This document shows, piece by piece, positions 1 to 64,000 of a DNA stretch of 64,000 bases. Source of the stretch: an uncultured Alphaproteobacteria bacterium (lineage in GTDB: Bacteria > Pseudomonadota > Alphaproteobacteria > JAJTHO01 > G963706365). Within the stretch, counting starts at the first letter, position 1, and each line of letters begins with the position of its first letter. Location of the stretch: contig OY970150.1 in the NCBI GenBank assembly GCA_963706365.1, positions 1,005,864 through 1,069,863 of the forward strand, given 5' to 3'. The notes under the pieces were generated by a model. The model saw nothing but the letters and a program-made list of their open reading frames with translations. It was not told where the DNA came from and ran no database searches. Both the position numbers and the translations under genes were made by a program.

Positions 1-359
1 AAAAAAAGACAAACTAAACGGCTTTCCTGTACTATCTTCCATATTGACATAGTAAGGCCGGCTTTTTTGTGAAGGCGGGCGGTGATCCTGCACTTTTGCT
101 TCCAAAGTTATCAGGCCTTCGTGTTGCTGCAATCGTGGTAACAATCGGCGGCTTTGTAAAGTGTTTGGACAATGCAAAAGTAAGTCCAGCACCCGCACCC
201 CACCCAGCAGGTTTACCAAAGCCGTGCGTTGCTTTTCGCCAATCCCCTTAATAGTAGCAAGGTCAGCAAACAGCGGAAACAATGAAGAAGGACGCGGCAT
301 TTACCGCCAGCATAAAGGATGTGCTTTTAGGATTCTATAGTGATTACAAGTGCTATATA

Positions 360-947
360 TTAACGCTTGTAAGTTGCCACCAAACTATCTTCTGCAATAC
401 TATTAGCCTTAATATTAAAGCCAATCATGGCTGCACTGGCATCGGCTGGCACATCCAGTTGCTTTTTAGACAAGGCATAAATAGTAAAAATATAACGATG
501 CGCTTCGTCACCAGCAGGCGGGCAAGCACCACCATAGTTTAATCCGCCATAATCATTACGTCCCTGCATAATATTAGGGTGAATATTATGGATATGGCTG
601 CCTGCATCTTGCGGCAATTCTGTCATATCCGCAGGAATGTTATAAACAATCCAGTGCCACCAGCCGCTGCCTGTCGGGGCATCAGGATCATAAACTGTAA
701 TAGCAAAACTTTCGGTACCCTCCGGCGCGTTTTCCCACATTAGTGTAGGCGAAACGTTTTTACCGGAACAACCAAACCCATTATAAACATGTTTCATGCC
801 TAAAACTTCATCTTTTTGAATATCGGTACTTTGTAACTTAATAGATTTACTTTCTTGCGCGGTGCTTGAAAAAGGATCGAACAAAGCAACAATTGCCAAC
901 AGAAACAACGTAGTTACCATAGAAATGGTACGAACAGAAAAAATCAT
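360..947 (-). CDS. YbhB/YbcL-family phosphatidylethanolamine-binding (PEBP/Raf-kinase-inhibitor-like) periplasmic protein
   Basis: 195 aa. N-terminal signal peptide (MIFSVRTISMVTTLFLLAIVALF). PEBP core motifs YDPDAP...GSGWWHW and HRYIFTIYAL. Confidence 0.75.
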   Translation of the reverse strand: MIFSVRTISMVTTLFLLAIVALFDPFSSTAQESKSIKLQSTDIQKDEVLGMKHVYNGFGCSGKNVSPTLMWENAPEGTESFAITVYDPDAPTGSGWWHWIVYNIPADMTELPQDAGSHIHNIHPNIMQGRNDYGGLNYGGACPPAGDEAHRYIFTIYALSKKQLDVPADASAAMIGFNIKANSIAEDSLVATYKR

Positions 948-1002
948 AGGAAGGCTTTATAACCGATTTCTAAAGAATGTCAAAAATGCATAAAGATTCT
1001 GG

Positions 1003-1978
1003 CTAAAACCACTTCAACCGCTTGAATAATAGTACTTGGCAAATTATTAAAACAGTGAGTATCAGACAAAATAGTGCGAAGGCTTGTGGGTTATCTGAGC
1101 CGGGTATTCCCCCAACATTAATACCCAGCAACCCTGTTAAAAAGCCCAGTGGCAAAAAGATGGCCGCAATAACGGACAAAATATACATATTTTTGTTTAG
1201 TTTGTCTGACAACATATTGGCCAGTTCATCTTTAACGATTTGCGAACGTTCTCGAATAGCATCCAGATCCTCTACATAGCGGGTAATAAGGTTATAACTT
1301 TCCTGCAAATAGCGTTTATTATGTTCATCCAGCCAGGTTAATTCCTGCATTCTTAGCTGGTCAATGGCATCGCGCTGTGGCGCCATATAACGCCGATACA
1401 AAATGGCCTGCTTTCTAATATCTACAATTTTTTCTCTTAAATTGATACTCGCACTGGCTAAAACTTCTTCTTCGATAACATCCGTATCATCATCTAGCTG
1501 CGTTAAAGGCGATTCCATTCGGGCAAATAGGCGACGAACCAAGTTACAAACAAAATCCCCTGCCGTTACAATTTGTTGCCCGATCCGGCTTTTCTTCCAG
1601 CCGTTGCGCGATGTCTCCAACTGCCTTTAGAGGGCGTCGCTGAATACTGATGATGCGATGCGAATCAATCCATAAACGAATGGAAACCATGTCTTCCGGT
1701 TCTGCATCCTGGTTAAGATTTACACCGCGCAAAATTAACAATACGCCATCTCCTAATGCCAATAGTCGCGGCCTTGTTTCTTCCTCTAGTAAGGCATTTA
1801 CAATGATGGGGCTCAGATAATTAATATGGGTGTGCAACCAACGTGCTGTGTCTGGATGACAGGCATCTAAATGCACCCATGCCAGCTGATCATCTTTTAG
1901 ATATTTGACAATTTGCTTGTTATCTAAAGGGCAACTTGTTTCACCAATGGCATAAGCCTGTAAAATCGGGGAAGTCAT
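1003..1978 (-). CDS. CorA/ZntB-family divalent cation transporter, reading frame split into two overlapping ORFs (1544..1978 N-terminal part, 1003..1620 C-terminal part)
   Basis: C-terminal ORF ends with two TM helices and the CorA-family loop (YILSVIAAIFLPLGFLTGLLGINVGG). The upstream ORF has a soluble N-domain. The two ORFs are in different frames and overlap by 77 nt; the summed length (~330 aa) equals a normal CorA/ZntB. Confidence 0.7.
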
Positions 1979-1987
1979 TCAATAATT

Positions 1988-2869
1988 TTATCCTTCAATG
2001 GCTTCTTTCTTAGCAATTGTAAGATTTTCCTTAAAGGTTAAAGTGCGGTATGGAAACGGTATTTCAATACCCGCATTATCTAGGGCACGTTTCACAGCCG
2101 CAACAACGTTATCTTTCGATTGCCGCTCGTCTACTGGTTTTGAACCAGTCCACCAGGTTACCTCAAAATCAATGCTACTAGAACCAAAACTCTGCGCGAA
2201 AATTTGCACGGGTTTATCTTTATTAACGTATTCAGTGTTTTCAACCGCTTTTCTAATAACTTCCCGGCTTTTATCCACATCTTCGTCATAGGCCACACCA
2301 CACATAATGGTAACACGCCGCGTATCCCAATCAGTTAATACATGTACCGGGTTTTTAAACAGCATAGCATTAGGCAACATCACCAGTTCACCATCTGTTT
2401 GCCGAATATATGTATCACGAATTGTAATTTTCTTAACTTGCCCTTTTACATCATTAATCTCGATATAATCTCCCAGGCGCATTGGTTCGCGCAATAAAAT
2501 CATGATGCCGGCAATAAAATTTTCAAAGATATCTTTAAAGGCTAAACCGACCGCAATGGAACCTAGCCCCAGCCCCGCCAGTATTTTAGCTGGCGTCAAG
2601 TTTGGCATGGCAATAGTTGCAGCAATTAAAATACCAAAAACCCAGATGGCAATGGTTATAATCGTTTTGCTAACTTCTTTTAAAGAAGGCCGCATATTCG
2701 ATTTTCCGATAGTTTTGCGAGATATCAGCCTGACCAGTTTTACAACAAGCCATGTGAAACATAGGAATAAAAGTGCCGCCAAGCCTTGTGGCAAGAAGGC
2801 AATAAATTCTTTTACAAATCCTGCTGCCTGTTCTTGTACAATTTCCAGTGGCTCAATATCTTCAAACAT
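1988..2869 (-). CDS. Small-conductance mechanosensitive channel (MscS family)
   Basis: 293 aa with N-terminal TM helices and an MscS beta-domain signature (LGDYIEINDVKGQVKKITIRDTYIRQTDGELVMLPNAMLF). Confidence 0.8.
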   Translation of the reverse strand: MFEDIEPLEIVQEQAAGFVKEFIAFLPQGLAALLFLCFTWLVVKLVRLISRKTIGKSNMRPSLKEVSKTIITIAIWVFGILIAATIAMPNLTPAKILAGLGLGSIAVGLAFKDIFENFIAGIMILLREPMRLGDYIEINDVKGQVKKITIRDTYIRQTDGELVMLPNAMLFKNPVHVLTDWDTRRVTIMCGVAYDEDVDKSREVIRKAVENTEYVNKDKPVQIFAQSFGSSSIDFEVTWWTGSKPVDERQSKDNVVAAVKRALDNAGIEIPFPYRTLTFKENLTIAKKEAIEG

Positions 2870-2918
2870 ATGTTCAAAAGAACAAAGCTAATATAAATAT
2901 ACCATAATCATTCGTGTT

Positions 2919-3554
2919 TTAGAATTTTACAGTTAACGCCTGTACAGAACGGTTATAACTGACAATTAAAATATATAATACAGTGGCATTTAATAGATGC
3001 CACAGCGGATGTGTGCCGACAGGAACATAAGCACATGCCCAACTATCAAGCGAGCGAAACATTAACGATAAGACAAAAATCCCCATACCTAGCCATAAAG
3101 TTTTAGCTTCATAAAGATATCCTTTTTGAAATCGTTGCCAACCAATTAATACGATAACAATCAGTGGTGATAAATACCCTAGCCCCTGCCCCCAACGGCC
3201 AAACGGCTGTAAACTGCCAATCATTACAATGCCTGCAAAAGTGGTTGCAATGACTAAAAACGCAATCGCAGTTTTGTAATGCATTATATAACGCGTATAG
3301 CACCAGAGGTAATAGACGATTAGTATCGCAATAAAACCACTATCCATTGCAAGGCCTATCCCCGTTTGGGTTGCATGCCAGATCGTGCTGCCCAGCCCAA
3401 TACAAAAGACTAGAACACTCATTATATTTGTAGAGTAATGTTTGCTTTTCAACCGCAACAGCAAAACAGCACTAATAAAAAATGCCAAGTTTGTTAGGGT
3501 GTTGATAGGCTCCAACAGAAAACCATCATAGGATTCACAGTAATATGATTGCAT
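2919..3554 (-). CDS. Polytopic membrane protein, ceramidase-like family (PF05875-like)
   Basis: 211 aa with about 7 TM helices. N-terminal EPINTLTNLAFF motif typical of the alkaline ceramidase/ceramidase family. Family assignment is tentative. Confidence 0.4.
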   Translation of the reverse strand: MQSYYCESYDGFLLEPINTLTNLAFFISAVLLLRLKSKHYSTNIMSVLVFCIGLGSTIWHATQTGIGLAMDSGFIAILIVYYLWCYTRYIMHYKTAIAFLVIATTFAGIVMIGSLQPFGRWGQGLGYLSPLIVIVLIGWQRFQKGYLYEAKTLWLGMGIFVLSLMFRSLDSWACAYVPVGTHPLWHLLNATVLYILIVSYNRSVQALTVKF

Positions 3555-3627
3555 GTTTTTGTTGTTATCGGTATTTCAGGTTTTTAGAAACAAGCAATCT
3601 ATTGTAAACGGAAGTATTGGAAGACAT

Positions 3628-3703
3628 GCCGATGTAGCTCAGCTGGTAGAGCACCGCATTCGTAATGCGTAGGTCGTAGGTTCGAATCCTATCATCGGCA
3701 CCA
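3628..3703 (+). tRNA. tRNA-Thr (anticodon CGU)
   Basis: GCCGATG acceptor pairs with CATCGGC. D-arm GCTC/GAGC, anticodon loop TTCGTAA (CGT), T-loop TTCGAAT, encoded CCA. Cloverleaf folded by hand. Confidence 0.9.
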
Positions 3704-3844
3704 TGTATTTCCTGGAAACTTAACAAAGTCAAGCGACTGCGCTTAGTCGAAGTAGAAAAAGGCTAATAAAAATAATAATCTTCTTTATCAATACTTTTCA
3801 GAAATCCTTGTTGCCAGCCTAATCTATAACTCTATAAATAAATT

Positions 3845-4821
3845 ATGAGTCTATTAGAATCCCGTCCTGTTTACAAACCGTTCAACTACCCCTGGGCTTA
3901 CGATGCCTGGTTGATGCAGCAGCGCATCCACTGGCTGCCGGAAGAAGTGCCGCTGGCCGACGACGTTAAAGACTGGCAGCGCACCCTTACCGAGGGCGAA
4001 CGCAACCTGCTTACCCAGATTTTTCGGTTCTTCACCCAGGCCGATGTGGAAGTGAACAACTGTTACATGAAGCACTATTCGCAAGTGTTTCAACCCACCG
4101 AAGTGCAAATGATGATGGCAGCGTTTTCGAATATTGAAACCGTGCATATTGCCGCCTACTCCCACTTGCTAGACACCGTTGGCATGCCGGAAATTGAGTA
4201 TTCCGCTTTCCTGCAATACAAGGAAATGAAAGACAAATACGACTACATGCAAAAGTTTGGCGTGGACACCAAGCGTGATATTGCCATAACGCTGGCCGTG
4301 TTTGGTGCATTTACTGAAGGTTTGCAACTGTTCGCCAGTTTTGCCATGTTGTTGAACTTTCCGCGACATAATATAATGAAGGGCATGGGGCAGATTGTTT
4401 CTTGGTCTGTACGTGATGAAACCCTACACTGTACCTCTGTGATTCGCTTGTTTAAAACCTTTCTGCAAGAAAACCCGGAAGTGATGGACGATAGTTTACG
4501 CGCCGATTTAGCCAGTGCGTGTAAAACTATTGTTGAACACGAAGATGCCTTTATTGATCTGGCGTTTGAAATGGGCGGCATTCAGGGCCTGAACGGGTGA
4601 AGAGGTAAAACAATACATTCGCTATATTGCTGATCGTCGTTTGCATCCACTTGGGCATAGATCCGATCTATAATATAGAAGAAAACCCCCTGCCCTGGAT
4701 TGATGAAATCATGAACGGTGTGGAACATGCCAACTTCTTTGAAAGCCGTGCCACGGAATATACCAAGGCCGCAACAACAGGCAGTTGGGAAGAAGCATTT
4801 GATACAATGTTAGCCGCATAA
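3845..4821 (+). CDS. nrdB: Ribonucleoside-diphosphate reductase beta subunit (class I R2), reading frame broken twice near the 3' end
   Basis: 251-aa ORF matches R2 through ...EMGGIQGLNG*. The continuation NGEEVKQYIRYIADRRLHPLG is in the +1 frame (shift at cGGGtga, ~4595). A second shift at cttGGGcat (~4660) restores ...IDPIYNIEENPLPWIDEIMNGVEHANFFESRATEYTKA (the listed 64-aa ORF 4627..4821). No nrdA is adjacent. Confidence 0.85.
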
Positions 4822-4980
4822 AAATTGAGCCTTTACTTTAAAAGTAAAGGCCCAAGTTGATATGGAGCGACATCTATTTATTAAACTATCCTAAAAAAGT
4901 TTAATAATAGTTAACAAAGCAACTATTTGGTTATTTTAAAAAATAGTGATCCATTTGAGTGACATTTCCGTATTAAGAGT

Positions 4981-5826
4981 ATGTCAAACTTAGAACACGG
5001 CAAATTTGCTAATTCAGCTATGAAAAAAAAGCTGCTGGATAAAGAAGAAGAAATAGAGCTCGCCAGAAGCTGGCTGGAAGACAAAGACGAGGCTGCTTTA
5101 TCCAAACTGATTTTAGCCCATGGTCGATTGGTTGTAAGCAATGCCGCAAAATTCCGCTTTTATGGCTTGCAACAGGGTGATTTAATTCAGGAAGGCAATA
5201 TCGGTTTAATAGAAGCCGCCAACCGTTTCGATTATACCCGCGATATTCGTTTTTCTACTTACGCAACCTGGTGGATTCGCTCTTATATGCAAGATTTTAT
5301 TTTAAGGAATTGGTCTATTGTAAGAACAGGAACAACCTCTGCGCAAAAATCGCTATTTTTCAATTTGCGGCGTTTGCGTTCGAAAATTGAAGAAACCAAC
5401 CGCGAAGAGTTGGGTGATAAAGGACGCAAGGAGATTGCCAGGCAACTAGGTGTTAAGCTTGTTGAGGTTGAAAAAATGGAAAACCGCCTCAATATGTCCG
5501 ATCAATCCTTAAACATGAAATGTTTTGATGATTCAGATACTGATATTCAAGATTTACTAGTGGATGAAACAGCCGACCCTGAACGCCTCGCCACCAATCG
5601 TATTGATGCAGAAACCCGCCATAAATATATTAACCTGGCACTAGCCAGTTTAACCGAACGAGAGCAAACAATTGTAAAACAGCGCCGCCTTCGGGAAGAT
5701 GGTATCACTTTAGAAGAGCTTGGCAAAAAACTGGGAATTAGCAAAGAGCGGGTACGACAACTTGAAGCCGGTGCCTTAAATAAAATGCATGTTTTTTTAG
5801 GGGATAAATTGGGGTTATTGTGTTAG
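4981..5826 (+). CDS. rpoH: RNA polymerase sigma-32 heat-shock factor
   Basis: 281 aa. Sigma-70 region 2 ([18 protein letters not shown]...YATWWIR), RpoH box ([13 protein letters not shown]), and region 4 HTH ([21 protein letters not shown]). Confidence 0.85.
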
Positions 5827-5828
5827 GT

Positions 5829-6224
5829 TTAGTAGTTTTCCAAATTCCGAATCTTCTTCTTACCCAATAATTTCAAAGTAATATTACGCACTGCCCGCAT
5901 GGATGGATAGCAGGTTCGGGCAACGCGTTTGGATTTAAACATACTGTTTTTAAACACATTTAACAGCCCTTTGTTGGCGCCCAACTTCGCCATAATGTGC
6001 AAGGCCTCATCCCCCTGATAAAGTTGGCCGTTATATTTGAAAACCATGCCCTCATCTAAATCAATGCGGGCATCCTGAATTTCCTGCATAACGGGGTGGT
6101 CTTTTTGGGTGCGCGCATCAACGATTTCTAGCTCACCAAAAGTTTCTTTCATGCGGTAGTGTGAAGCCTCGATGCTGCATAAGGGGCATTCGCCATCATA
6201 GACAAAATAGACTGTGTTATTCAT
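5829..6224 (-). CDS. DCC-family thiol-disulfide oxidoreductase (DUF393)
   Basis: 131 aa. N-terminal VYFVYDGECPLCS motif characteristic of DCC1-like proteins. Confidence 0.65.
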   Translation of the reverse strand: MNNTVYFVYDGECPLCSIEASHYRMKETFGELEIVDARTQKDHPVMQEIQDARIDLDEGMVFKYNGQLYQGDEALHIMAKLGANKGLLNVFKNSMFKSKRVARTCYPSMRAVRNITLKLLGKKKIRNLENY

Positions 6225-6226
6225 TG

Positions 6227-7654
6227 TTAACTCCTGAAAATAGCGTTAAACGCCTGGTTGATGTTTGTATATTGGAATTGATAGCCACCGGTTTGTGTAG
6301 GCAAAACTTTCTGACCATTCGCCATTAAATCTTCACCCATTTTACCGAAAATAATTTTTACCAATAAAAGGGGCATCGGTAAAAGCGCGGGGCGGTGCAT
6401 GGCTTTGCCCAAAGCTTTGGCAAATTCTTTTTGCGGCACAGGCTGCGGGGCGGTTGCATTCACAACACCTGTCACCTGTTTATTTAAACAATGCAAGATA
6501 AGCCCGACCATATCGTCGCGGTGAATCCAAGACCACCATTGCTGGCCATCACCAATTGCCCCCCCTGCCCCACAATCATAGGGAATTAGCAGCTCTCTTA
6601 AAGCACCACCGTCTTTTTCAATAACCAGTCCAATCCGCAAAATTGTTGTGGGGATTGTAACAGCCTGAAGGTTTTCTTCCAGTTCCATACATATACGTTG
6701 AGCAAAGCTGCCATCTTGCTGCAATTGGCTATTTTCTGTGTATTCGTTGGTTGCATGCATACCGTAAATACCGATGGCAGAGGCCTGAATAAACTGATCT
6801 GGTTTATGTTCTAACCGTTCCATTAAACCGGTTAGGCCATATAACATTTGCATGCGGCTATCGCGAATTTTAAGACGTTTTTTCGCTGTCCAGCGTTTGG
6901 CAACCGGTTCACCAGCCAAATTAATGATGGCATCAATTTTTTCATGGTTATGAATATATTCCAGTGATTCAATAAAGGTAACGCGCCCTGTAAACTTGTC
7001 TCCTGCTTTTAAAATATTACGCGTTAGAACCGTTACTTCGTGCCCTTGGTTAATAAGTTCCTGGCATAGGCGTTGTCCAATAAAGCCGGTTGCGCCTGTA
7101 ACGAGGATACGTTGGTGCATTTTTTTCAGTATTGGAAATTCAAAGGTATTAACTGGCTGTGGTTTACTTAGTTTTAAACCTCTGGCTAAATCCCGAATAC
7201 CCCATGTGAAAACACCCAGGGCATACAACGTCATCACCCAAGATAAAAAACCGTAATTTACAGTAAAAAATCCGCTAGGCTGGCCTTTCCATTGCCATAA
7301 AATAGGCATAAACAGGGCAATGATGGCACCATAGTTTAGGGTTAGAATTGCATGGGTCACACGCTCGGTGGCGGGCAGTTTTCGGCTGCGATCTTCTTCA
7401 ACAAAATCCCACAATGTTATCAAAACTTCTGTTAAAATAATGGCTGCAAATACCCAGGCCAGCGCACCGTGCCAATGAAACCAGCCAAAACTGATGAATA
7501 CCACGGCGTAAAACATATTACGTACGCCATGTAACAACATCTCCTTTGCGGCTGTTTTACGCCAAGGCAACTTTTCTATTAATTCATGGTGATAAAACAT
7601 GTCAAAGGCTCCCAAAAGCCCTTGCACGGTTAAAAATATAAGAATAGCTTCCAT
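6227..7654 (-). CDS. Membrane-anchored NAD-dependent epimerase/dehydratase family protein (TIGR01777/YfcH-like, DUF1731 C-terminus)
   Basis: 475 aa. An N-terminal ~170-aa multi-TM domain is fused to a Rossmann domain (ILVTGATGFIGQRLCQELINQGHEVTVLTRN). The start codon overlaps the stop of the upstream gene at 7654 (ATGA). Confidence 0.7.
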   Translation of the reverse strand: MEAILIFLTVQGLLGAFDMFYHHELIEKLPWRKTAAKEMLLHGVRNMFYAVVFISFGWFHWHGALAWVFAAIILTEVLITLWDFVEEDRSRKLPATERVTHAILTLNYGAIIALFMPILWQWKGQPSGFFTVNYGFLSWVMTLYALGVFTWGIRDLARGLKLSKPQPVNTFEFPILKKMHQRILVTGATGFIGQRLCQELINQGHEVTVLTRNILKAGDKFTGRVTFIESLEYIHNHEKIDAIINLAGEPVAKRWTAKKRLKIRDSRMQMLYGLTGLMERLEHKPDQFIQASAIGIYGMHATNEYTENSQLQQDGSFAQRICMELEENLQAVTIPTTILRIGLVIEKDGGALRELLIPYDCGAGGAIGDGQQWWSWIHRDDMVGLILHCLNKQVTGVVNATAPQPVPQKEFAKALGKAMHRPALLPMPLLLVKIIFGKMGEDLMANGQKVLPTQTGGYQFQYTNINQAFNAIFRS

Positions 7655-8325
7655 TAGTTTACCTTTCTTTTAAATAGACCAGTTTGAAAAAATGTTTCGC
7701 CCAATTGTTTGTGTGTCATGCGAATAGTAAACCGAAACTGGCCACTGCCTTTGTCTTCATGGATTACATGTGTTTGGCCGGGGGTGATAAAATGCGGCAG
7801 CTTTAGGCGGAATTTCCCAACTTGAAAGAAATAATGCACCCCTTTAAAATGTAACTGCTGGTTTTCAGCATACACCCGCAATACCATGCCAAAACCGCCG
7901 CCCACGCATTCTAACAAATGTTTACTTTTACTATCGCTACTTTTTACGCTTGTTACGGTATAAGGTTTCTTGTTTGGTAAATGGTAAGTACGCTGCCAGC
8001 ATACGCCTTTTCGTTTTATACAACGAAATAATTTCACATCCATAGGAATGGCATCCCCCTCAAACGGCGTTAATGGATTGCCGATAATCTTGGTTAGCAC
8101 AGCAAACAACCAGCCGGTTCTAGAACAGCGTGTGTCCATATGTCCTTTGTAATGAATCAATTCGTTTTCTGCAGGGTCGTGCATAAAACGGGCTTGGATA
8201 TTGGCATGCAATTCTTGCCATTGATCACCAAGATGTTCGCTTAGCATACTGGAGGGTGTTTCAGGCAAATAAACGATATTTTGTTTGTAAGCTTGCTGTG
8301 CCATTGAAATCTCCTGTAAAAACAC
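7654..8325 (-). CDS. Hypothetical protein, possibly DUF4166 family (often co-located with TIGR01777 epimerases)
   Basis: 223-aa ORF translationally coupled to the downstream epimerase gene. Family assignment is from memory of the gene-neighbourhood pattern only. Confidence 0.4.
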   Translation of the reverse strand: MFLQEISMAQQAYKQNIVYLPETPSSMLSEHLGDQWQELHANIQARFMHDPAENELIHYKGHMDTRCSRTGWLFAVLTKIIGNPLTPFEGDAIPMDVKLFRCIKRKGVCWQRTYHLPNKKPYTVTSVKSSDSKSKHLLECVGGGFGMVLRVYAENQQLHFKGVHYFFQVGKFRLKLPHFITPGQTHVIHEDKGSGQFRFTIRMTHKQLGETFFQTGLFKRKVN

Positions 8326-8348
8326 TATATTAATATTTAACTAATAAA

Positions 8349-8375
8349 CTAAATAACATATTTTTAGTTATTTAG
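8349..8375. promoter_or_regulatory. Perfect inverted repeat CTAAATAAC-N9-GTTATTTAG in divergent promoter region (candidate ArsR-family operator)
   Basis: Read directly: ctaaataac atatttttA gttatttag, 66 bp upstream of the ArsR-family gene and upstream of the divergent DUF4166/epimerase/DCC operon. Confidence 0.35.
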
Positions 8376-8441
8376 TCAATAGGTTAAATACAATTGGTGC
8401 TATTGCCCGCCAGTGTGCTATACTTATATGAATAGAATCTT

Positions 8442-8779
8442 ATGACAAAACGCAACAACCCCTTTAATGAAAAAATCTTCTCCGCATTGTCTTCCGGAGT
8501 ACGGCGCAACATTCTGGCTTATTTATCGCACACTGATTTAACTGCCGGCGAAATTGCCGAGCGTTTTGAAATTTCAAAACCATCTTTATCCAAGCATTTA
8601 AATATTTTGGAAAATGCCGGGCTTGTAACTAGTGAAAAAAAGGCCAGTTTGTGCATTACAAACTGGTGCAAGATAATTTGGCAAATACGCTGAACGGCTT
8701 TATGCAGGAAGTTTGCCCCGTTAGGCGCCCCATTCGCAAAGAAAGTAAGAAACTGGCTGAAAGCAAGAGTGTCAATTAG
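8442..8779 (+). CDS. ArsR/SmtB-family HTH transcriptional regulator, reading frame broken at an A8 run
   Basis: N-terminal HTH (LTAGEIAERFEISKPSLSKHLNILENAGLV). After gtgAAAAAAAAggcc (~8633-8642) the ArsR wing continues in the +1 frame (GQFVHYKLVQDNLANTLNGFMQEVCPV...SVN*, stop at 8779). The annotated frame instead gives a nonsense tail ...CITNWCKIIWQIR*. Confidence 0.7.
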
Positions 8780-8894
8780 CAGGATTATAGAAAACCCATT
8801 GACCAAGCCATTATAATCCATCATAAAGATGCCGTTACTTTTACCCCTGCGGGAGAATCGTTTACGATACCGAAGGCGCAACCGCCCTGGAAAC

Positions 8895-9012
8895 GCTCAG
8901 GTCACCGGACTGTAGGGTAATGTAGCCTCTGGAAAGTGGTTTACCACGCCGAAGAAGTCAATCTTTCAGGCCGTTTAATAGCGAAAGACAGAGAGGGCAT
9001 AAACGATTAGGA
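8895..9012 (+). promoter_or_regulatory. Candidate glycine riboswitch (gcvT leader)
   Basis: Leader of the gcvT operon contains CTCTGGAAAG...CACGCCGAAGAAGTCAA...CTTTCAGGCC...GACAGAGAGG, resembling the conserved glycine aptamer elements (CUCUGGAGAG / CGCCGAAGGAGCAA / CUCAGGCAAAAGGACAG). Not folded computationally. Confidence 0.45.
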
Positions 9013-9017
9013 GATTT

Positions 9018-10114
9018 ATGTCAAAACTACTACCGCTGCACGATATACATCTTAGCCTAGGTGCGAAAATGGTGCCGTTTGCCGGCTATGAAATGCCCAT
9101 TCAATACAAAGACGGCATTATGCAGGAACATTTACACACGCGGGAAGAAGCCTCCGTTTTTGATGTTTCCCATATGGGGCAAGCTTTGCTAATTGGGGAA
9201 GGCTGCCGATAAATATCTGGAAACCCTGGTACCAGGTGACATTCAAAATCTTGAACTTAACTGTATGCGCTATACAGTTCTATTGAATGTACAAGGCGGC
9301 ATCATTGACGATTTAATGGTGACACGCCGCATTCACAACAATGAACCTTGTTTATTCCTGGTTTTTAATGCCGCACGCGTAGAACATGATTTTGCGGCCA
9401 TTGGGGATAACCTGCCAGGGCATTTAACCCTGCGCCCGATGCCGCAACATGCTTTACTTGCGGTGCAGGGCCCCAGGGCAGAAGCCGCTGTAGCCGCTTT
9501 GCTGCCCGGATGCGGCGCATTGCATTTTATGCATGGTATGGACATTGAATATAAAGGCGTGCCTGTTTATGTTAGTCGTTCCGGTTATACCGGTGAGGAC
9601 GGCTTTGAAATTTCTATTCCCAGCCGGGCGGCAGAACGTTTTTTACATGATTTAGTGGATACAGAACGCGCCAAACCGGCTGGCCTTGGTGCCAGAGATA
9701 GCCTGCGTTTAGAAGCAGGTCTTTGTTTATATGGCCATGATCTTAGCGAAGAAACCACCCCTGTTGAGGCCAGTATAGGCTGGGTTATCAACAAAGGGCG
9801 CGAACAAAACTATGCGGGTGCTGCGCGTATTCAGGATCAGCAAGAAAAATGGTGCCCCACGTAAATTAACGGCCTTTACTGTACAAGGCCGTGCCCCGGT
9901 AAGGGAAGGCGCTGAAATTTTTCTAGGGCTTGAAAAAGTGGGCGAAATTACCAGCGGTGGCTTTTCTCCCACCCTGCAAAAACCTATATGCATGGGGTAT
10001 GTCAGTAAAAAAGCCAATGCCTATACGGCAAAAGTACGCGGTAAAGAAATTGATTTAATTGTAACAAAATTACCGTTTGTTGAACATCGGTACAAAAAGG
10101 AAATTAAGGCCTAA
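9018..10114 (+). CDS. gcvT: Glycine cleavage system T protein (aminomethyltransferase), reading frame broken twice
   Basis: Three consecutive ORFs (9018..9212, 9193..9864, 9812..10114) in frames 3, 1 and 2 together give a contiguous GcvT: ...[11 protein letters not shown] | [11 protein letters not shown]...[11 protein letters not shown] | [22 protein letters not shown]... The shifts are at ttGGGGaagg (~9200) and caagAAAAAtgg (~9850). Confidence 0.85.
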
Positions 10115-10133
10115 GTGGCATCTGGAAAATACT

Positions 10134-10502
10134 ATGACTAAAAAATATACAAAAGAACATGAATGGCTGCAAGATAATGGCGATGGCTCGTATACCATTG
10201 GTATTACGGAGCATGCACAATCACAACTAGGTGATGTTGTGTATGTTGAGCTGCCTGAAATTGGTGCGGCATTTGAAGCCACCGACGAAGCAGCCACAGT
10301 AGAATCTGTTAAGGCCGCATCCGAAGTATATGCCCCTATCAGTGGCGAAATTACCGCCATCAATGAGGCGCTAAACGACAACCCTGTTTTAGTGAACGAA
10401 GCCGCAGAAACTGATGGCTGGTTTTTTAAGATAAAACCAAGTGATGCCGCACAGCTTGATGCCTTAATGACAGAAGACGAATACAAAGAACTGATTGGAT
10501 AA
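10134..10502 (+). CDS. gcvH: Glycine cleavage system H protein (lipoyl carrier)
   Basis: 122 aa from the ATG at 10134 (the ORF-track start at 10077 is upstream of the likely start). Lipoyl-lysine motif [17 protein letters not shown]. Confidence 0.9.
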
Positions 10503-10552
10503 AAACAAGCTTTTGTACTTACAAACCTGTACCCTTAATACCCGATAAAATT

Positions 10553-11863
10553 ATGCGTTTCTTACCCCATACCGAAAACCAGCGCAATGAAATGCGCGAA
10601 GCCGTTGGCATTCATCGCACTAAAGAGCTTTTTGTTGATGTCCCCAATGGTGCCAAGCTGTATATTGAAAAAACTGGCTTATCTAAAACAATGCCGGAAT
10701 TCGAAGTTGATCGCTATTTCCAGCAGTTAGCCGCTAAAAATAAATCCGATATGCCCTTTTTTATTGGCGGTGGCGTTTATAAACATCATGTTCCGGCCAC
10801 TGTGGATTATATTATTCAGCGTGGTGAATTTTTAACTTCCTACACCCCTTATCAACCGGAAGTATCGCAAGGTACTTTACAAGTGCTGTTTGAATTTCAA
10901 ACCCAAGTGGCGATGATAACCGGCATGGATGTGGCTAATGCCTCCCTGTACGATGGCTCCACAGCAGCGGTTGAAGCGCTGATGATGGCTAATCGAGTCA
11001 CAAAACGAAAAAAGGCTATCGTTTTAGAAAGCGTACATCCCCATTACAGGGAAGTGATGAACACCTATGCTGGCATGGTTGGCTTTGATGTTGAAACCGT
11101 GCAGCAACTACCAGAAACTATTGATAAGGATATATCCTGCGTTATTGTTCAGTATCCAAACTTTTTTGGCAGTATTGAAGACTATCAAACACTGGCCGAT
11201 ACCTGCCATGCAAATGGTGCTTTGCTTATTGCAGTGGTAACAGAAATTGTTGCATTAGGTGCACTAACACCACCTGGTGAGTGGGGGGCTGATATTGTGG
11301 CAGCAGAAGGCCAGTCTATTGGCGTGCCGATGGGGTTTGGAGGCCCGCATATTGGCTTGTTTGCCTGCAAGCAAAAATATATTAGGCAAATTCCTGGCCG
11401 CCTATGTGGTGAAACCGTTGATAGAGACGGCAAGCGTGGTTATGTTCTTACGCTTAATACACGCGAACAACATATTCGCCGCGATAAAGCCACCAGCAAC
11501 ATTTGCACCAATGCCGGCCTATGCGCCCTGGCTTTTTCGGTGCATTTATCACTGTTAGGCAACCAAGGTTATACGCATTTAGCGCATCTGAACCATGCAA
11601 AGGCCGTACAGCTTTCTGAAATGCTAGGCCGTATTGAAGGCGTAAAAATACTCAATAAAAACTTTTTCAATGAATTTACAATTGAATTACCCAAGCCCGC
11701 GGCCAATGTTTTAAACGCTATGCAACAACATGGTATGCTTGCGGGGCTTGATGCAGGTAAATGGTATCAAGGTCGTGAAAACCAGTTAATTATTGCCGTT
11801 ACAGAACTGGTGAAAGATGCAGAAATGGAACAATTTTCCACTGTTCTGCAAAGTGTTTTATAG
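10553..11863 (+). CDS. gcvPA: Glycine dehydrogenase (decarboxylating) subunit 1
   Basis: 436 aa with the typical P-protein N-terminal-half signature (SYTPYQPEVSQGTLQVLFEFQTQVAMITGMDVANASLYDG...). No gcvPB follows; a palindromic repeat element and a secretin gene follow instead. Confidence 0.9.
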   Translation: MRFLPHTENQRNEMREAVGIHRTKELFVDVPNGAKLYIEKTGLSKTMPEFEVDRYFQQLAAKNKSDMPFFIGGGVYKHHVPATVDYIIQRGEFLTSYTPYQPEVSQGTLQVLFEFQTQVAMITGMDVANASLYDGSTAAVEALMMANRVTKRKKAIVLESVHPHYREVMNTYAGMVGFDVETVQQLPETIDKDISCVIVQYPNFFGSIEDYQTLADTCHANGALLIAVVTEIVALGALTPPGEWGADIVAAEGQSIGVPMGFGGPHIGLFACKQKYIRQIPGRLCGETVDRDGKRGYVLTLNTREQHIRRDKATSNICTNAGLCALAFSVHLSLLGNQGYTHLAHLNHAKAVQLSEMLGRIEGVKILNKNFFNEFTIELPKPAANVLNAMQQHGMLAGLDAGKWYQGRENQLIIAVTELVKDAEMEQFSTVLQSVL

Positions 11864-11987
11864 TGCTTCCAAAATAAATCCGTGCGGAGGCGAGAGCAAG
11901 TAAAATTGAGCGCCGTGTATGCTTCATACATAAGCGAAATTTTGCGCCGCTCAGAGACCCTCACGGGTTTATTTTGGAAGTACTATA
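11859..11987. repeat. ~128-bp palindromic MITE/RPE-like element, copy 1
   Basis: Terminal inverted repeats TATAGTGCTTCCAAAATAAATCCGTG ... CACGGGTTTATTTTGGAAGTACTATA with an internal imperfect palindrome (GAGGCGAGAGC...GCTC.GAGACCCTC). Overlaps the gcvPA stop codon. Near-identical copies at 34305..34433 and 59020..59148. Confidence 0.8.
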
Positions 11988-12057
11988 TAGTTAGTTACAG
12001 TAGATAACACGGCTAACGAAATGTTAACCCTATCCAACTATTCTAACAGCAATAATA

Positions 12058-13818
12058 ATGATGGGTTGCGATATTTCTTTTGCCAGGCTTTTAGCCAGTG
12101 TCAGTATATGCTTGCTGCTAAGCAGTTGCGAGTATTATAACAAACGCCTGAATCCTAATATCTATGATTCTGACACAGGTCTTAGCCGTGAAGAATACAA
12201 AGATGCCATTACTCAAAAACAGGCAAAATCCCTGGCTAGCCGTAATGAAGCCGCTATCCCGCCGATGCACCCGATTACTTTTATTCCTCCAATTAACAAC
12301 CTGCCAGAAACAAAACGAGTGTCTATTTCCGTCACCCAGGATATACCGTTAAAAGAAGTTTTGTTTGAACTTAGCCGAAAATCTGGCCTAAATTTTAAGC
12401 TGGATTCCAATATTGAAGGCGGCATCAACTTTACCGCGTATAACGAACCTTTCATCAAGGTGATTGAAGGCATTACACGCACCGCCGGTTTACGCTATCG
12501 TTTTGAGGGCAATTTTCTAAAAATTGAACAAGACACGCCTTATTTTATTAACTATCAAGTCAACTTCTTAAACTTATTGCGCCGCGGCAGCAGCCAAACC
12601 TCTATTTCTACTGATGTGTTCTCTGGCTCCTTTGGGCAAGAAGGTGGCGGCAGCGCTGCAGATAACGGCTCTAATAGCCTGGTTGAATCGACTAGTGATG
12701 CTGATTTCTGGCTAGTAGTGGAATCTAATATTGCTAAAATGCTGAACGATGCAAGCGGCGGGGCAGAAGACCCGTTGTCAACTGTGCTGGGCATTCCCGG
12801 GCAGGAAGCTGTGCGCGAACGTGCCGGTATCAGCACCACCAGCCGCGTGGGTCCCTATTCCCGTATTACGAGTAACCGCCAGGCTGGCCTTGTTTCTGTT
12901 TTCGCAACAGAGGGAGAACACCGACGTGTGCTAGATTTCTTAAATACACTACGAGAACGCGTAAATTCCCAGGTAACAGTAGAAGCCAAAATCCTGGAAG
13001 TTACTTTAAACGATGATTATCGCAATGGTATAAACTGGCAAACCCTGTTTGATGTTGGTGCCGCCACGGTTTCCGCACGTGCACGCTTCGATTCCCCGGT
13101 GCTTAATAACCCGATTCAAAACTTTGAAGATAGCACTAATAATGACGTGGCTGTTGGTGTTAGAACCGGCGATTTTTCAGGTGTAATTAGTGCTGTGGAA
13201 AGTTTTGGTTCTACGCGCACTCTTTCCAGCCCCCGTGTAACGATCATCAATAACCAGCCTGCTATTATGAAAGTGGCGGAAAATCAGGTATTTTTCCAGC
13301 TAGAATTTGAACGCGTAGAAGGCACGCTGGATGAAGCAGACCGCACCAATACTTCCAGTAAAATTCTAACCGTACCCGTTGGCTTGGTGATGGCCTTGCA
13401 ACCGGCTATTGATAAAGCCAACCAAAAAATTATGCTGAATCTAAGGCCAACCATTTCACGCATCCAATCATTTGTGGATGATCCGGCTGTTTCTATTGCC
13501 TCTAATAACCAGGTAAAATCCAGTATTCCTGTGGTTGAGGTACGCGAAATTGATTCTGTGGTACACATGGATTCCGGCCAGGTTGTTTTAATGGGTGGGT
13601 TGATGCAAGAGCGTAGCCGCAACCAGGATCAAGGCGTGCCGTTTATTAGTCGTATTCCCGGATTTAATTTATTATTCGGCACCCGCGAACAGGAAAAAGA
13701 AGTCGTTGAACTTGTTATTTTATTAAAAGCGGAAATTGTCGATAATGGCGGTGTGACCGATCATGACCGTGCCTTGTACGAGCGCTTTATCAATGATCCT
13801 CGCCCTATAGAATTTTAG
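12058..13818 (+). CDS. Secretin-family outer-membrane lipoprotein (T4P/T2SS-type secretin, MshL/PilN/BfpB-like)
   Basis: 586 aa. Lipobox LLLSSC. Secretin N-domain-like region. C-terminal secretin domain (STRTLSSPRVTIINNQPAIMKVAENQVFF...VVLMGGLMQERSRNQDQGVPFISRIPGFNLLFG). Confidence 0.7.
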   Translation: MMGCDISFARLLASVSICLLLSSCEYYNKRLNPNIYDSDTGLSREEYKDAITQKQAKSLASRNEAAIPPMHPITFIPPINNLPETKRVSISVTQDIPLKEVLFELSRKSGLNFKLDSNIEGGINFTAYNEPFIKVIEGITRTAGLRYRFEGNFLKIEQDTPYFINYQVNFLNLLRRGSSQTSISTDVFSGSFGQEGGGSAADNGSNSLVESTSDADFWLVVESNIAKMLNDASGGAEDPLSTVLGIPGQEAVRERAGISTTSRVGPYSRITSNRQAGLVSVFATEGEHRRVLDFLNTLRERVNSQVTVEAKILEVTLNDDYRNGINWQTLFDVGAATVSARARFDSPVLNNPIQNFEDSTNNDVAVGVRTGDFSGVISAVESFGSTRTLSSPRVTIINNQPAIMKVAENQVFFQLEFERVEGTLDEADRTNTSSKILTVPVGLVMALQPAIDKANQKIMLNLRPTISRIQSFVDDPAVSIASNNQVKSSIPVVEVREIDSVVHMDSGQVVLMGGLMQERSRNQDQGVPFISRIPGFNLLFGTREQEKEVVELVILLKAEIVDNGGVTDHDRALYERFINDPRPIEF

Positions 13819-13819
13819 G

Positions 13820-15145
13820 CTATTTTAAAAAATCCGGAATTGCATTTAATGCCTCTTGATCTTCACAAAAACCATTAGTAGCAGCTGTTTTAGACTGTTT
13901 AATCGCTGGTTTAGTATCTGGCGATTTACCCTGTACTGGCTTACTATTTGCTGGTTTTTTTTCTCTTTTCTCAGCCGCTGGCTTTTCTGGCTCTCCAATA
14001 TTCAGTGTTGCGATAGTCGCACTAGTATAGGATTTTATCTCGTTCCATTGCTCCTGTTGCAAGTCTGATACCAGGGTATAAGCCTTGCCCAGGGCACCGG
14101 CACGGCCGGTTCGGCCCACACGGTGCACATATTCGTCCTGATTATTGGGCACGTCATAATTTATGACAACAGGCAAACCCTGTACGTGTAAACCACGTGC
14201 GGCAACATCACTGGCAACCAATAAATCTATCTTTGATTCTTTAAAATCAGCCAGGGTCTGCATCCGTTCACTTTGGCTAAAATCACCATGTATGGCAGCC
14301 GCGTTATAGCCCTTTTGCTTTAACATTTTTGCAATTGCATCAACCTCAACCTTGCGATTGGCAAATATAATAGCCTGCACAATTCGCTGATGTTGCATCA
14401 TTTCCAGCAAAAATGCCTGTTTCGCTTTTTGCACTTTTGGGCAGACTACTTCAAATTGCTCGATATTTTCGGCGGTAAGATTTTTTGGTGTAACGGTAAT
14501 TTCCTTGGCTAAATGTAAGAAACGTTCTGTCAGGCTACGAATAGCATCGGGCATGGTGGCGGAAAACATAACAGTTTGTCTCACCGGTGGCAGCAAACGA
14601 ATAATATTTTCGATATCAGGGATGAACCCCATATCCAGCATACGATCTGCTTCGTCAACGACCAGCATTTCAATGGCCTGCAGAATAACCTTACCTTTTT
14701 CAAGATGTTCCAGCAATCGGCCAGGCGTGGCGATAATTACGTCAACACCCCTGGCCAATGCCTTTTCCTGTAAAACAGGCGACATACCACCAATTAATAG
14801 CGCGGTGGTAAAATGATGATATTTGCCATAAGCTTTGAAATTCTCTTCCACTTGCAAGGCAATTTCGCGGGTTGGCGCCAACACCAAACCACGCGGCATC
14901 ATCGCACGGGAACGCCCTTTTAGAAACCGCTCCATCATTGGCAAAGTAAAACCAGCGGTCTTTCCTGTACCGGTTTGGGCAATGGCCACCAGGTCTTGGC
15001 CAGCCATAATAACAGGCATGCTAATGGCCTGAATTTCAGTAGGGATTTCATACCCCCTATCCTTCAATGCCTTGAGGGTCAAAGGGTGTAAGTTAAGGTC
15101 TTTAAAGGTAGTTTCAGTCACAGTCTTCCATAGAACATATCGCAA
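13820..15145 (-). CDS. DEAD-box ATP-dependent RNA helicase (RhlE-like)
   Basis: 441 aa. Q-motif, Walker A AQTGTGKT, DEAD (VVDEADRM), SAT, HRVGRTGRAG. Lys/Pro-rich C-terminal tail. Confidence 0.9.
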   Translation of the reverse strand: MRYVLWKTVTETTFKDLNLHPLTLKALKDRGYEIPTEIQAISMPVIMAGQDLVAIAQTGTGKTAGFTLPMMERFLKGRSRAMMPRGLVLAPTREIALQVEENFKAYGKYHHFTTALLIGGMSPVLQEKALARGVDVIIATPGRLLEHLEKGKVILQAIEMLVVDEADRMLDMGFIPDIENIIRLLPPVRQTVMFSATMPDAIRSLTERFLHLAKEITVTPKNLTAENIEQFEVVCPKVQKAKQAFLLEMMQHQRIVQAIIFANRKVEVDAIAKMLKQKGYNAAAIHGDFSQSERMQTLADFKESKIDLLVASDVAARGLHVQGLPVVINYDVPNNQDEYVHRVGRTGRAGALGKAYTLVSDLQQEQWNEIKSYTSATIATLNIGEPEKPAAEKREKKPANSKPVQGKSPDTKPAIKQSKTAATNGFCEDQEALNAIPDFLK

Positions 15146-15197
15146 AAATATATAAAACTAAAGATTTTATATATTTTAATGTCTTATTACATTAATT

Positions 15198-15788
15198 ATG
15201 ACAGTAATGTTAAATTTTTTAAAATCAGTGGCTGATCTGGATGGTTTGCCCGCCGCTAATAAACCTGAAGTGGCTTTTGCCGGGCGTTCTAATGTAGGAA
15301 AATCAAGCTTATTGAATACTTTAGCGGGTCAAAAAAAACTGGCCAAAACCTCGGGTCGGCCAGGTTGCACGCAACTATTAAATTTTTTTGAACCAGAAAA
15401 TAGTAGCTATTATTTAGTGGATTTACCCGGTTATGGCTATGCCAAGGCACCCAAACATGAAATTGAACGCTGGACAACCCTGACCAATTATTATTTACAG
15501 GGTCGTGCTAATTTGCGCCGGGTATTTTTGTTAATTGACAGCCGACATGGTATTAAGGAAAACGACAAGCCACTAATGGAGATGCTGAATAGTGCCGCCG
15601 TTCCCTGGCAAATTATTTTAACCAAAACCGATAAAATAAAAACGCCCGCCATTGATAAGATGATAAAACAGGCGGAATCTTATTGCCTAAAGCAGCCTGC
15701 GGCTATCAACAATGTTTTATCCAGCAGTAGTGAAAAGCGATTAGGCACAGAAGAAATATGGAAAGCTATTGCAGAATCAATAACTTAG
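15198..15788 (+). CDS. engB: Ribosome biogenesis GTP-binding protein YsxC/YihA
   Basis: 196 aa. G1 GRSNVGKSSLLN, G3 DLPGYG, G4 TKTD. Confidence 0.85.
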   Translation: MTVMLNFLKSVADLDGLPAANKPEVAFAGRSNVGKSSLLNTLAGQKKLAKTSGRPGCTQLLNFFEPENSSYYLVDLPGYGYAKAPKHEIERWTTLTNYYLQGRANLRRVFLLIDSRHGIKENDKPLMEMLNSAAVPWQIILTKTDKIKTPAIDKMIKQAESYCLKQPAAINNVLSSSSEKRLGTEEIWKAIAESIT

Positions 15789-15802
15789 GGATATAACGCG
15801 CC

Positions 15803-16792
15803 ATGAAATTATCAATGGATAGAAACCTGGCTCTTGAAACTGTCAGGGTAACTGAATGGGCTGCATTGGCCTCCGCGCGCTGGATGGGGCGTGGTGATGA
15901 GAAGGCTGCCGACCAGGCTGCTGTTGATGCCATGCGTACCGCCTTAAACGGCCTGTCTATTCAGGGCACCATTGTTATTGGAGAAGGCGAACGCGATGAA
16001 GCGCCCATGCTTTATATTGGTGAAGAAGTGGGCAAAGATGATGCGTTTAAAGAGCATTACCCCCATGTTGATATTGCGCTTGATCCTCTAGAAGGCACCA
16101 CGATCACGGCACATGGCCTGCCTAATGCCATGACGGTTATTGCCATTGCGGAACAAGGCGGTTTTTTAAATGCGCCGGATGTTTATATGCAAAAAATTGC
16201 AGTTGGTGCCGGTTTACCAGCAGATTTGGTGGATTTGGATTTGAGTGCCACCGAAAACATTACCCGCCTGGCACAAGCAACTGGCAAGCGCACCGAAGAT
16301 GTGGTGGTTTGTATTCTAGACCGCCCACGCCATAAAGATTTAGTACAGGAAATTCGTGATTTAGGCACTCGTATTCACTTTATTGCAGATGGCGATGTTA
16401 GTGCGGTTATTGCCTGTTCTGAGCCTAATAGCGGTATCGATATGTATATTGGCACGGGTGGCGCACCGGAAGGTGTGTTGGCAGCCGCAGCCCTGCAGTG
16501 CATTGGCGGTTTTATGCAAGGGCGTTTATTATTTCGTAACGATGATGAAAAGCAGCGTGCGGCAAAGTATGGCATCACCGATCTTGATCATAAATATAGC
16601 CTTGATGAATTAGCGCATGGCAATGTGATGTTTGCCGCCACAGGCGTAACAGATGGAACCCTGCTAAGGGGCGTTAAGATGACAGCCTCGGGCGCAAAAA
16701 CACAATCTGTTGTGATGCGTTCCAATTCTGGCACAGTGCGCAAAATTGAAGCCACCCACGATTTTCGCAGAAAGCCATTTGATACGGTTTAA
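15803..16792 (+). CDS. glpX: Fructose-1,6-bisphosphatase class II (GlpX)
   Basis: 329 aa collinear with GlpX (TEWAALASARWMGRGDEKAADQAAVDAMR...DPLEGT...GTGGAPEGV). Confidence 0.85.
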   Translation: MKLSMDRNLALETVRVTEWAALASARWMGRGDEKAADQAAVDAMRTALNGLSIQGTIVIGEGERDEAPMLYIGEEVGKDDAFKEHYPHVDIALDPLEGTTITAHGLPNAMTVIAIAEQGGFLNAPDVYMQKIAVGAGLPADLVDLDLSATENITRLAQATGKRTEDVVVCILDRPRHKDLVQEIRDLGTRIHFIADGDVSAVIACSEPNSGIDMYIGTGGAPEGVLAAAALQCIGGFMQGRLLFRNDDEKQRAAKYGITDLDHKYSLDELAHGNVMFAATGVTDGTLLRGVKMTASGAKTQSVVMRSNSGTVRKIEATHDFRRKPFDTV

Positions 16793-16852
16793 GAAATTTT
16801 TAGCATAAATCCTTAACAACAGTTTAATAAACTGTTGTTATAGTTGGGAAAT

Positions 16853-19800
16853 ATGCAAAAAATATCTTCACCGGCGGCCGGACAACAAAAGCAGGTTTAT
16901 GCAGAACCCGGCCAAACCATTGAACTTGATATAGATATTAGCCAAGCCCAGGTTGACATTCTGGGCAGTGATATGATTTTGACCTTACCAAATGGTGGGC
17001 AAATTATTTTATCTGGCATGGCGGTTTCCCTGTTTGAACAAGATGCACCGAACTTAATTGTAGAGGGGCAAACTATTGATCCTAATATTTTATTAGGCCG
17101 CGTTGGATTGGTGCAAAATGTATCGGGTAAAGATGTCGCAATTTTAACCAGCATGCAAACCCCTGCAACAGAAAAAGCCGCGCAGGAAGTTTTGCAACAA
17201 AAATTGCAAAACATCGAAGTAAAGTTACAGGAAGCAGAACAGGCAGCAGAAATTGCGCAGAAGGAAGCCGATTTTAACGAACAATTTAAATTTATGGAGC
17301 CGCCAAAGGAAATTGTTGGCGAAAATATGGTCAGTGCTTCAAAAGGTACCAATGCACCGAGCAATAAAACGCTAGGGAATTTTGAACTGGGCGCGAAAAA
17401 AGTTTTTCAAAAATTTACCAGCAATGCAGAATCAGAAGAATCAATCCAGCAAGCCGCCCCGCCGGTTGATTTTAAACCCCCTGCGGTGCAATCTGAATTA
17501 ATTGTAGAACAAAGTGATGGCGGAACAATTGCTTTTGATACAAAGGTACAAGCGTTGCAAATATCAGCTAGCCAATCCCTTGCGGATAACGGCACCCTAA
17601 CCTTTTTGGGGGGAAGCGGTAGCGAGGCCGCAACCATTGATGGCAGTGCCTTAACACAAATTCAGGCAGAATTTATTGATACCAGCCGCCATAATCGTGA
17701 TGTTGTAATCGTGGCTGATAACAACACTTTTATTGATCAAAATTTGCTATCTAGAGTCATTGAATACGACCCCACTGTGCCAGATGGTTTTGATTTAACG
17801 TCACTGGTTATTAAAGGTATTCCCAACAACTATAATCTTGTGGGTTATACAGCCGATTCCAGCGGTAACTATCGCTTTGATGTCAACACATTATCAGGGG
17901 ATGTAGAAAAATTTATCATTCAATACGACCCCACCGCTTTTGGTAGTGCTGATGCCAATGGTAATGTGCAAACTTTTAATATTACCTTTGATTCTATTGC
18001 GCAAAGTAACGGCAGCGTTGTAGAAGCCGCCTACCCTAGTTTAACGGATTCAATCGTTGTTCCTGTGGCGGTGAAAGATGTTACGGAAAACAATTATACC
18101 TATAACGTTAATGGCGTTACAGGTTGGGTTTTTGATACAAACCCGAATGGCAATATTATTTTAACAGGCGACGGTAATGCAGATGTTACCGGCGGTTTTA
18201 CCAATGACCGTATTACGACTGGTTCCGGTAATGATATAATCAATGCCGGCAAGGGTGATGACTTTGTACGTACCAACAAAGGTGATGATATTATAAACGT
18301 TGGCACCGGTAATAATATTGTGGATGCTGGCGATGGTATTGATACGTTGACCTACAGCGACAGTAACAGCAATGTTAACGTTGACTTGATGAGCCCTGCA
18401 AACAGCGCCGGTTACATTGAATTAACTGTTGGCAGCAACCAAACTGACCAGGTGCGGGAAGTTGAAAATATTACCACTGGCGGTGGTAATGATACAGTAG
18501 CGGGTAATAATAGTAACAACACCTTAAAAACAGGTGCCGGGAATGACACCTTAACAGGCTATCTGGGGAATGATACTTTAGACGGCGGCGCGGGCAGTGA
18601 CACAGTTTCCTATGCCTATCGCGAGACCTATTCCAGCAGCGGTGTTACCGTTAACTTAAACAACAGCACCGTTAATCTTGCCAGTAATGATGTTGATACC
18701 ATTAGCAATATCGAAAACATTATCGGTACACGTTATAATGATACCCTAACAGGTAATTCGCAAAACAACACTTTTACAGCAGGCGCCGGTAATGACACCA
18801 TCGATTTAGGCACGGGTAATGACAGTGTTGATGGTGGCGATGGTATTGATCATCTAAAATTTACACAGCAAACCAGTGGTGTTACTTTAAACTTGCAACA
18901 GGGATCTGGTCAATCAGCCACTGGCGACACATTGACGGTACGTAACATAGAAGAAGTAACTGGCTCAAGTTTCAATGACACTTTAACAGGTGATAATCTA
19001 AACAATACTTTTTACAGCAGTGCTGGCAACGATGCTTATAATGGCAGTGGTGGCACCGATACTTTAAGCTATCAAACAGGCACAGCCGCCATCCAAGCTG
19101 ATTTTTCTGCCGGTACCGTTACAAAAAATAATGGTAATGATACCTTTTCAAATATTGAAACTGTCAAAGCAACCAATTTAAATGATACGCTTATTGGTGG
19201 TGGATCAGTTACTAATATTGATGGTGCTGGCGGCATAGACACTTTGTCTTATCAAACCCAAACAGATGCTGTTACAATTAATTTAAAAGATGGCACCACC
19301 ACGGGTGCTGTTACTCAATCTTTTAGCAACATAGAAAACGCCACGGGCGGTTCTGGCAATGATACTTTGCTAGGAAACAGTGGGAATAATATTCTGGCGG
19401 GTGGCGCTGGTATTGATACGGTTAGTTATGCCAATGCAACAAATGCGGTAAATGCCAGCTTACTGAGCAACAGTTCAACAGGATATGGTAATGATACATT
19501 TTCAAGTATGGAAATATTAATTGGCTCAAACTTTAGTGACCAATTAGAAGGAAATGCCGGCAATGACGAAGTCATTGGTGGCGGCGGTAACGATACTATT
19601 TTCTCTACCACCGGTAATGATATTATTGATGGTGGAACGGGTTACAACACCATATCCTATGTCAATTCTACCGATACGATTACCAGTATTGATTATACAA
19701 CGGTTGCAAGCACAGGCTATGTAACCATTAACTTTGTTTCTGGAAAATATGACCTGGTGCGTAATGTTGAACTTTATAAAGGTTCAGCCGGTAACGACGA

Positions 19801-22800
19801 AGTTGTTGGCGGCGGTGGCAGTGGTGCGGGTTTAGGAACAAATCCGGGATCTGGCGGCGGGTCAGGAGGTGGCAGTGGCGGAGGCGTTGTAACCATTGAT
19901 GGAGGAGATGGTACGGATAAAATAATTTTTGCTGCTGAAACCGCTGTTGTTGTTGTTGATTTACAAAACGGTACAGCCACAGGTTCCTTTGGTACTTATA
20001 ACTTTACTAGTTTTGAAAGTGTTGTCGGTGGTGTGAATAATGACACCCTAATTGGTAGTACAGCGGACAATATTATTGAAGCTAATGACGGAGACGATAC
20101 TGTAATTGGCACCACAGGTAATGATACCTTGGATGGAGGCAATGGCAATGATATCGTGGACTATAGTAATTTAACCAGCGGTATAACAGCTTCTTCTACC
20201 AGTGTTACGGGTAGTGGCTTTACCGATACTTTAAGTAATTTCGAAACCGTTATTACCACAGATTATGACGATGTTATTAACGATGATAGCGCCAGTACTG
20301 TTTATGAAACAGGCGATGGCAATGATACTATTAATGCCAATTCCGGCACCGACAGCTTTGATGGTGGAACCGGCACGAATAAGCTAAGTTACACAAGCCA
20401 TAGTAACAGTAGTGCAGGCATTAACGCAGATATGTCTGTGCGCGACGGTAACAGCTTTTTCAACATCACTATAGGTGGCGAAACAGACAAAGCAAAAAAT
20501 ATCCAGATTCTTGAAGGTAGCACAGGCAACGATATTTTAACCGGCGATAATAACGCCAATACCTTGCTGGGTGCCGGTGGTGATGACATTCTAAATGGTG
20601 GTGGCGGTAATGATACGCTGGATGGTGGCGATGGTAATGATACTGTAAGTTTTTCCGGTGCCTCTAGTGGCGTTAACCTTAACATGAACATTGTTGACGC
20701 TAATGGTTTTGCCAATGCAACAGTGGGCAGCGAAACAGATAAATTAAAAAGTATCGAAATTATTAATGGCTCCAGTTTTGATGATATTATCACCGGTGGC
20801 AGCAGTAATGATACAATATCAGGGGGTTCTGGTAATGATATTCTGGATGGCGGTGCAGGCCTAGATACAATTAACGGCGGTGGTGGCTATGATACAGCAA
20901 CGTATGTATCCCTATCACAAGGTGTTAGTGTTGCTGGCAGTGTGGTTACCGATAATGACGGTAATGTGGAAACATTAATTAATATTAATGCCATCAGGGG
21001 AACGAACGCTGGCGATACATTTATTGGCACCAGTGGTAACGATATTTATGGTGGCCTAGGTGGCAACGATACTTTCACCGCAACCAATGGTAATGATAGC
21101 TATGATGGTGGCGCCGATACAGATACTGTTACTTATGTTAACAGCAGCGAAAACCTGAACATTAGTTTACGTACAGGTTCTGCAACCGGCACACTATTGG
21201 GAACACATACCTTAACAAGCATTGAAAATGTTACGGGTGGTTCTGGTAATGATACAATAGAGGGCGGTGTTGGCGCCAATATTTTAAATGGTGGTGCGGG
21301 CAGCAATACATTGAGTTACGCCAATGCCATTGCTGGTGTTAGTATTGATTTAACAGCCAATACAGCCATTGATGATGGCGGTGCCACAGATACCATCAGT
21401 AATTTTACCAGTTTAAATGCTTCTGGCTTTAATGACACCTTAAAAGGCAGCACCGGTAGTGATACCCTAAATGCCGGCGCCGGTAATGATACGATAATTT
21501 CTAGCACAGGTAACGACACCATTGACGGTGAAGCCGGTAACGATAGCCTGTCTTATGCAGCCACATCAACGGCTATTAATGTTAACTTATCTAGCGTAAA
21601 CGGCAGTGGTTTTGCCACTATTACGCAGAATACCAAAACAGATTTGGTGAAAAACATTCAAACATTTACCGGTTCCACCGCGGGTGACACTTTTATAGGT
21701 TCCAGCACCGCTGATATTTTCTATGGTGGTAGTGGTGCTGATACCTTCAGTGGCCGGGGTGGTAATGATATATTTGAAGGGGGCAATGATACAGATACGG
21801 CTGATTACGCTTATTCTGCTAATGCCATTACGGTTGATCTAACCAATCTGGTTGGTGGCTATGGGCAAGTTAGCTTTGCTTCCAGCAGCGAGGTGGACAG
21901 CCTTAATAGTATAGAAAATATTATCGGTACTGCCGGTAATGATACGTTTACCGGTGGCGCTGGTGCTAATAACATTAATGGTGGTGGCGGTAACGATACT
22001 TTTTATGGCGATGCTGGCAACGATTCCCTTGATGGGAACACTGGTAGTGATACTGTTGACTTTAGTGCCAATAGCACAGCTGTAAATGTTACATTAAACA
22101 GCCAGTCTGCCACCGCACAAACCATTACTTCTGGTTATGGCACCGACAGTATTCGCTATATTGAAAATATTACCACAGGCGGCGGTAATGATACCATTGA
22201 TACGCGCAATGATGCCGGTAATAACACCATTGTTACTAATGGTGGCAATGATACCATTTATGCCGGTGCGGGCAGCGATAGCTTAGATGCCGGTAGTGGC
22301 ACGAACACTTTACGTTTTGACGGTATGGCCAGCGCTGTGGTTCTGGATTTATCCACTTTGAATGGCAGTGGTTTTGCCACTGCAACTTCTGGCGCAAATA
22401 GCAGCCTGGTAAAAGGTTTTGGCACCGTTTACGGCAGTTCCAATGGCGATAATATTACCGGCACAAGTGGCAATGATATACTTTATGGCCAGGATGGTTC
22501 CGACACGCTTACAGGTGGCGCAGGCGATGATCTGATTATTGACCGCAATACAACCTATGCCACCAATAACACCAACATTATTAACGCCGGTGACGGTAAT
22601 GATACGGTAGAGGCCTACGTTAATGGCAGCACCATAGACGGTGGCAATCAAACCGATATTTTAACCTATAATGCTGGTAGTGGCACAAGCTCTAACCTAA
22701 CAGTGAACCTTACAGCAGAAACAGTTACAAATGGTGTTTATACCGACAATATCTCTAATTTTGAAGAAATTCGAACCAGCAATGGTAATGACAGTTTCAT

Positions 22801-23647
22801 TGGTGATGCCAATGGTCAATCATTCTATGGGAATGCCGGTAACGATACATTCCGGGGCTTAGGAGGAAATGACTTCTTCTATGGCGGTAATGATACAGAT
22901 ACCGTTAGCTATATAGACGCAGGCAGCGGTGTTACAGCTAATTTAACAACCAATACTGCCAGCGATGGTGATGGCGGAACCGATACATTTAACAGCATAG
23001 AATCATTAACGGGTTCTAACTATGATGATTTGTTAACGGGCAATGTGGGGGGCAACACGTTGTCTGGCGGAACCGGTAATGATACCCTTGTAGGCACCGC
23101 CGGGAATGATACCCTGAATGGTGGAACAGGCACCGATGATACAATAGATTATACTGCCCAAACCAGTGCGGTTAATATAGATCTAGCCACCAACAACGCC
23201 AGTGGTGCAGGCATTGATACCGATACCTTCTTGAATATTGATCGTATTAATACAGGTTCTGGCAACGATAGTTTAACAGGTGACGCGGCAACATTATTCG
23301 CCAGCACCCTAAAATTAAACTTTGCCACAGGAAACGACACTGTTACAGCCACCAGTGGTACTGTTGGTACAGATGCGGGGGTTCTTGATACGTTATACGA
23401 CAACGTGGAAACCCTAAACTTTCTTGGCGCCAATACCAACAGCGGCAACTTTGTTATTGATGGCGACGAAGTTGTTGGCCTAACAGATTCTAACAATGCC
23501 TTGCGGTTAGATGTAAACAGCTTATTCGGTTTAACCGTTAATGGCGGTAGTTATACCGTTTCATCGTCTACGACAGGCAACCATACTGTTTATGAATTTA
23601 ATACCGGTGTAACACAAGTGGCACAGTTGGACGTCTATGTTACCTAG
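16853..23647 (+). CDS. Giant RTX-repeat (hemolysin-type Ca-binding nonapeptide) secreted protein/adhesin, T1SS substrate
   Basis: About 2265 aa. No signal peptide. Dozens of GGxGNDTLxG-type nonapeptide repeats throughout, and an acidic C-terminus ending ...AQLDVYVT. The ATG at 16853 is preferred over the TTG at 16844 used by the ORF track. Immediately followed by T1SS export genes. Confidence 0.85.
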   Translation: MQKISSPAAGQQKQVYAEPGQTIELDIDISQAQVDILGSDMILTLPNGGQIILSGMAVSLFEQDAPNLIVEGQTIDPNILLGRVGLVQNVSGKDVAILTSMQTPATEKAAQEVLQQKLQNIEVKLQEAEQAAEIAQKEADFNEQFKFMEPPKEIVGENMVSASKGTNAPSNKTLGNFELGAKKVFQKFTSNAESEESIQQAAPPVDFKPPAVQSELIVEQSDGGTIAFDTKVQALQISASQSLADNGTLTFLGGSGSEAATIDGSALTQIQAEFIDTSRHNRDVVIVADNNTFIDQNLLSRVIEYDPTVPDGFDLTSLVIKGIPNNYNLVGYTADSSGNYRFDVNTLSGDVEKFIIQYDPTAFGSADANGNVQTFNITFDSIAQSNGSVVEAAYPSLTDSIVVPVAVKDVTENNYTYNVNGVTGWVFDTNPNGNIILTGDGNADVTGGFTNDRITTGSGNDIINAGKGDDFVRTNKGDDIINVGTGNNIVDAGDGIDTLTYSDSNSNVNVDLMSPANSAGYIELTVGSNQTDQVREVENITTGGGNDTVAGNNSNNTLKTGAGNDTLTGYLGNDTLDGGAGSDTVSYAYRETYSSSGVTVNLNNSTVNLASNDVDTISNIENIIGTRYNDTLTGNSQNNTFTAGAGNDTIDLGTGNDSVDGGDGIDHLKFTQQTSGVTLNLQQGSGQSATGDTLTVRNIEEVTGSSFNDTLTGDNLNNTFYSSAGNDAYNGSGGTDTLSYQTGTAAIQADFSAGTVTKNNGNDTFSNIETVKATNLNDTLIGGGSVTNIDGAGGIDTLSYQTQTDAVTINLKDGTTTGAVTQSFSNIENATGGSGNDTLLGNSGNNILAGGAGIDTVSYANATNAVNASLLSNSSTGYGNDTFSSMEILIGSNFSDQLEGNAGNDEVIGGGGNDTIFSTTGNDIIDGGTGYNTISYVNSTDTITSIDYTTVASTGYVTINFVSGKYDLVRNVELYKGSAGNDEVVGGGGSGAGLGTNPGSGGGSGGGSGGGVVTIDGGDGTDKIIFAAETAVVVVDLQNGTATGSFGTYNFTSFESVVGGVNNDTLIGSTADNIIEANDGDDTVIGTTGNDTLDGGNGNDIVDYSNLTSGITASSTSVTGSGFTDTLSNFETVITTDYDDVINDDSASTVYETGDGNDTINANSGTDSFDGGTGTNKLSYTSHSNSSAGINADMSVRDGNSFFNITIGGETDKAKNIQILEGSTGNDILTGDNNANTLLGAGGDDILNGGGGNDTLDGGDGNDTVSFSGASSGVNLNMNIVDANGFANATVGSETDKLKSIEIINGSSFDDIITGGSSNDTISGGSGNDILDGGAGLDTINGGGGYDTATYVSLSQGVSVAGSVVTDNDGNVETLININAIRGTNAGDTFIGTSGNDIYGGLGGNDTFTATNGNDSYDGGADTDTVTYVNSSENLNISLRTGSATGTLLGTHTLTSIENVTGGSGNDTIEGGVGANILNGGAGSNTLSYANAIAGVSIDLTANTAIDDGGATDTISNFTSLNASGFNDTLKGSTGSDTLNAGAGNDTIISSTGNDTIDGEAGNDSLSYAATSTAINVNLSSVNGSGFATITQNTKTDLVKNIQTFTGSTAGDTFIGSSTADIFYGGSGADTFSGRGGNDIFEGGNDTDTADYAYSANAITVDLTNLVGGYGQVSFASSSEVDSLNSIENIIGTAGNDTFTGGAGANNINGGGGNDTFYGDAGNDSLDGNTGSDTVDFSANSTAVNVTLNSQSATAQTITSGYGTDSIRYIENITTGGGNDTIDTRNDAGNNTIVTNGGNDTIYAGAGSDSLDAGSGTNTLRFDGMASAVVLDLSTLNGSGFATATSGANSSLVKGFGTVYGSSNGDNITGTSGNDILYGQDGSDTLTGGAGDDLIIDRNTTYATNNTNIINAGDGNDTVEAYVNGSTIDGGNQTDILTYNAGSGTSSNLTVNLTAETVTNGVYTDNISNFEEIRTSNGNDSFIGDANGQSFYGNAGNDTFRGLGGNDFFYGGNDTDTVSYIDAGSGVTANLTTNTASDGDGGTDTFNSIESLTGSNYDDLLTGNVGGNTLSGGTGNDTLVGTAGNDTLNGGTGTDDTIDYTAQTSAVNIDLATNNASGAGIDTDTFLNIDRINTGSGNDSLTGDAATLFASTLKLNFATGNDTVTATSGTVGTDAGVLDTLYDNVETLNFLGANTNSGNFVIDGDEVVGLTDSNNALRLDVNSLFGLTVNGGSYTVSSSTTGNHTVYEFNTGVTQVAQLDVYVT

Positions 23648-23719
23648 GCATATCCTGATAGCGACAGGTTTATAAAAATTTAATCTTATCGCACCATACT
23701 GCACCTTAGAGAGCGTAAA

Positions 23720-25096
23720 ATGGTGCAAAACAACTATAATAACAAGCAACGCACGTTACAAACTGGTCAAATTGGCTGGTATGTGCCGCATAAAATGTGG
23801 GTCACACTGGTGGCCTTTTTCAGTTTATCTTTTGTTATGCGTGAGGATCTGATTGAAAGATTTCAATCGCATGTCAGTTTGAACGGCCTTATTTTAACCA
23901 CCATGATGGTTGTTGTGGTTATGGCTTTTAACAACATCTTCCATGTGCAACGCGCCGCCAACCTTTTAAAACGTATAGAAAACTTTGAAGATAATCCTGC
24001 TGCACAGGTGCAGGGGAAACTGGTTAAGGAATTACGTGGTAGTTATATTGATAACTATTATTTCCAGCAGCGCTTATCCAATTATGAAATTGGTAAAGAT
24101 GAATTTGTAAAGTTTGATGACAAGCAGGCAATGCTAATTAAATCGAAAGTTGGTTTTCGGTCTAATAACATGCGTAACACGGTGCAATACCTAGCAGGTG
24201 TTTTGGTTATGCTGGGCTTGATTGGTACGTTCTGGGGTTTGCTTGAAACCATTACAGCCGTTGGTCAAGCTATGGGAAGCTTAACGGGTGATTTGAATGA
24301 AGAAGGCAGCATGGAATCTTTCCTTGCAGCCATTAGTAAACCTTTGCAAGGTATGGGGGTTGCCTTTAGTGCCTCACTATTCGGGCTGTCCGGCTCTTTA
24401 TTAGGTGGTCTGCTAAACAGTTTTTGCGGTAAGGGAATGAACGACTTTATCGAACATTTTGGTATCTGGATAGATACCCGCATTCCGCAAGTACAACAAA
24501 AACCAAAAGCAGAATTAAACCCGGCAGAATTAATTGAACAACACAATAAAACCGTGGTGGCCGCCCTGGAAGATGTTCTAACCGGCCTACGCAAACAGTC
24601 ACAAACCATGTTTGTACAGTTAACAGAAGTTATGACGGAATTTTCCAGATTTTCGCAGCAGCAACAAACCGCCCTATCGGTGATTAGTAATGAAAGCAAA
24701 GTAAATGTGCGCTTGGCTGATAGCATGGAACAAGCCGTATTTGGCCTGAAACAAGAAGCACAATTAATACGAGAAAGAGTCGTTTCGCTGCCAGAAATTC
24801 ACCAATCTTTAGGCAATGATGTGCGCCATGTCGCCAATATTATTGCCGATTCGCAAGACAGTATTAGCCAGCATATTGTTAACAGCAGTGTAGATAGCAA
24901 TAAAACCCGCACCACCTTAAATAGCTTGCTGGAATCCTATGCCGCCATGGTTTCCTTAATGGAAAGACTCATTCAGCAAGACAAACTGGAAAAGCAAGCA
25001 CCAGAAACCACCAGCCAGATTATTATGGAAATGCAACAGGTGTTAAAACAACAGCTGGATGCGGCCAATCAACCGATTTCTTTAAAGGTGGGTTAA
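23720..25096 (+). CDS. MotA/TolQ/ExbB-family proton-channel protein with a ~200-aa coiled-coil cytoplasmic tail (SiiB-like)
   Basis: 458 aa. Four predicted TM helices; TM3/TM4 carry the family signature (LAGVLVMLGLIGTFWGLLETI...GVAFSASLFGLSGSLLGGL). A long Q/E/K-rich C-terminal tail. The stop overlaps the next gene start (TAAAATG). Confidence 0.65.
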   Translation: MVQNNYNNKQRTLQTGQIGWYVPHKMWVTLVAFFSLSFVMREDLIERFQSHVSLNGLILTTMMVVVVMAFNNIFHVQRAANLLKRIENFEDNPAAQVQGKLVKELRGSYIDNYYFQQRLSNYEIGKDEFVKFDDKQAMLIKSKVGFRSNNMRNTVQYLAGVLVMLGLIGTFWGLLETITAVGQAMGSLTGDLNEEGSMESFLAAISKPLQGMGVAFSASLFGLSGSLLGGLLNSFCGKGMNDFIEHFGIWIDTRIPQVQQKPKAELNPAELIEQHNKTVVAALEDVLTGLRKQSQTMFVQLTEVMTEFSRFSQQQQTALSVISNESKVNVRLADSMEQAVFGLKQEAQLIRERVVSLPEIHQSLGNDVRHVANIIADSQDSISQHIVNSSVDSNKTRTTLNSLLESYAAMVSLMERLIQQDKLEKQAPETTSQIIMEMQQVLKQQLDAANQPISLKVG

Positions 25097-25097
25097 A

Positions 25098-25676
25098 ATG
25101 TCAGACGATCCCGAAAGCACGATCCCCTGGCCTGGTTTTGTGGATATTCTTTCCACCGTTATCATCGTGTTCGTTTTCTTTATGATGATGACGTCAACCA
25201 TCATTTTCTTGATGGCGCAAAAACAGCAAGAAAAAGCTGTTTCAGATGCTAAGCAAGAGGTTATTGAAGACATAAACAATGTTGATATCAAACAGGTATT
25301 ACTGGAAAATAGTCAGCTTAAAAAACAAGTTGAAGATATGGTTCGGGTAAAATCTATTTTAGGGGAGTCAGAATCACAAATTGTTTCAAAGCAAGAAAAC
25401 GGCGTTAAAATTACTTTTAATGATTTTGGCGTAACGTTATTGCCCGAAACAACAGAATCTATAAAATCTTATTTAAGCAATGTAAGAAAAGTACAGTTAC
25501 AAGCTTATGTGCCGCAAAATTATGCAGCCACCCGGGAAATCGCCCTGAACCGTGCTTTGAACGTGCGAAATTTACTAATTCAGGCAGGTTTAAAACCAGA
25601 AAATGTGGAACTGAAAATTTTGACAGACACCACCGGAAACGAGGGAGCATATGGCCATATTCTCCTTTCATATTAG
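25098..25676 (+). CDS. MotB/TolR-like single-pass membrane protein with C-terminal OmpA-like region (SiiA-like)
   Basis: 192 aa. N-terminal TM (PGFVDILSTVIIVFVFFMMMTSTIIF). The C-terminus (REIALNRALNVRNLLIQAGLKPENV) resembles the end of OmpA/MotB peptidoglycan-binding domains. Overlaps the TolC start by 26 nt. Confidence 0.5.
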   Translation: MSDDPESTIPWPGFVDILSTVIIVFVFFMMMTSTIIFLMAQKQQEKAVSDAKQEVIEDINNVDIKQVLLENSQLKKQVEDMVRVKSILGESESQIVSKQENGVKITFNDFGVTLLPETTESIKSYLSNVRKVQLQAYVPQNYAATREIALNRALNVRNLLIQAGLKPENVELKILTDTTGNEGAYGHILLSY

Positions 25677-27027
25677 AACCGCTTTCTTATCACTGGCTAT
25701 TGCTCAAAATGCCCAGGCGCTTTCCTTACACGAAGTGATAGAGCGTGCTATTATTAACAGCCCAGAGCGCAGCATTGCCGCCGCGCAAATTGCCCAGGCC
25801 GAAGCCACCGTAGCAGAAGAGAAATCAGGTTATAAGCCACAAGTTAATGCCAAAGCCGATATTGGCCGCGAATATAATGATCGTTTTGCCCTAAGGCAGG
25901 GTGCCGTTGAAGCCAGTGGTTACAACACTGGTAAAAGCGCCAGTTTAAACATTAGGCAAATGCTGTTTGATGGTTACACAACCAAACAAACCGTTGCCAG
26001 ACGTTTAGCACAGGTAAAAGCCTCAACTTTCAACCAGAATAAAATTACAGAAGAACTGATTAACAGCACGATTGAAATTTATATGCAGCTGTATCAGTTT
26101 CAGCGAACCGTTATTGCCGCAAAAGAAAATTTAGTAACCCTAAAAACCATTGCTGATATTGTTAATACCCGTTTTGAAGAAGGGGACACAACAGAAGCTG
26201 AAAAAAACTATATAAAATCACGCGTTGCCAATGCACAGCAAGAATTAATTAATGCTGAAGCAGCTTTGGCGGATTCTAAAAGCGCTCTGGTTTTTCTGAT
26301 TGGCGATGTAGAACCTTTCGATGCCGCATTGCCTATTCTAAGTAATTTGGCAACTTTTCTACGCAATACCGATAACGATATATTCGTTAAACAGGCCTTT
26401 AATAATAACAGCGAGCTAAAAGTAAATACAGCTGAGTTAAAAGCCGCAAGATATGACATGGATAGCTCAAAAGGCGCTTACTACCCTAATCTGGATTTTG
26501 TTGTAAATGGTAGCCGTGCTGACGACCAAGGTGGTGACACCGGCAAAGCTGAAAGCGCCAGTGCCAAACTGGAGTTAACCTATACGTTATTTGATGGTGG
26601 ATTACGCGCCGCAACCCTGGACAGAAAGCTAGCCAAAATTAAAGAGGTACGATCACGGCAAGTACAATTGCGCCGCGAAATCAAACAACAAGTAGAACAA
26701 ACCATGAACCAGCTGCAAAGCAGCAGCCAGGAAATTCTATCAGTTATGGAAGAAGGCGAAGCCAACAAACGGCTGGAAGAGGTTTATATCGAACAATTTC
26801 AGTATGGCGATGGTGATGTGGATATCATTAACTTAGTAGAGGCGAGAGAACGGATTTTTTCTGCCAAGGTAAAAAAGTTTCGATTGGCATCTGAAGTAGT
26901 GAATGCCCATTACACGGCCAATCGTTTGACAGGCTTGCTATTGCCAGAATTCTGCACTTTGTCTTGTGATAGTACTGCAAGACCCCTAACGCCTGTGGAT
27001 ACAGAGAAAAATAGCGATGGAACATAA
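25651..27027 (+). CDS. TolC-family outer-membrane efflux/secretion channel
   Basis: 458 aa with signal peptide (AFLSLAIAQNAQA) and a two-repeat OEP architecture rich in alpha-helical/coiled-coil segments. Overlaps the downstream ABC gene by 11 nt. Confidence 0.8.
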   Translation: MAIFSFHIRTAFLSLAIAQNAQALSLHEVIERAIINSPERSIAAAQIAQAEATVAEEKSGYKPQVNAKADIGREYNDRFALRQGAVEASGYNTGKSASLNIRQMLFDGYTTKQTVARRLAQVKASTFNQNKITEELINSTIEIYMQLYQFQRTVIAAKENLVTLKTIADIVNTRFEEGDTTEAEKNYIKSRVANAQQELINAEAALADSKSALVFLIGDVEPFDAALPILSNLATFLRNTDNDIFVKQAFNNNSELKVNTAELKAARYDMDSSKGAYYPNLDFVVNGSRADDQGGDTGKAESASAKLELTYTLFDGGLRAATLDRKLAKIKEVRSRQVQLRREIKQQVEQTMNQLQSSSQEILSVMEEGEANKRLEEVYIEQFQYGDGDVDIINLVEARERIFSAKVKKFRLASEVVNAHYTANRLTGLLLPEFCTLSCDSTARPLTPVDTEKNSDGT

Positions 27028-28663
27028 AGATGCTTTTTTCTTAAAGGAGGCGCTGCAGATTCCTAGAACATTGTTGCGCGATATTCTTATAACCAGCCTG
27101 TTTCTAAATTTGCTAGCTGTTGCCCTGCCGTTATTTACCCGCGTAGTTTACGACAAAGTTATTCCCAATTTTGCCATCGAAACCCTGTGGGTATTGTTTT
27201 CCGGCATGGCCATGGTCTTGGTATTTGACAGCCTATTTAAGGCTAGCCGTAATTATATCATTCAGCATATTTCCAGCAAAACCCTGCAAGAATTAGAACA
27301 GCCGTTTATGACGCACCTGTTAAAAATACCAGCGCAACATAATCTGGCCAAAACAAATTACCATTTAAACAGCTTGCAAGAAATTTGCCGCTATCGGTTT
27401 CAATTACTAATTCCGGCAACTGTTGATATTCCTTTTGTACTGGTCTTTTTGCTAATCATTTATCTTATCTGCCCACCCATGGCGTTGGTGCCTTTGGGGG
27501 TTGGCCTTTCATTAATTGCCCTGCAAATAGCGTTTCATCATAAATTAAACAAGGCACTGGTTCATAGCCAGGAAGCCACAGAAGAACGATTGCAAACGGT
27601 TGCTGATCTTCTGCAAGGTCGTCAAACCATTCGGCAACTAGCCCACTATACGCCTTTTATCAATGATTGGAAAACAGCCAGCAGCAGAGCCGCAATTAAC
27701 AACAGCAGAATGACTTTTCTATACCAAATGGTGATGAGCCTTTCACAAAGTTGCTTGCTGTTTAACACGGTGTTGTTAATGATGGTCGGTGTTTATCAGG
27801 TGCAGGCCTCAACATTAAGTATTGGTGGGTTGCTGGCCATCAGCTTGCTAAGTGCCCGTATTTTAACGCCACTAATGTCGATTGGTGAATTATTAGCCAA
27901 ACGTCCAAAAATTCTTATGGAATTAAAACACATCAATCAGGTGATGCAAATTCCTGACGAAGGCACTGGGGCAGCTATTGCCTTTGCACCAAAACTTACC
28001 CTAACAAATGCAACCGTTGATCCTATTTTAAAAAATTGTAACTTTAGTTTACAAGCAAAAGAAAAATTGGCAATTGTAGGCAGCAGTGGTGCAGGCAAAA
28101 CCACATTATTACAAATATTATCCAAAGAGCGCACCCTTTCTTCCGGCAGTGTTTTATGGGATGATCGCAAGGACATTGCACCCGCCCATTTACGCCAACA
28201 AATGGGTATTGTTGAACAACACCCTTATTTTTTTGGACGTAGTGTGCGCGATAATTTATGCCTTGAACATCAATATGCCGATGCGGAACTTTTTAAAACA
28301 CTCGATTTGGTTGGCTTAACCACTTTTATAAAAGCCACCGGGCATGGGCTGGATTTAATGCTGGATAACGGCGGGCATAACCTTTCTGGCGGCCAGCGGC
28401 AATGCCTGGCATTGGCACGTGCCCTATTAAGACAACCTGATATTTTGTTGATGGACGAACCCACCAGCATGATGGATCATCAAATGGAACTGCAACTGGT
28501 ACAAAATTTGCGTTTTGCTTTAAAAAATAAAACAGTTGTCCTTGTTACCCACCGCACGCCGCTGCTCTCCCTAGTAGATAAAATTCTGGTTTTGGAAAAC
28601 GGGCAAGTACAGCAATTTGGCGATAAAAACACCATCCTAAATCAGCAGGCCAAGCATGGATAA
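27017..28663 (+). CDS. Type I secretion ABC transporter (HlyB-like permease/ATPase, no C39 peptidase domain)
   Basis: 548 aa. N-terminal 6-TM domain plus NBD with Walker A GSSGAGKTT, signature LSGGQRQCLALARAL, and Walker B ILLMDEPTS. Confidence 0.85.
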   Translation: MEHKDAFFLKEALQIPRTLLRDILITSLFLNLLAVALPLFTRVVYDKVIPNFAIETLWVLFSGMAMVLVFDSLFKASRNYIIQHISSKTLQELEQPFMTHLLKIPAQHNLAKTNYHLNSLQEICRYRFQLLIPATVDIPFVLVFLLIIYLICPPMALVPLGVGLSLIALQIAFHHKLNKALVHSQEATEERLQTVADLLQGRQTIRQLAHYTPFINDWKTASSRAAINNSRMTFLYQMVMSLSQSCLLFNTVLLMMVGVYQVQASTLSIGGLLAISLLSARILTPLMSIGELLAKRPKILMELKHINQVMQIPDEGTGAAIAFAPKLTLTNATVDPILKNCNFSLQAKEKLAIVGSSGAGKTTLLQILSKERTLSSGSVLWDDRKDIAPAHLRQQMGIVEQHPYFFGRSVRDNLCLEHQYADAELFKTLDLVGLTTFIKATGHGLDLMLDNGGHNLSGGQRQCLALARALLRQPDILLMDEPTSMMDHQMELQLVQNLRFALKNKTVVLVTHRTPLLSLVDKILVLENGQVQQFGDKNTILNQQAKHG

Positions 28664-29877
28664 ATTCTGGTTAAAAGCTAATTACCTGGCAGGTTTTGTT
28701 GTCATTTTACTTATTGCATGGGCAGCATGGGCAGAAGTACATACCGCGGTGCACGGCACTGGCCGTACTGTTTCAGCCGGTGAGAACAAGCAAATTCAAC
28801 ACCTGGAAGGTGGTATTATTGCCGATATTCTAGTGCAAGAAGGCCAGAAAGTCAGCACTGGCCAACCACTGTTTCGTATTCGTAATGAAAATAATACAGC
28901 GACATTAGAAGAAAATAAATTAAAGCTTCAAAGTTTGGAAAACCGACGCATTCCGCCTGCTAGCCGAGGCAGAAAACAAAAAGCCAGAATTTCCGATAGA
29001 AGCCGCCACCGAGCAATTATTATACGATAGCCGCAAACAACAACAAGCCCAAGAACTTCGTATCTTAACCCAGCAAATTCAGCAAAAAAGAAGTATTCTA
29101 TCAGAACAAACCACTCGCATTCGTAATTTACAACAAGAACTTTCTACGGCCACCAGCCAGCTCAATATTGTTAAACGCCTAGTTGAAAAAGGTGCTGCTT
29201 CGCAAAATAGAATGTTAGATATGCAAGCGCGTGTTAATAGCCTCAATACAGACATAAGCGGCACAAGACGCCGCATTCCCACTACTCAAGCAGAATTAAG
29301 TGAGGCACAAGGGCGCTTAAATGCGGCGAAAGCAGAGCAAAAAAATGCTATTTTAGAGGAATTGCGCCAGACCAAACTGGAAATTACCCAACTGCAAGAA
29401 CGCTTGAAAGCCAACAATGACGTTGTCTTACGTACCGAATTATTGTCGCCCGTAGACGGTATTCTGCAACGCCTGCACGTTCACACGATTGGTGGCACCG
29501 TTCGCCCCGGCGAACTATTAGCAGAAATTACCCCTAGTAATGATAACCTGATAATTGAGGCTCGCATTGACCCGAAAGACCGTGCGCATGTGTGGTATGG
29601 CCAAAAAGCCAATATTACTGTCACTGCCTTTAACTATATGAAATATGGCACACTACAGGCCAAAGTGCTGGAAATTAGTGCGGATAGTATTGAAGATAAT
29701 TCCAATCAACCGCCCTATTACCGCGTCAAACTGATTCTTGATACCGCCGACAGTCAATACACTATACTTCCCGGCATGGTTACAGAGGTGCACTTACTTG
29801 CTGAAAAAAGGACAGTTCTGCAATATTTACTAGACCCTGTATTGCGAACAAAACGTAATGCGTTTCGCTCTTTGTAA
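28656..29877 (+). CDS. HlyD-family T1SS periplasmic adaptor, reading frame broken once (~28950)
   Basis: ORFs 28656..29030 and 29212..29877 are joined by a -1 frame segment (RIRLLAEAENKKPEFPIEAATEQLLYDSRKQQQAQELRILTQQIQ...) after attCCgcctgc. N-terminal TM plus coiled-coil and the C-terminal HlyD beta-domain are all present. Confidence 0.8.
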
Positions 29878-29970
29878 CCCCCTTAAACCAAGCTATAAAA
29901 CATAGAGCGGCCATTCTACTGAAGGCTAGAATCCATTTCTCAGGAACTTAAGCCTAGTACTGTCATAAAC

Positions 29971-31548
29971 CTACCCCTGCAACAACCGCCAAATAATACC
30001 ATCTTGCAGCGCACGATAAGAGGCATCAATCACGTTGGTAGAAACACCAACAGTTGACCAGTGCTTGTCTATCGTTTCATCTTCACATTCAATTAATACG
30101 CGGGTAACAGCCTGGGTTCCCTGATTGGCTGTTAGAATACGCACTTTGTAATCTACCAGGTTAATATTATTTAGCTGCGGGTAATGATCTAATAATACTT
30201 TTTTTAAGGCTTTATCCAGGGCATTTACCGGGCCATTGCCTTCGGCCACAGACATCCGATTGGTCCCCTCAACAGTGGCTTTAACAGTGGCTTCTGATAA
30301 GGTGATAATATCGCCTTTTGCATTCCAGCGACGCTCATCAATAACGCGAAAACTGTTTAGGTTAAAAAATTCTGGCAACTGGTCAAGATGCCGTCTTGCT
30401 AGTAACTCAAAGCTGGCGCCTGCGGTATCATAGGCATATCCTTCAAATTCTTGCTGTTTTACTAAATCAACCAGGCTGTTGATTATTTCGGTGCTGTATT
30501 GCTCTAGATTTATATCAACTTCTTTTAAGCGTGATAAAATGTTGGAACGCCCTGCTTGGTCAGAAACGACAATAACACGTTGGTTGCCCACCTGTTCAGG
30601 TTCAATATGTTCATAACAGCGCGGGTTTTTCTCAACGGCTGAAACATGCAGCCCGCCTTTGTGGGCAAAAGCAGAAGCCCCCACATAAGGTTGCTGACGG
30701 TTGGGTATACGATCCAGCCGCTCATCTAACAACCTTGATAAGGTGACCAATTTTTTTAATTGTAGGTCATCAATACCAACATCAAAGCCCATTTTCAATT
30801 TTAAGGCTGGAATAATAGAGATCAGATTCGCATTGCCACAGCGTTCACCAAGGCCATTGATGGTGCCATGCACCAAACGAACCCCCGCCTCCACAGCCGC
30901 TAAAGAATTGGCAACAGCATTTTCCGTATCATTATGACAATGAATACCTAATGTTTCTCCGTCAAATTTCGGGGTTATTTCGTTGATAATCGCCTTAATT
31001 TGCTGGGGCAACATACCGCCATTTGTATCGCATAATACCAGCCAACGCGCCCCGGCCTCTTTTGCAGCCTGCAAAACTTTTAGTGTGTATATGGCGTTTT
31101 CTTTATAACCGTCAAAGAAATGTTCGGCGTCAAAAATAACCTCTTTGCCTAAAGAGGTTGCCTGCTGAATGGAATCCGTTACCCGCTGTACATTTTCTTC
31201 CCGTGTAATACCTAAGGCTTCTGTCACCTGAAAATCCCAGGCTTTTCCTACAAGGCAGGCGGCGGGTGCCGTTGATTGCAGAACAGTCATCAATCCTTGA
31301 TCATCGCTGGCTTTTCCGCTGCGCCGCGTCATGCCAAAGGCGGCAAATTTACTATGACTTAAAGCCGGTAATTTTTTAAAAAAGGCGTTGTCGGTGGGGT
31401 TTGCCCCTGGCCAGCCCGCTTCGATATAATCAATACCAATTTCGTTCAGTGCATGGGCAATAGCAGCCTTGTCAGCCACGTTAAAATCAACGCCCTGGGT
31501 TTGGGCGCCGTCTCTTAATGTGGTATCATACAGATAAACACGCGACAA
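29971..31548 (-). CDS. Citramalate synthase / 2-isopropylmalate synthase family protein (CimA/LeuA-like)
   Basis: 525 aa. N-terminal DTTLRDGAQ TIM-barrel catalytic motif, HxH metal ligands (GIHCHND), and a C-terminal LeuA-type regulatory domain. Confidence 0.8.
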   Translation of the reverse strand: MSRVYLYDTTLRDGAQTQGVDFNVADKAAIAHALNEIGIDYIEAGWPGANPTDNAFFKKLPALSHSKFAAFGMTRRSGKASDDQGLMTVLQSTAPAACLVGKAWDFQVTEALGITREENVQRVTDSIQQATSLGKEVIFDAEHFFDGYKENAIYTLKVLQAAKEAGARWLVLCDTNGGMLPQQIKAIINEITPKFDGETLGIHCHNDTENAVANSLAAVEAGVRLVHGTINGLGERCGNANLISIIPALKLKMGFDVGIDDLQLKKLVTLSRLLDERLDRIPNRQQPYVGASAFAHKGGLHVSAVEKNPRCYEHIEPEQVGNQRVIVVSDQAGRSNILSRLKEVDINLEQYSTEIINSLVDLVKQQEFEGYAYDTAGASFELLARRHLDQLPEFFNLNSFRVIDERRWNAKGDIITLSEATVKATVEGTNRMSVAEGNGPVNALDKALKKVLLDHYPQLNNINLVDYKVRILTANQGTQAVTRVLIECEDETIDKHWSTVGVSTNVIDASYRALQDGIIWRLLQG

Positions 31549-31550
31549 AA

Positions 31551-32193
31551 CTAAGCCGCACCTTCTGTCGCCTGCTTGTTTTGTATCACACCAATACGTT
31601 GTTGCAATTCTTGTAATTGATGCTCAATTTGCGAAAGTTCCTCTTCTGGCGAGATGCTTTTATATTCGGTTGCCTGGTTGCCTGATGACAAGGATTTAAA
31701 CGGCGTAAACATGTTTTGAAACATGCTCATATTATTGCGTGTCATCGCCTTAATGGTGTTACTAACATTATTATTCAGGCCAAAACTTTGCCCCGATGCA
31801 AGGCCAGTTCCCAAAGCCAATGGCTTTAAGATATTCGCGCATGCGATCCTGATTTTCAATAAAAGCGGCCATGCTTGCATCCAAGTATTTTGAAACCACG
31901 GTTTGCGTGCTGTCGCCATATAAACTGATAATGCGGCGCAAAAAATTCACCGGCAGCATGGGTTCAATGTCTTGCCCCAAATTGCTTTCTTGTTCAAAAA
32001 TAATTTGAATCAGAATACTGTGCGTAAGGTCTTTACCAGACTTCGCATCCTTTACAACGAACTCGACGTTTTTTCGCACCATTTCACGCAAGTCTTCCTG
32101 CGTAATATATTGGCTGGTTGCAGTGTTATATAAACGGCGGTTGGCATATTTTTTAATTGTCAACGGCATATCTGCTGAATGGGGCATGGCCAT
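31551..32193 (-). CDS. phaR: Polyhydroxyalkanoate synthesis repressor PhaR, reading frame broken once (~31800)
   Basis: N-terminal ORF (31771..32193) starts LTIKKYANRRLYNTATSQYITQEDL (PhaR DNA-binding signature). The C-terminal part (MSMFQNMFTPFKSL...) is in the overlapping ORF 31551..31919. The shift is near ggcTTTGGGaac. Confidence 0.75.
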
Positions 32194-32195
32194 TT

Positions 32196-33380
32196 CTATA
32201 CGCTAAATGCTTGCTGATGTCCAGCATTGCCGTTGGCCTTGTTACCAGGCAAGCTGCCTTCCTGATACTCCATTTCCATCCGTGTTCTGGGCAATGCTTC
32301 CGGGTATTCTTTTGCCAGCCATTCAATAGTTTTTTCCCGCACATGGCAACGTAAATCCCATGTTGTTGGGGCGTCTTTACCGGTCATTAGGGCGCGTAAA
32401 ACAATTGTACGTTCATGACAATCAATCACCTGTAAAACCTTTACACGGCCATTCCATAATGGTGTTTCCGTAATAATTTCTTCCATTTTTTTGCGAATTG
32501 CTTCTAACGGCACACTGTAGTCGGTGTGCATAACCACGGCGCCCATAATTTCTGCCTGGTTACGTGTCCAGTTTTGGAATGGCCTTTCTGTAAAATAGGT
32601 AATAGGCACTACCAAACGTCTTAAATCCCAGATACGAATGACAACATAGGTTAGATTAATTTCTTCAATCCATCCCCATTCGTTTTCAACAATAACCACA
32701 TCTTCAATACGAATCGGTTGTGCCACAGCAATTTGAATACCGGCAAACAAATTCCCAATGGTTTTTTGCGCGGCAAAACCAAGGATAATACCGGCAACCC
32801 CAGCGGATGCTAACAGGCTTTCACCAATAATGGCAGCGCCTTCAAACGTTAGCGAAATAGCAGCGATGGTTAGCACAACAATAAAGAAGGATAAAACCTT
32901 ACTAATGACATCAATTTGCGTATAGATACGCCTTGCTTGCACATTATCGGCGCTATCTTTGTCATAGCGCCGCAGAATCAAAACACGGCTTGCCTTGATA
33001 ACCCTTAAAATAATGACGCCAATACTGATTAAAATCGCAATGGTTAAACCATGTGCCGCATGCTTGTTCCAGGGGTCAGGCAAATAATAATTTTGTAATG
33101 CCAGCGAGCTTTTGGTAACTGCCAAGGCCAATAAAACAAAGAAAGGGCCGGTCAACCGGTTAACAAAAATTCGAAAAGGGTTTTTACGGTTTTTTCGGGC
33201 AGCCCGGCGCTTTAATATCCATAAAACTGTGCAGCCAATCAAAAATACAGGAATACCAATATAGGCGGGTATCAAGGCTGGTAGGCTGGCAATACCATCT
33301 ATTGAATCAGTAATACTGTTAGAAACATCAGAAGCACTGGTGGCCGCTTCGGTTGTTTTTTGATTTGTCTCATCTGGCAT
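32196..33380 (-). CDS. Mechanosensitive ion channel family protein (MscS-like, larger paralog)
   Basis: 394 aa with multiple TM helices and the MscS pore/beta-domain (GNLFAGIQIAVAQPIRIEDVVIVENEWGWIEEINLTYVVIRIWDLRRLVVP). Confidence 0.75.
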   Translation of the reverse strand: MPDETNQKTTEAATSASDVSNSITDSIDGIASLPALIPAYIGIPVFLIGCTVLWILKRRAARKNRKNPFRIFVNRLTGPFFVLLALAVTKSSLALQNYYLPDPWNKHAAHGLTIAILISIGVIILRVIKASRVLILRRYDKDSADNVQARRIYTQIDVISKVLSFFIVVLTIAAISLTFEGAAIIGESLLASAGVAGIILGFAAQKTIGNLFAGIQIAVAQPIRIEDVVIVENEWGWIEEINLTYVVIRIWDLRRLVVPITYFTERPFQNWTRNQAEIMGAVVMHTDYSVPLEAIRKKMEEIITETPLWNGRVKVLQVIDCHERTIVLRALMTGKDAPTTWDLRCHVREKTIEWLAKEYPEALPRTRMEMEYQEGSLPGNKANGNAGHQQAFSV

Positions 33381-33413
33381 GGGGCTTTATAACCAATTCT
33401 TCCTATAAAGATT

Positions 33414-34250
33414 CTATATGCGAACTAAAGGCAGCACAGCCTCTAATGTTGCATAGCGCAAATTATATTTTGCCTGCTTTTGCACAACAGGTTTAGCATG
33501 GTACGCTATACCTAACCCACCTGCTTCTGATGCAGCTAATAACATAGGCAAATCGTTCGCACCATCGCCAATCGTAACAGACGTGCCTAAATCATCACAG
33601 TGTTTCAGTAAAATTTCTTTTTTAGTTTGTCCTGTTAAAATTGGTGTTTTTACCGTACCCGCCAGTGTCTCTGCATCAAAATTTAAAGTATTGGCATAGG
33701 CATAATCAAAGCCCAAAGCCTCCTTTACCTGGTCGGCGAAATAGTGAAAACCACCTGATACTAAAATACAGGTCATACCTTCTTTTTTCAGGCCACGAAT
33801 CAAAGCTTTTGCGCCTTTTGTAAATTCAATTTCCTGCCAAACATCTTTCAGTAAGGAAGTTGGTAAACCGGCTAAAAGCCCCACACGTTCATGCAAGGCG
33901 GCAACAAAATCAATTTCGCCATTCATCGCGCGAGTGGTAATGGCGGCTACCTTTTGCCCTACGCCAGCTTTTGCAGCTAAATCATCCAGCGTTTCGCTGG
34001 TTACAATGGTAGAATCCATATCCGCCAGCAGAATTTTTTTTGCTTTTCTATCGGCAGGTTGAAAAAAATAATCTATCGGTTGCGGCGATGCTAGTAATGG
34101 CTGCAAGATTGTTTGTTGTTTATCCGTAACGACAGCCTGTACGGTAAAGTCGTCAAAAGGCTTTAGGGCAATACCCTGTTTTTCAATAGCACTAAGTGTT
34201 TGCTGATAAGCCTGATAGTGTTGCTTTGTACCAATTAATGTAAAAATCAT
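33414..34250 (-). CDS. serB: Phosphoserine phosphatase (HAD family, with N-terminal ACT-like region)
   Basis: HAD motif I DMDSTIV, then the Lys and GDGANDLPML motifs. The ORF-track start at 34373 runs through the palindromic repeat element; the internal Met at 34250 (MIFTLIG...) is the more likely start. Confidence 0.8.
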   Translation of the reverse strand: MIFTLIGTKQHYQAYQQTLSAIEKQGIALKPFDDFTVQAVVTDKQQTILQPLLASPQPIDYFFQPADRKAKKILLADMDSTIVTSETLDDLAAKAGVGQKVAAITTRAMNGEIDFVAALHERVGLLAGLPTSLLKDVWQEIEFTKGAKALIRGLKKEGMTCILVSGGFHYFADQVKEALGFDYAYANTLNFDAETLAGTVKTPILTGQTKKEILLKHCDDLGTSVTIGDGANDLPMLLAASEAGGLGIAYHAKPVVQKQAKYNLRYATLEAVLPLVRI

Positions 34251-34304
34251 TGTTATAATTGTTCCAGTTTTTTCATAGCATTGTTCACACAAAAGCTCGG
34301 GTTT

Positions 34305-34433
34305 TATAGTGTTTCCAAAATAAATCCGTGTGGAGGCGAGAGCAAGTAAAATTGAGCGCAGTGTATTCTTCATACATAAGCGAAATTTTGCACAGCTCGC
34401 AGCCCCTCACGGGTTTATTTTGGAAGCACTCTA
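34305..34433. repeat. ~128-bp palindromic MITE/RPE-like element, copy 2
   Basis: TATAGTGTTTCCAAAATAAATCCGTGTGGAGGCGAGAGCAAGTAAAATTGAGCGC...GCGAAATTTTGCACAGCTCGCAGCCCCTCACGGGTTTATTTTGGAAGCACTCTA. Confidence 0.8.
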
Positions 34434-34446
34434 TCTTTTTGCTTGC

Positions 34447-35736
34447 CTAATAATTAGGATTCAAACCAGACCAAGCCGGGTCAGAGGCACGTGCCGGGGT
34501 TGGAATACGGCGTAAATTACTACCTGTTAAATCAATGGTATAAAGCGCTGCCCCTGCACCACGATTTTCACGGAAGAACATGAGTACACGCCCATTCGGT
34601 GCCCATGTAGGGCCTTCATCCAAATAACTTTGCGTTAACAAACGTTCGCCACTACCATCGGGACGCATCACACCAATATGGAACATACCACCGGTTGCTT
34701 TGGTAAAGGCAATTAAATCACCCCGTGGCGACCACACTGGTGTAGAGTAATCCCCCCTGCCAAAAGTTATACGCTTGGCGTTCCCCCCGCTGGCAGACAT
34801 CACATAAATCGCCTGTCTACCGCCACGGTCAGACGTAAATACAATTTGATTTCCATCGGGCGAATAAGAAGCAGAAGTATCAATAGCCGGGTTATTGGTT
34901 AAACGTCGTGTTTGCCGGGTAATCAGGTTCATTTCATAAATATCAGAATTCCCTTGGCTGGCCTGAGTGAAGACTAACCGTCTGCCATCGGGTGAATAAC
35001 GCGGCGCAAAGGTCATGCCCGGGAAGTTGCCCAACTTTTCAATACGGCCACTGTCAATATTCAGCATAAAAACAGCCGGCTGTTTTTCACGATAGCTTAA
35101 AAAAGTAACCACAGGCTCAGTAGGTGAAAAACGCGGCGTTAAGACCAAATCGCTACCGTTTGTCAAATAGCGGTGGCGAAAACCATCCTGATCCATCACC
35201 GCTAGTCGTTTCACAGCATCAACCTTGCTGCCGGTTTCTGAAACATAAACAATGCGGGTATCAAAGTAACCGTCTTCACCGGTAATACGTTTGTAAATAG
35301 CATCAGACGCCATGTGCGCCAACCGGCGCCAGTTTTCTGATGTGGTGGCCAACGATAAACCCAATAGCTGCTGTTTTTTCAACACATCAAATAAAACGAA
35401 GTTTAAACGCAACTGGTTGCCTTCTGGCATAACCGCGCCCTTGACCAGAAAATTGCTACTAAGATTTTCCCAGCGTCCCCAATCCGGCACGCCCTGCAAG
35501 GCGGTGGCACCCTCTCCCACTGCAACAGGCCGGAACAAGCCAGAATTTTTCAGGTTGTTCGCAATAACAACCGGAATTTCATTACCACGAATCCCCCCCT
35601 CAAATGCCGGAATTCCAATAGGCAACGGCTGTATGGTACCACTATTAATATCGAGAGATAACTGCGCCTGCGCTGTTGCGGCAACAGTCATCATCACGAC
35701 AAAAAGTAGCAGGTTTTTGATGTGTATCTTTAGCAT
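34447..35736 (-). CDS. tolB: Tol-Pal system beta-propeller protein TolB
   Basis: 429 aa with signal peptide. TolB N-domain and WD-like beta-propeller repeats (YSPDG...[17 protein letters not shown]). Confidence 0.85.
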
Positions 35737-35773
35737 AACTGTCTTTACCAGCGATACGTCAGAGAATCAAAAG

Positions 35774-38700
35774 CTATCTTAGTTCTGGAGGTGTCAAATT
35801 GATGATATCATCCTGCAAGTTTGCACTGTTCACACCTTCAACAATAATACCATGATTATTACCAAAGTTCACAAAAGTACCGTTCGCCACATCGGCCAAG
35901 GTATGAGAGCCGTAAACAATCAGTTTATCCAGGTTATCTTCAAAATCGGTGATAAGATCAGCCCCTTCATCGCGACTGCCTTTTTTATTGTATTTAAAGA
36001 AGTCAGTCGAGGCACCACCGGTTATAATGTCTCCCCCACCTGAAAGGCTGGCGATATTTGTTACACTGTCAATAACCACTGATCCGGAATCAAATCCACC
36101 AATAATGGTATCAATCCCCTGGCCGCCATTAATGGTATCATTACCATCATAGGCATGGATGAAGTCTTTCCCCGCAGCGGCCTGGATAACATCATCCTGA
36201 TCCGTTCCCAATAAAATATCGCGTCCTTCGGTTCCAATAATAGGCTTTGCCCCCGTATCATCATTAACGATGGTCGCAACGGCATTAACATTCACAGAGT
36301 TATTATTAAAACCCGTATAGTCTGACTGAAAATTTACTAAAAACTTCTCGTCCAGTTCTTCAAATAAATCGCCAATAACGTCGATAGTAACTGATTTTTT
36401 TGTTTCACCCGCTGCAAAATTAATGGTTCCGGCATCTGCTGTATAATCGCTGCCCGCCATCGCTGTGCCATCAATGGTTTTATAGTTCACACTGAAAGCT
36501 TCTGGCGCTTCGTCTGATAGTTCAAGATTAAAGGTTACCTGCTTTGTGCCGCTATTCTCCTCTTGAACACTGGGGTTATTCACAAACAGTCCAAGGGTTC
36601 CTGTTTCGCCGTCATCATCAATAATAGTTCCCTCGGTTGCAAGGGTGCTAACACCGCCGGCTAATTCGGCGTTAATGGGGTCGAATAAATTTAGTATAAC
36701 TGTTTCATCCGGTTCAATAATGGAATCTCCAAAATATTCACCAAATATAGTGACAACCTGCTGTGTTTGCCCTGGGGCAAAACGCACTTGGCCATTAGCC
36801 GGTTTTGAATAGTCGTCCACAGCAGTTGCGGTACCATCTTCGACGCTATAAGAAACCGCCACTTCAAATGTTGGCGATGCCTTTGATAGGGTTAATACAT
36901 ACTGAATTTCAGGGTAGCCAGACGAACTTTCAATAACAGAACGCCCTTCCACATTAATTACAGGCAGATCACCCCCGCCAGCATCATCATCTAAAATTTG
37001 CGCCTGCGTTTGAATACCACCAGTGTTATTAACAATAGCGCGGTTCGCACCAATCGCCAAACTAAAGGTTTCTTTATTTTCAACAGTATTGTCACCAAAA
37101 ACATCAACAGCTACGCTGGCAAAGGTTTGACCCGCTGCAAAAGTTACCTGTCCTGATGTCGCCTTATAATCTTGCCCGGCAACAGCGGTTTCATCCTGTG
37201 TTACGTAATCAAGTGTTAATTCTGTGGCGGCAGGCTCTGATAATCTTAGTTCAAATAAAGCCTGTTTTTGGCCACTATTGCCTTCAACAACTAATGGCGT
37301 TGAAACAAATAAAGAACGATCTGAACCTGTACCGTCATCATCCAGTATAATACCTGTTCCCTGCAAGGCTGTTTCGTTATTGGCAAAAGCCGCGTTAACC
37401 GGGTTAAACAATTCTAGTGTAATACTTTCATCGGTTTCATCCAGGCTATCGCCGAAATACTCGCCAAAAACATCAACAATCTGCTGTGTCTCTCCTGGTG
37501 CAAAGGTAACCGTACCCTTTGTCGGAGAAAAGTCTAGGGTTGTATCGGCTGTGTCTGCTTTTGTACGATATTCTACCCGCACTTCATTATCCAGCTGTGC
37601 TTCTGACAACGTTAGCAGATATTGAATTCGTGGGTATCCCTCTGCACTTTCCAGAACGCTGCGCCCTTCAATGTTAATAACAGGTAAGGTTCCATTACCG
37701 GCATCATCATCCAGAATAGTGGCTTCGCCTGTTGAAGCTGCTGTTCCATTCGTAATTGTTGCTGTCGGCTGCACGACCAGGGAAAATATTTCCCCAACTT
37801 CCACTTTGTTATCTCCAGAAACATCCACTTTTACACTGGCAACCGTTTGCCCTGGCAGAAATGTAACAATACCGCTTTTCGCGGTATAGTCTTCCCCTGC
37901 CGTTGCAGAACCATCTTTGGTAGAAAAATTTAGATTAATTTCACGGGTTGATGGCTCGGATAAAGTAATATCAAACACAGCTTGCTTGCTGCCACTATCA
38001 CCTTCCACAAGTATAGGGTTTGATACGAATAATGCCCGATTAGAACCAGTGCCATCATCATCTTGTATAATCGCTGTTGTTCTGTACACGAGTGTATCTT
38101 CTGGCAGCACAGCATTGGTAGGGTCAAAAACTTCCAGAACAATGTTTTCATCGCTCTCGTCGAGGCTGTCCCCAAAATATTCCCCGAAAATACTAATTGT
38201 TTTCTGCACTTCGCCGGGGGCAAAAACAATCGTACCGTCTTGCGCTGAATAATCACTGGCTCTCTGCGCTGTTCCATCTTTTGTACGATAGTTCAAAGAA
38301 ACTTCATCAAATAGTGAAGGCTTAGAAAGCGTTACAATAAATTGTAGCTCTGGATACCCTTGTGCACTTTCTGCTATTCCGCGGCCAATAACATTGATAA
38401 CCGGATCATCACTGCCATCTTTTGCATTGGGGTCAATGATGGTGGCAATACCTGCGTTTGCATCTACTCCGTTGGCGATGCCGGAAATAGGGTCTACTAC
38501 CAATGAAAAGTTTTTGTGCATTTCAGGGATAGAATCACTATCGGTAATTAAGTTCACCGCAATTGTCTTTTCGGTTTCACCGGCAGAAAACTCAATGCTG
38601 CTGTCTTGTGCTACATAGTCCTCGCCGGCAATTGCGGAACCGTTTGCCGTTTGGAAACCAAAGGTACGATCAACCGTGAAAGCCTCTGATAATGTAACTG

Positions 38701-39139
38701 TAAAAACAGCTTGCTTTGTACCAGTATTGCTTTCAACCACTAAGGGGCTTGAAACAAATAACGCCCGGTCAATCCCCGTACCATCGTCATCTAAAATTAT
38801 ACCGTTGGCACTTAAAACAGGGTTCCCCCCTTCTAATAAAGCATTTTTAGGGTTGAATAACTCTATAACAACATTTTCATCTGCTTCATCTAGGCTGTCG
38901 CCAAAATACTCACCAAATATAGTAATTTGCTTGCTGGTTTCACCAGGCTCAAAGGTTAAGATATCAGCATCAGGGGAAAAATCAGCACTGGTCGTTGCTG
39001 TTCCTGCAACGCTGCGAAACCCAACAGAAACAGTCTCTGACGAACTTTCAGAAAGCGAAACATCGAAAAGAAATTTGGGATACCCCTCACTACTTTCAAC
39101 AATACTACTGTTTGCAATACTAATTACCGGTGTCGCCAT
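35774..39139 (-). CDS. Large Calx-beta-repeat protein with C-terminal RTX Ca-binding repeats and T1SS-type C-terminus
   Basis: 1121 aa. No signal peptide. About 8 Calx-beta modules (GTATxxxDY...VTFAPGETxKxIxIFGEYFGDSLDExDE), arranged as 4 super-repeats of ~230 aa. The C-terminal section carries GGxGxD repeats and ends ...DLITDFEDNLDKLIVYG.... Confidence 0.8.
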   Translation of the reverse strand: MATPVISIANSSIVESSEGYPKFLFDVSLSESSSETVSVGFRSVAGTATTSADFSPDADILTFEPGETSKQITIFGEYFGDSLDEADENVVIELFNPKNALLEGGNPVLSANGIILDDDGTGIDRALFVSSPLVVESNTGTKQAVFTVTLSEAFTVDRTFGFQTANGSAIAGEDYVAQDSSIEFSAGETEKTIAVNLITDSDSIPEMHKNFSLVVDPISGIANGVDANAGIATIIDPNAKDGSDDPVINVIGRGIAESAQGYPELQFIVTLSKPSLFDEVSLNYRTKDGTAQRASDYSAQDGTIVFAPGEVQKTISIFGEYFGDSLDESDENIVLEVFDPTNAVLPEDTLVYRTTAIIQDDDGTGSNRALFVSNPILVEGDSGSKQAVFDITLSEPSTREINLNFSTKDGSATAGEDYTAKSGIVTFLPGQTVASVKVDVSGDNKVEVGEIFSLVVQPTATITNGTAASTGEATILDDDAGNGTLPVINIEGRSVLESAEGYPRIQYLLTLSEAQLDNEVRVEYRTKADTADTTLDFSPTKGTVTFAPGETQQIVDVFGEYFGDSLDETDESITLELFNPVNAAFANNETALQGTGIILDDDGTGSDRSLFVSTPLVVEGNSGQKQALFELRLSEPAATELTLDYVTQDETAVAGQDYKATSGQVTFAAGQTFASVAVDVFGDNTVENKETFSLAIGANRAIVNNTGGIQTQAQILDDDAGGGDLPVINVEGRSVIESSSGYPEIQYVLTLSKASPTFEVAVSYSVEDGTATAVDDYSKPANGQVRFAPGQTQQVVTIFGEYFGDSIIEPDETVILNLFDPINAELAGGVSTLATEGTIIDDDGETGTLGLFVNNPSVQEENSGTKQVTFNLELSDEAPEAFSVNYKTIDGTAMAGSDYTADAGTINFAAGETKKSVTIDVIGDLFEELDEKFLVNFQSDYTGFNNNSVNVNAVATIVNDDTGAKPIIGTEGRDILLGTDQDDVIQAAAGKDFIHAYDGNDTINGGQGIDTIIGGFDSGSVVIDSVTNIASLSGGGDIITGGASTDFFKYNKKGSRDEGADLITDFEDNLDKLIVYGSHTLADVANGTFVNFGNNHGIIVEGVNSANLQDDIINLTPPELR

Positions 39140-39251
39140 AGCCTATATCCTTATTTTTATTATTAGGAAAATAACTATAGGCTATATTTTAATTGTCTAG
39201 CTATTACTTATGATTTCTTTATTTAGTGTCATCCTTGCAAATAAATCGTTC

Positions 39252-41342
39252 TTAACCAGCTAATTCCGCGCGCTCGGCAAAAAAGCTATTAACCAGATTT
39301 CCGTAATGTTCACCGGTTACACCTTCAACTTGTTGAATAAATAGAGACATCCTACTTGCCTTTTCTTGCTCAGAAGCGGTTAAAGCCAAGGTCAATGCCT
39401 CTGGCACATCAGCGGTGCTATTGCAATTAAACATGCCATCTTTGTAGGCCTCAGCCATTCCCATACCAGGCTCAACACTTACAATAGCCTTGTTCAGAAA
39501 CTCTTTCATGGGATCAAAAGGTAGAATAACCTGATGATCTGACATTTTTCTGACTGTGGCAGCAAGAGAAGTAACAGCCAATTGACCGTAGGCACCAATT
39601 TCTCTTAAATCAAGTTCAAAAGGATACGCTCTTTCTTCTGCCTGGCTGAAATGTACCTGATATGCGCTTTCTCCCTGCATTTTAGCTACGACAGCCCTAT
39701 GCATAAAATCTATAAAATCAGCCTGCACTGCTTCGGCTGCATCCTGATGGTATCCGAAAACATTACCCACAGCCATGGCTTCTAGTGCTTGCAGGCCAAA
39801 ACCTTCTTGCGTATTTTCGGCAACGGTCTGCAAAAACACATCCGCCTGCGTCATGAATTTTGCGTAATTACCAGGGTCATACGATTGGCCAATTCTAAGA
39901 TAAACTTTATCCTGAACCTCTTCCGGCAATGAATTATAATAGTCCTGTATTTCCTGCTGATATTCAGGCTGCCCTGGCGTTTTCAATCGGGTAGAGCCCA
40001 GTAAAACAAGAAAATTTGTGTCATCCCCTAATCCATGTGGGTTTTCTTCAATAAATCTTACAATTTGTTTCAAAGAATTTAGAGGATCTTTATAGGGAAC
40101 CGCGCGGCCACCAGTATAAACCAGTTTTTTACCGGATTCTTTTGTTTCATCAATGAATTTTTGGACATCTTCAACGGCTTCGTCAGCACTATTAGCTTCT
40201 AAAACCAAGCGTCTTTTAGTTTGAGAATTAATACCTCTTTGAATCGTTAAAACGTATTGATTATCATTTGGTGGAATACCAAGGAATGCACAGTTTTGTC
40301 TATAGTATTTAGCTTTAATACCCTTAGTAATGCTACCATCTTCTTTTTCTTCCTCTCCGATATGGAATGTTGGCAGATCATATCGCGCCATATCTTGATA
40401 TACACCATGAATGAGGGGATGGTTATAAAAAGATTGACCTCCTGTAGGAGTTGTTATGCTATAATCTGATGCTTCAAAAGGCATCTGCCCTGAATGCCAA
40501 TCAATATATGATTCAACCTTAGTATCTGTTAGGCTTTGATAATCTACTCTATCTTTGCCGCCTAAAACGACCTGATCCAGCGCACAAACTCTGATAGAAT
40601 CTAACTCTAATTCCTGTTCATTAATAAGTTCGAACAGTTTTACAGTTGCTTCGTCATAACGATCAAACGCCTGGTCATGCCCGGCTTTAACAACATTTAA
40701 CATCTCCCATTCTGTAAGCGGCATTCCTGCTAAAGATTTCATATAAGCTTGTTGAACTGATAACAGAGAAGCCTTTTCCGACTCATCCGGCAACTGATTC
40801 CGATTACGTAATACCATCTCCATAATCTGAATCTCAGTACTGCTCAAGCTTGCAGGATTTGCTTCTGCTAAATCACTAAATTCTTTTGTAAGCCCTGCAA
40901 CACGCTCTGGTAACAACTCATTATGCGTAGCACTCCATATAATTGTGTCAGAGCCATACCTTGCCAAACAATCAAACTGAAATTGCGTCATAGGGAAGTT
41001 AATGAAAACTACTTTTTCACCTGACTTATTGGTGTCAAAGGTAATATTTAGAGAAGGTTTTCCCTCTATATTTTCAGAAACTTTCGGTGTCAGGAAAATT
41101 TGAACACCATTATACTTTGCTTCTTCTGAAAGGGTTAATACGCCACCGGTTCTTTGGGCAAGATCAACAACATCTTTTACCTCTTGCTGATTAAGTGCTT
41201 GACCACTCAATGTCTTTTTATAAATATTTATAAGAATATTTTTTACGTCAGAGCCAAGCAATTCTTTAAGGTGCTCACTATTTTTCAAAAATTCTTCCCG
41301 CTCTTGATCGTGATCAGTTGTAGACACAGCAGCAGTCGCCAT
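39252..41342 (-). CDS. Large hypothetical protein with C-terminal GT-B (GT4-like) glycosyltransferase domain
   Basis: 696 aa with no signal peptide or TM. The C-terminal ~200 aa match the GT4 C-domain pattern (LVYTGGRAVPYKD...ADVFLQTVAENTQEGFGLQALEAMAVGNVFG). The N-terminal ~450 aa have no motif I recognise. Confidence 0.5.
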   Translation of the reverse strand: MATAAVSTTDHDQEREEFLKNSEHLKELLGSDVKNILINIYKKTLSGQALNQQEVKDVVDLAQRTGGVLTLSEEAKYNGVQIFLTPKVSENIEGKPSLNITFDTNKSGEKVVFINFPMTQFQFDCLARYGSDTIIWSATHNELLPERVAGLTKEFSDLAEANPASLSSTEIQIMEMVLRNRNQLPDESEKASLLSVQQAYMKSLAGMPLTEWEMLNVVKAGHDQAFDRYDEATVKLFELINEQELELDSIRVCALDQVVLGGKDRVDYQSLTDTKVESYIDWHSGQMPFEASDYSITTPTGGQSFYNHPLIHGVYQDMARYDLPTFHIGEEEKEDGSITKGIKAKYYRQNCAFLGIPPNDNQYVLTIQRGINSQTKRRLVLEANSADEAVEDVQKFIDETKESGKKLVYTGGRAVPYKDPLNSLKQIVRFIEENPHGLGDDTNFLVLLGSTRLKTPGQPEYQQEIQDYYNSLPEEVQDKVYLRIGQSYDPGNYAKFMTQADVFLQTVAENTQEGFGLQALEAMAVGNVFGYHQDAAEAVQADFIDFMHRAVVAKMQGESAYQVHFSQAEERAYPFELDLREIGAYGQLAVTSLAATVRKMSDHQVILPFDPMKEFLNKAIVSVEPGMGMAEAYKDGMFNCNSTADVPEALTLALTASEQEKASRMSLFIQQVEGVTGEHYGNLVNSFFAERAELAG

Positions 41343-41467
41343 AAAATTTTACCTATGAAAATTGAAAGTGAAGCTAATTATCATAATTTTTTATATAAAT
41401 CAATTAATAAAACTAGATTAAATTACATATATTGCCCCGCCCCTGCAACTTTGCTAACAACTAATTA

Positions 41468-52283: not shown

Positions 52284-52320
52284 CCAACTCTGTCATTCCA
52301 AGCGCAGTCGAGGGATCTCT

Positions 52321-53271
52321 ATGATAATTCGGATTGTATTAGCATTACTAGGCCTATATTTCGGTTGGCAATTGTTCCAATGGGGTGTTTTAAACGCCAC
52401 ATGGGCAGGAACACCCAAAGAATGCTTATTAAATGGTGGTGCGTGCTGGGCGTTTATTCAGGAAAAATTCCAGTTTATACTTTTTGGCCGCTACCCTAAC
52501 GATCAGCTATGGCAGCCTGCTTTGGTACAGGTTTTATGGTTGGCCATGCTGATAGCTTCGGCTTTTTGGCTGTTGAAACAACATTATAATCGCCTGTGGC
52601 TTTGGGTGGTGGTTTTGCCTTTTAGTCTCTGGTTACTTGACCTCGATAACTTGGGCGGCCTGCCGTTAACTTTTTTACTAAGTATGCTAGGCATTGCCGG
52701 GGCTTTTCCTTTAGGCGTTCTGCTGGCGCTTGGACGCACCTCAAAACTGCCTTTAGTAAAAACCTTCTGCATTGGTTATATAGAGCTGGTGCGGGGTGTG
52801 CCGCTGATTAGCGTATTATTTATGGCGTCATTTCTGTTCCCGCTTTTCCTGCCACAGGGAATTGAAAGCACCCAATTTTGGCGCGCACAAGTTGCTATTA
52901 TATTATTCGCCGCGGCTTATGTGGCCGAAGCTATTCGTGGTGGTTTGCAATCCCTGCACACCGGCCAATTTGAGGCCGCCGAAGCCTTGGGGTTATCTTA
53001 CCGGCAACGCACACAACTGGTTATTTTGCCGCAAGCCTTGCAACGCGTTATCGCCCCTTTAGTTAATATCTTTATTGGTATTTTCAAAGACACATCTCTG
53101 GTGATGATCATCGGTCTATTTGATTTACTATTAGCCACCAAAACCGCCTTAGCCGATGCCCCCTGGCGCCCTTTTTACGTGGAGGCCTTTATATTTACCG
53201 GCTTAATCTATTTTGTTTTTTGTTACGGCATGTCTCGCTATAGTCAGGTTTTGGAAAAGCGGTATGCCTAA
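52321..53271 (+). CDS. Polar amino-acid ABC transporter permease (AapM/BztC-like)
   Basis: 316 aa with an EAA loop (EAAEALGLSYRQRTQLVILPQALQRVIAPL). No binding-protein or ATPase gene flanks the pair. Confidence 0.75.
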   Translation: MIIRIVLALLGLYFGWQLFQWGVLNATWAGTPKECLLNGGACWAFIQEKFQFILFGRYPNDQLWQPALVQVLWLAMLIASAFWLLKQHYNRLWLWVVVLPFSLWLLDLDNLGGLPLTFLLSMLGIAGAFPLGVLLALGRTSKLPLVKTFCIGYIELVRGVPLISVLFMASFLFPLFLPQGIESTQFWRAQVAIILFAAAYVAEAIRGGLQSLHTGQFEAAEALGLSYRQRTQLVILPQALQRVIAPLVNIFIGIFKDTSLVMIIGLFDLLLATKTALADAPWRPFYVEAFIFTGLIYFVFCYGMSRYSQVLEKRYA

Positions 53272-53327
53272 AATTATCGTATATAGCCAACTGCTTCAAT
53301 AATGAACCATCTCGCCAAATGATATAA

Positions 53328-53965
53328 ACCGTCACTCCAGCGCAGGCTGGAGTCTATGCATCTAAAAGTGTTATGTATACGGCGATTCAGAATATGTTTC
53401 AAACCCCACGGCATGGGTTCCAGCCTTCGCTGGAACGACAGAGCGGTATATGTTAGAACCACACTTTTCAAAATACAATACCGTCACTCCAGCGCAGGCT
53501 GGAGTCTATGCCGCTGGACGTGTTATTTATACGGTAATGCAGAATATGTTTCAAACCCCACGGCGTGGGTTCCAGCTTTCGCTGGAACGACGGAACGGTA
53601 TATTTAGAGCATACTTTTCAAAGCATAAAACCGTCACCCCAGCGCAGGCTGGAGTCTATGCCGCTGGACATGTTATTTATACGGTAATGCAGAATATGTT
53701 TCAAACTCTACGGCATGGGTTCCAGCCTTCGCTGGAACGACGGAACGGTATATTTAGAGCATACTTTTCAAAGCATAAAACCGTCACCCCAGCGCAGGCT
53801 GGAGTCTATGCCGCTGGACATGTTATTTATACGGTAATGCAGAATATGTTTCAAACTCTACGGCATGGGTTCCAGCCTTCGCTGGAACGACAGAGCGGTA
53901 TATGTTAGAACCACACTTTTCAAAATACAATACCGTCACTCCAGCGCAGGCTGGAGTCCATGCCG
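53328..53965. repeat. Tandem array of ~4.3 copies of a ~150-bp unit, each carrying two short hairpins
   Basis: Units start at ~53328, 53479, 53630, 53780 and 53932 and are ~90-95% identical. Each contains ACCGTCACTCCAGCGCAGGCTGGAGTCTATGCC (hairpin ccagc-gcag-gctgg) and GGGTTCCAGCCTTCGCTGGAACGA (hairpin ttccagc-cttc-gctggaa). Related single motifs at 52292..52323 and, inverted, at 53980..54014. Confidence 0.85.
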
Positions 53966-54059
53966 CTAAAATCAAAGCTGCTGAAAATCCTCAGGCACAG
54001 ATTCCACCCTGCGGCGGAATGACCTATTAAATGTGCGCAGCAATCTTTTACTCATAGCG

Positions 54060-54710
54060 CTATAGTTTAACAATCCTACTCAGCTTATCGGCCAATTGGT
54101 AGTTATGCGTGGCCATTAATAAGCTTAGTCCGCGTTCTACTACTATATCGCTTAAAAGCTTAAAAACGGTATCGGCTGTTTCAGGATCTAGGTTGCCGGT
54201 AGGCTCATCGGCAATCAAAACAGCTGGACTGTGAATTAGGGCGCGAGCAATGGCAACGCGTTGTTGTTCACCACCCGAAAGCATCATAGGGCGGTGCGTA
54301 GAGCGATGCGCAACCCCCAATTTTTCTAACAAATTCATCGCCAGTTCTTTGATTGCTTGCTTAGATTGCTTTGCTTTTAGCAATTGCGGCAGCATCACAT
54401 TTTCCAAGGCACTAAAATCAGGTAACAATCGATGCGCTTGATAGACAAAGCCCAAATAATCTGCACGAAATTTGGTGCGTTGTCGCTCGTTACTAGCAGC
54501 ATGGCCAAAAATTTTAACCGTGCCGTTTACAGGATTTTCCAACAGCCCTGCGATGTGCAGCAACGTAGATTTTCCAGCCCCCGATGCCCCAACCAAGGCA
54601 ACGGATTCTCCTTTGTTAATCTTTAAGGAAAAATCATGTAAAACAGTGATGTCTTTACTGCCCTGATGGTAGGTGTGCGTGATATTATCCAGTTGCAATA
54701 CTGCGGTCAT
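54060..54710 (-). CDS. ABC transporter ATP-binding protein, LolD/FtsE-like (standalone NBD)
   Basis: 216 aa. Walker A GASGAGKST, signature LSGGEQQRVAIARAL, Walker B LIADEPTGNLD. Confidence 0.7.
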   Translation of the reverse strand: MTAVLQLDNITHTYHQGSKDITVLHDFSLKINKGESVALVGASGAGKSTLLHIAGLLENPVNGTVKIFGHAASNERQRTKFRADYLGFVYQAHRLLPDFSALENVMLPQLLKAKQSKQAIKELAMNLLEKLGVAHRSTHRPMMLSGGEQQRVAIARALIHSPAVLIADEPTGNLDPETADTVFKLLSDIVVERGLSLLMATHNYQLADKLSRIVKL

Positions 54711-54716
54711 AACCGC

Positions 54717-55805
54717 TTATAGCGATTTCAGGCAGGCTAACACAGCATTATTGTGTTCTGGCAGACTTATACTTAGCCTAATATGGTTAGCAATAGCGGT
54801 GCTGCGATCTCTGGCCTTTATTCCCTTTGATTCCAAAGCATTTAAAGCCAAACGAGCATCATGCATTTGCATAAATAGAAAATTGCTGTCTGAGGGATAA
54901 ATAGTTTTAACAGCAGGCATGTTCTGTAATGCTTTTTCCATGCGCTGTCTTTCTGAAACAATATGAGCTATGCGCTGTCTATTTTCCACTAGCCCGCCAG
55001 GAGAAAGCGCTTTGGTTGCCATATTAGCAGCCGTTAACGATAAAGGATAAGGCGGTAAAACGCGGCGACATAAATTAATAATATCCGGGTGCGCAATCAT
55101 ACCGCCAATACGTTCCCCTGCCAGGGAATAGGCTTTGGATAATGTTCTAAGTAAAACAATATTTTCGTATTTTTTTATTAACGCCAATTGTTTATTGCGA
55201 CGGTCTTCTTCACTGAATTCTATGTAGGCTTCATCGATCACAATAATATGCTGGCTGGCTTGTTGGGCAATGACCTTAATGTCATCAATCTTTAATAAAT
55301 TACCAGTTGGGTTACCAGGCGAGCATAGAAAAAGTAACTTTACGGCTGGTAATTTTTCAATAATATCGGGGGTATTTAGTTGAAAATTATTTTCTGTTAA
55401 AGAGACATCAACAGTGCTGCAATTCTGGATTGCTGCCGCCACTTGATACATGCCAAAAGTAGGCGAACATTGCAGAATTTTATCTATTCCCGGCTCGCAA
55501 AAAACCCGAATAAGTAAATCAATGGCCTCATCGGCTCCACGGGTAATTAATAATTGTTCCGTATCAACATCGTAGGCTGCGCTCATCGCTGTTACCAATC
55601 CTGGGGGCTGTTGGTCTGCATAACGGCGAGACATCGCTTGCTCAAACCCATAGGGCGGCCAGGGGTTTTCGTTGGCATCCAGCCAAATAGTAATGTTCTG
55701 ATTTTTGTTTTCAGATCGCGCTGAACTGTAAGGCTTTAAAGCCAGTATGTTAGGGCGCGCTAGTTTTTCTATCATGTTTATAGTCCTGGAAATTTCCCGC
55801 CCCAA
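54717..55805 (-). CDS. hisC: Histidinol-phosphate aminotransferase-like class I/II aminotransferase
   Basis: 362 aa. N-terminal PYSSARSE...IWLDANENPW substrate-binding signature and a PLP-lysine region (LRTLSKAYSLAGERIG). Confidence 0.75.
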   Translation of the reverse strand: MGREISRTINMIEKLARPNILALKPYSSARSENKNQNITIWLDANENPWPPYGFEQAMSRRYADQQPPGLVTAMSAAYDVDTEQLLITRGADEAIDLLIRVFCEPGIDKILQCSPTFGMYQVAAAIQNCSTVDVSLTENNFQLNTPDIIEKLPAVKLLFLCSPGNPTGNLLKIDDIKVIAQQASQHIIVIDEAYIEFSEEDRRNKQLALIKKYENIVLLRTLSKAYSLAGERIGGMIAHPDIINLCRRVLPPYPLSLTAANMATKALSPGGLVENRQRIAHIVSERQRMEKALQNMPAVKTIYPSDSNFLFMQMHDARLALNALESKGIKARDRSTAIANHIRLSISLPEHNNAVLACLKSL

Positions 55806-56620
55806 ATAGAGCTTGCTGATCTGGATTCGGCTGGCTTATCCAGATTCATTGTCGCCTGCGTTACCAAAGGCAATAGTGCTTTATGCACCGCCGGCTTTGC
55901 CGTAAAAATCCGGTATTCCTGGTTTAGATGTTCTCGGGAAAAATCCAAAGCGTTGCCTCTTTCATCGGTAATAACCATCCCAGCCTGTTCTAGTGGGGCA
56001 ATGAGCGGCACAATATCATAAAAAGCCAAATCTCCTTCCCATACAGCTTCAACATTTCCTAGCATAAGATCAACATATCCTAAACAATTGAGATTGGTTA
56101 TAATCTTATGCTGTTCTTTAACGTGTTGAAATGCTTTTTGCTGGCTAGCGGTTTTAAACATCACATCAGGCACTGTAGTTGCTATTTTATAAGGGGCAGT
56201 AGCTGATATAATATTGGTTTCTGTGCCGCTATAGGTTTTATTATTTAACAAATCATGTACACAACCCAGCACTGGCAAATCCTGGTACAAAAGCCCGACC
56301 ATTATACCAAAGCCACCTGCCCCGCCCTTGGCCACCTGCTGCATTGCTGAGCTACCATCAATGGGATCAATCACCCAGCAATAGTCTGCCTGTATATTAT
56401 AAATACCGCTTTCCTCACCAATAATGCCATGCTCCGGGTAATGCTGTTTAAGATGTTTTACCATCGCTAGTTCGGCTTGCCTCTCTCCTTTGGAGACTAG
56501 TTCGCCATTCTGTTTCGTTTGCATTGCGTCTGGCTGTTTTTTCAATTGCTCCCAGTTTTTTAATAAAATGGGGCGGGCAATGCTAATTAAAGCGTCAGCG
56601 GTGCGTTGAAAATCTAGCAT
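55778..56620 (-). CDS. Inositol monophosphatase-family phosphatase (possibly histidinol-phosphatase HisN, given its position next to hisC)
   Basis: IMPase motifs EESG...WVIDPIDGS and the downstream metal-binding Asp. The likely start is the internal Met at 56620. The 3' end overlaps hisC by 28 nt. Confidence 0.6.
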   Translation of the reverse strand: MLDFQRTADALISIARPILLKNWEQLKKQPDAMQTKQNGELVSKGERQAELAMVKHLKQHYPEHGIIGEESGIYNIQADYCWVIDPIDGSSAMQQVAKGGAGGFGIMVGLLYQDLPVLGCVHDLLNNKTYSGTETNIISATAPYKIATTVPDVMFKTASQQKAFQHVKEQHKIITNLNCLGYVDLMLGNVEAVWEGDLAFYDIVPLIAPLEQAGMVITDERGNALDFSREHLNQEYRIFTAKPAVHKALLPLVTQATMNLDKPAESRSASSIWGGKFPGL

Positions 56621-56659
56621 ATCATTGAATATATGCAGAAATTCCTTAATTAAAAAGAC

Positions 56660-57541
56660 ATGATCCAAGTTTGTATTAATCCGTATCGTACTGTTATTGC
56701 CGTAAACGGCATTGGCGGTGCCAAATTCTTGCAAGGGTTAATGACCAACGACATTTATTTACTCGATCATCAACCCTGCATTTATGCCTGCTTCCTGACG
56801 GCACAGGGGAAATTTCTGCATGATTTTCATATTTTCAAACAAGGGAACAGTTATTTTTTAACGCCGGAGAAAAAACGCGCGGCTGATTTGGTCAAGCGCC
56901 TAAAAATGTATAAGCTAAGAGCCGCTGTTGATATTCAAAATATTGACTATTTGAATGTTTTTCATTTTCTACAAGGTGATCCGTCTAACCTTTTACCGCC
57001 AGATAGCTTGCTCTCTGCTGATCCACGTCATGAAGATTTAGGATACCTGGCCTTATTAAGTGAAAACGCCGTCGAAAATTTAAAAAGCCGTCAGGATGGT
57101 ATGGGCGCAGCTGTTGACAGCCATTTAAAAGAACAGCAATTAGAGGAAATAGCCTTTGATTTGTGGGACACACAACGCATTCAAGCCAAGGTGCCTGATG
57201 GCAGCCGTGATATGATGCCCGAAAAAGCTATCTTATTGGAATATGGGCTGGATAATTTGAACGCTATTTCTTATGAAAAAGGTTGTTATTTGGGGCAAGA
57301 ACTAACCGCCAGAACCCATTATCGCGGTATTGTTCGCAAAGGTTTGGAAATTGTAACAGGTGATAATTTACCGGAAACAGGCATACCGCTTTTTAATAAA
57401 GAAAATGAAAAATCTGTTGCTACAATGGCATCCTCCTGTAAGGAAATTGGATTAGTACTGATAAAACAGGAAGAAAATACAAATAAATTTCCGTTATTTA
57501 CAGAAAACCGTGAGGAAGAAATTAATCTTTTACACAAATAA
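56660..57541 (+). CDS. ygfZ: YgfZ/CAF17-family folate-binding Fe-S cluster repair protein
   Basis: 293 aa. GcvT-like fold with the diagnostic KGCYLGQE motif (SYEKGCYLGQELTARTHYRG). Confidence 0.75.
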   Translation: MIQVCINPYRTVIAVNGIGGAKFLQGLMTNDIYLLDHQPCIYACFLTAQGKFLHDFHIFKQGNSYFLTPEKKRAADLVKRLKMYKLRAAVDIQNIDYLNVFHFLQGDPSNLLPPDSLLSADPRHEDLGYLALLSENAVENLKSRQDGMGAAVDSHLKEQQLEEIAFDLWDTQRIQAKVPDGSRDMMPEKAILLEYGLDNLNAISYEKGCYLGQELTARTHYRGIVRKGLEIVTGDNLPETGIPLFNKENEKSVATMASSCKEIGLVLIKQEENTNKFPLFTENREEEINLLHK

Positions 57542-57545
57542 AATA

Positions 57546-57623
57546 TGGGGCGAGTGACGGGATTTGAACCCGCGGCCCTCAATACCACAAACTGATGCTC
57601 TAACCTACTGAGCTACACCCGCC
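57546..57623 (-). tRNA. tRNA-His (anticodon GUG) with genome-encoded G-1
   Basis: Reverse complement GGCGGGTGTAGCTCAGTAGGTTAGAGCATCAGTTTGTGGTATTGAGGGCCGCGGGTTCAAATCCCGTCACTCGCCCCA. The 8-bp acceptor includes G-1:C73. Anticodon loop TTGTGGT, encoded CCA. Confidence 0.85.
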
Positions 57624-57793
57624 ATAAATTAATGAAGAGGTTATAAAGGCAATTCTTGTAATGGTCAAATACTCTGTTTATTTTAAGATAGATAACCTGG
57701 TTGCCAATAATACTTTTCCCTGCTAGAACGCCGAATAGCGTTTCCGGTGCGAACCAGAGCGTAAAATTGTTGTACGCATGTGAAAAGGCTTAT

Positions 57794-57869
57794 AGGAGTA
57801 TAGCTCAATTGGTAGAGCACTGGTCTCCAAAACCAGGGGCTGTGGGTTCGAGTCCCTCTACTCCTGCCA
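57794..57869 (+). tRNA. tRNA-Trp (anticodon CCA)
   Basis: AGGAGTA/TACTCCT acceptor, D-loop AATTGGTA, anticodon loop CTCCAAA, T-loop TTCGAGT, encoded CCA. In the conserved position upstream of secE-nusG. Confidence 0.9.
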
Positions 57870-57899
57870 TTTATGGCGTATGATAAAAGGAAAGTTACT

Positions 57900-58208
57900 A
57901 TGGCAACGGATATTAAAAACAAAAGCAAACGAGCAAAACATTCAGCAGCGCCCAAAAGTGCCAAGCGAAAAGGAACGCAAGACGCCCATGCACCGTATGC
58001 CGAAGATGATACTATTGCCAAAGCCCCCAATGTTTCACCCGCGCAGTATATTCGCAATGTAAAAGGTGAAATGGCCAAAGTTATTTGGCCAACCCGCAAA
58101 GAAACGATTCAAAGCACGATTATGGTTATTATCATGGTTGTCTTTGTTTCTTTATTCCTGTTTAGCATTGATACATTTTTTGCCTGGGCAGTGGAAAAAA
58201 TTATATAA
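57900..58208 (+). CDS. secE: Preprotein translocase subunit SecE
   Basis: C-terminal TM and signature (IRNVKGEMAKVIWPTRKETIQSTIMVIIMVVFVSLFLF). The ATG at 57900 has an AAAGG RBS; the ORF track starts 27 nt upstream at 57873. Confidence 0.8.
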   Translation: MATDIKNKSKRAKHSAAPKSAKRKGTQDAHAPYAEDDTIAKAPNVSPAQYIRNVKGEMAKVIWPTRKETIQSTIMVIIMVVFVSLFLFSIDTFFAWAVEKII

Positions 58209-58221
58209 TTAAGGTTTTATC

Positions 58222-58794
58222 ATGAGTGTTATAGCAAAAGAAAATACAGATTCAGAACTACGCAAACGCTGGTACGTTATTCACGTTTATGCCACGTTTG
58301 AAGACAAAATTGCGGCCAATATTATGGAGCAAGCAGAGGAACATAACCTACAAGATTTATTCGGGGAAGTCGTTATCCCCTCCGAAACTGTAACAGAAGT
58401 GCGTCGCGGCCAAAAAGTTGATGTCGATAAGAAATTTTTTCCTGGCTATATTTTGATCCAGATGGCCATGACAGATCAAACCTGGCATTTGGTTAAAAAC
58501 ACTAACCGTGTTACCGGCTTTTTAGGCGGTAGCGGCAAAGGTAAGCCCGTGCCACTTTCCAATGCCGAAGCAAAACGCTTCCGCGCACAACTGGAAGAAG
58601 GCTTCACCGAAACACGCAGCGGCGTTATGTATGAAGTGGGTGAAACAGTGAACGTTATTGATGGCCCATTCGAAGGCTTTAACGGTGTGGTAGAAGAAGT
58701 GGAAGAAGCCCACAACAAACTTAAGGTTTCAGTTTCTATTTTTGGCCGTGCCACACCAGTTGAATTGAGCTTTCAGCAGGTTGAAAAAGGTTAA
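58222..58794 (+). CDS. nusG: Transcription termination/antitermination factor NusG
   Basis: 190 aa. NGN domain ([16 protein letters not shown]) and KOW domain ([21 protein letters not shown]). Confidence 0.9.
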
Positions 58795-59019
58795 TCTCAA
58801 GAGCTTGCGCGGCAACCCACGCATAAGTTGGAAGCACTATATTTTCTGAGAAAATTTTTTTCGAGAAAGGGCGGAATAACGAACTATTTTGTATCTTTTT
58901 CAAAGGGATTTGCAGCGAAAAAGGCGAAATTCTACTTGTGCGTGGTTTTTGGGTAAGCTCTAAGGTGCGTAAAGTTCATATTAAAGATGGAACCATGTTC
59001 ATCAAAACTGGTTGAGTAA

Positions 59020-59148
59020 TATAGTGCTTCCAAAATAAATCCGTGTGGAGGCGAGAGCAAGTAAAATTGAGCGCAGTATATTCTTCATACATACGCGAAA
59101 TTTTGTGCCGCTCGCAGCCCCTCACGGTTTTATTTTGGAAGCACTATA
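59020..59148. repeat. ~128-bp palindromic MITE/RPE-like element, copy 3 (plus a solo terminal fragment at 58829..58848)
   Basis: TATAGTGCTTCCAAAATAAATCCGTGTGGAGGCGAGAGCAAG...CTCACGGTTTTATTTTGGAAGCACTATA. The solo fragment is GTTGGAAGCACTATATTTTC at 58829. Confidence 0.8.
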
Positions 59149-59298
59149 TTTCTGCTAGCCCCCAAGTAAACCCCTTTTCCTCGTTAAAAACATAAAGAAA
59201 ATCAACCAAACCGATAAAAAAGATAAATTTTTATTGTTTTTAAATATAAATCAGGTATTATTGTGATGTAGCGCACAATTATAATCTGATATTATTAT

Positions 59299-60849
59299 AT
59301 GTATATTTTAAACCGTACTTTTCTTTTCGCCCTTCCCATTATTTTCCTAACGGCTTGTGGGGATGACGCCCCACCTGAGCAAAAAAAGGCTGATAATGCC
59401 GATGTTGACCGGGAGCTGATTGATTTAATCAATCGCACCCAGCCGCCTGAAATTAAGGAGGCTAATTTAATAGCAACACCCGCAACGCTTTCTTTTTCAA
59501 CTATTCGGGTTGGCGACGAATTAAATCTTCCTATTGTTTTAACAAACGATGGGGACAAGCCTTTGACCATTGAAGATGTGCGCCTGGCCAGTGAAGAAGA
59601 TGTTTTCAGCTTGGAAAATCAATGTCGCCCAGGGCAAGTATTGGAAGAAGGCAAGAAAATCTGTCGTATTAATGTAACTTTTGTTCCCGGCCAGCCTAGA
59701 CAATATAAAACAACTGTTATTATTACCCACACAGCACCGGAAAGCCCGATGCTGATAGAATTAATGGGTAATGGTGAAGAGCCGCCCGCACCAGAACAGC
59801 AAGTTTATATTCCACCCGCAGCCCCTGCCCCGCCATCACCGTTATGGTTAAACTCTCAACGTTTGCAACAGCAACGGGGTACTGGAACTTTAAAAGTATT
59901 ACAAACCGGTGTTGACTTAGGCGACGTACCCTATACATCCACCAGCCCAGGTTATGGAGAACTTGGTTTTCCAGCCACCGAATCAACGTTGCCTGTTAAC
60001 CGCACACGCATGATAACGATGGATCGCTATATTCCTGCCGTGTTGGAAAGCACTATTAACTCTCAGTTAAGTGGCGGACGTGCCGTAGGCGTTATTGAAA
60101 CGAATGTTTACAGTGCAGAAGGCCGTAATATTCTGATTCCGGCTGGCTCACGGATGACAGGCACCTATCAATCTCTAACCCAGCAGGGTAACACCCGTTT
60201 AGGTGTTGTATGGTCTCGTCTTATTCGCCCAGATGGTGTTGGCATTAACCTATTAAACGCCCCTTCCATGGATGTTATGGGGCGGATGGGTTTAATTGGC
60301 CAGTTGGATAACCGCTACTTTGACCGGTTTGCCTTGCCATTGCTCATTAGTACATTGGGTATCGCAGCCAACTACGCCGCCAGTGATGGCACCGTTGTAA
60401 CGCGTGGCTTTGGTGATTTAGGCAGCGATATTTTCAGCACGGTTCGTGTGGAAGAAATTAGTAGAGAAGAATTCGCCGCCCGACAATTTGCCGATGAACT
60501 GTTAAAAATCTCTGCCCAGCTTATTAAGGAAAATATTGATATTCGCCCGGTTATTACGGTGCCTGCCGGTACACGCTTTAATGTGATTCCGACGCAAGAT
60601 ATTATTTTGAGAAAACCAACACAAATGGTAGGATTGGCTAACCAGAATAATCTTGCAGCGCGTGCTTCTGAACTGATTCGAACCATTCAACGAGGTGAAA
60701 ACAGTGAAACCGCCGTACGTTTAGCAGAAATTTTAGGAAGTGTTGCCGAAGCCGGCGCACAAAACGAGCAAAACGCTTTAAGTGGCCCTTATTCTTCACC
60801 AGCTTTAGGCGCAGGCGCACAAAATTTTGGCCCCCCTGCACTACAGTAA
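59299..60849 (+). CDS. virB10: VirB10/TrbI-family T4SS protein with atypical N-terminus: lipoprotein signal plus Ig-like (ASH/choice-of-anchor-D-like) domain plus Pro-rich linker
   Basis: 516 aa. Signal peptide ending in lipobox LTAC. Residues ~60-150 match the ASH-type Ig pattern (LSFSTIRVGDELNLPIVLTNDGDKPLTIEDV...CRPGQVLEEGKKICRINVTFVPGQPRQYKTTV). Pro-rich segment PPAPEQQVYIPPAAPAPPSP. The C-terminal ~250 aa match the VirB10/TrbI domain (GRAVGVIETNVYSAEGRNILIPAGSRMTGTY...VVWSRLIRPDGVGINL). Confidence 0.7.
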   Translation: MYILNRTFLFALPIIFLTACGDDAPPEQKKADNADVDRELIDLINRTQPPEIKEANLIATPATLSFSTIRVGDELNLPIVLTNDGDKPLTIEDVRLASEEDVFSLENQCRPGQVLEEGKKICRINVTFVPGQPRQYKTTVIITHTAPESPMLIELMGNGEEPPAPEQQVYIPPAAPAPPSPLWLNSQRLQQQRGTGTLKVLQTGVDLGDVPYTSTSPGYGELGFPATESTLPVNRTRMITMDRYIPAVLESTINSQLSGGRAVGVIETNVYSAEGRNILIPAGSRMTGTYQSLTQQGNTRLGVVWSRLIRPDGVGINLLNAPSMDVMGRMGLIGQLDNRYFDRFALPLLISTLGIAANYAASDGTVVTRGFGDLGSDIFSTVRVEEISREEFAARQFADELLKISAQLIKENIDIRPVITVPAGTRFNVIPTQDIILRKPTQMVGLANQNNLAARASELIRTIQRGENSETAVRLAEILGSVAEAGAQNEQNALSGPYSSPALGAGAQNFGPPALQ

Positions 60850-60883
60850 TTGTAGTGCTATATAACAAAGGAAATAGATAAAA

Positions 60884-64000: not shown

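Follow-up and report, generated by a model that had tools for sequence, protein, structure and literature searches.

The window analyzed here, a stretch of 64,000 nucleotides, is part of a single 1.87-Mb contig of an uncultured alphaproteobacterium. The genome has a G+C content of 43%. Of the window, about 89% is coding and the spacers are short; its longest homopolymers are four runs of 8 bases. Six of its approximately 50 genes (about 12%) are split by eight single-base shifts: the gene of a ZntB/CorA-like transporter, nrdB (twice), the gene of an ArsR/SdpR-type regulator (hereafter arsR), gcvT (twice), hlyD, and phaR (Table 1). For DNA with this coding share, such a proportion of split genes is far above that of an ordinary genome. 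The window also holds an IS transposase, a PIN toxin, and a decayed remnant.

Table 1. Split genes and associated features of the window.
Feature	Coordinates	Strand	State
zntB/corA-like transporter gene	1003..1978	−	Split once: CG at 1581–1582 in the place of a single base
nrdB (ribonucleotide reductase beta subunit)	3845..4821	+	Split twice: extra A at 4592/4593, extra G at 4651–4653
rpoH A8 run (codons 15–17; rpoH at 4981–5826)	5023..5030	+	Intact in the window; A6 and truncated ORF in the metagenome contig
ArsR/SdpR-family regulator gene (arsR)	8442..8779	+	Split once: one-base deletion, A7 at 8635–8641 versus A8 in the intact allele
Glycine riboswitch ahead of gcvT	8840..8922	+	One T missing at 8917, unpaired 3′ tail
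gcvT (aminomethyltransferase)	9018..10114	+	Split twice: extra G at 9200/9201, extra C at 9841
hlyD (type I secretion adaptor)	28656..29877	+	Split once: extra T at 28950/28951
phaR (PHA synthesis repressor)	31551..32193	−	Split once: extra T at 31823–31825 (coding strand A, AA to AAA)
Short degenerate stretch ("HI0074-like remnant" of the initial annotation)	44096..44284	+	Downstream of gyrA; several frame changes and stops

Each split gene consists of adjacent ORFs in different frames, and in profile searches the family profiles continue over the junctions, which three-frame translations place identically. The ZntB profile is matched over positions 34–137 and then 137–327, with a change from frame 0 to +1 at the junction; the NrdB profile over 5–254 and then 272–325, the piece between these two being read in the third frame; the GcvT profile over 10–68, 67–281, and 281–370; and the HlyD profile (TIGR01843) over 10–97 and 197–420. 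The SdpR/ArsR match covers positions 1–58 only, and the PhaR match the N-terminal domain only. The degenerate stretch that follows gyrA is unlike the other breaks in kind: it has no match in Pfam (E up to 0.1) or NCBIfam (E up to 1), and it lies outside the coverage of every contig used for comparison below.

Intact counterparts in a near-identical population

The lineage is deep and rarely sampled, and it was matched in one public run only. GyrA is at most 70% identical to any match, and a scan of JGI metagenomes with the intact GcvT returned nothing above 53% identity and thus no third sample. The comparison source was the set of Logan contigs assembled from that public run (ERR12040027), which derive from a near-identical population; 50,057 bp of the window were compared, and the comparison is limited to this one sample. 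Outside nrdB, the contigs are 99.7–100% identical to the window. In these contigs nrdB, arsR, gcvT, hlyD, and phaR are unbroken and in frame, and zntB closes with exactly one base. The frame-relevant differences between the two sources are the single bases listed in Table 1 only. Frameshifts are the sole lesions in every broken gene, the DNA being otherwise identical to the intact allele, and no nonsense codons, deletions, or IS insertions were found in the six genes relative to their intact alleles.

At zntB, two contigs (L066 and L002) end at 1580 and 1583, and bridging their partial ORFs by exactly one base yields an unbroken protein of 324 aa. The flanks of this break are not repeated within the window, and the site is a contig break in the metagenome that resembles an SNP bubble. 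In nrdB, the extra A lengthens a run of one base to two and the extra G a run of two to three; the first extra base is assigned to the A because removal of C4588 instead creates a TGA stop. The intact 324-aa nrdB allele (P0121) is located on contig L068, and its comparison with the window gives a dN/dS of 0.07 at a dS of 0.35. A seemingly near-identical nrdB match (P0002) was rejected, as it is a 379-aa protein with an internal duplication on an unrelated ENA contig.

The rpoH gene presents the opposite situation. In the window it scores 348.6 bits against NF005693 (cut-off 315) over profile positions 9–277 of 289, whereas the gene call on L068 is 232 aa. Here the frame-breaking allele is in the metagenome contig and not in the window, so the discrepancies between the sources are not all one-directional, and indel polymorphism in this lineage may be real. 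Exact look-up of the window ORF 4981–5826 gave no match because of this A-run difference; look-up of ORF 7654–8325 likewise gave no match, probably owing to start-codon choice (216 aa on L068, 223 aa for the window ORF).

The intact 112-aa ArsR (P0125) is also located on L068, and the arsR ortholog on L004 has a single reading frame. A scan of genome contigs with the 475-aa NmrA/DUF1731 protein gave as its best match the MAG "Rickettsiales bacterium MSM10" (62% amino-acid identity); only the arsR–DUF4166–NmrA cassette is in common with this MAG, which was rejected as a close relative and is useful solely for its single-frame arsR ortholog. Ahead of gcvT, the glycine riboswitch scores 55.3 bits (Rfam) in the window and 54.0 bits on L068, scoring that is uninformative for the T at 8917 given its position in the unpaired tail; the spacer 3′ of the riboswitch carries an extra G at 9005. 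In gcvT itself, the extra G lengthens a run of one base to two and adjoins a synonymous G/T difference at 9197, and the extra C lies outside any run. Contig L001 is 99.7% identical and has an intact 364-aa gcvT; the gcvT substitutions (three synonymous, three non-synonymous) are too few for judging selection. Contig L003, which over 12.1 kb differs from the window by only three substitutions and two indels, has an intact 406-aa hlyD gene and an intact 213-aa PhaR (also P0127). The extra T lengthens a run of one base to two in hlyD and a run of two to three in phaR.

Most breaks recognized in the initial annotation are thus real features of the window, and protein similarity is continuous over the junctions of the six genes, as had been stated. 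The breaks in these genes stand, and several details change: the CorA-like gene broken near 1580 has its best score with ZntB, the arsR run is A7 and not A8, the second gcvT site is an inserted C and not a change in an A5 run, the hlyD site (~28950) is an extra T and not the CC pair, and the phaR site lies about 15 nt from the proposed TTTGGG. Of the "at least eight" split genes, only seven had been listed; six are confirmed, and the HI0074-like stretch, with several stops and no profile match, is not confirmed as a further split gene.

Distribution of indels and substitutions

The window differs from the ERR12040027 contigs by 11 indel events, nine of which are insertions in the window and two deletions, an insertion bias that is only marginally significant. 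Two of the 11 are in long runs (A7, A8), and eight or nine are in runs of at most three bases or in no run, so that a rate rising with run length, as expected of homopolymer error, is not observed. Among the eight changes that break genes, seven are insertions where the intact allele has a run of 0–2 bases. Within the 50,057 compared bases, runs of at least 7 bases make up about 0.4% of the sequence and carry 18% of the events, yet 23 of 25 are identical in both sources; none of the 1,030 runs of 4–6 bases differs (0/762 of four, 0/195 of five, and 0/73 of six bases). No motif is common to the sites, and methylation-linked error (GATC, GANTC) was rejected as a cause.

Nine of the 11 events fall inside one 8.5-kb span (permutation p = 1.3e-4), and no events occur at 11.9–28.9, 31.8–41.7, 49.2–53.4, or 59.1–64 kb. 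Some are near variable sites (the event at 9201 is four bp from an SNP, and the nrdB sites adjoin SNPs); those at 28951 and 31825 are far from any. Outside nrdB there are 26 substitutions, including 13 synonymous and 6 non-synonymous changes. Nine of the 11 indels are in coding DNA, approximately in proportion to the coding share. The substitutions, in nrdB as elsewhere, therefore look like real, selected polymorphism, whereas the indels behave as if unselected: the frameshifts were not purged by the selection that purged non-synonymous changes.

Origin of the frame breaks

The breaks are probably residual single-base consensus errors of a long-read-derived assembly, partly at strain-variable sites. 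Sequencing or assembly error, one of the options in the initial annotation, is the best-supported cause, since the bases at issue are absent from the independent contigs; rpoH shows the reverse. Residual gene-fragmenting indels are a typical flaw of long-read-only assemblies (PMC8812927; PMC12007338), and nanopore-only bacterial assemblies have insertion errors at runs of 1–2 bases, unlike deletion errors, which affect long runs (PMC12007338). The window resembles such nanopore or PacBio bacterial and MAG assemblies in that isolated indels split otherwise perfect housekeeping genes and are absent from accurate sequence, and in its long single contig. It differs in that the usual error profile is homopolymer-dominated (PMC8812927), and the clustering and the strain-variable sites point to a mixed-haplotype consensus rather than to plain base-calling error. 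We infer both this mechanism and an origin in consensus building rather than in the cell. The genes of the organism would then be intact at these loci, and the errors, mostly spurious insertions, would concentrate in the ~8.5 kb where the sampled population carries more than one haplotype. At at least two sites, both alleles of a variable position would apparently have been written consecutively (CG in zntB; G then A in a Leu codon of nrdB), an idea that is checkable only at 1581–82 and 4591–93, being elsewhere trivially possible and proof of nothing. The arsR (A7/A8) and rpoH (A8/A6) differences could reflect either miscalled run lengths or true slipped-strand polymorphism. If the assembly were built from deep HiFi reads or polished with short reads, non-homopolymer errors at such a density would be unexpected. 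Systematic homopolymer-length miscalling with 454, Ion Torrent, or an early nanopore chemistry, the mechanism proposed in the initial annotation, is improbable as the source of all breaks, and as a general explanation it is already contradicted by the run comparison. The two long A-run changes and their excess over the share of long runs in the sequence speak for it, and among the residual errors of long-read assemblies those at homopolymers are the most frequent (PMC8812927; PMC12007338); against it stand the identity of nearly all longer runs, the location of the gene-breaking insertions at short runs or outside runs, such as at 9841, and the fact that such miscalls are mostly deletions (PMC12007338). 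The accompanying statement that each break lies at a homopolymer does not hold at the base level.

The alternative that the frameshifts are real and private to the sequenced strain or sub-population appears unlikely, though it is the most serious competitor to consensus error. It would entail very recent loss of zntB, nrdB, arsR, gcvT, hlyD, and phaR by a host-restricted alphaproteobacterium that has a small genome and is under relaxed selection or in a mutator state, the sister population of ERR12040027 keeping the genes. The small genome (1.87-Mb contig) of a deep, rarely sampled lineage, its presence in only one public run, which is consistent with host association, and the IS transposase, PIN toxin, and decayed remnant agree with this view; so does the frame-breaking A6 rpoH allele, a sign that the lineage may have true indel polymorphism. 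The contig break at zntB could be a bubble of an intact and a frameshifted allele that truly co-exist in the ERR12040027 sample, and the indels in the SNP-rich tracts of nrdB and gcvT could have been co-imported by recombination. In a version that is likewise unlikely, the extra bases of nrdB, gcvT, zntB, hlyD, and phaR would be very recent +1 insertions of one sub-population, and the A runs of arsR and rpoH would be slipped-strand on/off polymorphisms between co-existing strains. The 11 indels beside 26 substitutions under purifying selection argue otherwise, as do the two independent +1 changes in each of nrdB and gcvT with no other lesion and the strong spatial clustering. Insertions at non-repeat sites (9005, 9841) and at runs of 1–2 bases are unlike replication slippage or mismatch-repair loss, which favor the longest runs, and the insertion bias is opposite to the deletion bias usual in natural bacterial indels. 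Recently host-restricted bacteria such as Sodalis glossinidius and Mycobacterium leprae accumulate pseudogenes, and the window is like them in its many frameshifted housekeeping genes, small genome, and probable host association; in those genomes, however, coding density is low, dN/dS is raised, and genes carry several lesions each, of mixed types (nonsense codons, deletions, IS insertions), whereas the window, with its high coding density, single-base shifts, otherwise identical alleles, and low nrdB dN/dS, does not have the look of a decaying genome. That the genes function despite the breaks, by programmed ribosomal frameshifting or transcriptional slippage, is highly improbable. At the arsR break one A is missing, which leaves an A7 run in which RNA polymerase is able to insert an A, and poly(A)-tract slippage, described by Tamas et al. 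in 2008, reportedly rescues frameshifted genes in Buchnera and Blochmannia. Published slippage-rescued genes have an A or T tract of about 9 or more; the seven other breaks are +1 insertions outside A/T tracts (at G, C, T, or a single A), and their rescue would need transcriptional deletions at non-repeat sites. Although such rescue has been reported for endosymbionts (reviewed in PMC5009743), insertions by transcription slippage arise only at A/T runs and increase exponentially with run length, and no frame-restoring event was seen even in Buchnera (PMC5574713). The sister population, the family profiles, and the L004 arsR all indicate a plain single frame; recoding at the breaks is thus not conserved, and none of the known recoding genes (prfB, dnaX, IS transposases) is among the broken genes. 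Genome decay with partial rescue by poly(A) slippage, the second option of the initial annotation, is therefore not supported.

Consequences for annotation

About one gene in eight of the window would enter an annotation as a pseudogene or in two pieces, while the organism very probably has intact copies of the split genes; to conclude that the lineage is undergoing genome decay, or that it has lost ribonucleotide reductase or glycine cleavage, would be an error. The earlier advice to use frame-aware gene calling and to map reads is sound. A frameshift seen by eye next to a short run is not evidence of homopolymer error. The sites instead show insertions that cluster and in part fall at strain-variable positions, a pattern that points to trouble with mixed-haplotype consensus when long reads from uncultured organisms are assembled. 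Should the breaks prove real, they would record genes lost very recently and in this strain alone; gene inactivation would then have been caught at its outset in a host-restricted lineage, and the mutation spectrum, biased to insertions and away from homopolymers, would be unusual. Even then the interest would be no more than moderate.

Classical contingency loci, in which slipped-strand mispairing causes phase variation, have longer tracts and belong to surface or restriction genes. The arsR and rpoH alleles are like them in differing solely by A-run length near the 5′ part, here of regulatory genes, with the frame switched on or off; the two-base step from A8 to A6 is unusual, and with two samples compared, phase variation at these loci is a possibility only.

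Split genes and their counterparts in run ERR12040027

The window (G+C about 43%) is a slice of one 1,867,446-bp contig (NCBI, ENA); about 50 ORFs cover 89% of the window, broken genes making up about one-eighth. Three-frame translation and profile scans confirmed the description in the initial annotation for six genes, each of which is cut into neighbouring pieces that lie in different frames, and at each junction the family profile runs on. The seventh item listed there, an HI0074-like remnant (44096–44284), contains several stops and matched no family in Pfam and NCBIfam scans, and is treated here as unconfirmed and unrelated to the six split genes. By frame arithmetic for the six genes, the shift is +1 at seven of the eight breaks and −1 at one (ArsR). 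Nonsense codons, IS insertions, and deletions of larger size are absent from the affected genes, whose sole lesions are the indels.

Contigs of a near-identical population were located by exact-protein look-ups in the Logan assembly of one public run only, ERR12040027, and this single sample underlies all window comparisons (50,057 bp in total). ERR12040027 may be the very sample behind the genome assembly, because it is the sole Logan run found with this organism. Its contigs carry unbroken copies of nrdB (324 aa), the ArsR-type gene (112 aa), gcvT (364 aa), hlyD (406 aa), and phaR (213 aa). For zntB, the partial ORFs of two contigs (L066 and L002) give an intact 324-aa protein with exactly one base between them, where the window has two, CG.

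Split genes and related features, indel events, and compared ERR12040027 contigs (L numbers)
Feature	Position in window	Strand	Details	Run length
ZntB/CorA-type transporter gene (zntB)	1003–1978	minus	profile 34–137, then 137–327	
nrdB	3845–4821		profile 5–254, short middle piece, 272–325	
rpoH (sigma-32)	4981–5826		A8 run 5023–5030 at codons 15–17	
ArsR/SdpR-type regulator gene (arsR)	8442–8779		split once	
Glycine riboswitch ahead of gcvT	8840–8922			
gcvT	9018–10114		profile 10–68, 67–281, 281–370	
hlyD	28656–29877		TIGR01843 positions 10–97 and 197–420	
phaR	31551–32193	minus	split once	
Indel, zntB	1581–82		two bases in window for one	
Indel, nrdB	4592/93		+A in window	1 to 2
Indel, nrdB	4651–53		+G in window	2 to 3
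Indel, rpoH	5023–30		A8 in window vs A6	6 against 8
Indel, arsR	8635–41		A7 in window vs A8	8 to 7
Indel, riboswitch 3′ tail	8917		−T in window	2 to 1
Indel, spacer	9005		+G in window	no run
Indel, gcvT	9200/01		+G in window	1 to 2
Indel, gcvT	9841		+C in window	no run
Indel, hlyD	28950/51		+T in window	1 to 2
Indel, phaR	31823–25		+T in window	2 to 3
L066	1–1580		no differences (100%)	
L002	1583–3704		no differences (100%)	
L068	3675–8955		indels, and 72 substitutions confined to nrdB	
L001	8942–11915		6 substitutions, 3 indels	
L069	11923–23818		10 substitutions, 0 indels	
L003	22194–34334		3 substitutions, 2 indels	
L070	34996–41691		no differences (100%)	
L071	49195–53351		no differences (100%)	
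L072	59122–64000		7 substitutions, 0 indels	

All seven substitutions in L072 fall within 63174–63862. An intergenic repeat of about 59 bp (copies 96–98% identical, at about 11855–11913, 34301–34359, and 59020–59074) lies at metagenome contig ends; it may be a REP-like or terminator-like element.

Positions of the indels and selection on substitutions

Relative to ERR12040027, the window has nine insertions and two deletions. Nine of these 11 events lie inside one 8.5-kb span (1.5–9.9 kb; permutation p = 1.3e-4), and comparison with the contigs revealed none in 11.9–28.9, 31.8–41.7, 49.2–53.4, or 59.1–64 kb. The breaks had initially been assigned to named homopolymers, but base-level comparison places those given for the gcvT A5, hlyD CC, and phaR TTTGGG motifs elsewhere, and the ArsR run is A7 in the window, not A8. 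Only at rpoH is the frame broken in the metagenome contig and not in the window: the A8 copy encodes a full sigma-32 (NF005693, 348.6 bits vs a cut-off of 315, profile positions 9–277), whereas the A6 copy has an ORF truncated to 232 aa. The difference is due either to true polymorphism by strand slippage or to a mistake in the metagenome contig.

Substitutions lie directly beside each of the two insertions in nrdB, and 4 bp separate the extra G at 9201 from a synonymous G/T difference; outside nrdB, indels are modestly nearer to substitutions than expected by chance (p = 0.01–0.04). The window has CTG for the Leu codon at the first nrdB site, against TTA in L068, and continues from it as CTG-A-ACG, with the two third-position alleles one after the other. 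In zntB, two metagenome contigs have their ends at 1580 and 1583, exactly at the extra base of the window and with unique flanks, the pattern that a variant bubble of one base would leave in de Bruijn graph assembly; should C and G be the two alleles at this site, the CG of the window would likewise be both alleles consecutively. Such a doubling would be the signature expected of a consensus drawn from a two-haplotype pile-up.

The 72 nrdB substitutions (7.4%) relative to L068 are confined to 3871–4770, with flanks identical over hundreds to thousands of bases (dS 0.35, dN 0.024, omega 0.07). This allele, either recombined (swapped) or co-existing in the population, has evolved under strong purifying selection. 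Outside nrdB, 13 of 19 classifiable substitutions are synonymous; the 11 indel events compare with 26 substitutions outside that gene, and coding DNA receives indels roughly in proportion to its share. Selection is thus visible on substitutions but not on indels, which are either non-biological or extremely recent, because exposure to the selection seen in substitutions would have produced another pattern.

Origin of the frame breaks

The breaks are probably residual consensus errors of long-read assembly, some of them brought about by strain heterogeneity. In the mechanism that we infer from these positions, counts, and comparisons, the assembly consensus would have left single-base errors at these loci, and mixed haplotypes in the pile-up would have caused it to carry both alleles of a variable base. 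In nanopore-only bacterial assemblies, deletions follow homopolymers and insertions often occur at one- or two-base runs (PMC12007338), and leftover indels break genes into fragments (PMC12007338, PMC8812927).

The initial annotation had rightly flagged the breaks as suspicious, but the error class it proposed, pure homopolymer-platform error, explains at most two of the 11 events: among the runs in the compared 50 kb, none of the 1,030 of four to six bases (762 four-base, 195 five-base, 73 six-base) differs in length, and only two of the 25 longer ones do. Slippage, the alternative it raised, or programmed recoding is very unlikely to keep the genes functional, because transcriptional insertions are restricted to A/T runs and increase with run length (PMC5574713), seven of the eight breaks lie outside such runs, and each protein is read in a single frame in the sister population. 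The main rival, less improbable but still doubtful, is a set of real frameshifts that only this strain carries, the lineage being probably host-associated. They would suit a deep-branching organism that occurs in one public run only, with no GyrA match above 70% identity among 5.8 billion proteins and no gcvT match above 53% in JGI metagenomes, and true indel polymorphism could underlie the rpoH A6 allele and the zntB bubble; against them stand a spectrum of insertions at non-repeats with 4–6-base runs unchanged, the clustering of events, the double hits on nrdB and gcvT without other change, the coding density of 89%, and substitutions that, unlike the indels, look selected. Read as residual consensus errors, the split genes are an ordinary assembly-quality problem. 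The need for frame-aware handling raised at the outset stands: annotation of the window requires frame-aware correction against reads, as probably does that of the whole contig.

Neighbouring genes and the organism

The organism is a deep-branching alphaproteobacterium, the next-best GyrA matches being 62–63% to Azospirillum, Rhodospirillaceae, and Holosporales MAGs. With the ‘Rickettsiales bacterium MSM10’ MAG, the first 20 kb share (62% aa) only a three-gene ArsR/SdpR–DUF4166–NmrA/DUF1731 cassette (6227–8779; 8951–11437 in L004, a contig of that MAG). The 475-aa NmrA/DUF1731 protein has further relatives in Acidobacteria and Chloroflexota MAGs, and this patchy distribution suggests horizontal transfer.

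At 16844–29877, the gene for a 2267-aa protein without a domain match precedes a type I secretion set made up of an OEP/TolC-like gene, an ABC exporter, and HlyD; 35774–39139 separately encodes a 1121-aa Calx-beta/HemolysinCabind protein. Both large proteins are probably secreted adhesins or RTX-type. The cumulative GC-skew minimum lies at about 46–48 kb, and the region at about 44–51 kb, which contains rsmG (gidB; 50518–51159), a PIN-domain gene (50126–50494), and an IS5-like DDE transposase gene (49201–49959), may be the replication origin neighbourhood. Type IV secretion genes for TrbI, a VirB11-type ATPase, and a TraG/VirD4 coupling protein that continues past the window end occupy 59299–64000.

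Follow-up and report, generated by a model that had tools for sequence, protein, structure and literature searches.

A family of 129-bp palindromic, MITE-like repeats at gene boundaries in an alphaproteobacterial chromosome

Background

Among the small palindromic repeats described in bacterial genomes, the RPEs of Rickettsia are known for their in-frame insertion into protein and RNA genes. Bacterial MITEs are shorter than 200 bp and non-coding, with terminal inverted repeats, TA termini, a target-site duplication and transcripts that form long stem-loops (PMC2229807; PMC5896051), and are mobilised in trans by co-resident IS (PMC6382973). Repeat sequences of the Correia elements (CREE, NEMIS) of Neisseria are available (PMC5039591; PMC9778887); CREEs have been reported as unique to Neisseria (PMC5039591) and are called with a limit of three mismatches (PMC9778887). 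Solo or partial ends also occur in this family, and a -10-like hexamer derived from the tip of the element is known (PMC2649163).

The present analysis concerns a palindromic repeat of 129 bp in a 64,000-nt stretch (hereafter the window) of the chromosome of an uncultured alphaproteobacterium (contig OY970150.1), for which three copies at gene boundaries, a solo terminus and a MITE/RPE-like nature had been predicted. The copies, their termini and folding, the neighbouring genes and the probable mode of spread were examined and compared with the systems mentioned above.

Methods

The criteria for the MITE class were taken from PMC2229807, PMC5896051 and PMC6382973, with a size of about 100-400 bp. 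Short reads of the same organism (run ERR12040027) were used in the form of Logan contigs, which are built such that every 31-mer is distinct (PMC12424806).

Results and discussion

Copies of the element and their placement

All the three copies were found exactly at the predicted positions (Table 1), in identical orientation, and searches of the window with blastn-short and nhmmer --max identified no additional copy, whether complete or decayed. The copies are 94.6-97.6% identical to the consensus. Their description as near-identical is slightly generous given a pairwise identity of 91.5-93.8% and 15 variable positions. The 26-nt terminus has six matches in the window with up to three mismatches, against none expected in shuffles. 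A fourth copy, inverted and outside the window, matches the reverse-complemented consensus at 55 of 59 positions (nhmmer E 1.9e-15); it brackets, together with copy 3, the genes virB10-virB11-virD4.

Table 1. Element copies, other repeats and neighbouring genes, in coordinates of the window except for copy 4
Feature	Position	Strand	Remarks
gcvPA	10553-11863		NCBIfam
gcvPA TAG stop	11861-11863	+	element nt 3-5
Element copy 1	11859-11987	+	between gcvPA and secretin gene
Secretin gene	12058-13818		3' neighbour of copy 1
serB ORF	33414-34373	-	NCBIfam
Element copy 2	34305-34433	+	between tolB and serB, antisense to both
tolB	34447-35736	-	NCBIfam; stop 34447-34449
nusG	58222-58794		NCBIfam
Type B palindromic repeat, ~160 bp	58800-58961	.	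directly after nusG stop
'Solo terminus'	58828-58841	+	exact 14-nt match TTGGAAGCACTATA to element right end
Element copy 3	59020-59148	+	between nusG and virB10
virB10	59299-60849		NCBIfam
virB11	60884-62035		NCBIfam
Element copy 4	contig L041, 5223-5281	inverted	~344 nt beyond window end; 56 nt after virD4

The predicted location at gene boundaries is borne out by the presence of all the three window copies in the non-genic share of the window, which is about 11% (P about 0.0014 for random placement). In the reading direction of tolB and serB, copy 2 begins 13 nt after the tolB stop and leaves 55 nt to the probable serB start (ATG 34250); copy 3 does occupy the junction of nusG and the T4SS genes, 225 nt past nusG and 150 nt before virB10.

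The copies stand at broken gene orders (gcvPA/gcvPB, nusG/rplK and tolB/pal), as might be expected if they had been left behind by segmental duplication or recombination and were not products of transposition. As regards the earlier suggestion that the elements may explain the local gene-order breaks, gcvPB is found directly 3' of gcvPA in three relatives and is absent from the window, and a search for GcvPB gave none from the 1,867,446-bp contig among the best 120 matches listed; the best GcvPA/GcvPB relatives of the host are Rhodospirillales-like. tolB is also separated from its usual upstream partners, yet without an element at that junction. Against an origin by segmental duplication or recombination, the flanks of the copies are unrelated to each other, and at either end of each copy the similarity breaks off exactly with the terminal TATA. 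These sharp boundaries largely refute such an origin, which we find hardly credible as the source of the copies.

Terminal repeats, folding and coding potential

The terminal inverted repeats are present as predicted, with a length of 26 nt and not 25. They are complementary at 25 of the 26 positions, with a constant G.T mismatch at position 21, and start with TATAGTG; the element ends read TATAGTGCTTCC... Each of the six tips in the window copies has TA, which continues as TATA at five and as TAGA at the sixth, the right end of copy 2. The G+C content of the element is 42.6-44.2%, against 43.3% for the window, and the terminal repeats alone are A+T-rich (31-35% G+C). The element as a whole thus lacks the A+T enrichment that is usual but not strict in MITEs.

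RNA of each whole copy is predicted to fold into one long hairpin of about -63 kcal/mol (-62 to -64 kcal/mol, z -10 to -10.6 on the + strand), in agreement with the original prediction. The self-complementarity ascribed to the core is weak to moderate when the 77-nt core is considered alone (DNA z -1.0, -3.0 and -1.9 for the three copies), so that most of the hairpin stability comes from the terminal repeats. Internal stops interrupt four of the six reading frames, and the other two begin with a stop at the element tip and are open thereafter. No tRNA match and no Rfam match, even at E up to 10, was obtained for the element, in keeping with a dispersed repeat as opposed to a tRNA or ncRNA gene, and no generic IHF consensus was found in it by eye.

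The high stability of the hairpin, the location of the copies at gene ends or between convergent or serially transcribed genes, and the start of copies 1 and 4 at 0-56 nt from a stop codon are features that a structural motif selected by the host (REP/BIME-like or terminator-like) would also display. Such a motif would stabilise upstream mRNA, stop read-through or bind a nucleoid protein, its spread being secondary. We consider this unlikely on several counts. The hairpin is not followed by a T-tract, and scans for terminators and promoters at the copies gave results at chance level. Relative to the neighbouring genes, copies 1 and 3 are in sense and copy 2 in antisense orientation, and the strand with the stabler fold is not always the one transcribed. 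Among no more than three copies, base pairs are broken by substitutions as frequently as they are preserved, with no compensatory change. Finally, terminal repeats of 26 bp with TA tips, enclosing a 77-nt core, are the signature of a transposon and not the doublet arrangement of REP/REPIN sequences.

The tip sequence TATAGT could serve as a -10-like hexamer wherever the flank provides a -35, and each copy might then be a small RNA gene with its own promoter and a structured sRNA. However, promoter-like matches are no commoner than in shuffles, and the copies have no terminator, no orientation bias with respect to the neighbouring genes and, as noted, no Rfam family; a family of sRNA genes is therefore very unlikely.

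The gcvPA stop codon and the probable target site

Copy 1 does supply the stop codon of gcvPA, the TAG being nt 3-5 of the element, and is flanked as ..GTGTTT/TATAGTG...GTACTATA/TAGTTAG. A second TAG directly follows the right-hand TA of this copy, as expected if the element entered at the TA within TTA, the last sense codon. Excising the element and one TA from this site gives ...GTT TTA TAG, with the same C-terminus ...SVL before the stop. The terminus of GcvPA (...LQSVL) occupies the same position as that of many homologues, for example those ending in ...EVL, and under the TA model the TAG at nt 3-5 would restore the stop and leave the GcvPA protein unchanged. A stop codon 'donated' by a repeat thus need not alter the protein.

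The gcvPA reconstruction favours TA as the duplicated target over the alternatives, and judging from the letters around the insertion sites, the element probably duplicates TA. A 4-bp TATA duplication, or no duplication, is possible. TA or TATA flanks every copy at the three window sites; TA being itself palindromic, it is indistinguishable from the base pairs at the outer end of the inverted repeat. The Logan run yielded no empty site, all the three window sites being filled there.

The serB extension

Copy 2 was predicted to extend the serB ORF upstream. The first 23 codons of this ORF are indeed copy 2 sequence, and the public serB annotation (P0122, 319 aa) includes the 23 element-coded residues. 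The extension is, however, most likely an artefact of ORF calling, with in-frame starts available outside the element at TTG 34292 and at ATG 34250 (MIFTLIG...), the latter coinciding with the beginning of the SerB N-terminal domain motif. serB is therefore flagged here as probably mis-started. Exact protein look-ups for tolB and the short serB returned no record.

These 23 annotated residues, the length of 129 bp (a multiple of three) and the two frames open across the remainder of the element after the initial tip stop would suit an RPE-like element, one that lands in frame within genes and lengthens their products by peptide segments. On the other hand, all the copies are non-genic, the SerB motif starts outside the element, and the net insertion under the TA model is 127 bp, which is out of frame. 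A six-frame search with concatenated peptides among 5.8 billion proteins matched the window's own serB ORF only. Given this result and the internal stops in four frames, the RPE-like part of the label was abandoned, and in-frame peptide addition is judged highly improbable.

The 'solo terminus' and a second palindromic repeat

The predicted solo terminus exists as an exact 14-mer of the element right end, but at 58828-58841 and not at 58829-58848, and it sits in another repeat. Counting 2 flank nt, the match makes a perfect inverted repeat of 16 nt with the left end of copy 3. No similarity to the element was detected beyond the 14 nt, and a decayed half-copy was rejected on this basis. A different palindromic repeat, here called type B, has its first arm ending, at the 3' side, within the 14-mer; the arms of type B are about 33 nt long (AAGAGCTTGCGCGGCAACCCACGCATAAGTTG at 58799-58830 and, at about 58932-58963, an imperfect copy of it in inverse orientation). 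Past the virD4 stop, the arm sequence is found again, immediately next to copy 4. The type B region (58795-58970) is predicted to fold with -60.2 kcal/mol (z -5.0), and single arms alone gave no significant fold.

Copies elsewhere in the genome and homologue searches

The Logan contigs break inside every window copy. They stop at element nt 57 of copy 1 and restart at nt 65, one (L037) ends at nt 30 of copy 2, and those at copy 3 break off at nt 29 and resume at nt 103. One contig of 22.4 kb covers exactly the interval between copies 1 and 2. The window copies have no 30- or 31-mers in common that could explain the breaks, and the pattern of breaks thus implies that copies beyond the four seen exist in the 1.87-Mb genome. 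For copy 1, resumption at nt 65 is as predicted if other copies share nt 64-94; as read from the variant list, this is the only 31-mer of copy 1 free of copy-specific variants. The element also explains the fragmentation of the short-read assembly at its sites in this organism.

No homologues of the element were found in 185,579 species genomes, JGI metagenomes, IMG/VR and PLSDB plasmids, the last also having no match to the consensus in blastn. The exact 22-nt terminal-repeat pattern matched no genome, metagenome or viral contigs; a looser two-ended pattern gave 27 matches in genome contigs, all unrelated, and an outer-end two-ended pattern gave only 2 irrelevant matches in metagenomes. The JAZDLJ01 MAG, matched by the looser pattern, was rejected as a relative, as it carries its own MITE family with ends TAGACATCTTTCCAAAATAA and the 11-mer common to both was forced by the search pattern; its host also looks unrelated (anaerobe-type genes, G+C 34-38%).

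Class assignment and proposed mode of spread

The element is small (129 bp), non-coding and palindromic, with terminal inverted repeats bearing 5'-TA-3' tips and a stable long stem-loop as its predicted fold, and is dispersed at gene boundaries with unrelated flanks (three copies in the window and one outside). These features make it MITE-like, and this half of the original label stands. We consider it likely that the copies represent a new MITE family with a TA target and a transposase acting in trans, protein-neutral at gcvPA, whose copies are old and mostly passive.

The element would be a non-autonomous DNA transposon, of 129 bp as written or 125 bp with a TA on each side, that may have spread through the chromosome by cut-and-paste or copy-and-paste. 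A transposase encoded elsewhere would recognise the 26-bp terminal inverted repeats and insert the element, most likely into a TA dinucleotide that is then duplicated. The surviving copies would be those placed between genes or at their extreme ends, such as copy 1, which may have entered the last sense codon of gcvPA, where its TAG would restore the stop. The divergence of 6-8% among the copies suggests that they are probably old and mostly passive. A co-transcribed copy would fold into a hairpin of about -63 kcal/mol and might, conjecturally, affect mRNA processing or stability, an effect that has been shown for the hairpins of Correia elements; the copies might likewise act as substrates for recombination.

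No transposase with matching ends, no IS630-family transposase and no matching IS ends were found in the window, nor did the scanned window ORFs contain a Y1-transposase domain. The only transposase of the window belongs to a degraded IS5-family element (about 48907-50105), which was rejected as a parent, its ends GGAGCCTCTGCGAAAG being unrelated.

Comparison with known systems

The family adds one more member to a well-known class, with no match in the collections searched, and is at present of practical use for annotation. RPEs of Rickettsia are likewise palindromic repeats (105-146 bp) of an alphaproteobacterium that form long stem-loops (PMC2229807), but the present copies are all non-genic and the element peptide occurs only in the probably mis-started serB. 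By description, the RUP elements of S. pneumoniae, which are IS630/Tc1-mariner-derived MITEs, share the TA target, a probable one in the present family, as well as TA tips, inverted repeats, a size of about 100-130 bp, intergenic location and presumed mobilisation in trans (PMC2229807); the window differs in having no IS630 transposase or matching ends, and the TA duplication is here a probable one, judged from the flanks. QMITE1 and QMITE2 of Coxiella burnetii, an intracellular bacterium, similarly run over the ends of genes and provide them with stop codons or C-terminal residues (PMC5896051), but are of other sizes and have variable direct repeats of 2-3 nt or 7-11 nt, and no relation in sequence would be expected.

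With the Correia elements of Neisseria the family shares 26-bp terminal inverted repeats with a TATAGTG tip, TA tips with T-rich flanks, a whole-element hairpin and an intergenic location. Of the 29 terminal nt, 19-20 are identical, ungapped, to TATAGTGGATTAAATTTAAACCGGTACGG (shuffle p 0.002-0.008, mostly owing to the heptamer), and agreement with the 26-bp Correia repeat (TATAGTGGATTAA...) is confined to the first 7 nt and this overall proportion, well beyond the three mismatches allowed in CREE calling. The length of 129 bp compares with 104-108 and 153-157 bp for CREEs, and the host is an alphaproteobacterium and not Neisseria. The cores are unlike: in local alignments with the cores of the 107-bp and 155-bp CREEs of N. 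gonorrhoeae, similarity is no greater than by chance (469/2000 and 1959/2000 shuffles, respectively, score as well). As the cores are unrelated, the element is not a Correia element, and on present sequence comparisons the likeness is a resemblance of design and not membership.

A distant kinship with Correia elements through the same transposase class, which would account for the common cleavage-proximal tip TATAGTG, 26-bp repeats and TA target, with copies 3 and 4 in addition forming a MITE-bounded composite transposon that carried virB10-virB11-virD4 into the nusG-rplK junction, is an unlikely proposal. If the kinship were true, the 1.87-Mb genome might still hold the full-length parent IS. 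The family would gain in significance if MITE pairs really moved a type IV secretion module. The likeness of the ends would matter all the more if a transposase were shared, because the enzyme that moves Correia elements has, to our knowledge, never been identified.

Occurrence and anatomy of the repeat

A 129-bp repeat is present in the window in three copies, at the intervals given by the original prediction, all in the same orientation. The copies are 91.5-93.8% identical to one another, with 15 variable positions, and 94.6-97.6% identical to their own consensus; no further copy, intact or degenerate, was found in the 64 kb using blastn-short and nhmmer --max. Terminal inverted repeats are present as predicted, the terminus (TATAGTGCTTCCAAAATAAATCCGTG) measuring 26 nt rather than 25 bp. 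Allowing up to 3 mismatches, this terminus has six matches in the window (three left ends and three reverse-complemented right ends) and none in shuffled sequences. The likeness among the three copies ends sharply at the outer TATA on both sides, beyond which the flanks are unrelated.

As had been proposed, each of the copies forms a single long hairpin (RNA folding of the + strand, -62 to -64 kcal/mol, z -10 to -10.6). The core was also thought to be self-complementary, which holds only in part: the 77-nt core alone is weak to moderate (DNA z -1.0, -3.0 and -1.9), and the stability of the hairpin comes mostly from the terminal repeats and not from the core. Predicted tRNA, tmRNA and Rfam features overlap no copy, and the region of copy 3 gave no Rfam match even at E-values up to 10.

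The repeat has the build of a bacterial MITE, being small and non-coding with 26-bp terminal inverted repeats, TA tips and sharp boundaries; the unrelated flanks, the survival in intergenic regions and the hairpin formed by the whole element are further MITE-like traits. The bacterial MITE class is defined by such anatomy (PMC2229807, PMC5896051, PMC6382973). The element is a real dispersed repeat and represents a new family within a class that is already well known. Its G+C equals that of the genome and its copies differ by 6-8%, which points to a family long resident in the genome and not to a recent burst.

Positions of the repeats and of the contig breaks inside them (window coordinates unless a Logan contig is named; breaks in nt of the element)
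Feature	Position	Strand	Context	Contig break
Copy 1	11859-11987	+	between gcvPA and secretin gene	stop nt 57 (L002), restart nt 65 (L039)
Copy 2	34305-34433	+	between tolB and serB, antisense to both	stop nt 30 (L037)
Copy 3	59020-59148	+	between nusG and virB10-virB11	stop nt 29 (L001), restart nt 103 (L040/L041)
Copy 4	L041 5223-5281 (~344-402 nt past window end)	inverted	56 nt after virD4 stop	
Second-repeat motif AAGAGCTTRCSCGRMAACCCACGYATAAGTTG, ~33 nt	58799-58830	+	after nusG stop	
Second-repeat motif	~58932-58963	-		
Second-repeat motif	L041 ~5185-5218		after virD4 stop	

Gene context and target site

All three copies lie in the non-genic share of the window, which is about 11% (P ~0.0014 under random placement). 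Copy 1 supplies the stop codon of gcvPA (10553-11863), as predicted, the TAG being element nt 3-5; the secretin gene begins at 12058. No direct repeat was found outside the 129 bp of the window copies, the only candidate for a duplication being the TA or TATA at the tips, a palindrome and hence inseparable from the inverted repeat. Site 1 reads ...GTT T[TA][TAG TGC...CAC TA][TA] TAG TTAG, and removal of the element and one TA leaves ...GTT TTA TAG, with the C-terminus still ...SVL*; many GcvPA homologues stop at this same position (e.g. ...EVL). Under the TA model the element would have inserted into the TA of the last gcvPA sense codon, its own TAG recreating the stop, which would explain why the insertion was tolerated. 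A duplication of TATA, or none, is also possible; the original GcvPA would then have been 2 or 6 residues longer, respectively. An empty site was not found, all three window sites being filled in the short-read run ERR12040027 of the same organism.

Copy 2 lies 13 nt past the tolB stop. The claim that it extends the serB ORF stands insofar as the longest ORF does start at an ATG of the element (34373), which codes for 23 of its residues, and the public annotation has the same 319-aa product (P0122). This N-terminal extension is probably an artefact of ORF calling. In-frame starts outside the element are TTG 34292 and ATG 34250; the protein from the latter opens MIFTLIG..., which we take for the initial strand of the N-terminal domain, and has ~77 residues ahead of the DMDST motif. 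Comparison with solved SerB structures leaves the start undecided. Copy 3 sits at the predicted junction of nusG (58222-58794) with the T4SS genes; virD4, next after virB11, runs past the window end and is hence missing from the ORF listing.

A second palindromic repeat

An isolated end of the element had been predicted near 58829-58848. An exact 14-mer, TTGGAAGCACTATA, does match the right end at 58828-58841, but the sequence upstream is unlike the element. A ~33-nt motif, AAGAGCTTGCGCGGCAACCCACGCATAAGTTG, begins 4 nt past the stop codon of nusG, and the 14-mer overlaps its end; besides the inverted copy of the motif at ~58932-58963, another comes straight after the virD4 stop, adjoining copy 4. 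Both nusG-side arms, together with the ~100 nt between them, form a hairpin at 58800-58961 (~160 bp, -60.2 kcal/mol, z -5.0), while single arms gave no significant fold. Thus, the nusG-virB10 spacer holds two different palindromic repeats.

Copies beyond the window

The window is part of a contig of 1,867,446 bp; the breaks described here are those of short-read Logan contigs. Logan contigs are constructed such that every 31-mer is distinct (PMC12424806), and every contig of ERR12040027 that reaches an element breaks off inside it. Copy 1 has no 30- or 31-mer in common with the other window copies, and those common to copies 2 and 3 start only at nt 9-29; the window's own copies do not account for the breaks, and more copies are indicated outside it. 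By our reading of the variant list, nt 64-94 of copy 1 is its only 31-mer without copy-specific variants, and the restart at nt 65 is expected if this stretch is common to other genomic copies. One contig of 22.4 kb spans exactly copy 1 to copy 2. Another of 5,281 bp (L041) begins in copy 3 and ends in the inverted copy 4, which is identical to the reverse-complemented consensus at 55 of 59 positions (nhmmer E 1.9e-15). Four copies are therefore seen in ~64.4 kb, and we infer that others exist elsewhere in the genome.

Gene-order breaks

In three relatives (L003, L035 and L036) gcvPB comes directly after gcvPA. It is absent from the window, as predicted, and the break coincides with copy 1; among the 120 best protein matches to GcvPB, none came from the contig that contains the window. 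The usual neighbours after nusG are rplK-rplA and the one after tolB is pal; here nusG precedes the repeats and virB10-virB11-virD4, and tolB precedes copy 2 and serB. The tolB gene is also parted from its usual upstream partners, at a junction with no element. Copies 3 and 4 bracket virB10-virB11-virD4 in the manner of a composite transposon. Rearrangement by the copies, or movement of the T4SS module as a composite transposon, may be hypothesised; by a rough estimate, with 4 of ~48 intergenic gaps occupied, two copies flanking one three-gene cluster are not unlikely by chance.

Other features of the window

Relative to the Logan contigs of the same organism, the window has single-base insertions at 9005, 9201, 9841, 28951 and 31825, which disrupt the reading frames of gcvT (at two sites), of an HlyD-type gene and of phaR; in the contigs all three genes are intact. 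Small substitution clusters lie at 9027-9648, 30823-31125 and 63174-63840. The differences stem either from indel errors in the assembly or from strain variation and incipient pseudogenes. The corA gene (1003-1978) is apparently split into two overlapping ORFs, with a Logan contig ending inside at 1580, and the ribonucleotide reductase small-subunit ORF (3845-4600) covers just profile positions 3-249 of 281. A glycine riboswitch aptamer (8840-8922), one alone at gathering score, lies upstream of gcvT.

At 16844-29877, a gene for a 2267-aa RTX-repeat protein precedes those of a type I secretion system (outer-membrane factor, ABC exporter, HlyD), and a 1121-aa Calx-beta/RTX protein with internal ~720-bp repeats (35774-39139) adjoins tolB. 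An inverted repeat at 44212-44286 (27-nt arms, 85% complementary, 21-nt loop) lies just upstream of an ORF (44285-44698) that matches no family. A tandem array at 53326-53967 (4.2 copies of a 150-bp unit, 91% matches) overlaps an ORF without Pfam match (53450-53908).

Mobilisation and possible function

The window has only one transposase, the frameshifted enzyme of a degraded IS5-family insertion sequence (~48907-50105) that has DDE_Tnp_1 and DUF772 domains and is bounded by GGAGCCTCTGCGAAAG / GGAGTCTCTGCAAAAG. This insertion sequence was rejected as the mover, its ends being unrelated to those of the 129-bp element (TATAGTGCTTCCAAAATAAAYCCGTG). Searches of 185,579 species genomes, JGI metagenomes, IMG/VR and PLSDB plasmids gave no homologue of the 129-bp element; sampling of the lineage is poor, the closest GcvPA relatives being just 58-64% identical. 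By analogy with RUP and IS630-Spn1, a precedent for TA-targeting MITEs (PMC2229807), an IS630/Tc1-mariner-type enzyme is the leading guess for the mover, with about an even chance of being right. An unrelated MAG, JAZDLJ01 (G+C 34-38%), carries a multi-copy family of MITEs of its own, ~90-120 bp long with TAGACATCTTTCCAAAATAA at the ends (L006 1630-1748, L014 6246-6337, L021 3022-3241, L023 553-664 and 2858-3097). It was discarded as a relative, the inner 11-mer in common with the window's element having been imposed by the search pattern.

Scans for promoter-like and terminator-like signals around the copies were at chance level, and the hairpin has no T-tract after it. Relative to the neighbouring genes, copies 1 and 3 are sense and copy 2 antisense, and the strand with the more stable fold does not consistently coincide with the transcribed strand. 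The three copies, a number without statistical power, show no compensatory substitutions. RNase III acts on Correia hairpins (PMC2649163), and by analogy the element may affect mRNA processing.

Comparison with Correia elements

Published Correia repeat variants all begin TATAGTGGATTAA (PMC5039591, PMC9778887), whereas the 129-bp element begins TATAGTGCTTCC. In an ungapped comparison with one Correia variant, 19-20 of 29 terminal nt are identical, a match equalled by 8-42 of 5000 shuffles keeping the terminal TA; the part past the heptamer, taken alone, is marginal (178-707 of 5000 as good). No likeness above chance was found to the cores of two CREE references, of 107 bp and 155 bp, taken from an N. 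gonorrhoeae chromosome filed in PLSDB as a plasmid; two PLSDB records, NZ_CP119140.1 and NZ_CP119142.1 (L038), are 2.17-Mb N. gonorrhoeae chromosomes so entered. The identity at the tip is a lead, from a comparison chosen after the fact, and no proof of a common transposase; that such a transposase is shared and that MITEs moved the T4SS module appears quite improbable. The element resembles Correia elements in tip, repeat length, TA ends, T-rich flanks and size, and is Correia-like in build yet not a Correia element.

Follow-up and report, generated by a model that had tools for sequence, protein, structure and literature searches.

A lipoprotein secretin without neighboring partner genes as the probable outer-membrane channel of a dispersed, MshL-like type IV filament machine

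Introduction

To which machine does a secretin belong when none of the expected partners is encoded next to it? This question is raised by the gene at positions 12058–13818 (+) of the window, the whole 64-kb stretch of DNA (64,000 nucleotides) that was analyzed here. The gene encodes an MshL-like lipoprotein secretin and lies between a palindromic repeat element and a DEAD-box helicase gene. The first-pass annotation, which was made from the sequence alone, considered three explanations for its isolation: the gene may be a relic, its product may work with a T4SS, or it may work with an unlinked pilus system. The analysis described below favors the last. By our estimate, the odds are about three in four that the secretin forms the outer-membrane channel of an MshL-like type IV filament machine, related to MSHA and T4aP, and that the genes of this machine have come to lie apart in a reduced genome.

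Structure of the secretin

The gene is an open reading frame that runs from ATG to stop and encodes 586 aa plus the stop. The first-pass annotation had described the product as a lipoprotein secretin of this length with a lipobox and a C-terminal secretin domain, and the profile searches bear this description out. The Pfam Secretin domain (PF00263) is matched at residues 379–562 with an E value of 5e-31 and 108 bits against a cutoff of 27.5. The match spans profile positions 1–169 of 169, which places the protein in the Secretin superfamily. Secretin_N_2 (PF07655) is likewise found above its cutoff at residues 166–233 (E 3.6e-6, 27.9 bits versus 23.4). STN and FecR_C are matched weakly over residues 94–156.

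The N terminus, MMGCDISFARLLASVSICLLLSSC, ends in the lipobox L-S-S-C, whose cysteine is Cys24. The lipoprotein signal peptide with this lipobox, as read from the sequence, takes up positions 12058–12129 (+), and Cys24 is encoded at 12127–12129. Cys24 is invariant across the 50-sequence alignment of the secretin family, a lipobox with its cysteine is present in at least 97 of 124 homologs, and the residue is predicted to be the lipidated residue 1 of the mature protein. Liposecretins are characterized by a lipoprotein signal peptide with a lipobox cysteine, and by its sequence the protein is one of them.

The domain arrangement was taken from an AlphaFold2 model that was calculated with the 50-sequence alignment as input and has a mean pLDDT of 73. 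An N0-like periplasmic domain at residues 87–167 (12316–12558, +) is modeled at a pLDDT of about 90 with alternating strands and helices and coincides with the weak STN/FecR_C matches. Residues 84–157 align, at a sub-threshold score, to residues 155–227 of Vibrio cholerae PilQ, a region which we take to be N0. The Secretin_N_2 region (12553–12756, +) holds a disordered Gly/Ser-rich loop, residues 180–207, where the pLDDT falls below 50. It is followed by an N3-like ring-building domain at residues 258–317 (12829–13008, +), which again has a pLDDT of about 90 and lies inside the match to the MshL profile. The β-barrel and gate domain corresponds to the PF00263 match (13192–13743, +), and the barrel extends from residue 384 to 561 in the model. 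The protein ends in a conserved, family-specific C-terminal helix and motif (13759–13806, +) that is characterized by D570, Y574, D580, R582, and P583, all invariant or nearly so; the short helix itself is modeled at residues 568–577.

When the model is compared with the PDB by Foldseek, BfpB (9u5s_A) is ranked first with an E value of 2.9e-20, followed by InvG, PilQ, and GspD, and these four are matched by the barrel and gate domain. The structural alignment to BfpB has an identity of 15% and a TM score of 0.39–0.46. By sequence, the best match among solved structures is f1 pIV (E 2.9e-13), and none of them is a close relative. The protein could accordingly be seen as the pIV-type export channel of a filamentous phage that is integrated as a prophage, and the PHROG pIV family is indeed matched as well, with an E value of 1.1e-30. 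However, the pIV matches reflect generic secretin homology, and neither Zot/pI-like nor other phage genes are adjacent. The length of 586 aa, the lipobox, and the N-terminal domains are common to a chromosomal, pilus-linked family. A phage channel is therefore an extremely improbable explanation.

Genomic neighborhood

Upstream of the secretin gene lies gcvPA (10553–11863). The palindromic element (11859–11987, strand undefined) separates the stop of gcvPA from the start codon of the secretin gene and forms the upstream junction. Its arms of 29 nt are 90% complementary in an inverted-repeat search. Its RNA folds into a hairpin of very high stability (−63.8 kcal/mol, z = −8.9), and Rfam has no match to it. 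Three copies of this dispersed, approximately 131-bp repeat are present in the window (11859–11987, about 34301–34430, and about 59020–59149) and share 92–93% identity; the element belongs outside the pilus machine. According to the first-pass annotation, it replaces the expected gcvPB. The gene is indeed missing after gcvPA and the element is present, but the replacement is an interpretation of these two facts, and the element is dispersed over three sites. Within the 70 bp from the repeat element to the start codon of the secretin, a convincing sigma-70 promoter could not be identified. The downstream flank is, as annotated, the DEAD-box helicase gene at 13820–15145 (−), which is convergent with the secretin gene.

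A near-identical strain is represented by an independent assembly, the Logan contig L001 (run ERR12040027), which begins inside the element at 11923. From this position on, the DNA of the secretin gene has zero nucleotide differences between the window and L001, and 10 SNPs are found in the next 2.3 kb beyond the gene.

Partner genes were searched for in several ways. Pilin, ATPase, and platform genes are all absent from the 64-kb window. All nine proteins from the operon of the closest relative (L004) were compared with the window by tblastn and recover the secretin alone (52% identity), along with a generic match between the ATPase and VirB11. Profile HMMs for eight accessory families were built from the proteins of four related loci and represent the ~520–550-, 207-, and ~200-aa proteins and the post-secretin, TPR, and pilin-like proteins. 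In the window, in L001, and in the contigs L006 and L008, these profiles detect no accessory component. The only profile with significant matches is that of the ABC ATPase, which picks up two generic proteins of this type in the window, one at 54716 (−) and the other at 26990 (+). The prepilin motif G-F-[ST]-x-x-E is absent from the ORFs of the window, L001, L006, and L008. By the tblastn, profile, and motif searches of the window, the secretin is the local orphan that it had been called.

Pfam annotation of most ORFs of at least 100 aa identifies the other genes of the window as housekeeping genes, an RTX/T1SS cluster, and a pair of VirB10 (59299–60849) and VirB11 (60884–62035) genes. The presence of this pair in the same window is the point in favor of a secretin that serves a VirB-type T4SS, as had been suggested. 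However, VirB10 and VirB11 are about 46 kb away from the secretin, vir genes are linked to none of the homologous secretin loci that were examined, and the visible partners of these homologs are type IV filament genes. To our knowledge, VirB7/9/10 form the outer-membrane core of T4SSs without a secretin. A role in the T4SS is highly improbable.

Placement within the secretin families

The best NCBIfam model for the secretin is MshL (TIGR02519). Its score of 223.8 bits is below the cutoff of 250.2, and the match covers the full 290-position profile with residues 273–561. GspD (TIGR02517) reaches 113.1 bits against a cutoff of 351.35, and only profile positions 301–594 are matched. The scores against PilQ (83.6 bits, cutoff 284) and type IVb/PilN (TIGR02520; 68.5 bits, cutoff 287.65) are also too low, as is that against SctC, which at 67.8 bits is below the curated cutoff. 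Eight homologs that span the family were tested against the MshL model, and every one of them scores under 250.2, in the range of 204–227 bits. Since the query and all eight homologs stay below the cutoff, they seem to constitute a related family and not the MshL equivalog itself. The resemblance to MshL and the type IVb secretins that had been noted from the sequence thus stands in part: MshL is the nearest family and BfpB the best fold, but the cutoffs of MshL and PilN are both missed.

The family is large and mostly unnamed. A homolog search yields 521 proteins, two of which exceed 50% identity (51–52%). The remaining homologs have at most about 41% identity over the full length, and some have 44–50% over half of the query. 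The few named members found here are all from Alphaproteobacteria (Caenispirillum, Limimonas, Geminicoccaceae, and Azospirillaceae). Annotations within the family are inconsistent (GspD, MshL, or hypothetical) because all of its tested members fall just below the MshL cutoff; the closest homolog carries the JGI label “general secretion pathway protein D.”

Loci of related secretins

The gene order around related secretins varies between complete operons and isolated genes. In L004 (52%), the operon is fully visible, and the secretin is its first gene. It is accompanied by genes for two prepilin-like proteins (236 and 331 aa) with a TPR protein (249 aa) between them, an ATPase with MshEN and T2SSE domains (562 aa), a T2SSF platform protein (365 aa), and three unknown proteins. 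L002 (51%) opens as L004 does until the contig ends. In the more distant L007 (34–35%), genes for the ATPase, the platform, proteins of 551, 207, and 198 aa, an ABC ATPase, a TPR protein, a prepilin peptidase, and two PilT-like ATPases precede the secretin, which is followed by genes for proteins of 252 and 245 aa, AraC, and a pilin. L005 (37%) has a related arrangement; like L007, it is a larger cluster with PilT-like ATPases, a prepilin peptidase, and pilins.

Other loci are incomplete. The homolog P0069 (41% over 54% of the query) is encoded together with pilin-like genes, and an ATPase gene is absent within 10 kb. In L006 (39%, 44% GC), the secretin is alone among housekeeping genes, and only TPR and Sel1 genes are close by. 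A Rickettsiales MAG (L009) harbors the ATPase, the platform, the 520-, 207-, and 213-aa proteins, and the ABC module; its locus, which extends about 8 kb from the ATPase gene in both directions, has no secretin. Wherever an ATPase and a platform gene are both visible in the relatives examined, they are neighbors. From these loci it follows that the secretins of this family are parts of type IV filament machines and that unlinked members recur among them.

Unlinked partners in the same genome

The contig that is on record for the secretin (P0001) has a length of 1,867,446 bp. A search with the L004 ATPase finds, at rank 10, the protein P0134 (565 aa, 46% identity, 99% coverage), whose contig is also listed with exactly 1,867,446 bp; this length is the sole tie of P0134 to the genome of the secretin. 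P0134 passes the model for the MshE-related c-di-GMP-binding motif with 62.1 bits (cutoff 38). Its sequence keeps the Walker A motif (GPTGSGKTT), Walker B, and the tetracysteine motif.

The platform protein of L004 was used as a query in the same way. A word-indexed search was too insensitive, with 77 matches and none from the secretin genome. An exhaustive HMMER search of 1.84 billion representatives finds P0324 at rank 4 (351 aa, E 4.8e-66). A cluster look-up assigns P0324 to a contig of 1,867,446 bp as well and to Logan run ERR12040027, which also holds the secretin. The gene is located on L008, a 9.4-kb contig from the near-identical strain, where it stands alone between pgk and ksgA; no other filament genes were found on L008. 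A lipoprotein encoded beside ksgA on this contig, p488, was considered as an assembly component and rejected, as it has no similarity to any component.

From these records, the contig that bears the secretin appears to carry the P0134 ATPase and the P0324 platform as well. Secretin, platform, and ATPase are encoded at three separate loci, and even the ATPase–platform pair is split here. As P0324 is alone on L008, genes of the machine are dispersed as a rule in this genome, and the secretin looks orphaned because the motor ATPase and the platform sit at other loci. The proposal of an unlinked pilus system is supported both by the filament loci of the homologs and by P0134 and P0324, which are apparently on the same contig.

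The same machine could also export proteins in the manner of a T2SS, or take up DNA, instead of forming an adhesive pilus, in which case the secretin would have the same role and only the substrate would be another. Several comparisons point in this direction: the JGI name of the closest secretin homolog, weak matches of the L004 pilin-like proteins to GspG and GspH, the best scores of both platform proteins against GspF, a slightly better score of the L004 ATPase against GspE than against PilB, and the lack of a visible PilT-like ATPase in L004. However, the GspD, GspE, and GspF scores are all far under the curated cutoffs, P0134 scores higher against PilB (502) than against GspE (485.5), and equivalents of GspC, K, L, and M were not recognized. 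Additionally, the PilT-like ATPases of the more distant L005 and L007 are typical of retractile pili. An exporter or uptake device is on balance unlikely.

Conservation of the secretin and its partners

The remaining alternative is a non-functional secretin: genome reduction would have destroyed a pilus operon, and this gene would be the last of it that still looks intact, as no disabling mutation has reached it yet. The setting of the gene speaks for such a relic. The genome is reduced and rich in repeats and apparent pseudogenes, and apparent decay affects gcvT, corA, hlyD, and rph, so that the system may be in a late stage of loss. Among the neighbors of the secretin, gcvT carries two frameshifts despite an intact glycine riboswitch upstream, and gcvPB is missing; corA and hlyD are both split in the window, as is rph in L008. 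The secretin is isolated from all the partners that are adjacent to it in its closest homologs, P0324 is unusually divergent, and no gene for a pilin, a prepilin peptidase, or a PilM/N/O-like protein was recognized in the part of this genome that was searched, the window and two Logan contigs.

Decay was assessed by the alignment columns that are at least 80% conserved, and the secretin was compared with 49 homologs. It matches 95 of 104 such columns (0.913), which equals the family mean and corresponds to rank 21 of 50 from the lowest, and it keeps all 32 of 32 invariant columns. For P0134, the matched share of conserved columns is 0.861, which is low within its set: the mean there is 0.952 and the minimum 0.836. 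P0324, at 0.647, is the lowest of the 40 proteins compared, and its nearest relative reaches 0.706; eight of its 18 mismatches result from an N-terminal shortening that is also found in the nearest relative. In our reading, the divergence probably means that an intact system evolves fast and not that it decays, with the strong divergence of P0324 and the still putative pilins as the main reservations.

The relic proposed in the first-pass annotation is disfavored by the normal conservation of the secretin. Its ORF is full length, as are the ATPase and platform ORFs that are assigned to the same replicon, and no substitution separates the two strains in the covered part of the gene. Between the gene and its nearest homologs (52% identity), synonymous sites are probably saturated. 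A relic is quite unlikely, and the secretin is better explained as the channel of the dispersed filament machine.

Proposed mechanism

In the machine proposed here, the secretin would be exported by Sec and lipidated at Cys24. Subsequently, the Lol pathway would carry it to the outer membrane, so that it would be self-piloted like other liposecretins, as proposed for HxcQ in the account given in PMC3230066. There it would oligomerize into a gated multimeric barrel that is built from about residues 379–562. The N0-like and N3-like rings would extend into the periplasm and meet an inner-membrane assembly unit, their presumed partner, which would consist of two unlinked components, the platform P0324 and the MshE-type ATPase P0134, the latter probably regulated by c-di-GMP. 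A pilin fiber would then be extruded through the secretin pore under the control of c-di-GMP. The fiber may serve in host or surface adhesion, DNA uptake, or secretion.

Significance

The locus may be an example of an experimentally uncharacterized class of type IV filaments that is widespread in Alphaproteobacteria and that is split into single-gene loci yet intact in a reduced, probably host-associated genome. The parts of this class would be the MshL-like liposecretin with its conserved C-terminal motif, the MshE-type c-di-GMP ATPase, a platform protein that is shortened in the nearest relatives, and a recurrent module of about 520–550-, 207-, and 200-aa proteins with an ABC ATPase. The class and its parts list are put forward together, as a tentative suggestion with the odds against it. 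If it is true, a class that is split and yet kept would suggest that selection maintains it for contact with a host, and it would depart from the single-locus organization reported for MSH. For annotation, the locus teaches that a secretin without neighbors in a reduced genome should not be equated with a relic or a stand-alone system before the whole replicon has been checked.

Comparison with known systems

Beyond its dispersal and its family, the locus holds no mechanistic surprise, and the secretin is an ordinary representative of a known type. With GspD and PilQ, the secretin shares the barrel and the N3-like domain (Foldseek E values of 1e-11 to 1e-17). The query is shorter than these proteins, has a single N0-like plus N3-like arrangement instead of the N0-N1-N2-N3 series of GspD, and lacks a detectable AMIN domain. 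Another difference is that it would be lipidated instead of depending on a separate pilotin.

BfpB from the type IVb pilus of EPEC is the closest structural match at the level of the general fold only, and the partner genes of the query are MshE/T4a-like, not Bfp-like. BfpB and HxcQ of the Pseudomonas Hxc T2SS are self-piloted liposecretins, with which the query shares an N-terminal lipobox and cysteine that are conserved in its family. According to the summary in PMC3230066, which cites Viarre 2009, HxcQ is lipidated, and the Lol system is proposed to take it straight to the outer membrane.

The mannose-sensitive hemagglutinin (MSHA) pilus of Vibrio and Shewanella is another of the closest known systems, and the present machine would work like one of the MSH/T4a type. 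MshL is the best-scoring named family for the secretin, the partner ATPase P0134 has the MshE-type c-di-GMP-binding N-terminal motif, and a TPR gene adjoins the secretin in the loci of relatives, as MshN does in MSHA loci; MshN is homologous to TadD (PMC6668835). The mandatory MSH genes are mshA, E, G, L, and M (PMC6668835). Compared with this definition (Denise et al. 2019), an MshE-like (P0134), an MshG-like (P0324), and an MshL-like gene are present; the prepilin-motif scan and the profile searches of the window and the available Logan contigs revealed neither MshA nor MshM, and MshM is not seen in L004 either. MSH was earlier described only in Gammaproteobacteria, until Denise et al. (2019, PMC6668835) extended its range to Chrysiogenetes and Epsilonproteobacteria in their survey, whereas the named members of the family described here are alphaproteobacterial. 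Another difference concerns the organization of the genes: MSH systems are reported to be almost exclusively encoded at a single locus, with no peptidase in it (PMC6668835), and the genome analyzed here probably holds an MshL-like machine whose core genes are dispersed over separate loci.

Apparent gene decay and repeat elements

The glycine-cleavage operon (8840-11863 of the window) appears to be decaying. Its glycine riboswitch is intact (8840-8922, 55.3 bits) and lies 5′ of gcvT, which carries two frameshifts and is spread over three reading frames across about 8990-10114. Both gcvH and gcvPA look undamaged, and there is no gcvPB. Three further genes are apparently split: corA (two ORFs, 1003-1978) and the HlyD-family adaptor gene of a type I secretion system (T1SS; two ORFs, 28656-29877) in the window, and the RNase PH gene at 625-1351 of L008, an independently assembled 9.4-kb Logan contig. 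The split genes suggest that pseudogenes, putative ones in the case of the window, have truly formed in this reduced genome (1.87 Mb), and not that the assemblies are in error.

A palindromic, MITE-like repeat of ∼131 bp is present in three copies in the window (92-93% identity), has the terminal inverted repeats TATAGTGCTTCCAAAATAAATCCGTG, and gave no match in Rfam. Copy 1 (11859-11987) supplies or overlaps the stop codon of gcvPA, and a short-read assembly is interrupted within it. Copy 2 (about 34301-34430) overlaps the 5′ end of a HAD-hydrolase ORF (33414-34373, minus strand), and copy 3 (about 59020-59149) is located between nusG and virB10. An IS-type DDE transposase (49201-49959, DDE_Tnp_1 and DUF772) is consistent with a genome that harbors mobile repeats.

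Strain variation

Between the window and L001, the Logan contig of a near-identical strain, 10 differences were found, all of which lie within the helicase, engB, and glpX genes (14111-16150); the secretin gene has none. Six of the 10 are clustered in a 151-bp stretch of glpX (16000-16150), a pattern suggestive of a small patch of recombination.

Secretion and filament genes

The RTX/T1SS cluster (16844-29877) starts with the gene of a giant RTX protein of 2267 aa, in which the RTX nonapeptide-repeat model matched over 20 stretches. The cluster continues with a 458-aa protein of unknown function, then an OmpA-like protein, TolC and an ABC exporter, up to the split HlyD. The opposite strand encodes a 1121-aa protein (35774-39139) that combines eight matched Calx-beta stretches with an RTX repeat.

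The adjoining VirB10 and VirB11 genes (59299-62035) are preceded on their 5′ side by nusG and repeat copy 3 and followed, up to the window end, by short unannotated ORFs only. VirB10 carries an additional N-terminal Ig-like/DUF1573-like domain besides its TrbI domain. The T4SS genes, too, may be dispersed in the genome.

In L008, one gene downstream from the isolated platform gene, a 488-aa predicted lipoprotein (5448-6914, signal LLTGC) is encoded that matched nothing in Pfam and resembled none of the filament components tested.

In relatives, the secretin family occurs with a recurrent module that consists of an MshE-type ATPase, T2SSF, unknown proteins of ∼520-550, ∼207, and ∼200 aa, and an ABC-type ATPase (L007 1-5134; L005 18610-21749; Rickettsiales locus L009 8001-14538). 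It is unusual for a type IV filament locus to include an ABC ATPase, and we came across no description of this arrangement.

What the first reader, a model, noticed from the sequence alone, without database searches (positions are those of the whole stretch)
16853..29877. SPI-4-like locus: giant RTX adhesin plus T1SS with an embedded MotA/MotB-like (SiiB/SiiA-like) proton-channel pair
Six genes sit in one orientation. The last five overlap each other by 1-26 nt (translational coupling). The order is a 2267-aa RTX-repeat protein, a 458-aa MotA/ExbB-family protein with a long coiled-coil tail, a 192-aa MotB-like protein, a TolC-family channel, an ABC exporter, and a HlyD adaptor. The only described system I know with this exact component set is Salmonella SPI-4 (siiABCDEF), where the MotAB-like SiiA/SiiB channel powers SiiE adhesin function; SiiB (~460 aa) and SiiA (~210 aa) match the sizes here. 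Finding this architecture in what appears to be a host-associated alphaproteobacterium is not something I know to be described. It also argues against the Zorya (ZorAB) or flagellar-stator interpretations of the MotAB pair.
Basis: partly seen in the sequence, partly recalled or inferred. Interest (0 to 1): 0.75.

Follow-up and report, generated by a model that had tools for sequence, protein, structure and literature searches.

The report
Secretion system with built-in proton motor
This locus encodes a type I secretion system for a giant calcium-binding repeat protein plus a flagellar-stator-like proton-channel pair; that combination was described only in Salmonella SPI-4, but it defines a separate, unannotated family in environmental bacteria.

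Summary
The gene set is real: RTX protein (16853-23647), MotA-like (23720-25096), MotB-like (25098-25676), TolC, ABC exporter and HlyD adaptor, all on the + strand.

Corrections to the observation:
- hlyD is split in this window by one extra T at 28951. It is intact in a 99.93%-identical independent assembly.
- The ABC exporter lacks the N-terminal C39-like domain.
- Nothing shows that the RTX protein is an adhesin.

I recovered genuine SPI-4 loci and compared them.
- Family profiles match SiiB and SiiA at hhalign 97-97.6%. E. coli MotAB, TolQR and ExbBD score about 0 bits against the same profiles.
- The modelled periplasmic domain superposes best on the SiiA crystal structure.
- The channel Asp and an R-x4-R pair are invariant in the family.

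The MotA-like, MotB-like and TolC genes lie next to a giant RTX protein in 13 of 13 distinct loci (Alpha- and Gammaproteobacteria, one Bdellovibrio-like).

It is nevertheless a separate family:
- About 32% identity to SiiB over 79 residues.
- Opposite order of the two channel genes.
- An RTX substrate instead of a BIg one.
- The A subunit is closest to a stator-like pair of Alphaproteobacteria that has no secretion genes nearby.

Zorya and flagellar readings are rejected. Verdict: a new variant of a known kind. The mechanism is inferred.

The parts
16853..23647 (+). Giant secreted substrate, 2264 aa. It has an N-terminal domain of about 100 aa that is conserved across the family, then a charged helical stretch, then about 1700 aa of repeated RTX beta-roll blocks, then a non-RTX C-terminus of about 150 aa (presumed T1SS signal).
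   Evidence: Pfam HemolysinCabind, 27 stretches, E 8.7e-108, with no other domain. Sequence and 30 GGxGxD-type motifs. The N-terminal domain is conserved in 8 other giants beside the same triad.
23720..25096 (+). A subunit: MotA/ExbB/TolQ/ZorA-fold membrane protein, 458 aa, with a helical cytoplasmic tail of about 200 aa (SiiB-like).
   Evidence: PADLOC ZorA3 3.8e-14. Pfam MotA_ExbB only 15.7 bits, below the cutoff of 22.9. AF2 model pLDDT 75. Foldseek hits to ZorA, TolQ, ExbB and PomA. hhalign to SiiB 97.5%. Invariant TM residues include T170, T177, P208, S217 and S219.
25098..25676 (+). B subunit: single-TM MotB-like protein, 192 aa, with invariant Asp16 in the motif WPGFVD, a helical linker and a minimal OmpA-like peptidoglycan-binding domain (SiiA-like).
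   Evidence: Invariant P12-G13-F14-V15-D16, R152 and R157. AF2 model pLDDT 84.7. Foldseek best superposition on SiiA-PD 6qvp, TM 0.73-0.80, rmsd 2.3-3.1. hhalign to SiiA 97%. Best solved sequence relative is C. jejuni MotB, 5e-5.
25651..27027 (+). TolC-family outer-membrane channel, 458 aa. Its start overlaps the B-subunit gene by 26 nt. It is always the gene directly after the B subunit in related loci.
   Evidence: Pfam OEP 5.3e-38; TIGR01844 9.1e-50. Synteny.
27017..28663 (+). T1SS ABC permease/ATPase, 548 aa, LssB/LapB subfamily, lacking the N-terminal C39-like domain.
   Evidence: TIGR03375 1.7e-134, aligned from profile position 137. Residue 22 aligns to residue 171 of a 721-aa relative. 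Walker A, signature and Walker B motifs are present in the sequence.
28656..29877 (+). HlyD-family periplasmic adaptor. It is interrupted in this window by a +1 frameshift, giving ORFs 28656-29030 and 29212-29877.
   Evidence: TIGR01843 matches both pieces: profile 10-97, then 197-420. Frame break. Intact 406-aa gene in assembly L001.
28951..28951 (.). Single extra T relative to the independent assembly. It is either an assembly indel error or a strain-specific inactivating mutation.
   Evidence: Alignment of the window with L001. The only other indel, at 31825, also breaks an ORF in the window only.

Best explanation
The locus is a type I secretion system (TolC channel, ABC exporter, HlyD adaptor) for a 2264-aa RTX-repeat protein. 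It carries a dedicated accessory unit of the MotAB/ExbBD/TolQR/ZorAB kind.

Proposed assembly and action (inferred):
- The 458-aa A subunit and the 192-aa B subunit assemble into an inner-membrane ion channel, presumably 5:2.
- Protons pass via the invariant Asp16 of B.
- B anchors the unit to peptidoglycan through a minimal OmpA-like domain with an R152/R157 pair.
- The helical tail of A, about 200 aa, reaches into the cytoplasm.

By analogy with Salmonella SiiAB, its nearest characterised relative, the unit uses the proton-motive force to act on the secretion machine or its substrate rather than to drive export itself. Most likely it controls whether the giant protein stays held at the cell surface in the TolC channel, through its conserved N-terminal domain, or is released.

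What is shown: the parts, their folds, the conserved residues, homology to SiiAB, and conserved linkage to T1SS genes. What is inferred: stoichiometry, proton conduction, the target of the force, and the role of the substrate.
For: - Component identities.
- Stator-type fold of A, matching ZorA, TolQ, ExbB and PomA.
- B has an invariant WPGFVD Asp and an invariant R-x4-R pair with the same spacing as the functional R162/R167 of SiiA; bioRxiv 10.1101/641415.
- The B periplasmic domain superposes best on SiiA-PD.
- Specific profile homology to SiiB and SiiA, with negative controls.
- The A-B-TolC triad lies next to a giant RTX protein in 13 of 13 distinct loci. A-subunit identity to the window falls to about 30% (about 27% for the B subunits). 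The loci span Alpha- and Gammaproteobacteria and a contig labelled Pseudobdellovibrionaceae.
- A conserved N-terminal domain is present on all the substrates.
- No LapG/LapD-type release system appears in any of the gene lists.
- In Salmonella, SiiAB conducts protons, SiiB binds the ABC exporter SiiF, and the pair is needed for adhesion and invasion but not for SiiE secretion.
Against: - No experiment exists for this family.
- Pfam MotA_ExbB and OmpA scores are below their curated cutoffs.
- The A subunit is not closer to SiiB than to a non-T1SS family of Alphaproteobacteria. The T1SS association could therefore have arisen twice, and the function could differ from SiiAB.
- The substrate has no recognisable adhesion domain.
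- Its N-terminal resemblance to SiiE is not significant: hhalign 6.8%.
- hlyD is frameshifted in this window, so the system may be inactive in this strain.
- The ABC exporter here lacks the C39-like domain that SiiF and the deeper relatives have.
Confidence: 0.7

Rival explanations
1. The stator-like unit is a power booster. It feeds proton-motive force into the translocation step itself, which is needed to push or pull extremely long substrates (2,000-16,000 aa) through the ABC-HlyD-TolC conduit. On this view it is required for secretion, unlike SiiAB.
For: - All neighbouring substrates are giant, 1,670 to 16,067 aa.
- The A subunit has a long cytoplasmic tail that could reach the ABC exporter or the substrate.
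- The closest subclade has lost the substrate-chaperoning C39-like domain of the ABC exporter. This could indicate a changed loading mechanism.
Against: - In the only studied relative, SiiE secretion into the supernatant is unaffected by deleting siiA and siiB (PMC12607715).
- Many T1SS export giant adhesins without such a unit, for example EHEC OI-28.
Confidence: 0.2
2. The pair is a general envelope-maintenance or unknown housekeeping stator, like the related MotA-like/PRK09039 pair of Alphaproteobacteria. On this view it merely sits beside the T1SS genes without working with them.
For: - The closest sequence relatives of the A subunit, at 114-159 bits, are non-T1SS pairs that share the same WPGFVD motif.
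- NCBIfam PRK09039 is the best named hit for the B subunit.
Against: - 13 of 13 loci keep A-B-TolC together and beside a giant RTX gene, across low sequence identity and several phyla or classes, often with overlapping reading frames.
- The B subunit is short with a minimal OmpA-like domain, like SiiA and unlike PRK09039 proteins.
Confidence: 0.06
3. The pair is a Zorya-type (ZorAB) anti-phage sensor, or a spare flagellar stator.
For: - PADLOC ZorA profiles are the best library hits for the A subunit, at 50 bits.
- ZorA structures top the Foldseek list.
- C. jejuni MotB is the best solved sequence relative of the B subunit.
Against: - The ZorA matches are partial, and SiiB and the non-T1SS family match ZorA profiles too.
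- ZorB hits are marginal, E 0.004-0.011.
- No ZorC/D/E/F/G-like or flagellar genes are among the neighbours, which are housekeeping genes.
- E. coli MotA and MotB score about 0 bits against the family profiles.
- T1SS synteny is conserved.
Confidence: 0.02

Closest known systems
Salmonella SPI-4 T1SS accessory pair SiiA/SiiB (siiABCDEF)
   Same: - A MotB-like protein of about 200 aa and a MotA-like protein of about 460 aa, encoded directly next to the TolC-family gene of a T1SS for a giant Ca2+-binding protein.
- The N-terminal motif PWP(G/S)FVD with the channel Asp (D16 here, D13 in SiiA).
- An R-x4-R pair in a minimal OmpA-like domain (R152/R157 here, R162/R167 in SiiA).
- Profile homology of 97-97.6%.
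- The best structural superposition is on SiiA-PD.
   Different: - Sequence identity is low: 32% over 79 aa for A, and only the TM segment aligns for B by BLASTP.
- Gene order is A-B-TolC-ABC-HlyD with the substrate first. SPI-4 has B-A-TolC-HlyD-substrate-ABC.
- The substrate is built of RTX beta-roll blocks, not BIg repeats.
- The ABC exporter lacks the C39-like domain that SiiF has.
- The SiiB family was found only in Enterobacterales. This family occurs in environmental Alpha- and Gammaproteobacteria and one Bdellovibrio-like contig.
MotA-like/PRK09039 'peptidoglycan-binding protein' pairs of Alphaproteobacteria (function unknown)
   Same: - They are the closest sequence relatives of the A subunit, at 114-159 bits.
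- The B subunit shares the WPGFVD motif.
   Different: - No T1SS genes or giant RTX gene are adjacent.
- The A subunit is shorter, 320-440 aa.
- The B subunit is much longer, 340-500 aa, with a long coiled coil and a canonical OmpA domain (Pfam 5.4e-16).
Zorya ZorAB
   Same: - Stator fold with a long helical C-terminal tail on the A subunit.
- ZorA profiles and structures are the best library hits.
   Different: - No Zor effector genes are present.
- The tail is far shorter: a median of 223 aa after the last TM helix, against ZorA profiles of about 680-1060 positions.
- The conserved context is a T1SS.
Lap/Lss-type two-step T1SS for giant adhesins (LapBCE-LapA, Legionella LssBD-RtxA)
   Same: - The ABC exporter belongs to the LssB subfamily (TIGR03375, 449.7 bits).
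- The substrate is giant and has a conserved N-terminal domain.
   Different: - The score is below the family cutoff of 693, because the C39-like domain is missing.
- No LapG protease or LapD receptor is present in any locus.
- No conserved di-alanine site is present.
- The extra MotAB-like pair is not part of Lap or Lss systems as described.

Membership tests
Type I secretion system | ABC permease/ATPase of the T1SS subfamilies | tested here: met
   TIGR03375 1.7e-134, TIGR01846 2.1e-77, TIGR01842 2.7e-68. ATPase motifs are present.
Type I secretion system | HlyD-family membrane-fusion adaptor | tested here: inconclusive
   TIGR01843 matches both halves, but the gene is frameshifted in this window. 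It is intact in a 99.93%-identical assembly.
Type I secretion system | TolC-family outer-membrane factor | tested here: met
   Pfam OEP 5.3e-38; TIGR01844 9.1e-50.
Type I secretion system | Substrate with RTX Ca2+-binding repeats and a C-terminal signal | tested here: met
   27 HemolysinCabind stretches. The non-RTX C-terminus is seen in the sequence. The signal itself cannot be verified by sequence.
MotA/ExbB/TolQ-MotB/ExbD/TolR ion-driven 5:2 motors (superfamily) | A subunit with the family's transmembrane fold | tested here: met
   Foldseek probability 1.0 to ZorA, TolQ, ExbB and PomA. However, Pfam MotA_ExbB scores 15.7 bits, below the cutoff of 22.9.
MotA/ExbB/TolQ-MotB/ExbD/TolR ion-driven 5:2 motors (superfamily) | B subunit with a single TM helix carrying a conserved Asp | tested here: met
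   Asp16 is invariant in 49 sequences.
MotA/ExbB/TolQ-MotB/ExbD/TolR ion-driven 5:2 motors (superfamily) | 5:2 stoichiometry and ion conduction | not testable with these tools
   No multimer prediction or experiment was available.
SiiAB (SPI-4) family | Significant, specific sequence relationship to SiiA and SiiB | tested here: met
   hhalign 97-97.6% and HMM 45-52 bits, with E. coli stator controls at about 0 bits. However, the word-limited SiiB search does not reach this family, and the A subunit is equidistant from the non-T1SS family of Alphaproteobacteria.
SiiAB (SPI-4) family | Short B subunit with a minimal OmpA-like domain and the Arg pair used for peptidoglycan binding | tested here: met
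   Foldseek to 6qvp gives TM 0.73-0.80. R152/R157 are invariant and spaced as R162/R167 in SiiA.
SiiAB (SPI-4) family | Encoded beside the TolC-like gene of a T1SS for a giant protein | tested here: met
   13 of 13 loci. SPI-4 and Yersinia loci are the same.
SiiAB (SPI-4) family | BIg-repeat adhesin substrate and SPI-4 gene order | tested here: not met
   The substrate is RTX only, whereas SiiE carries Big_13. The order of the A and B genes is inverted.
SiiAB (SPI-4) family | Needed for adhesin function but not for secretion | not testable with these tools
   This requires genetics in a carrier organism.
Zorya defence system | ZorAB accompanied by ZorC/ZorD, ZorE or ZorF/ZorG | tested here: not met
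   The neighbours are GTPase, FBPase, LeuA, PhaR-like and MscS genes plus the T1SS genes. ZorB hits are only E 0.004-0.011.
Flagellar stator MotAB/PomAB | Sequence membership and flagellar gene context | tested here: not met
   E. coli MotA and MotB score -1.2 and 0.2 bits against the family HMMs, and hhalign gives 2.7% and 0.3%. No flagellar genes appear in the locus gene lists.
Lap-type two-step adhesin T1SS | ABC exporter with a C39-like domain, plus LapG protease and LapD receptor | tested here: not met
   The C39-like domain is absent. No LapG or LapD families appear in any locus gene list.

The most novel reading that the evidence does not exclude
This is a previously unrecognised, widespread class of type I secretion system. 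A proton-driven rotary 5:2 motor is mechanically coupled, through TolC, the adaptor or the ABC exporter, to a conserved N-terminal handle on giant RTX proteins. The motor powers or gates their surface retention, release or export. On this reading, Salmonella SiiAB is one derived enterobacterial offshoot of the same invention.
Probability: 0.35. Interest if true: 0.85.

Novelty: new variant of a known kind. Interest (0 to 1): 0.62.

Why it matters
What SiiAB does with the proton-motive force has been unclear since its description in 2014. It has been treated as a Salmonella peculiarity.

A second, much broader and very divergent family has the same linkage: a stator-like pair next to TolC and a giant secreted protein. 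It shares the same critical residues. This shows that the pairing is a recurring design, not an oddity.

The family gives comparative leverage:
- Invariant residues, including a conserved WxDxRIP motif after the last TM helix.
- Variable tail lengths on the A subunit.
- A conserved N-terminal domain on the substrate.
- Natural variants with and without the C39-like domain of the ABC exporter.

These can be used to work out what the motor touches. The family also adds a member to the growing list of non-flagellar 5:2-type machines (Ton, Tol, gliding/T9SS, Zorya).

Tried and rejected
- **AlphaFold-database fold search.** The library was unavailable, so SiiB could not be reached by structure.
- **PDB sequence searches.** Searches with the single proteins and with profiles did not find SiiA-PD. 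They were dominated by coiled-coil noise.
- **Structure prediction of B from locus-derived sequences.** I redid it with database hits.
- **GTDB genome scan.** It did not find the window's own genome, so the organism stays unidentified.
- **Plasmid collection.** No match.
- **NCBIfam at E up to 10.** No SiiB-type or other informative model for the A subunit.
- **Legionella lssXYZABD as a possible known equivalent.** The literature at hand gives no MotAB-like role for LssX, LssY, LssZ or LssA.
- **EHEC OI-28 RTX system.** It has no such pair.
- **Homology of the substrate N-terminus to the SiiE N-terminus.** BLASTP gives 34.7 bits, but hhalign probability is 6.8%, so I left it as inconclusive. 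There is no PDB relative.
- **LapG-type di-alanine site.** The PAAG near the N-terminus is not conserved in homologues.
- **Tandem DNA repeats in the RTX gene.** None.
- **Promoter and terminator scan.** Nothing above the shuffled expectation.
- **Horizontally acquired island.** GC content is flat at 0.42-0.44 and the flanks are housekeeping genes. No support.
Full report
**What is in the sequence**

The window carries six co-oriented reading frames on the + strand between 16853 and 29877.

- The first encodes a 2264-aa protein from ATG 16853 (2267 aa if read from TTG 16844). Its only recognisable feature is 27 stretches of the RTX nonapeptide repeat (Pfam HemolysinCabind, E 8.7e-108).
- Read directly, this protein has a non-RTX N-terminal region of about 440 aa. 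About 1700 aa of RTX blocks separated by 40-80-aa spacers follow. The last 150 aa or so are non-RTX, which is where a type I signal normally lies.
- There are no tandem DNA repeats in the gene.
- After a 72-nt gap come a 458-aa protein (23720-25096) and, after a 1-nt spacer, a 192-aa protein (25098-25676).
- Next is a TolC-family channel (25651-27027; OEP 5.3e-38, TIGR01844 9.1e-50).
- Then comes an ABC permease/ATPase (27017-28663; TIGR03375 LssB type, 1.7e-134).
- Last is a HlyD-family adaptor (28656-29877; TIGR01843).
- The last four junctions are a 1-nt spacer and overlaps of 26, 11 and 8 nt.

**Corrections to the observation**

The adaptor gene is not open in this window. The frame starting at 28656 stops at 29030, and the C-terminal two thirds continue in another frame from 29212.

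An independent assembly of essentially the same organism (locus L001, 99.93% identical over 20.6 kb) has an intact 406-aa gene. The window differs by one extra T at 28951. The only other indel between the two assemblies is an extra T at 31825. It likewise splits a PhaR-like gene in the window only. So these are either assembly errors or real inactivations, and the tools cannot decide which.

The ABC exporter aligns to the LssB profile only from position 137. Its residue 22 aligns to residue 171 of a 721-aa relative. It therefore lacks the N-terminal C39-like domain.

Nothing in the RTX protein identifies it as an adhesin.

**The two small proteins are a stator-type pair**

The A subunit (458 aa):
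- It misses the Pfam MotA_ExbB threshold (15.7 against 22.9 bits).
- It matches ZorA profiles of PADLOC (3.8e-14).
- An AlphaFold2 model built from 36 homologues (mean pLDDT 75; over 90 across most of residues 21-170 and 221-250) gives Foldseek probability 1.0 to ZorA, TolQ, ExbB and PomA.
- It has hydrophobic helices at about 25-45, 50-76, 154-181 and 214-232, followed by about 200 aa of long helices.
- Invariant positions cluster in the last two TM helices: G166, G169, T170, T177, P208, S217, S219 and G222. A further motif, W250-x-D252-x-R-I-P, lies just after them.

The B subunit (192 aa):
- It has an N-terminal motif W11-P-G-F-V-D16 that is invariant or nearly so in 49 sequences.
- One TM helix, a helical linker and a C-terminal alpha/beta domain follow.
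- The best solved sequence relative is C. jejuni MotB (5e-5).
- By structure, the C-terminal domain matches OmpA-like peptidoglycan-binding domains.

**Linkage to the secretion genes is conserved**

I looked up the genomic context of homologues, with A-subunit identity to the window falling to about 30% and B-subunit identity to about 27%. In every distinct locus the A gene is followed by the B gene and then directly by a TolC-family gene, and a giant RTX-repeat gene lies alongside.

- The loci are L002, L005, L009, L085-L090 and L126-L128, plus the window itself, making 13 of 13.
- The giant genes encode 1,670 to 16,067 aa.
- The ABC and HlyD genes are in the same operon or in a neighbouring one wherever the contig extends far enough.
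- Submitters labelled the carriers as Alphaproteobacteria, Granulosicoccus, Pseudomonadales and Pseudobdellovibrionaceae, from environmental metagenomes.
- None of the proteins has a name or a Pfam family on record.
- An exhaustive HMMER scan of 1.84 billion cluster representatives finds 83 at E <= 1e-30. Most of these are 440-740 aa, that is, long-tailed like this protein. A drop then leads to shorter proteins of 300-400 aa.
- Within this window/L002/L085 subclade the ABC exporter lacks the C39-like domain. Deeper relatives keep it, at 688-726 aa.

**Direct comparison with SPI-4**

No library tool held SiiA or SiiB. I therefore scanned metagenome contigs with a degenerate pattern for a remembered SiiA N-terminal peptide. 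This returned four loci (L095, L105, L110, L121) encoding a SiiA-like protein of 210 or 215 aa that begins MEDE(S/G)NPWPSFVD.

- The L105 copy has D13, R162 and R167 and is 210 aa long. This matches exactly what is published for S. Typhimurium SiiA (bioRxiv 10.1101/641415).
- In L110 it is followed by a 462-aa protein, a TolC-like gene, a HlyD-like gene and a giant protein with Big_13 domains.
- The 462-aa protein is 81-95% identical to Salmonella enterica proteins.

Against these references:
- BLASTP gives 46.6 bits (32% over 79 aa across the last two TM helices) for A against SiiB.
- BLASTP gives 38.9 bits (55% over the 22-aa PWPxFVD-TM segment) for B against SiiA.
- Profile comparisons give hhalign 97.5% (E 6.6e-12, 192 columns) for A and 97.0% (E 1e-10, 124 columns) for B.

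As controls I used the same family profiles on the E. coli proteins:
- TolQ, ExbB and MotA score 1.1, 0.3 and -1.2 bits, with hhalign 25%, 35% and 2.7%.
- TolR, ExbD and MotB score about 0 bits, with hhalign below 1%.

The modelled periplasmic domain of B superposes on the SiiA crystal structure 6qvp with target-normalised TM-score 0.73-0.80 and rmsd 2.3-3.1 A. This is better than on any MotB, OmpA, Pal or YfiB entry (TM 0.35-0.66). The invariant R152 and R157 have the same spacing as SiiA R162/R167, which the SiiA study implicates in peptidoglycan binding.

**Limits of the SPI-4 analogy**

- The A subunit scores no better against SiiB (47 bits) than SiiB scores against a different group (51 bits). 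That group is a large family of MotA-like proteins of 320-440 aa in Alphaproteobacteria.
- These are paired with long MotB-like proteins of 340-500 aa, of the NCBIfam PRK09039 type. They carry the same WPGFVD motif but have no T1SS genes nearby.
- That family is much closer to the present A subunit, at 114-159 bits.
- For the B subunit the picture reverses. SiiA scores 48-52 bits against this family's profile, above the median of 35 bits for the B subunits of the Alphaproteobacteria pairs. SiiA scores only 23-27 bits against the profile of those B subunits.
- All three groups, including SiiB, also touch ZorA profiles.
- So there is a clade of 'WPxFVD' stator-like pairs within which two branches are T1SS-linked. 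Whether those two share a T1SS-linked ancestor is unresolved.
- The SiiB branch was found only in Enterobacterales: Salmonella, Yersinia, Hamiltonella, Fukatsuia, Dryocola and Chimaeribacter.
- In Yersinia mollaretii it keeps the SPI-4 layout with a BIg giant.
- Gene order differs. It is B-A-TolC-HlyD-substrate-ABC in SPI-4 and substrate-A-B-TolC-ABC-HlyD here.
- The substrate chemistry also differs, BIg against RTX blocks.

**The substrate**

All giant proteins next to the triad share an N-terminal domain of about 100 aa. Its core motif is VDILGxDI-T...G..I...G....LF...AP.....G....P..LL..VG.V.N....D.....TS. An acidic or helical stretch follows.

SiiE begins with a superficially similar segment (BLASTP 34.7 bits). 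The profile comparison is not significant, at hhalign 6.8%, so I treat this only as a lead. No LapG/LapD-type release system appears in any locus, and the PAAG near the N-terminus is not conserved.

**How it most likely works**

Shown:
- A complete T1SS gene set, with the caveat on hlyD.
- A stator-fold A subunit.
- A B subunit with the channel Asp and a SiiA-like peptidoglycan-binding domain.
- Strict genetic coupling to TolC and a giant RTX protein.

From the published behaviour of SiiAB:
- SiiAB conducts protons in a manner that depends on D13.
- SiiA binds peptidoglycan through R162.
- SiiB contacts the ABC exporter.
- The pair is needed for SiiE-dependent adhesion and invasion, but not for release of SiiE into the medium.

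Inferred: the A-B unit here is a proton-driven accessory of the secretion machine. It is anchored to the wall by B, with the tail of A reaching cytoplasmic partners. It acts on retention or presentation of the giant protein, probably via the conserved N-terminal domain lodged in the TolC conduit.

I put about 0.7 on 'dedicated PMF-using T1SS accessory that works like SiiAB'. I put roughly 0.4 on the specific retention and release role. The main alternative is that the motor assists export of very long substrates (0.2).

Zorya and flagellar readings are contradicted by gene context and by the controls. A merely neighbouring housekeeping stator is contradicted by the 13 of 13 synteny.

**Novelty**

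Full-text searches for SiiA/SiiB, MotAB-like T1SS components, and stator-unit and Zorya reviews were carried out. They included a 2025 phylogenetic survey of MotAB homologues. None described such a pair in a T1SS outside SPI-4.

The kind of system, a T1SS with a SiiAB-type accessory, is known. This is a distinct, unannotated and taxonomically much broader family, with a different substrate class and layout. I therefore rate it a new variant of a known kind, of moderate-to-high interest.

Noticed in passing
window 31551-32193 (- strand), indel at 31825: A PhaR-like (PHB_acc) gene is split into 122-aa and 140-aa ORFs by one extra T. The near-identical assembly L001 has a single 213-aa gene. Both indels between the two assemblies are T insertions that break genes in the window only.
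   Followed up: partly
L006-L084 (e.g. L016:10025-12318): A large family of MotA-like (320-440 aa) plus long MotB-like (340-500 aa, PRK09039) pairs, mostly from Alphaproteobacteria. They share the WPGFVD motif but have no T1SS genes nearby. About 25 of 78 loci have an ABC exporter of about 600 aa located 1-6 kb downstream, usually on the opposite strand. Their function is unknown.
   Followed up: partly
window 16853-17170; L002:16702-17000; L085, L086, L087, L088, L090, L005, L009 giant-gene 5' ends: A conserved N-terminal domain of about 100 aa is shared by all giant RTX proteins encoded beside the A-B-TolC triad. It has no Pfam or PDB relative and only a non-significant resemblance to the SiiE N-terminus.
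   Followed up: partly
window 27017-28663 vs L087:742-2907, L005:854-3034, L009:3000-5174: The C39-like N-terminal domain of the ABC exporter is absent in the window/L002/L085 subclade (548-565 aa). It is present in deeper relatives (688-726 aa). This is a natural loss within one system family.
   Followed up: partly
L127:1-4556: In a marine metagenome-assembled genome (GCA_001370015.1), the gene beside the triad is called as a 16,067-aa protein, among the largest bacterial ORFs.
   Followed up: no
proteins P0266, P0272: SiiB-family proteins occur in the aphid symbionts Candidatus Hamiltonella defensa and Candidatus Fukatsuia symbiotica (on a plasmid), and in Yersinia mollaretii and Y. enterocolitica. 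SPI-4-type systems are therefore not confined to Salmonella.
   Followed up: partly
proteins P0156, P0158, P0163, P0166, P0168: Some B-subunit homologues carry a precomputed Pfam hit, PF28175. This model is not in the local Pfam copy, so a recent Pfam release may already hold a model covering part of this family.
   Followed up: no
window 8840-8922 (+): Glycine riboswitch aptamer (Rfam RF00504, 55.3 bits).
   Followed up: no
window 12058-13818 (+): A 586-aa secretin-family gene (Pfam Secretin on the L001 gene call) lies about 3 kb upstream of the T1SS locus. A DEAD-box helicase, a GTPase and a GlpX FBPase gene lie between them.
   Followed up: no
window 44001-46000: The lowest GC in the window (0.372, against about 0.43 elsewhere), overlapping a 655-aa ORF on the - strand (44779-46746).
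   Followed up: no

Follow-up and report, generated by a model that had tools for sequence, protein, structure and literature searches.

What kind of enzyme is encoded at 39252–41342, and where does it act? This gene lies within a window (the whole 64,000-nucleotide stretch of DNA analysed) that also encodes secretion machinery, and an earlier note on the same DNA proposed that its product is a large glycosyltransferase secreted into host cells as an effector.

The gene, its product and its relatives

An intact ATG-to-stop reading frame of 2091 nt occupies 39252–41342 on the reverse (−) strand, as do all features of this gene listed below, and encodes a 696-aa soluble GT-B glycosyltransferase (P0001; ORF listing). 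An identical protein is on record in a 1.87-Mb NCBI contig and in Logan run ERR12040027. P0001 has a pI of 4.7, an acidic and hydrophilic N-terminus, and no hydrophobic segment (the Kyte–Doolittle mean over 19 residues peaks at 0.85). Judged by hydropathy and N-terminal composition, P0001 is a soluble protein with no predicted Sec signal. The complete 696-aa frame described in the earlier note, and its statement that signal peptide and transmembrane helices are absent, are thus both borne out.

The sole relative found (P0002) is 36% identical to P0001 and derives from the same sequencing run; the neighbours of its gene encode a 163-aa protein and a MobA/MobL relaxase (mobA). An exhaustive HMMER search of 1.84 billion representatives recovers just these two family members. 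Nothing beyond P0002 was found in a word search of 5.8 billion clusters, in scans of genome, metagenome and viral contigs, by tblastn against PLSDB, or by tblastn of 80 gyrA loci and the window. With two sequences in about 15 billion predicted proteins, one of them encoded beside a relaxase, this is therefore a lineage-restricted accessory gene. It is probably also horizontally mobile, because its sole relative adjoins a relaxase gene and its GC3 (0.31) lies below that of the housekeeping neighbours gyrA, tolB, and uvrB (0.43–0.45).

Relationship to known glycosyltransferase families

The only curated Pfam model passed by P0001 is PF00534 (Glycos_transf_1), and this marginally (28.8 bits over aa 399–526; cut-off 26.4); excision of insert 2 (see below) raises the score to 37 bits (E = 3e-9). 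P0002 alone falls below the PF00534 cut-off. Together with this above-threshold match, the motif EGFGLQALE (E513-x7-E521; 39780–39806) upholds the C-terminal GT-B donor-binding pattern recognized in the earlier note. Native P0001 has no match to PF00982 (GT20; cut-off 32.5 bits). When the C-domain is scored without insert 2, PF00982 gives a sub-threshold 22.1 bits (E = 7.3e-5; profile positions 252–464 of 473), and the N-terminal region is undetected by this model. The Pfam models of GT4 N-domains have no match in P0001 even at E values up to 10, and PDB sequence searches started from full-length P0001, its C-domain, or either of two family profiles return nothing significant; Tps1 (5hvm) is the sole glycosyltransferase among the weak PDB profile matches (E = 0.2). 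Scans with NCBIfam, PADLOC, and PHROGs yield sub-threshold GT4-like fragments or nothing, and an anti-phage ‘GT4-conflict’ role is unsupported (PF20706, 16.6 bits vs. a cut-off of 26).

More distant similarity was assessed by hhalign, with a query profile that comprises two sequences only (P0001 and P0002). Single E. coli sequences failed to discriminate (OtsA, 24.2; a membrane-protein negative control, 20.8), and multi-sequence profiles of GT20 (14 sequences), GT5, and GT4 (six E. coli paralogues) were therefore built locally from plasmid and E. coli records. Native full-length P0001 scores 31.6 against the GT20 profile, compared with 17.0 ± 2.5 for a column-shuffle null in which 0 of 60 shuffles reach the native score (z about 5–6). 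The stretch aa 30–160 scores 30.1–30.8 against GT20 (z = 5.3–7.8) vs. a null-level 10.3 against GT5; against GT4 the N-terminal region is also at null level (12.2–12.5; z between −0.7 and 0.2), and it is the C-domain that matches the GT4 profile (29.9; z = 8.5). With both inserts removed, the GT20 comparison reaches 81.6% probability (score 49.9; P = 1.1e-5; z = 9.4) over aa 57–696 of the query and 12–459 of OtsA, a score that may be inflated since the insert boundaries were picked partly from GT-B topology. Insert-free P0001 scores 34.4 against GT4 and 27.5 against GT5. For comparison, the GT20 profile itself reaches 43.6 with GT4 and 31.9 with GT5; on these profile scores, P0001 appears to be about as distant from GT20 as GT20 is from GT4, a separation comparable to that between CAZy families. 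The same anchors are placed by three methods (single-sequence hhalign, profile hhalign, and MAFFT). A glycogen-synthase (GT5) reading of the ‘TGG’ and ‘THN’ motifs, made by eye, was dropped on account of the null-level score of the N-terminus against the GT5 profile.

These comparisons bear on several earlier statements. The label ‘GT4-like’ proves too narrow, the best full-length relative being GT20. That the first ~450 aa are free of recognizable motifs holds for standard library scans, but the GT-B C-domain starts near aa 400, and profile–profile comparison aligns the N-terminus to GT20. Homology of the whole protein to a housekeeping enzyme, which the earlier note had set against its own proposal, exists in the form of remote end-to-end GT20 similarity, but the distance to GT20 is about that between GT20 and GT4, and P0001 fails the PF00982 cut-off. 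Because of that failure, we do not regard P0001 as a housekeeping OtsA orthologue.

In structure prediction, AF2 with the two-sequence alignment gives a model of low confidence (pLDDT 34). Foldseek matches to this unbiased model are weak, yet GT20 structures form the majority of the top 50, led by VldE/ValL (4F9F, 3T5T). Seeding the alignment with OtsA rows raises pLDDT to 47, with aa 390–500 (pLDDT 77–89) as the sole confident stretch; that model is biased, as are its Foldseek matches to GT20, and was therefore set aside as fold evidence. Given the low pLDDT values, it is the alignment that assigns a Rossmann topology to the N-terminal part.

Domain layout and putative active site

The protein begins with an extension (aa 1–34; 41241–41342) that is predicted to be helical, has 10–15% identity to P0002, and lacks a counterpart in OtsA, for which the hhalign alignment begins no earlier than aa 57; a helix at aa 8–29 is present in both low-confidence AF2 models. 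The predicted acceptor-side half of the GT-B fold follows (aa 35–400; 40143–41240), GT20-like by hhalign. Here, the glycine loop T65-G66-G67 (41142–41150), invariant in P0002, is aligned with OtsA Gly21-Gly22 by hhalign against OtsA, hhalign against the GT20 profile, and MAFFT. The block SDTIIWSATHNE (aa 131–142; 40917–40952) is matched by hhalign and MAFFT to the GT20 motif SN-x2-LWP-x-FHY; it is the top-confidence block of the hhalign alignments, and places W136 opposite OtsA Trp85. Insert 1 (aa 157–205; 40728–40874) is helical, skipped by hhalign, missing from OtsA, and mostly missing from P0002, which has a 44-residue gap at this position. The segment from D256 to H283 (40494–40577) would, in the hhalign register, correspond to the donor-site residues Asp130/His154 of OtsA; MAFFT offers an alternative register (D281/H308), and none of the four residues differs in P0002. 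The P0002-invariant QRGIN (aa 368–372; 40227–40241) aligns by hhalign with the GT20 motif ‘P-x-GI-D/E’ at the end of the N-domain.

The donor-side Rossmann half (aa 401–696; 39255–40142), recognized by Pfam, is split by insert 2. R413-x4-K418 (40089–40106) is the putative equivalent, by hhalign, of OtsA Arg262 and Lys267, which bind the NDP phosphate (PMC3441724, PMC1769515). S450-T451-R452 (39987–39995) is invariant in P0002 and aligned by both hhalign and MAFFT with the GT20 ‘PSR’ motif, such that R452 falls opposite Arg300, the residue that contacts the acceptor phosphate in OtsA. The E-x7-E motif E513-GFGLQAL-E521 is aligned by hhalign and MAFFT with Asp361, Leu365, and Glu369 of OtsA and falls within the Pfam match. 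Insert 2 (aa 528–617; 39492–39761), of ~90 residues, separates the E-x7-E helix from the next strand; it is partly kept in P0002 (YPFE-DL-GAY), and OtsA has ~8 residues there.

The GT20 trehalose-6-phosphate synthases (E. coli OtsA, 1GZ5/1UQT; fungal Tps1, 5HVM) are colinear with P0001 and share with it the GG loop, SN-x2-LWP-x-FH, YDL, P-x-GI-D, and the C-terminal helix ‘ALT-x-S-x2-E-(K/R)-x-S-R’. P0001 differs from OtsA in its two large inserts, its 34-aa N-terminal extension, and the lack of an otsB gene nearby. GT4 enzymes share PF00534, E-x7-E, and R-x4-K with P0001, whereas a GT4-type N-domain is absent from P0001. As judged from these alignments, the N-terminal region is an acceptor-side GT-B half with a variable helical insert rather than a novel module.

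UDP-glucose is bound in OtsA by Gly22, Asp130, His154, Arg262, Lys267, Asp361, and Glu369 (PMC1769515, PMC3441724). The equivalents in P0001 (G67, D256, H283, R413, K418, E513, and E521) are all invariant in P0002, with an Asp-to-Glu exchange at E513 and an ambiguous register for D256/H283; the equivalent of OtsA Leu365 (L517) is also conserved. The acceptor side is less well preserved. Two of the five glucose-6-phosphate residues (Arg9, Trp40, Tyr76, Trp85, and Arg300) are kept, as W136 (Trp85) and R452 (Arg300); Tyr76 aligns with Ala (P0001) or Thr (P0002), no residue corresponds to Trp40, and the region around Arg9 is unaligned. Retention of the Trp85 and Arg300 equivalents, but loss of Arg9, Trp40, and Tyr76, suggests that the acceptor is probably a small compound, phosphorylated or anionic in some other way, but not glucose-6-phosphate itself.

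By homology with OtsA, from which its activity and its classes of donor and acceptor are taken, we infer that P0001 is a retaining GT-B glycosyltransferase capable of catalysis. An NDP-sugar would bind to the C-terminal half via R413, K418, E513, L517, and E521, and G67, D256, and H283 would complete the donor site from the N-terminal side; the acceptor, seated in the cleft between the two domains, would then receive the sugar with its configuration retained. Overall, we consider it likely that the whole of P0001 is a single retaining-type GT-B enzyme from a previously unsampled family, for which the nearest known family is GT20 (OtsA/TPS, VldE/ValL).

Place of action and alternative functions

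The bacterial cytoplasm is the default place of action for such an enzyme. An alternative is that P0001 is a translocated effector, recognized by VirD4 and passed through the VirB-type T4SS to the cells of a eukaryotic host, in which it would generate a sugar-phosphate signal or glycosylate a host molecule, as RipTPS exemplifies; because this concerns the place of action, it is compatible with GT20-related biochemistry. The window does contain T4SS genes, as had been stated: virB10, virB11, and virD4 extend from 59299 to the window end, with VirB10 at 138 bits (NCBIfam VirB10 domain model), VirB11 at 202 bits, and VirD4/T4SS-DNA_transf, encoded from 62086, at 198 bits. The presence of a VirD4 coupling protein, the solubility of P0001 and its lack of a Sec signal, a family of two members from one sequencing run with one copy beside a relaxase, and a GC3 below that of housekeeping neighbours are all in keeping with an effector.

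There are also precedents among secreted GT-B enzymes. RipTPS, a type III effector of Ralstonia solanacearum, has a GT20 domain and proven trehalose-6-phosphate synthase activity (PMC4278537). Like P0001, it is a GT20-type enzyme with extra sequence relative to OtsA, encoded alongside secretion machinery directed at a host, and it sets a precedent for action inside host cells; however, RipTPS belongs clearly to GT20 and has a defined T3SS targeting domain at its N-terminus, whereas P0001 is far more divergent and is accompanied by T4SS genes instead. GlgA (GT5) of the intracellular Chlamydia trachomatis is likewise a soluble GT-B enzyme, and reaches the inclusion lumen and the cytosol of the host although it lacks a Sec signal (PMC3722199, PMC4829429), but it is an ordinary, readily recognized glycogen synthase, and GT5 is the family against which P0001 scores lowest.

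Against translocation, P0001 carries no recognizable signal for it: Pfam finds no BID or other effector domain, and the last 20–50 residues are net acidic (1–3 K+R vs. 3–7 D+E) and not conserved in P0002. The argument for an effector from a large glycosyltransferase with a novel N-terminal region falls, since this region appears to be a GT20-like acceptor-side GT-B half with a helical insert. Housekeeping genes lie in the 18 kb that separate the gene from those of the T4SS, and the closest GyrA sequences (61–62% identity) come from freshwater MAGs; the host-associated lifestyle assumed in the earlier note is not borne out by the window itself. We regard translocation as unlikely. Nevertheless, the restriction of this accessory gene to one lineage, in a bacterium that encodes both T1SS and T4SS components, makes P0001 a reasonable, albeit unproven, candidate for a role in host interaction, for which RipTPS offers a specific model. 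More speculatively, and with a low probability for the combination as a whole, P0001 could found a GT20-derived GT-B family and be delivered to a eukaryotic host by the VirB/VirD4 system of an uncultured alphaproteobacterial symbiont, there to make a non-trehalose sugar-phosphate. In that event, the two inserts would confer new acceptor specificity or host targeting, and P0001 would parallel Ralstonia RipTPS, with a T4SS as its route and a host other than a plant.

It is similarly improbable, and more so than translocation on its own, that P0001 is a fast-evolving housekeeping trehalose-6-phosphate synthase, or similar compatible-solute synthase, that looks like an orphan due to poor sampling of its lineage. 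End-to-end similarity to GT20, with donor residues and the Arg300 equivalent kept, would suit such an enzyme, but three of the five glucose-6-phosphate residues (Arg9, Trp40, and Tyr76) have no conserved counterpart. An OtsB-type phosphatase was not found nearby; the sole HAD gene in the neighbourhood was considered as a partner and ruled out, being serB (211 bits vs. a cut-off of 144). Nor does lineage divergence fit: GyrA is 61% identical to its homologues in MAGs, whereas P0001 sinks below the family threshold. The second copy adjoins a relaxase gene, and P0001 has two large inserts, neither of which favours a housekeeping synthase.

As had been noted, the gene sits between a T1SS substrate gene and gyrA, the latter divergent (41468–44095). 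The substrate gene (35774–39139, reverse strand) is the downstream neighbour and encodes a 1121-aa protein with eight Calx-beta domains and C-terminal RTX repeats (Pfam). The two genes share a strand, no terminator-like site is predicted in the 112-bp gap between them, and they are possibly co-transcribed. The glycosyltransferases HMW1C and TibC modify their partner adhesins, and the shared strand and short gap raise the idea that P0001 glycosylates the Calx-beta/RTX protein before type I export. We consider this very unlikely: the P0002 gene has no Calx-beta neighbour, the adhesin-modifying GT41 and heptosyltransferase families are unmatched in Pfam and NCBIfam scans, the adjacent T1SS membrane-fusion gene appears split, and GT20-type enzymes use small phosphorylated acceptors, not proteins (PMC1769515). 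Least probable is that P0001 is a decaying glycosyltransferase, or a pseudoenzyme whose role is structural or regulatory, as its extreme divergence, large inserts, and marginal Pfam score might suggest. The 2091-nt frame is intact, and two copies of only 36% identity retain all motif blocks and the full set of aligned donor-site residues, a pattern indicative of purifying selection at the active site.

The preferred reading, a single retaining-type GT-B enzyme, has a parallel in VldE/ValL (4F9F, 3T5T), in which the GT20 fold has moved to a non-trehalose substrate with nucleotide-binding residues kept (PMC3441724); these enzymes differ from P0001 in that they belong to actinomycete antibiotic biosynthetic clusters, of which there is none in the window, and are still recognized as GT20 by score. 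To annotate P0001 as a ‘GT4 family glycosyltransferase’ would be misleading. If active, P0001 would represent a new sequence family of the GT-B superfamily that branches near GT20, in which the nucleotide-sugar site has been kept, the acceptor site remodelled, and two inserts gained. A kept donor site combined with a remodelled acceptor site would therefore make P0001 useful for the study of substrate change in GT20, as VldE was.

Relationship of the whole protein to the GT20 family

P0001, the 696-aa putative GT-B glycosyltransferase encoded at 39252-41342 on the minus strand (696 codons from ATG in the ORF listing of the window), matches PF00534 (Glycos_transf_1) alone in Pfam (aa 399-526; 28.8 bits, cut-off 26.4); NCBIfam yielded sub-threshold GT4 fragments only, and a PDB sequence search gave no match. 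The strand that would ordinarily come next after the E-x7-E helix (E513-x7-E521, EGFGLQALE, encoded by 39780-39806) is KAIVSVEPGMGMAE (aa 618-631). Approximately 90 residues separate the two in P0001, and this displacement relative to GT-B topology suggested an interruption of the C-domain. With aa 528-617 (insert 2) deleted, PF00534 rises to 37 bits (E = 3.2e-9; profile positions 8-157 of 172), and PF00982, representing GT20 (the OtsA/TPS trehalose-6-phosphate synthase family), appears below threshold (22.1 bits, E = 7.3e-5; profile positions 252-464 of 473). A profile of two excised C-domains gave weak PDB matches, of which Tps1 (5hvm; E = 0.2) was the sole glycosyltransferase. The C-terminal GT-B donor-binding domain described in the earlier note is upheld by the above-threshold PF00534 match, the E-x7-E motif, and the higher score without insert 2.

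The same note regarded the N-terminal ~450 aa as a motif-free novel region, and standard libraries return no match for aa 1-400. Profile comparison by hhalign leads to a different reading. The comparison profiles, assembled from annotated records, represented GT20 (E. coli OtsA and 13 plasmid-borne trehalose-6-phosphate synthases, 32-65% identity), GT5 (seven GlgA sequences), and GT4 (six E. coli paralogues). The family profile scored 31.6 against GT20, with query positions 57-695 aligned to OtsA 12-459; column shuffling gave 17.0 ± 2.5 (0 of 60 shuffles reached 31.6), and the reversed query 17.8. The segment aa 30-160 scored 30.1-30.8 against GT20 (z = 5.3-7.8), vs. null-level scores of 10.3 for GT5 and 12.5 for GT4, and would be part of the catalytic fold. 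For the C-terminal half, the scores for GT20 (31.7) and GT4 (29.9) were close, in keeping with the donor domain that these families have in common.

Insert 1 (aa 157-205) is largely absent from P0002, the only relative recovered. When both inserts are removed, P0001 aligns with GT20 end to end (81.6% probability, score 49.9, P = 1.1e-5, z = 9.4), vs. scores of 34.4 for GT4 and 27.5 for GT5. By the same procedure, GT20 scores 43.6 against GT4 and 31.9 against GT5, and GT5 scores 102.7 against GT4, so that the P0001 family lies about one inter-family distance from GT20.

AF2 modelling from the two-sequence alignment of P0001 and P0002 gave a mean pLDDT of 34; adding 12 OtsA rows gave 47, with confidence in aa 390-500 only. 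Foldseek matches of the OtsA-seeded model (OtsA, VldE, and TPS; E ~1e-8, TM 0.2-0.3) are alignment-biased and were left uncounted. For the unbiased model (pLDDT 34), the top 50 PDB matches were mostly GT20 (VldE, ValL, and TPS) and weak (E 6e-3 to 4e-2, 93-130 aligned columns); they may serve as a minor independent pointer towards GT20. The gene is genuine and so is the glycosyltransferase that it encodes, and on profile evidence the whole protein is most likely a single retaining GT-B enzyme of a new GT20-related family. Fusion of a glycosyltransferase domain to a novel module was rejected, as profile alignment assigns the N-terminal region to the GT-B fold.

Substrate-site residues and predicted chemistry

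Several anchors on OtsA (E. coli numbering) were common to three procedures, namely hhalign against OtsA alone, hhalign against the GT20 profile, and MAFFT: T65-G66-G67 on Gly21-Gly22; VVFINFP...SDTIIWSATHNE on ITWASFN...SNAVLWPAFHY, with W136 on Trp85; S450-T451-R452 on the 'PSR' motif, with R452 on Arg300; and EGFGLQALE on DGMNLVAKE. In addition, hhalign places R413 and K418 on Arg262 and Lys267, QRGIN on P-x-GI-E, Y321-D322-L323 on the YDL ahead of LGFQ, the C-terminal ALTASEQEKASR on ALTMSLAERISR, and D256 and H283 on Asp130 and His154. For this Asp/His pair MAFFT gives the alternative D281/H308, leaving two possible registers; P0002 has all four residues unchanged.

The OtsA numbering of the published roles was checked. 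UDP-glucose is bound by Gly22, Asp130, His154, Arg262, Lys267, Asp361, and Glu369, and glucose-6-phosphate by Arg9, Trp40, Tyr76, Trp85, and Arg300 (PMC1769515, PMC3441724). By alignment, P0001 keeps the donor set, although Glu stands in for Asp361, as it does in GT4 enzymes; the acceptor set retains only the Trp85 and Arg300 equivalents, and Arg9, Trp40, and Tyr76 are lost. This pattern would suggest a small phosphorylated or anionic acceptor other than glucose-6-phosphate. By homology, the C-terminal half would bind an NDP-sugar, whose sugar would be passed, with its configuration retained, to an acceptor lying in the cleft. That two proteins at 36% identity share every aligned donor-site residue favours an active enzyme over a relic.

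Distribution of the family and genomic setting

Searching 5.8 billion protein clusters by word index recovered P0001 itself and one relative, P0002 (640 aa; 36% identity over 93% of the length). When the two-sequence profile was run exhaustively with HMMER over 1.84 billion cluster representatives, it likewise recovered these two alone. No further members turned up when GTDB genomes, JGI metagenomes, and IMG/VR were scanned by pattern, or when PLSDB plasmids were searched by tblastn; the family is almost an orphan. The two proteins align full-length, with conserved blocks also outside the C-terminus. P0001 is recorded on an NCBI contig of 1,867,446 bp and in Logan run ERR12040027; P0002 comes from the same run (3350-bp contig L002), recorded from Logan only. 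The start of a MobA/MobL relaxase gene (L002 3153-3350, plus strand; E = 1.7e-19) follows the P0002 gene; given this neighbour and the absence of P0002 from the NCBI assembly, a mobilisable element distinct from the deposited chromosome probably carries the P0002 gene. On its other side is a gene for a 163-aa protein with hydrophobic and coiled-coil-like segments (L002 385-876, plus strand), and the contig suggests a small mobilisable plasmid separate from that chromosome.

P0001 is acidic (pI 4.7). With a peak Kyte-Doolittle mean of only 0.85 (19-residue window) and a charged N-terminus, it shows no apparent membrane helix or Sec-type leader, in agreement with the earlier note, which also described the gene context correctly: a Calx-beta/RTX protein gene (35774-39139; eight Calx-beta domains plus RTX repeats) lies downstream on the same strand, gyrA (41468-44095) is divergent, and virB10, virB11, and virD4 extend from 59299 to the end of the window. 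Positions 16844-29877 encode another RTX protein together with T1SS components. GC3 of the P0001 gene is 0.31 vs. 0.43-0.45 in gyrA, tolB, and uvrB, and no OtsB-type partner occurs near it, the neighbouring HAD gene being SerB. The low GC3, the relaxase gene adjoining its relative, and the absence of a nearby partner mark the gene as accessory.

Low-GC3, lineage-specific genes flank gyrA on either side. The lowest GC3 in the neighbourhood (0.26) belongs to the gene (44779-46746, minus strand) for a 655-aa protein whose N-terminal domain (aa 6-243) resembles TauD/gamma-butyrobetaine dioxygenase below the NCBIfam threshold and whose ~400 C-terminal residues match no family; the adjacent 137-aa ORF (44285-44698, plus strand) also lacks a family match. 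An IS-type DDE transposase (DDE_Tnp_1 plus DUF772; 49201-49959, plus strand) adjoins uvrB and overlaps a 164-aa antisense ORF without family. A glycine riboswitch (8840-8922, plus strand; 55 bits) lies upstream of a gcvT-like ORF (9193-9864, plus strand) spanning GCV_T profile positions 55-255 only, and a second, weak GCV_T-related ORF (56660-57541, plus strand) is found 47 kb away; the T protein of the glycine-cleavage system may have a wrongly assigned start or be fragmented. A CorA-like ORF (1003-1620, minus strand) of just 205 aa, matching profile positions 104-292 of 292, may be truncated or have a mis-called start.

Export, neighbouring secretion genes, and lifestyle

The earlier note proposed P0001 as a candidate secreted effector, a hypothesis that the findings leave unsupported and to which we give a low but appreciable probability. 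A T4SS with a coupling protein is encoded within the window, the family is restricted in distribution and linked to a mobile element, and there are published cases of pathogens exporting GT-B enzymes, including RipTPS, a type III effector with a GT20 domain that produces trehalose-6-phosphate inside plant cells (PMC4278537), and Chlamydia GlgA (PMC3722199, PMC4829429). However, the supposed novel N-terminal domain would belong to the catalytic fold, the C-terminal tail is both acidic and unconserved, Pfam detects no effector-type domain, and the gene is unlinked to the T4SS genes. The latter directly follow secE-nusG; the VirB10/TrbI homologue (59299-60849, plus strand) has an extra N-terminal Ig-like 'choice-of-anchor D'/HYDIN-type domain (aa 54-159), and virB8 and virB9 are absent from the 500-bp gap ahead of virB10.

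Modification of the adjacent Calx-beta/RTX protein by P0001 is suggested only by the 112-bp spacing with no predicted terminator, and is contradicted by the different neighbours of P0002 and by the small-molecule chemistry of GT20 enzymes. The second RTX protein (16844-23647, plus strand; 2267 aa) has 20 matched stretches of nonapeptide repeats, and directly downstream are encoded a 458-aa protein without family, an OmpA-like protein, a TolC-like outer-membrane factor, and an ABC exporter. The HlyD-type membrane-fusion gene of this T1SS cluster is split into a 124-aa ORF with an N-terminal membrane anchor (28656-29030, plus strand) and a 221-aa ORF with an HlyD_3 domain (29212-29877, plus strand), reflecting either a T1SS disabled by frameshift or pseudogene formation, or an assembly error.

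The source bacterium is absent from the GTDB representatives, and its GyrA has its best identity (61-62%) to GyrA of freshwater 'Alphaproteobacteria bacterium' MAGs. A host-associated lifestyle is plausible from the small chromosome and the VirB/D4 system. By sequence comparison, P0001 and P0002 constitute a new, divergent two-member family closest to GT20, with two inserts and a predicted remodelled acceptor site.

Follow-up and report, generated by a model that had tools for sequence, protein, structure and literature searches.

The window analysed here, a stretch of 64,000 nucleotides from an uncultured alphaproteobacterium with a 1.87-Mb genome of 43% GC, contains a 788-bp intergenic gap (53272–54059) between the convergent ORFs of an aapM-like amino-acid ABC permease and a LolD/MacB-type ABC ATPase (Table 1). 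The first-pass annotation had recognised the convergence correctly, and its length of 790 bp was slightly too high. Most of the gap is occupied by a tandem array, for which Tandem Repeats Finder reported a period of 150, 4.2 copies and 91% matches (score of 1004), while a repeat search of the window returned unit start-to-start spacings of 152, 150 and 150; the claim of roughly 4.3 tandem units of ~150 bp was thereby confirmed. Pairwise identity between units ranged from 85.5 to 95.3%. The layout, an A hairpin, a 47-nt linker, a B hairpin and a 35–37-nt linker, is repeated for about four rounds, with two types of inter-doublet linker (one common to u1 and u4, the other to u2 and u3), and GC content alternates between 0.61–0.69 in the hairpins and 0.29–0.40 in the spacers. 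Independent short-read contigs matched both array flanks exactly and ended inside hairpins A1 and A5, and the internal copy number given here is that of one assembly. BIME-like arrays disrupt short-read assemblies, and this was seen at the present locus too.

Both stem-loops described earlier for each unit were present and folded (8-bp stems, 4-nt loops, −14.5 and −14.3 kcal/mol). What had been overlooked is that both hairpins share one motif, which the second carries as its reverse complement (CCGTCGTTCCAGCGAAGGCTGGAACCCATG versus CCGTCACTCCAGCGCAGGCTGGAGTCTATG), so that each array unit is an inverted doublet. The common motif of ~30 nt consists of an unpaired CGTC/TGTC tag, an 8-bp stem, a GNAG loop and a CYA tail. 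Ten such hairpins, arranged as five head-to-head doublets of which four are tandemly amplified, were found in the gap. All ten share the 8-bp stem and the 4-nt loop (GCAG, GAAG or GAAA). The tag is CGTC in A1–A5, B2 and B3, TGTC in B1 and B4 and a variant GGTC in C, and the tail is CCA in the B arms and A5, CTA in A1–A4 and CTG in C. The first two stem pairs read A-T/C-G in A arms, G-C/T-A in B arms and A-T/T-A in C only, the A and B arms differing by compensatory changes (AC..GT versus GT..AC). A C.A mismatch at the third stem pair of A3 on the + strand corresponds to a G.U wobble on the − strand. The inverted copy said to terminate the array does exist, at the coordinates given for hairpin C rather than at 53980–54014, and it ends 34 nt from the stop codon of the LolD-like gene.

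Table 1. Features of the array locus. Bit scores and E values of hairpins refer to R1, the covariance model of foreign hairpins described in the text
Feature	Position	Strand	Description	Evidence
Alleged diverged copy, aapQ-aapM spacer	about 52291..52323	+	Not supported as family member	R1 8.3 bits, E 7.6
aapM-like amino-acid ABC permease	52321..53271	+	Upstream convergent gene	NCBIfam; tblastn
Tandem array	53326..53967	no strand	u1 53326–53477 (152 bp), u2 53478–53627 (150), u3 53628–53777 (150), u4 53778–53929 (152), then partial fifth unit	Tandem Repeats Finder; unit alignment
REP A1	53329..53360	+	CGTC tag, stem ACTCCAGC/GCTGGAGT, loop GCAG, tail CTA	46.1 bits, E 7.5e-10; fold −14.5 kcal/mol
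REP B1	53408..53443	-	Inverted partner of A1; TGTC tag, stem GTTCCAGC/GCTGGAAC, loop GAAG, tail CCA	46.0 bits, E 8.2e-10; fold −14.3 kcal/mol
152-aa ORF	53450..53908	+	Runs through u2–u4; by-product of stop-free repeat frame, not a gene	
REP A2	53481..53512	+		46.1 bits
REP B2	53560..53595	-	Loop GAAA	37.7 bits, E 1.3e-7
REP A3	53631..53662	+		43.3 bits; hairpin scan
REP B3	53710..53745	-		47.3 bits
REP A4	53781..53812	+		43.3 bits
REP B4	53860..53895	-		46.0 bits
REP A5	53933..53964	+	Tail CCA; left arm of last doublet	47.2 bits
REP C	53994..54025	-	Variant, right arm of last doublet; GGTC tag, stem ATTCCGCC/GGTGGAAT with one G.T pair, loop GCAG	Hairpin scans; 16.4 bits, E 0.053; fold −12.6 kcal/mol
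LolD/MacB-type ABC ATPase	54060..54710	-	Downstream convergent gene	TIGR02211 251 bits, below cutoff of 307.75

Related 30-bp motifs had been proposed to frame aapM. The downstream motif belongs to the hairpin cluster, while the upstream one, a supposed diverged copy in the spacer between the two permease genes, was indistinguishable from chance: it ranked 25th of 27 window matches to R1, reached an E value of ~5 in blastn-short and lacked a fold (−2.9 kcal/mol, z +1.56), and its 3′ half (GAGGGATCTCTATG) is a Shine-Dalgarno-like GAGG (52310–52313) five bases before the aapM ATG. A motif search of the window gave five matches, every one within the array, against none expected by chance. Neither this search nor blastn-short or R1 detected a further copy of the array hairpin in the 63 kb that the window comprises outside the gap, and the hairpin family may therefore be small in the source genome. 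The string GTCATTCCAGCG at 49254, inside an IS5-family element, was judged to be a chance 12-mer.

The aapM-like product is ~50 aa shorter at its N-terminus than its homologues, which are at most 57% identical to it. In the two closest homologue contexts examined, genes for a binding protein, two permeases and an ATPase follow one another in this order, and tblastn found neither AapJ-type nor AapP-type genes in the window; the array indeed lies where the transporter ATPase gene would be expected. This absence is what speaks for a degraded remnant of the missing gene, just as hairpin-forming repeats of ~29 nt at 35–47-nt intervals recall a CRISPR. Yet no ATPase remnant was detected in the gap (best AapP match E 0.27 against a 788-bp database), repeat orientation alternates, the would-be spacers are themselves repeated, and no nearby cas genes with unique spacers were seen, which leaves a CRISPR-like or ATPase-derived origin extremely improbable.

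The 152-aa ORF listed at first pass exists, its frame being open throughout u2–u4, and gene calling yielded related ORFs (P0121 and P0122) elsewhere in the source genome. It is nevertheless very unlikely that the array is a gene for a repetitive peptide with a 50-residue repeat. The ORF has no NCBIfam family, its homologues are confined to the source genome and have ragged ends, and u2 and u3 differ by two synonymous and four non-synonymous changes. Moreover, 2-bp indels in u1 and u4 disrupt the frame, the ORF stopping at the latter, and conservation sits in DNA palindromes, not in peptide features. The earlier preference against a peptide is upheld by the missing protein family, the lack of coding constraint and the frame-breaking indels.

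P0121 and P0122 are informative in another respect. Both are products of ORFs on the same 1,867,446-bp contig as the window, neither is encoded within the window, and in each of them the full 50-aa module is present twice in tandem, at 68–78% identity. Judging from these translations, the 150-bp module probably recurs in tandem at no fewer than two other loci of the source genome. The lack of a second copy elsewhere in the window (63 kb) would suit a neutral tandem duplication confined to this locus and made from unique intergenic DNA unrelated to any family. Such an origin is contradicted by this apparent recurrence of the full module and by the wide distribution of the core outside the source genome, and we regard it as highly improbable.

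In fact, the 22-nt core pattern GTCRYYCCAGCGMAGGCTGGAR matched at least 120 foreign stretches of genome sequence spanning many phyla, and the core motif additionally occurred in 25 metagenome stretches and on 12 viral contigs. The CGTC hairpin (~29 nt), unpaired tag and tail included, shows near-complete sequence conservation in Proteobacteria, Chloroflexota/Dehalococcoidia, Patescibacteria, Cloacimonadota, KSB1, Bacteroidota, Planctomycetota, Campylobacterota and viral contigs, and the foreign copies stand in unrelated genomic contexts. Among the matches listed (139 instances), positions left free by the search pattern carried the tag CGTC in 88 and TGTC in 47 cases, and the tail CCA in 99 and CTA in 18. 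The first stem pair was A-T in 110 of the listed instances and G-C in 17, and the C-G variant was likewise seen in 17 of the 139. Adjacent hairpin pairs among the listed matches were mostly head-to-head (86, versus 14 tail-to-tail and 31 head-to-tail), and the largest cluster among the 120 foreign loci listed comprised six hairpins, compared with ten at the present locus. The 25 metagenome stretches, mostly higher-GC contigs (0.45–0.68), contain the AC..GT variant specific to the window; they have only a core of ~25–34 nt in common with the array, and the window linkers are absent from them.

Covariation analysis had been suggested at first pass as a check on the hairpins. Among the foreign matches listed, 97% of cells were paired and 27 double-change cells were counted against 6.3 in shuffles (none of 500 shuffles reached 27), showing that the outer stem pairs covary. 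The covariance model R1, built solely from foreign instances (80 distinct), matched nine window hairpins at 38–47 bits (E at most 1.3e-7); the lower score of hairpin C is to be read in the context of a model specific for the CCAGC core.

These properties correspond to those of the CGTC-1 family of repetitive extragenic palindromes (REPs), defined by a CGTC/TGTC tag (CCTC being tolerated), an 8-bp stem, a 4-nt loop and a tail of approximately CCA. These REPs lie between ORFs that converge or run in the same direction, mostly as head-to-head dimers with outward tags (Di Nocera et al. 2013, PMC3733652). CGTC REPs predominate in alphaproteobacteria, clusters being rare outside Neisseria and Wolbachia, and Neisseria dRS3 has been assigned to CGTC-1 (PMC3733652). 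The present hairpins agree in tag, stem, loop, CCA/CTA tail, head-to-head doublets and convergent-ORF setting, and the host is itself an alphaproteobacterium. They depart from the family in that the doublets are heterodimers of unlike arms, ten hairpins make a large cluster, and the A and B arms deviate in their two outer stem pairs from the typical A-T and T-A, which are described as ‘almost invariably’ present, i.e. typical and not obligatory (PMC3733652). The same covarying variants are present in foreign instances, and R1 gave the A and B arms 38–47 bits despite their atypical outer pairs. The gap thus very probably holds a non-coding cluster of ten CGTC-tagged REPs of CGTC-1 type, organised as five head-to-head inverted, REPIN-like doublets, from a repeat family apparently dispersed in the source genome.

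The array might alternatively be read as a cluster of sRNA genes, with each 150-nt unit transcribed and processed to a structured small RNA similar to Wolbachia WsnRNA-46. Strong folding was obtained for either strand of each unit (−56.9 and −53.9 kcal/mol; z −6.3 and −5.0), and the Rfam model of WsnRNA46 (RF02625), of ~150 nt and with a consensus likewise made up of two inverted, TGTC-tagged hairpins, aligned end to end with two units. Furthermore, WsnRNA-46 has been described as a functional Wolbachia sRNA (PMC12796755), and Coxiella is known to have sRNAs derived from REPs and from MITEs (PMC5896051). However, the two full-length matches scored 21.0 and 21.4 bits against a gathering threshold of 65.3, stems and loops differ from those of the model, and symmetric folding of the two strands is expected of DNA palindromes. 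No promoter-like or terminator-like sites were found in 53150–54150, where shuffles gave 1.7 and 1.1, and the same hairpin occupies unrelated contexts across phyla. At gathering thresholds the Rfam matches of the window were limited to tRNAs and a glycine riboswitch, with nothing in the array; matches in E-value mode were all sub-threshold (plant miRNA hairpins, which are spurious, WsnRNA46 and BjrC68). We therefore consider the sRNA reading quite unlikely. Where the first-pass annotation favoured a REP/BIME-like structured RNA array or sRNA cluster, its REP/BIME part stands on the CGTC-REP anatomy and BIME-2-like layout, and its RNA part is disfavoured by the lack of promoter-like and terminator-like sites and of Rfam matches at gathering score. 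Collectively, the array is a sizeable yet unremarkable cluster of non-coding repeats from the already described REP superfamily, not a new gene or RNA.

Its layout resembles that of BIME-2 in Escherichia coli, for which a definition and a strand-transfer model are available (PMC3333891): REPs alternate with inverted REPs, two linker types alternate, tandem copies are conserved within the locus and one module is, apparently, present at several loci. BIME-2 differs in its GTAG-tagged y and z2 REPs, to which the present CGTC/TGTC-tagged, 150-bp unit is unrelated in sequence, and in having a partner RAYT, TnpA(REP); none was seen for the present array. A tblastn search with E. coli RayT found no RAYT in the window or in 157 loci (best E 0.8, spurious), four weak matches proving to be spurious ORFs on inspection. 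No other transposase was found in the window, and the 148 ORFs within 400 bp of foreign CGTC hairpins gave no transposase signal, being spread over 133 Pfam families of which none had more than three members.

Neisseria NIME arrays with dRS3 are built from the same REP family and likewise show inverted hairpins separated by AT-richer segments of 50–150 bp, and a GC wave of GC-rich repeats alternating with AT-richer spacers; NIME arrays are also dynamic and prone to recombination (PMC1797815). In contrast, none of the present cores (ACTCCAGC.., GTTCCAGC.. and ATTCCGCC..) is an exact match to the dRS3 core ATTCCC-N8-GGGAAT, and NIMEs, which were stated not to occur outside Neisseria (PMC1797815), combine over 100 families of RS elements, whereas the present array alternates two linker families only. 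REPINs, those of the dRS3 type in Neisseria being tied to Group 2 RAYT, are similarly composed of two REPs in inverted orientation that are separated by less than 130 bp and can fold as one long hairpin (Bertels and Rainey; PMC3116915, bioRxiv 10.1101/2021.07.10.451892). Unlike in REPINs, the arms of the present doublets are only ~80% complementary to one another, and each retains its own stem by compensatory changes.

Four doublets, each with its 35–37-bp inter-doublet linker, form the 150/152-bp module that is amplified 4.2-fold in tandem. The array may have grown by unequal recombination or replication slippage between near-identical modules, which fits the linker mosaic (u1 like u4, u2 like u3); HUH (RAYT-type) strand transfer, as proposed for BIME-2, would be an alternative route. 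Either strand could form stable hairpins, as 8-bp REP stems or as one long doublet stem, and if transcripts of the convergent genes enter the array, the hairpins would serve as 3′-end stabilisers or insulators. Any such action would probably be incidental to an element that is itself largely selfish or neutral.

The core of CGTC REPs is almost invariant and very widely distributed, and no transposase partner was seen beside it. A widely shared trans-acting protein or horizontally moving agent might recognise the CGTC hairpin and build BIME-2-like arrays, and in small-genome alphaproteobacteria the doublets might be expressed as sRNAs like Wolbachia WsnRNA-46, a speculative scenario that we consider unlikely. 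NIME and BIME arrays suggest by analogy that the present array, which lies where the transporter lacks its ATPase gene, may be a hot spot of recombination. The locus contributes a tandem array in BIME-2 style, made from CGTC-type REPs, in an alphaproteobacterium; such layouts have been described chiefly in Neisseria and Wolbachia.

The 788 bp separating the aapM-like ORF (52321-53271, +) from the LolD/MacB-type ATPase ORF (54060-54710, -) contained the sole strong array in the window as identified by Tandem Repeats Finder (53326-53967; period of 150, 4.2 copies, 91% matches, no indels). A repeat search placed successive unit starts 152, 150 and 150 bp apart, with pairwise identities between units of 85.5-95.3%. 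When up to three mismatches to the first hairpin motif were allowed, a search of the window gave five matches against none expected, all within the array; the other 63 kb held no further copy. Both stem-loops assigned to each unit by the first-pass annotation were present, although it had overlooked that one is an inverted copy of the other. On the + strand, arm A is CCGTCACTCCAGCGCAGGCTGGAGTCTATGC, and arm B, read as the reverse complement, is CCGTCGTTCCAGCGAAGGCTGGAACCCATGC; in both, an unpaired (C/T)GTC tag precedes an 8-bp stem with a 4-nt GNAG loop, and a C(C/T)A tail follows. Predicted folding energies were -14.5 (A) and -14.3 kcal/mol (B). The outer two stem pairs differed by compensatory changes (A-T/C-G in A versus G-C/T-A in B), so that each arm retained its own hairpin.

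Five doublets with outward-facing tags were found in the gap, four of which, together with 35-37-bp linkers, build the 150/152-bp modules. One linker version was common to u1 and u4 and another to u2 and u3, while the inner spacer was identical in u3 and u4; such a mosaic is the expected outcome of recombination between units. GC content followed a wave across the array (0.61-0.69 in hairpins, 0.29-0.40 in spacers), with a window value of ~43%. A C.A mismatch on the + strand of A3 (53631-53662) and A4 (53781-53812) corresponds to a G.U wobble on the - strand, and hairpin C has a G.T pair on the - strand. Among 139 instances from other genomes, non-Watson-Crick pairs formed wobbles on the non-tag strand in ~14 cases, versus ~5 for the tag strand.

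Array units, the variant tenth hairpin and matching short-read contigs (window positions)
Feature	Position	Strand	Remark
Unit u1	53326-53477
Unit u2	53478-53627
Unit u3	53628-53777
Unit u4	53778-53929		a partial fifth unit follows
Hairpin C	53994-54025	-	distinct inner stem ATTCCGCC/GGTGGAAT; partner of A5
Contig L001	49195-53351		ends inside REP A1
Contig L122	53935-57829		reverse-complemented; ends at REP A5

Both Logan contigs (run ERR12040027), which derive from an independent short-read assembly, matched the window exactly; together with their end points, this confirms both flanks and indicates that the array behaves as a repeat. Logan support covers the array flanks, not the internal copy number.

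In their features, the array hairpins fit the CGTC-tagged REPs of the literature; these carry a CGTC or often TGTC tag and tails fitting CCA, form mostly head-to-head and rarely tail-to-tail dimers, favour gaps between convergent or co-directional ORFs, and have Alphaproteobacteria as their predominant hosts (PMC3733652). The sole departure from the CGTC-1 family, defined by 8-bp stems and 4-nt loops, lies in the outer stem pairs, described as 'almost invariably' A-T/T-A (PMC3733652); the covarying outer-pair variants of the array were also found in other genomes. The array resembles E. coli BIME-2 in its alternating REPs and inverted REPs, two linker types and multiple well-conserved tandem copies (PMC3333891), and its GC wave recalls the Neisseria NIME (PMC1797815). 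The REP/BIME-like reading initially proposed was thus borne out by both the hairpins and the tandem layout. Because the repeats alternate in direction and their spacers are themselves repeated, a CRISPR array was excluded.

A gene for a repeat peptide, the 152-aa array ORF, had been considered less likely from the outset and is indeed unlikely: no NCBIfam family was matched, u2 and u3 differed by four non-synonymous and two synonymous changes, and 2-bp indels were present in u1 and u4, the ORF stopping at the latter. Its comparison with the protein collection returned exactly two matches, P0121 (110 aa) and P0122 (92 aa), both on the same 1,867,446-bp contig as the window proteins and each comprising two tandem copies of the full 50-residue module with both hairpins and both linkers. 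As their identity to the window was at most 78%, they are encoded outside it. Since both hold the whole module, tandem copies of the complete 150-bp module are predicted at no fewer than two further loci, rather than being absent elsewhere in the genome, the outcome that the first-pass annotation had named, in combination with no transcription, as counting against its reading.

For an sRNA cluster, the other half of that proposal, no positive evidence emerged. Neither promoter-like nor terminator-like sites were found at 53150-54150, the array had no match at Rfam gathering thresholds, and both strands folded equally strongly. In E-value mode, two units gave full-length alignments to RF02625 (Wolbachia WsnRNA46; 21 bits versus a threshold of 65.3), the consensus of which is an inverted pair of TGTC-tagged hairpins; the description of WsnRNA-46 as a functional sRNA (PMC12796755) provides a precedent for the expression of doublets of this kind. 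Additionally, B2 at 53569-53588 (-) weakly matched BjrC68, a Bradyrhizobiaceae sRNA (14.9 bits versus a gathering score of 39), hinting that some catalogued alphaproteobacterial sRNA families may contain CGTC-type REP hairpins.

The string at 52292-52323, formerly held to be a related motif framing aapM, was present as written, but its membership of the family was indistinguishable from chance: the covariance model R1, trained on instances from other genomes only, scored it at 8.3 bits (E 7.6, rank 25 of 27 window matches), blastn-short gave E ~5, and no fold was predicted for it (-2.9 kcal/mol, z +1.56). Descent from a REP by decay is possible, though not separated from chance. In its 3' half, GAGG lies five bases 5' of the aapM ATG, as is ordinary for a ribosome-binding site.

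The permease ORFs were aapQ-like and aapM-like by NCBIfam, the nearest aapM homologues being just 55-57% identical. Two of the closest contexts (P0003 and P0005) contained genes for a binding protein, two permeases and an ATPase, in that order, the ATPase gene starting within ~10 bp of aapM. Consistent with the missing transporter ATPase gene remarked on earlier, tblastn with four context proteins found no binding-protein or AapP-type ATPase gene in the whole window; the only two ATPases recovered were the convergent LolD/MacB-type one (34.6% identity) and an ABC ATPase at 28028-28642. An ATPase gene remnant in the gap was rejected (best AapP match E 0.27, against a database of just 788 bp). 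The aapQ-like/aapM-like genes (51150-53271) form an orphan permease pair, with rsmG divergent from and abutting aapQ; the AapM N terminus is ~50 aa shorter than in homologues.

The LolD/MacB-type ATPase scored 251 bits (LolD cutoff 307.75); its gene comes last in 54060-56734 (-), where it follows a HisN-like phosphatase gene and hisC, and no LolC/LolE-type permease gene is adjacent. An IS5-family transposase (~48958-49959, +) is apparently split into ORFs 48958-49191 and 49201-49959 and adjoins a PIN-domain gene (50126-50494, -); L001 begins inside this element, which suggests that it is multi-copy in the genome. A glycine riboswitch aptamer was located at 8840-8922 (+; 55.3 bits versus a gathering score of 32). 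The window comes from an alphaproteobacterium: the best named matches of UvrB (46855-48810), at ~72% identity, were from Azospirillaceae and other Rhodospirillales. Its best three non-self matches (P0124-P0126) were 818-861 aa long versus 651 aa here, and most others ~700-750 aa. REP insertions within uvrB are described in Rickettsia conorii (PMC3733652).

A degenerate 22-mer (GTCRYYCCAGCGMAGGCTGGAR), scanned against contigs with one genome per species, matched at least 120 genome stretches, where only a few would be expected by chance according to our own information-content estimate rather than tool output. Hosts among the matches listed included Sphingomonas, Undibacterium, Dyella, Rickettsiales, Dehalococcoidia and other Chloroflexota, Saccharibacteria, Roizmanbacteria, Cloacimonadota, KSB1, Bacteroidales, Ignavibacteriae, Calditrichaeota, Anaerohalosphaeraceae, Sulfurovum and one Pseudobdellovibrionaceae MAG. 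The core was also found in metagenome stretches (L127-L151) and in 12 stretches of IMG/VR contigs (L152-L163), with four copies on one 27.8-kb viral contig (L155, L157, L160). Outside the ~29-nt element, no sequence relation between genomes was seen. At positions left free by the pattern, GTC was preceded by C (88), T (47) or A (4), the tail was CCA (99) or CTA (18), and the first stem pair was A-T (110), G-C (17) or other (12). Across 80 distinct instances from other genomes, 97% of stem cells were paired (just 9-48% in slid registers), and 27 double-change cells were observed versus 6.3 in shuffles, none of 500 shuffles reaching 27. With R1, nine hairpins of the window scored 37.7-47.3 bits (E <=1.3e-7); the lower score of hairpin C (16.4 bits, E 0.053) reflects an inner stem that departs from the invariant CCAGC core of the model.

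A generic CGTC-hairpin scan of the 120 listed loci in other genomes yielded 348 hairpins, with 113 clusters of one, 81 of two, 10 of three, four of four, three of five and two of six. Neighbouring pairs were head-to-head in 86 cases, head-to-tail in 31 and tail-to-tail in 14, and only three tandem arrays with REP cores were found, all short (<=2.2 copies). The strictly alternating ten-hairpin cluster is at the top of this sample. Clusters of CGTC REPs are rare save in Neisseria (CGTC-1 = dRS3) and Wolbachia (PMC3733652), and a cluster of ten is still within the range described for these two.

Using E. coli RayT as query, which has limited sensitivity, no RAYT-like sequence was detected in the window or ~157 other loci. 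Among 148 ORFs next to CGTC hairpins in other genomes, transposases were not enriched and the genes were ordinary housekeeping ones, in agreement with what was stated in 2013, namely that no transposase gene is associated with CGTC REPs (PMC3733652); in a later preprint, Neisseria dRS3-type REPINs are linked to a Group 2 RAYT (10.1101/2021.07.10.451892). The array may have grown by unequal recombination, slippage or HUH strand transfer, and the hairpins might play a role at the 3' ends of convergent transcripts.

Collectively, the feature is real and statistically solid, and falls within a described repeat superfamily and a described kind of array. The phylum range observed here exceeds the five phyla given in 2013 (PMC3733652). 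The hairpin core, tag and tail are almost invariant over many phyla (Chloroflexota, Patescibacteria, Cloacimonadota, KSB1 and Planctomycetota among them), and this near-invariance is the one lead worth following.
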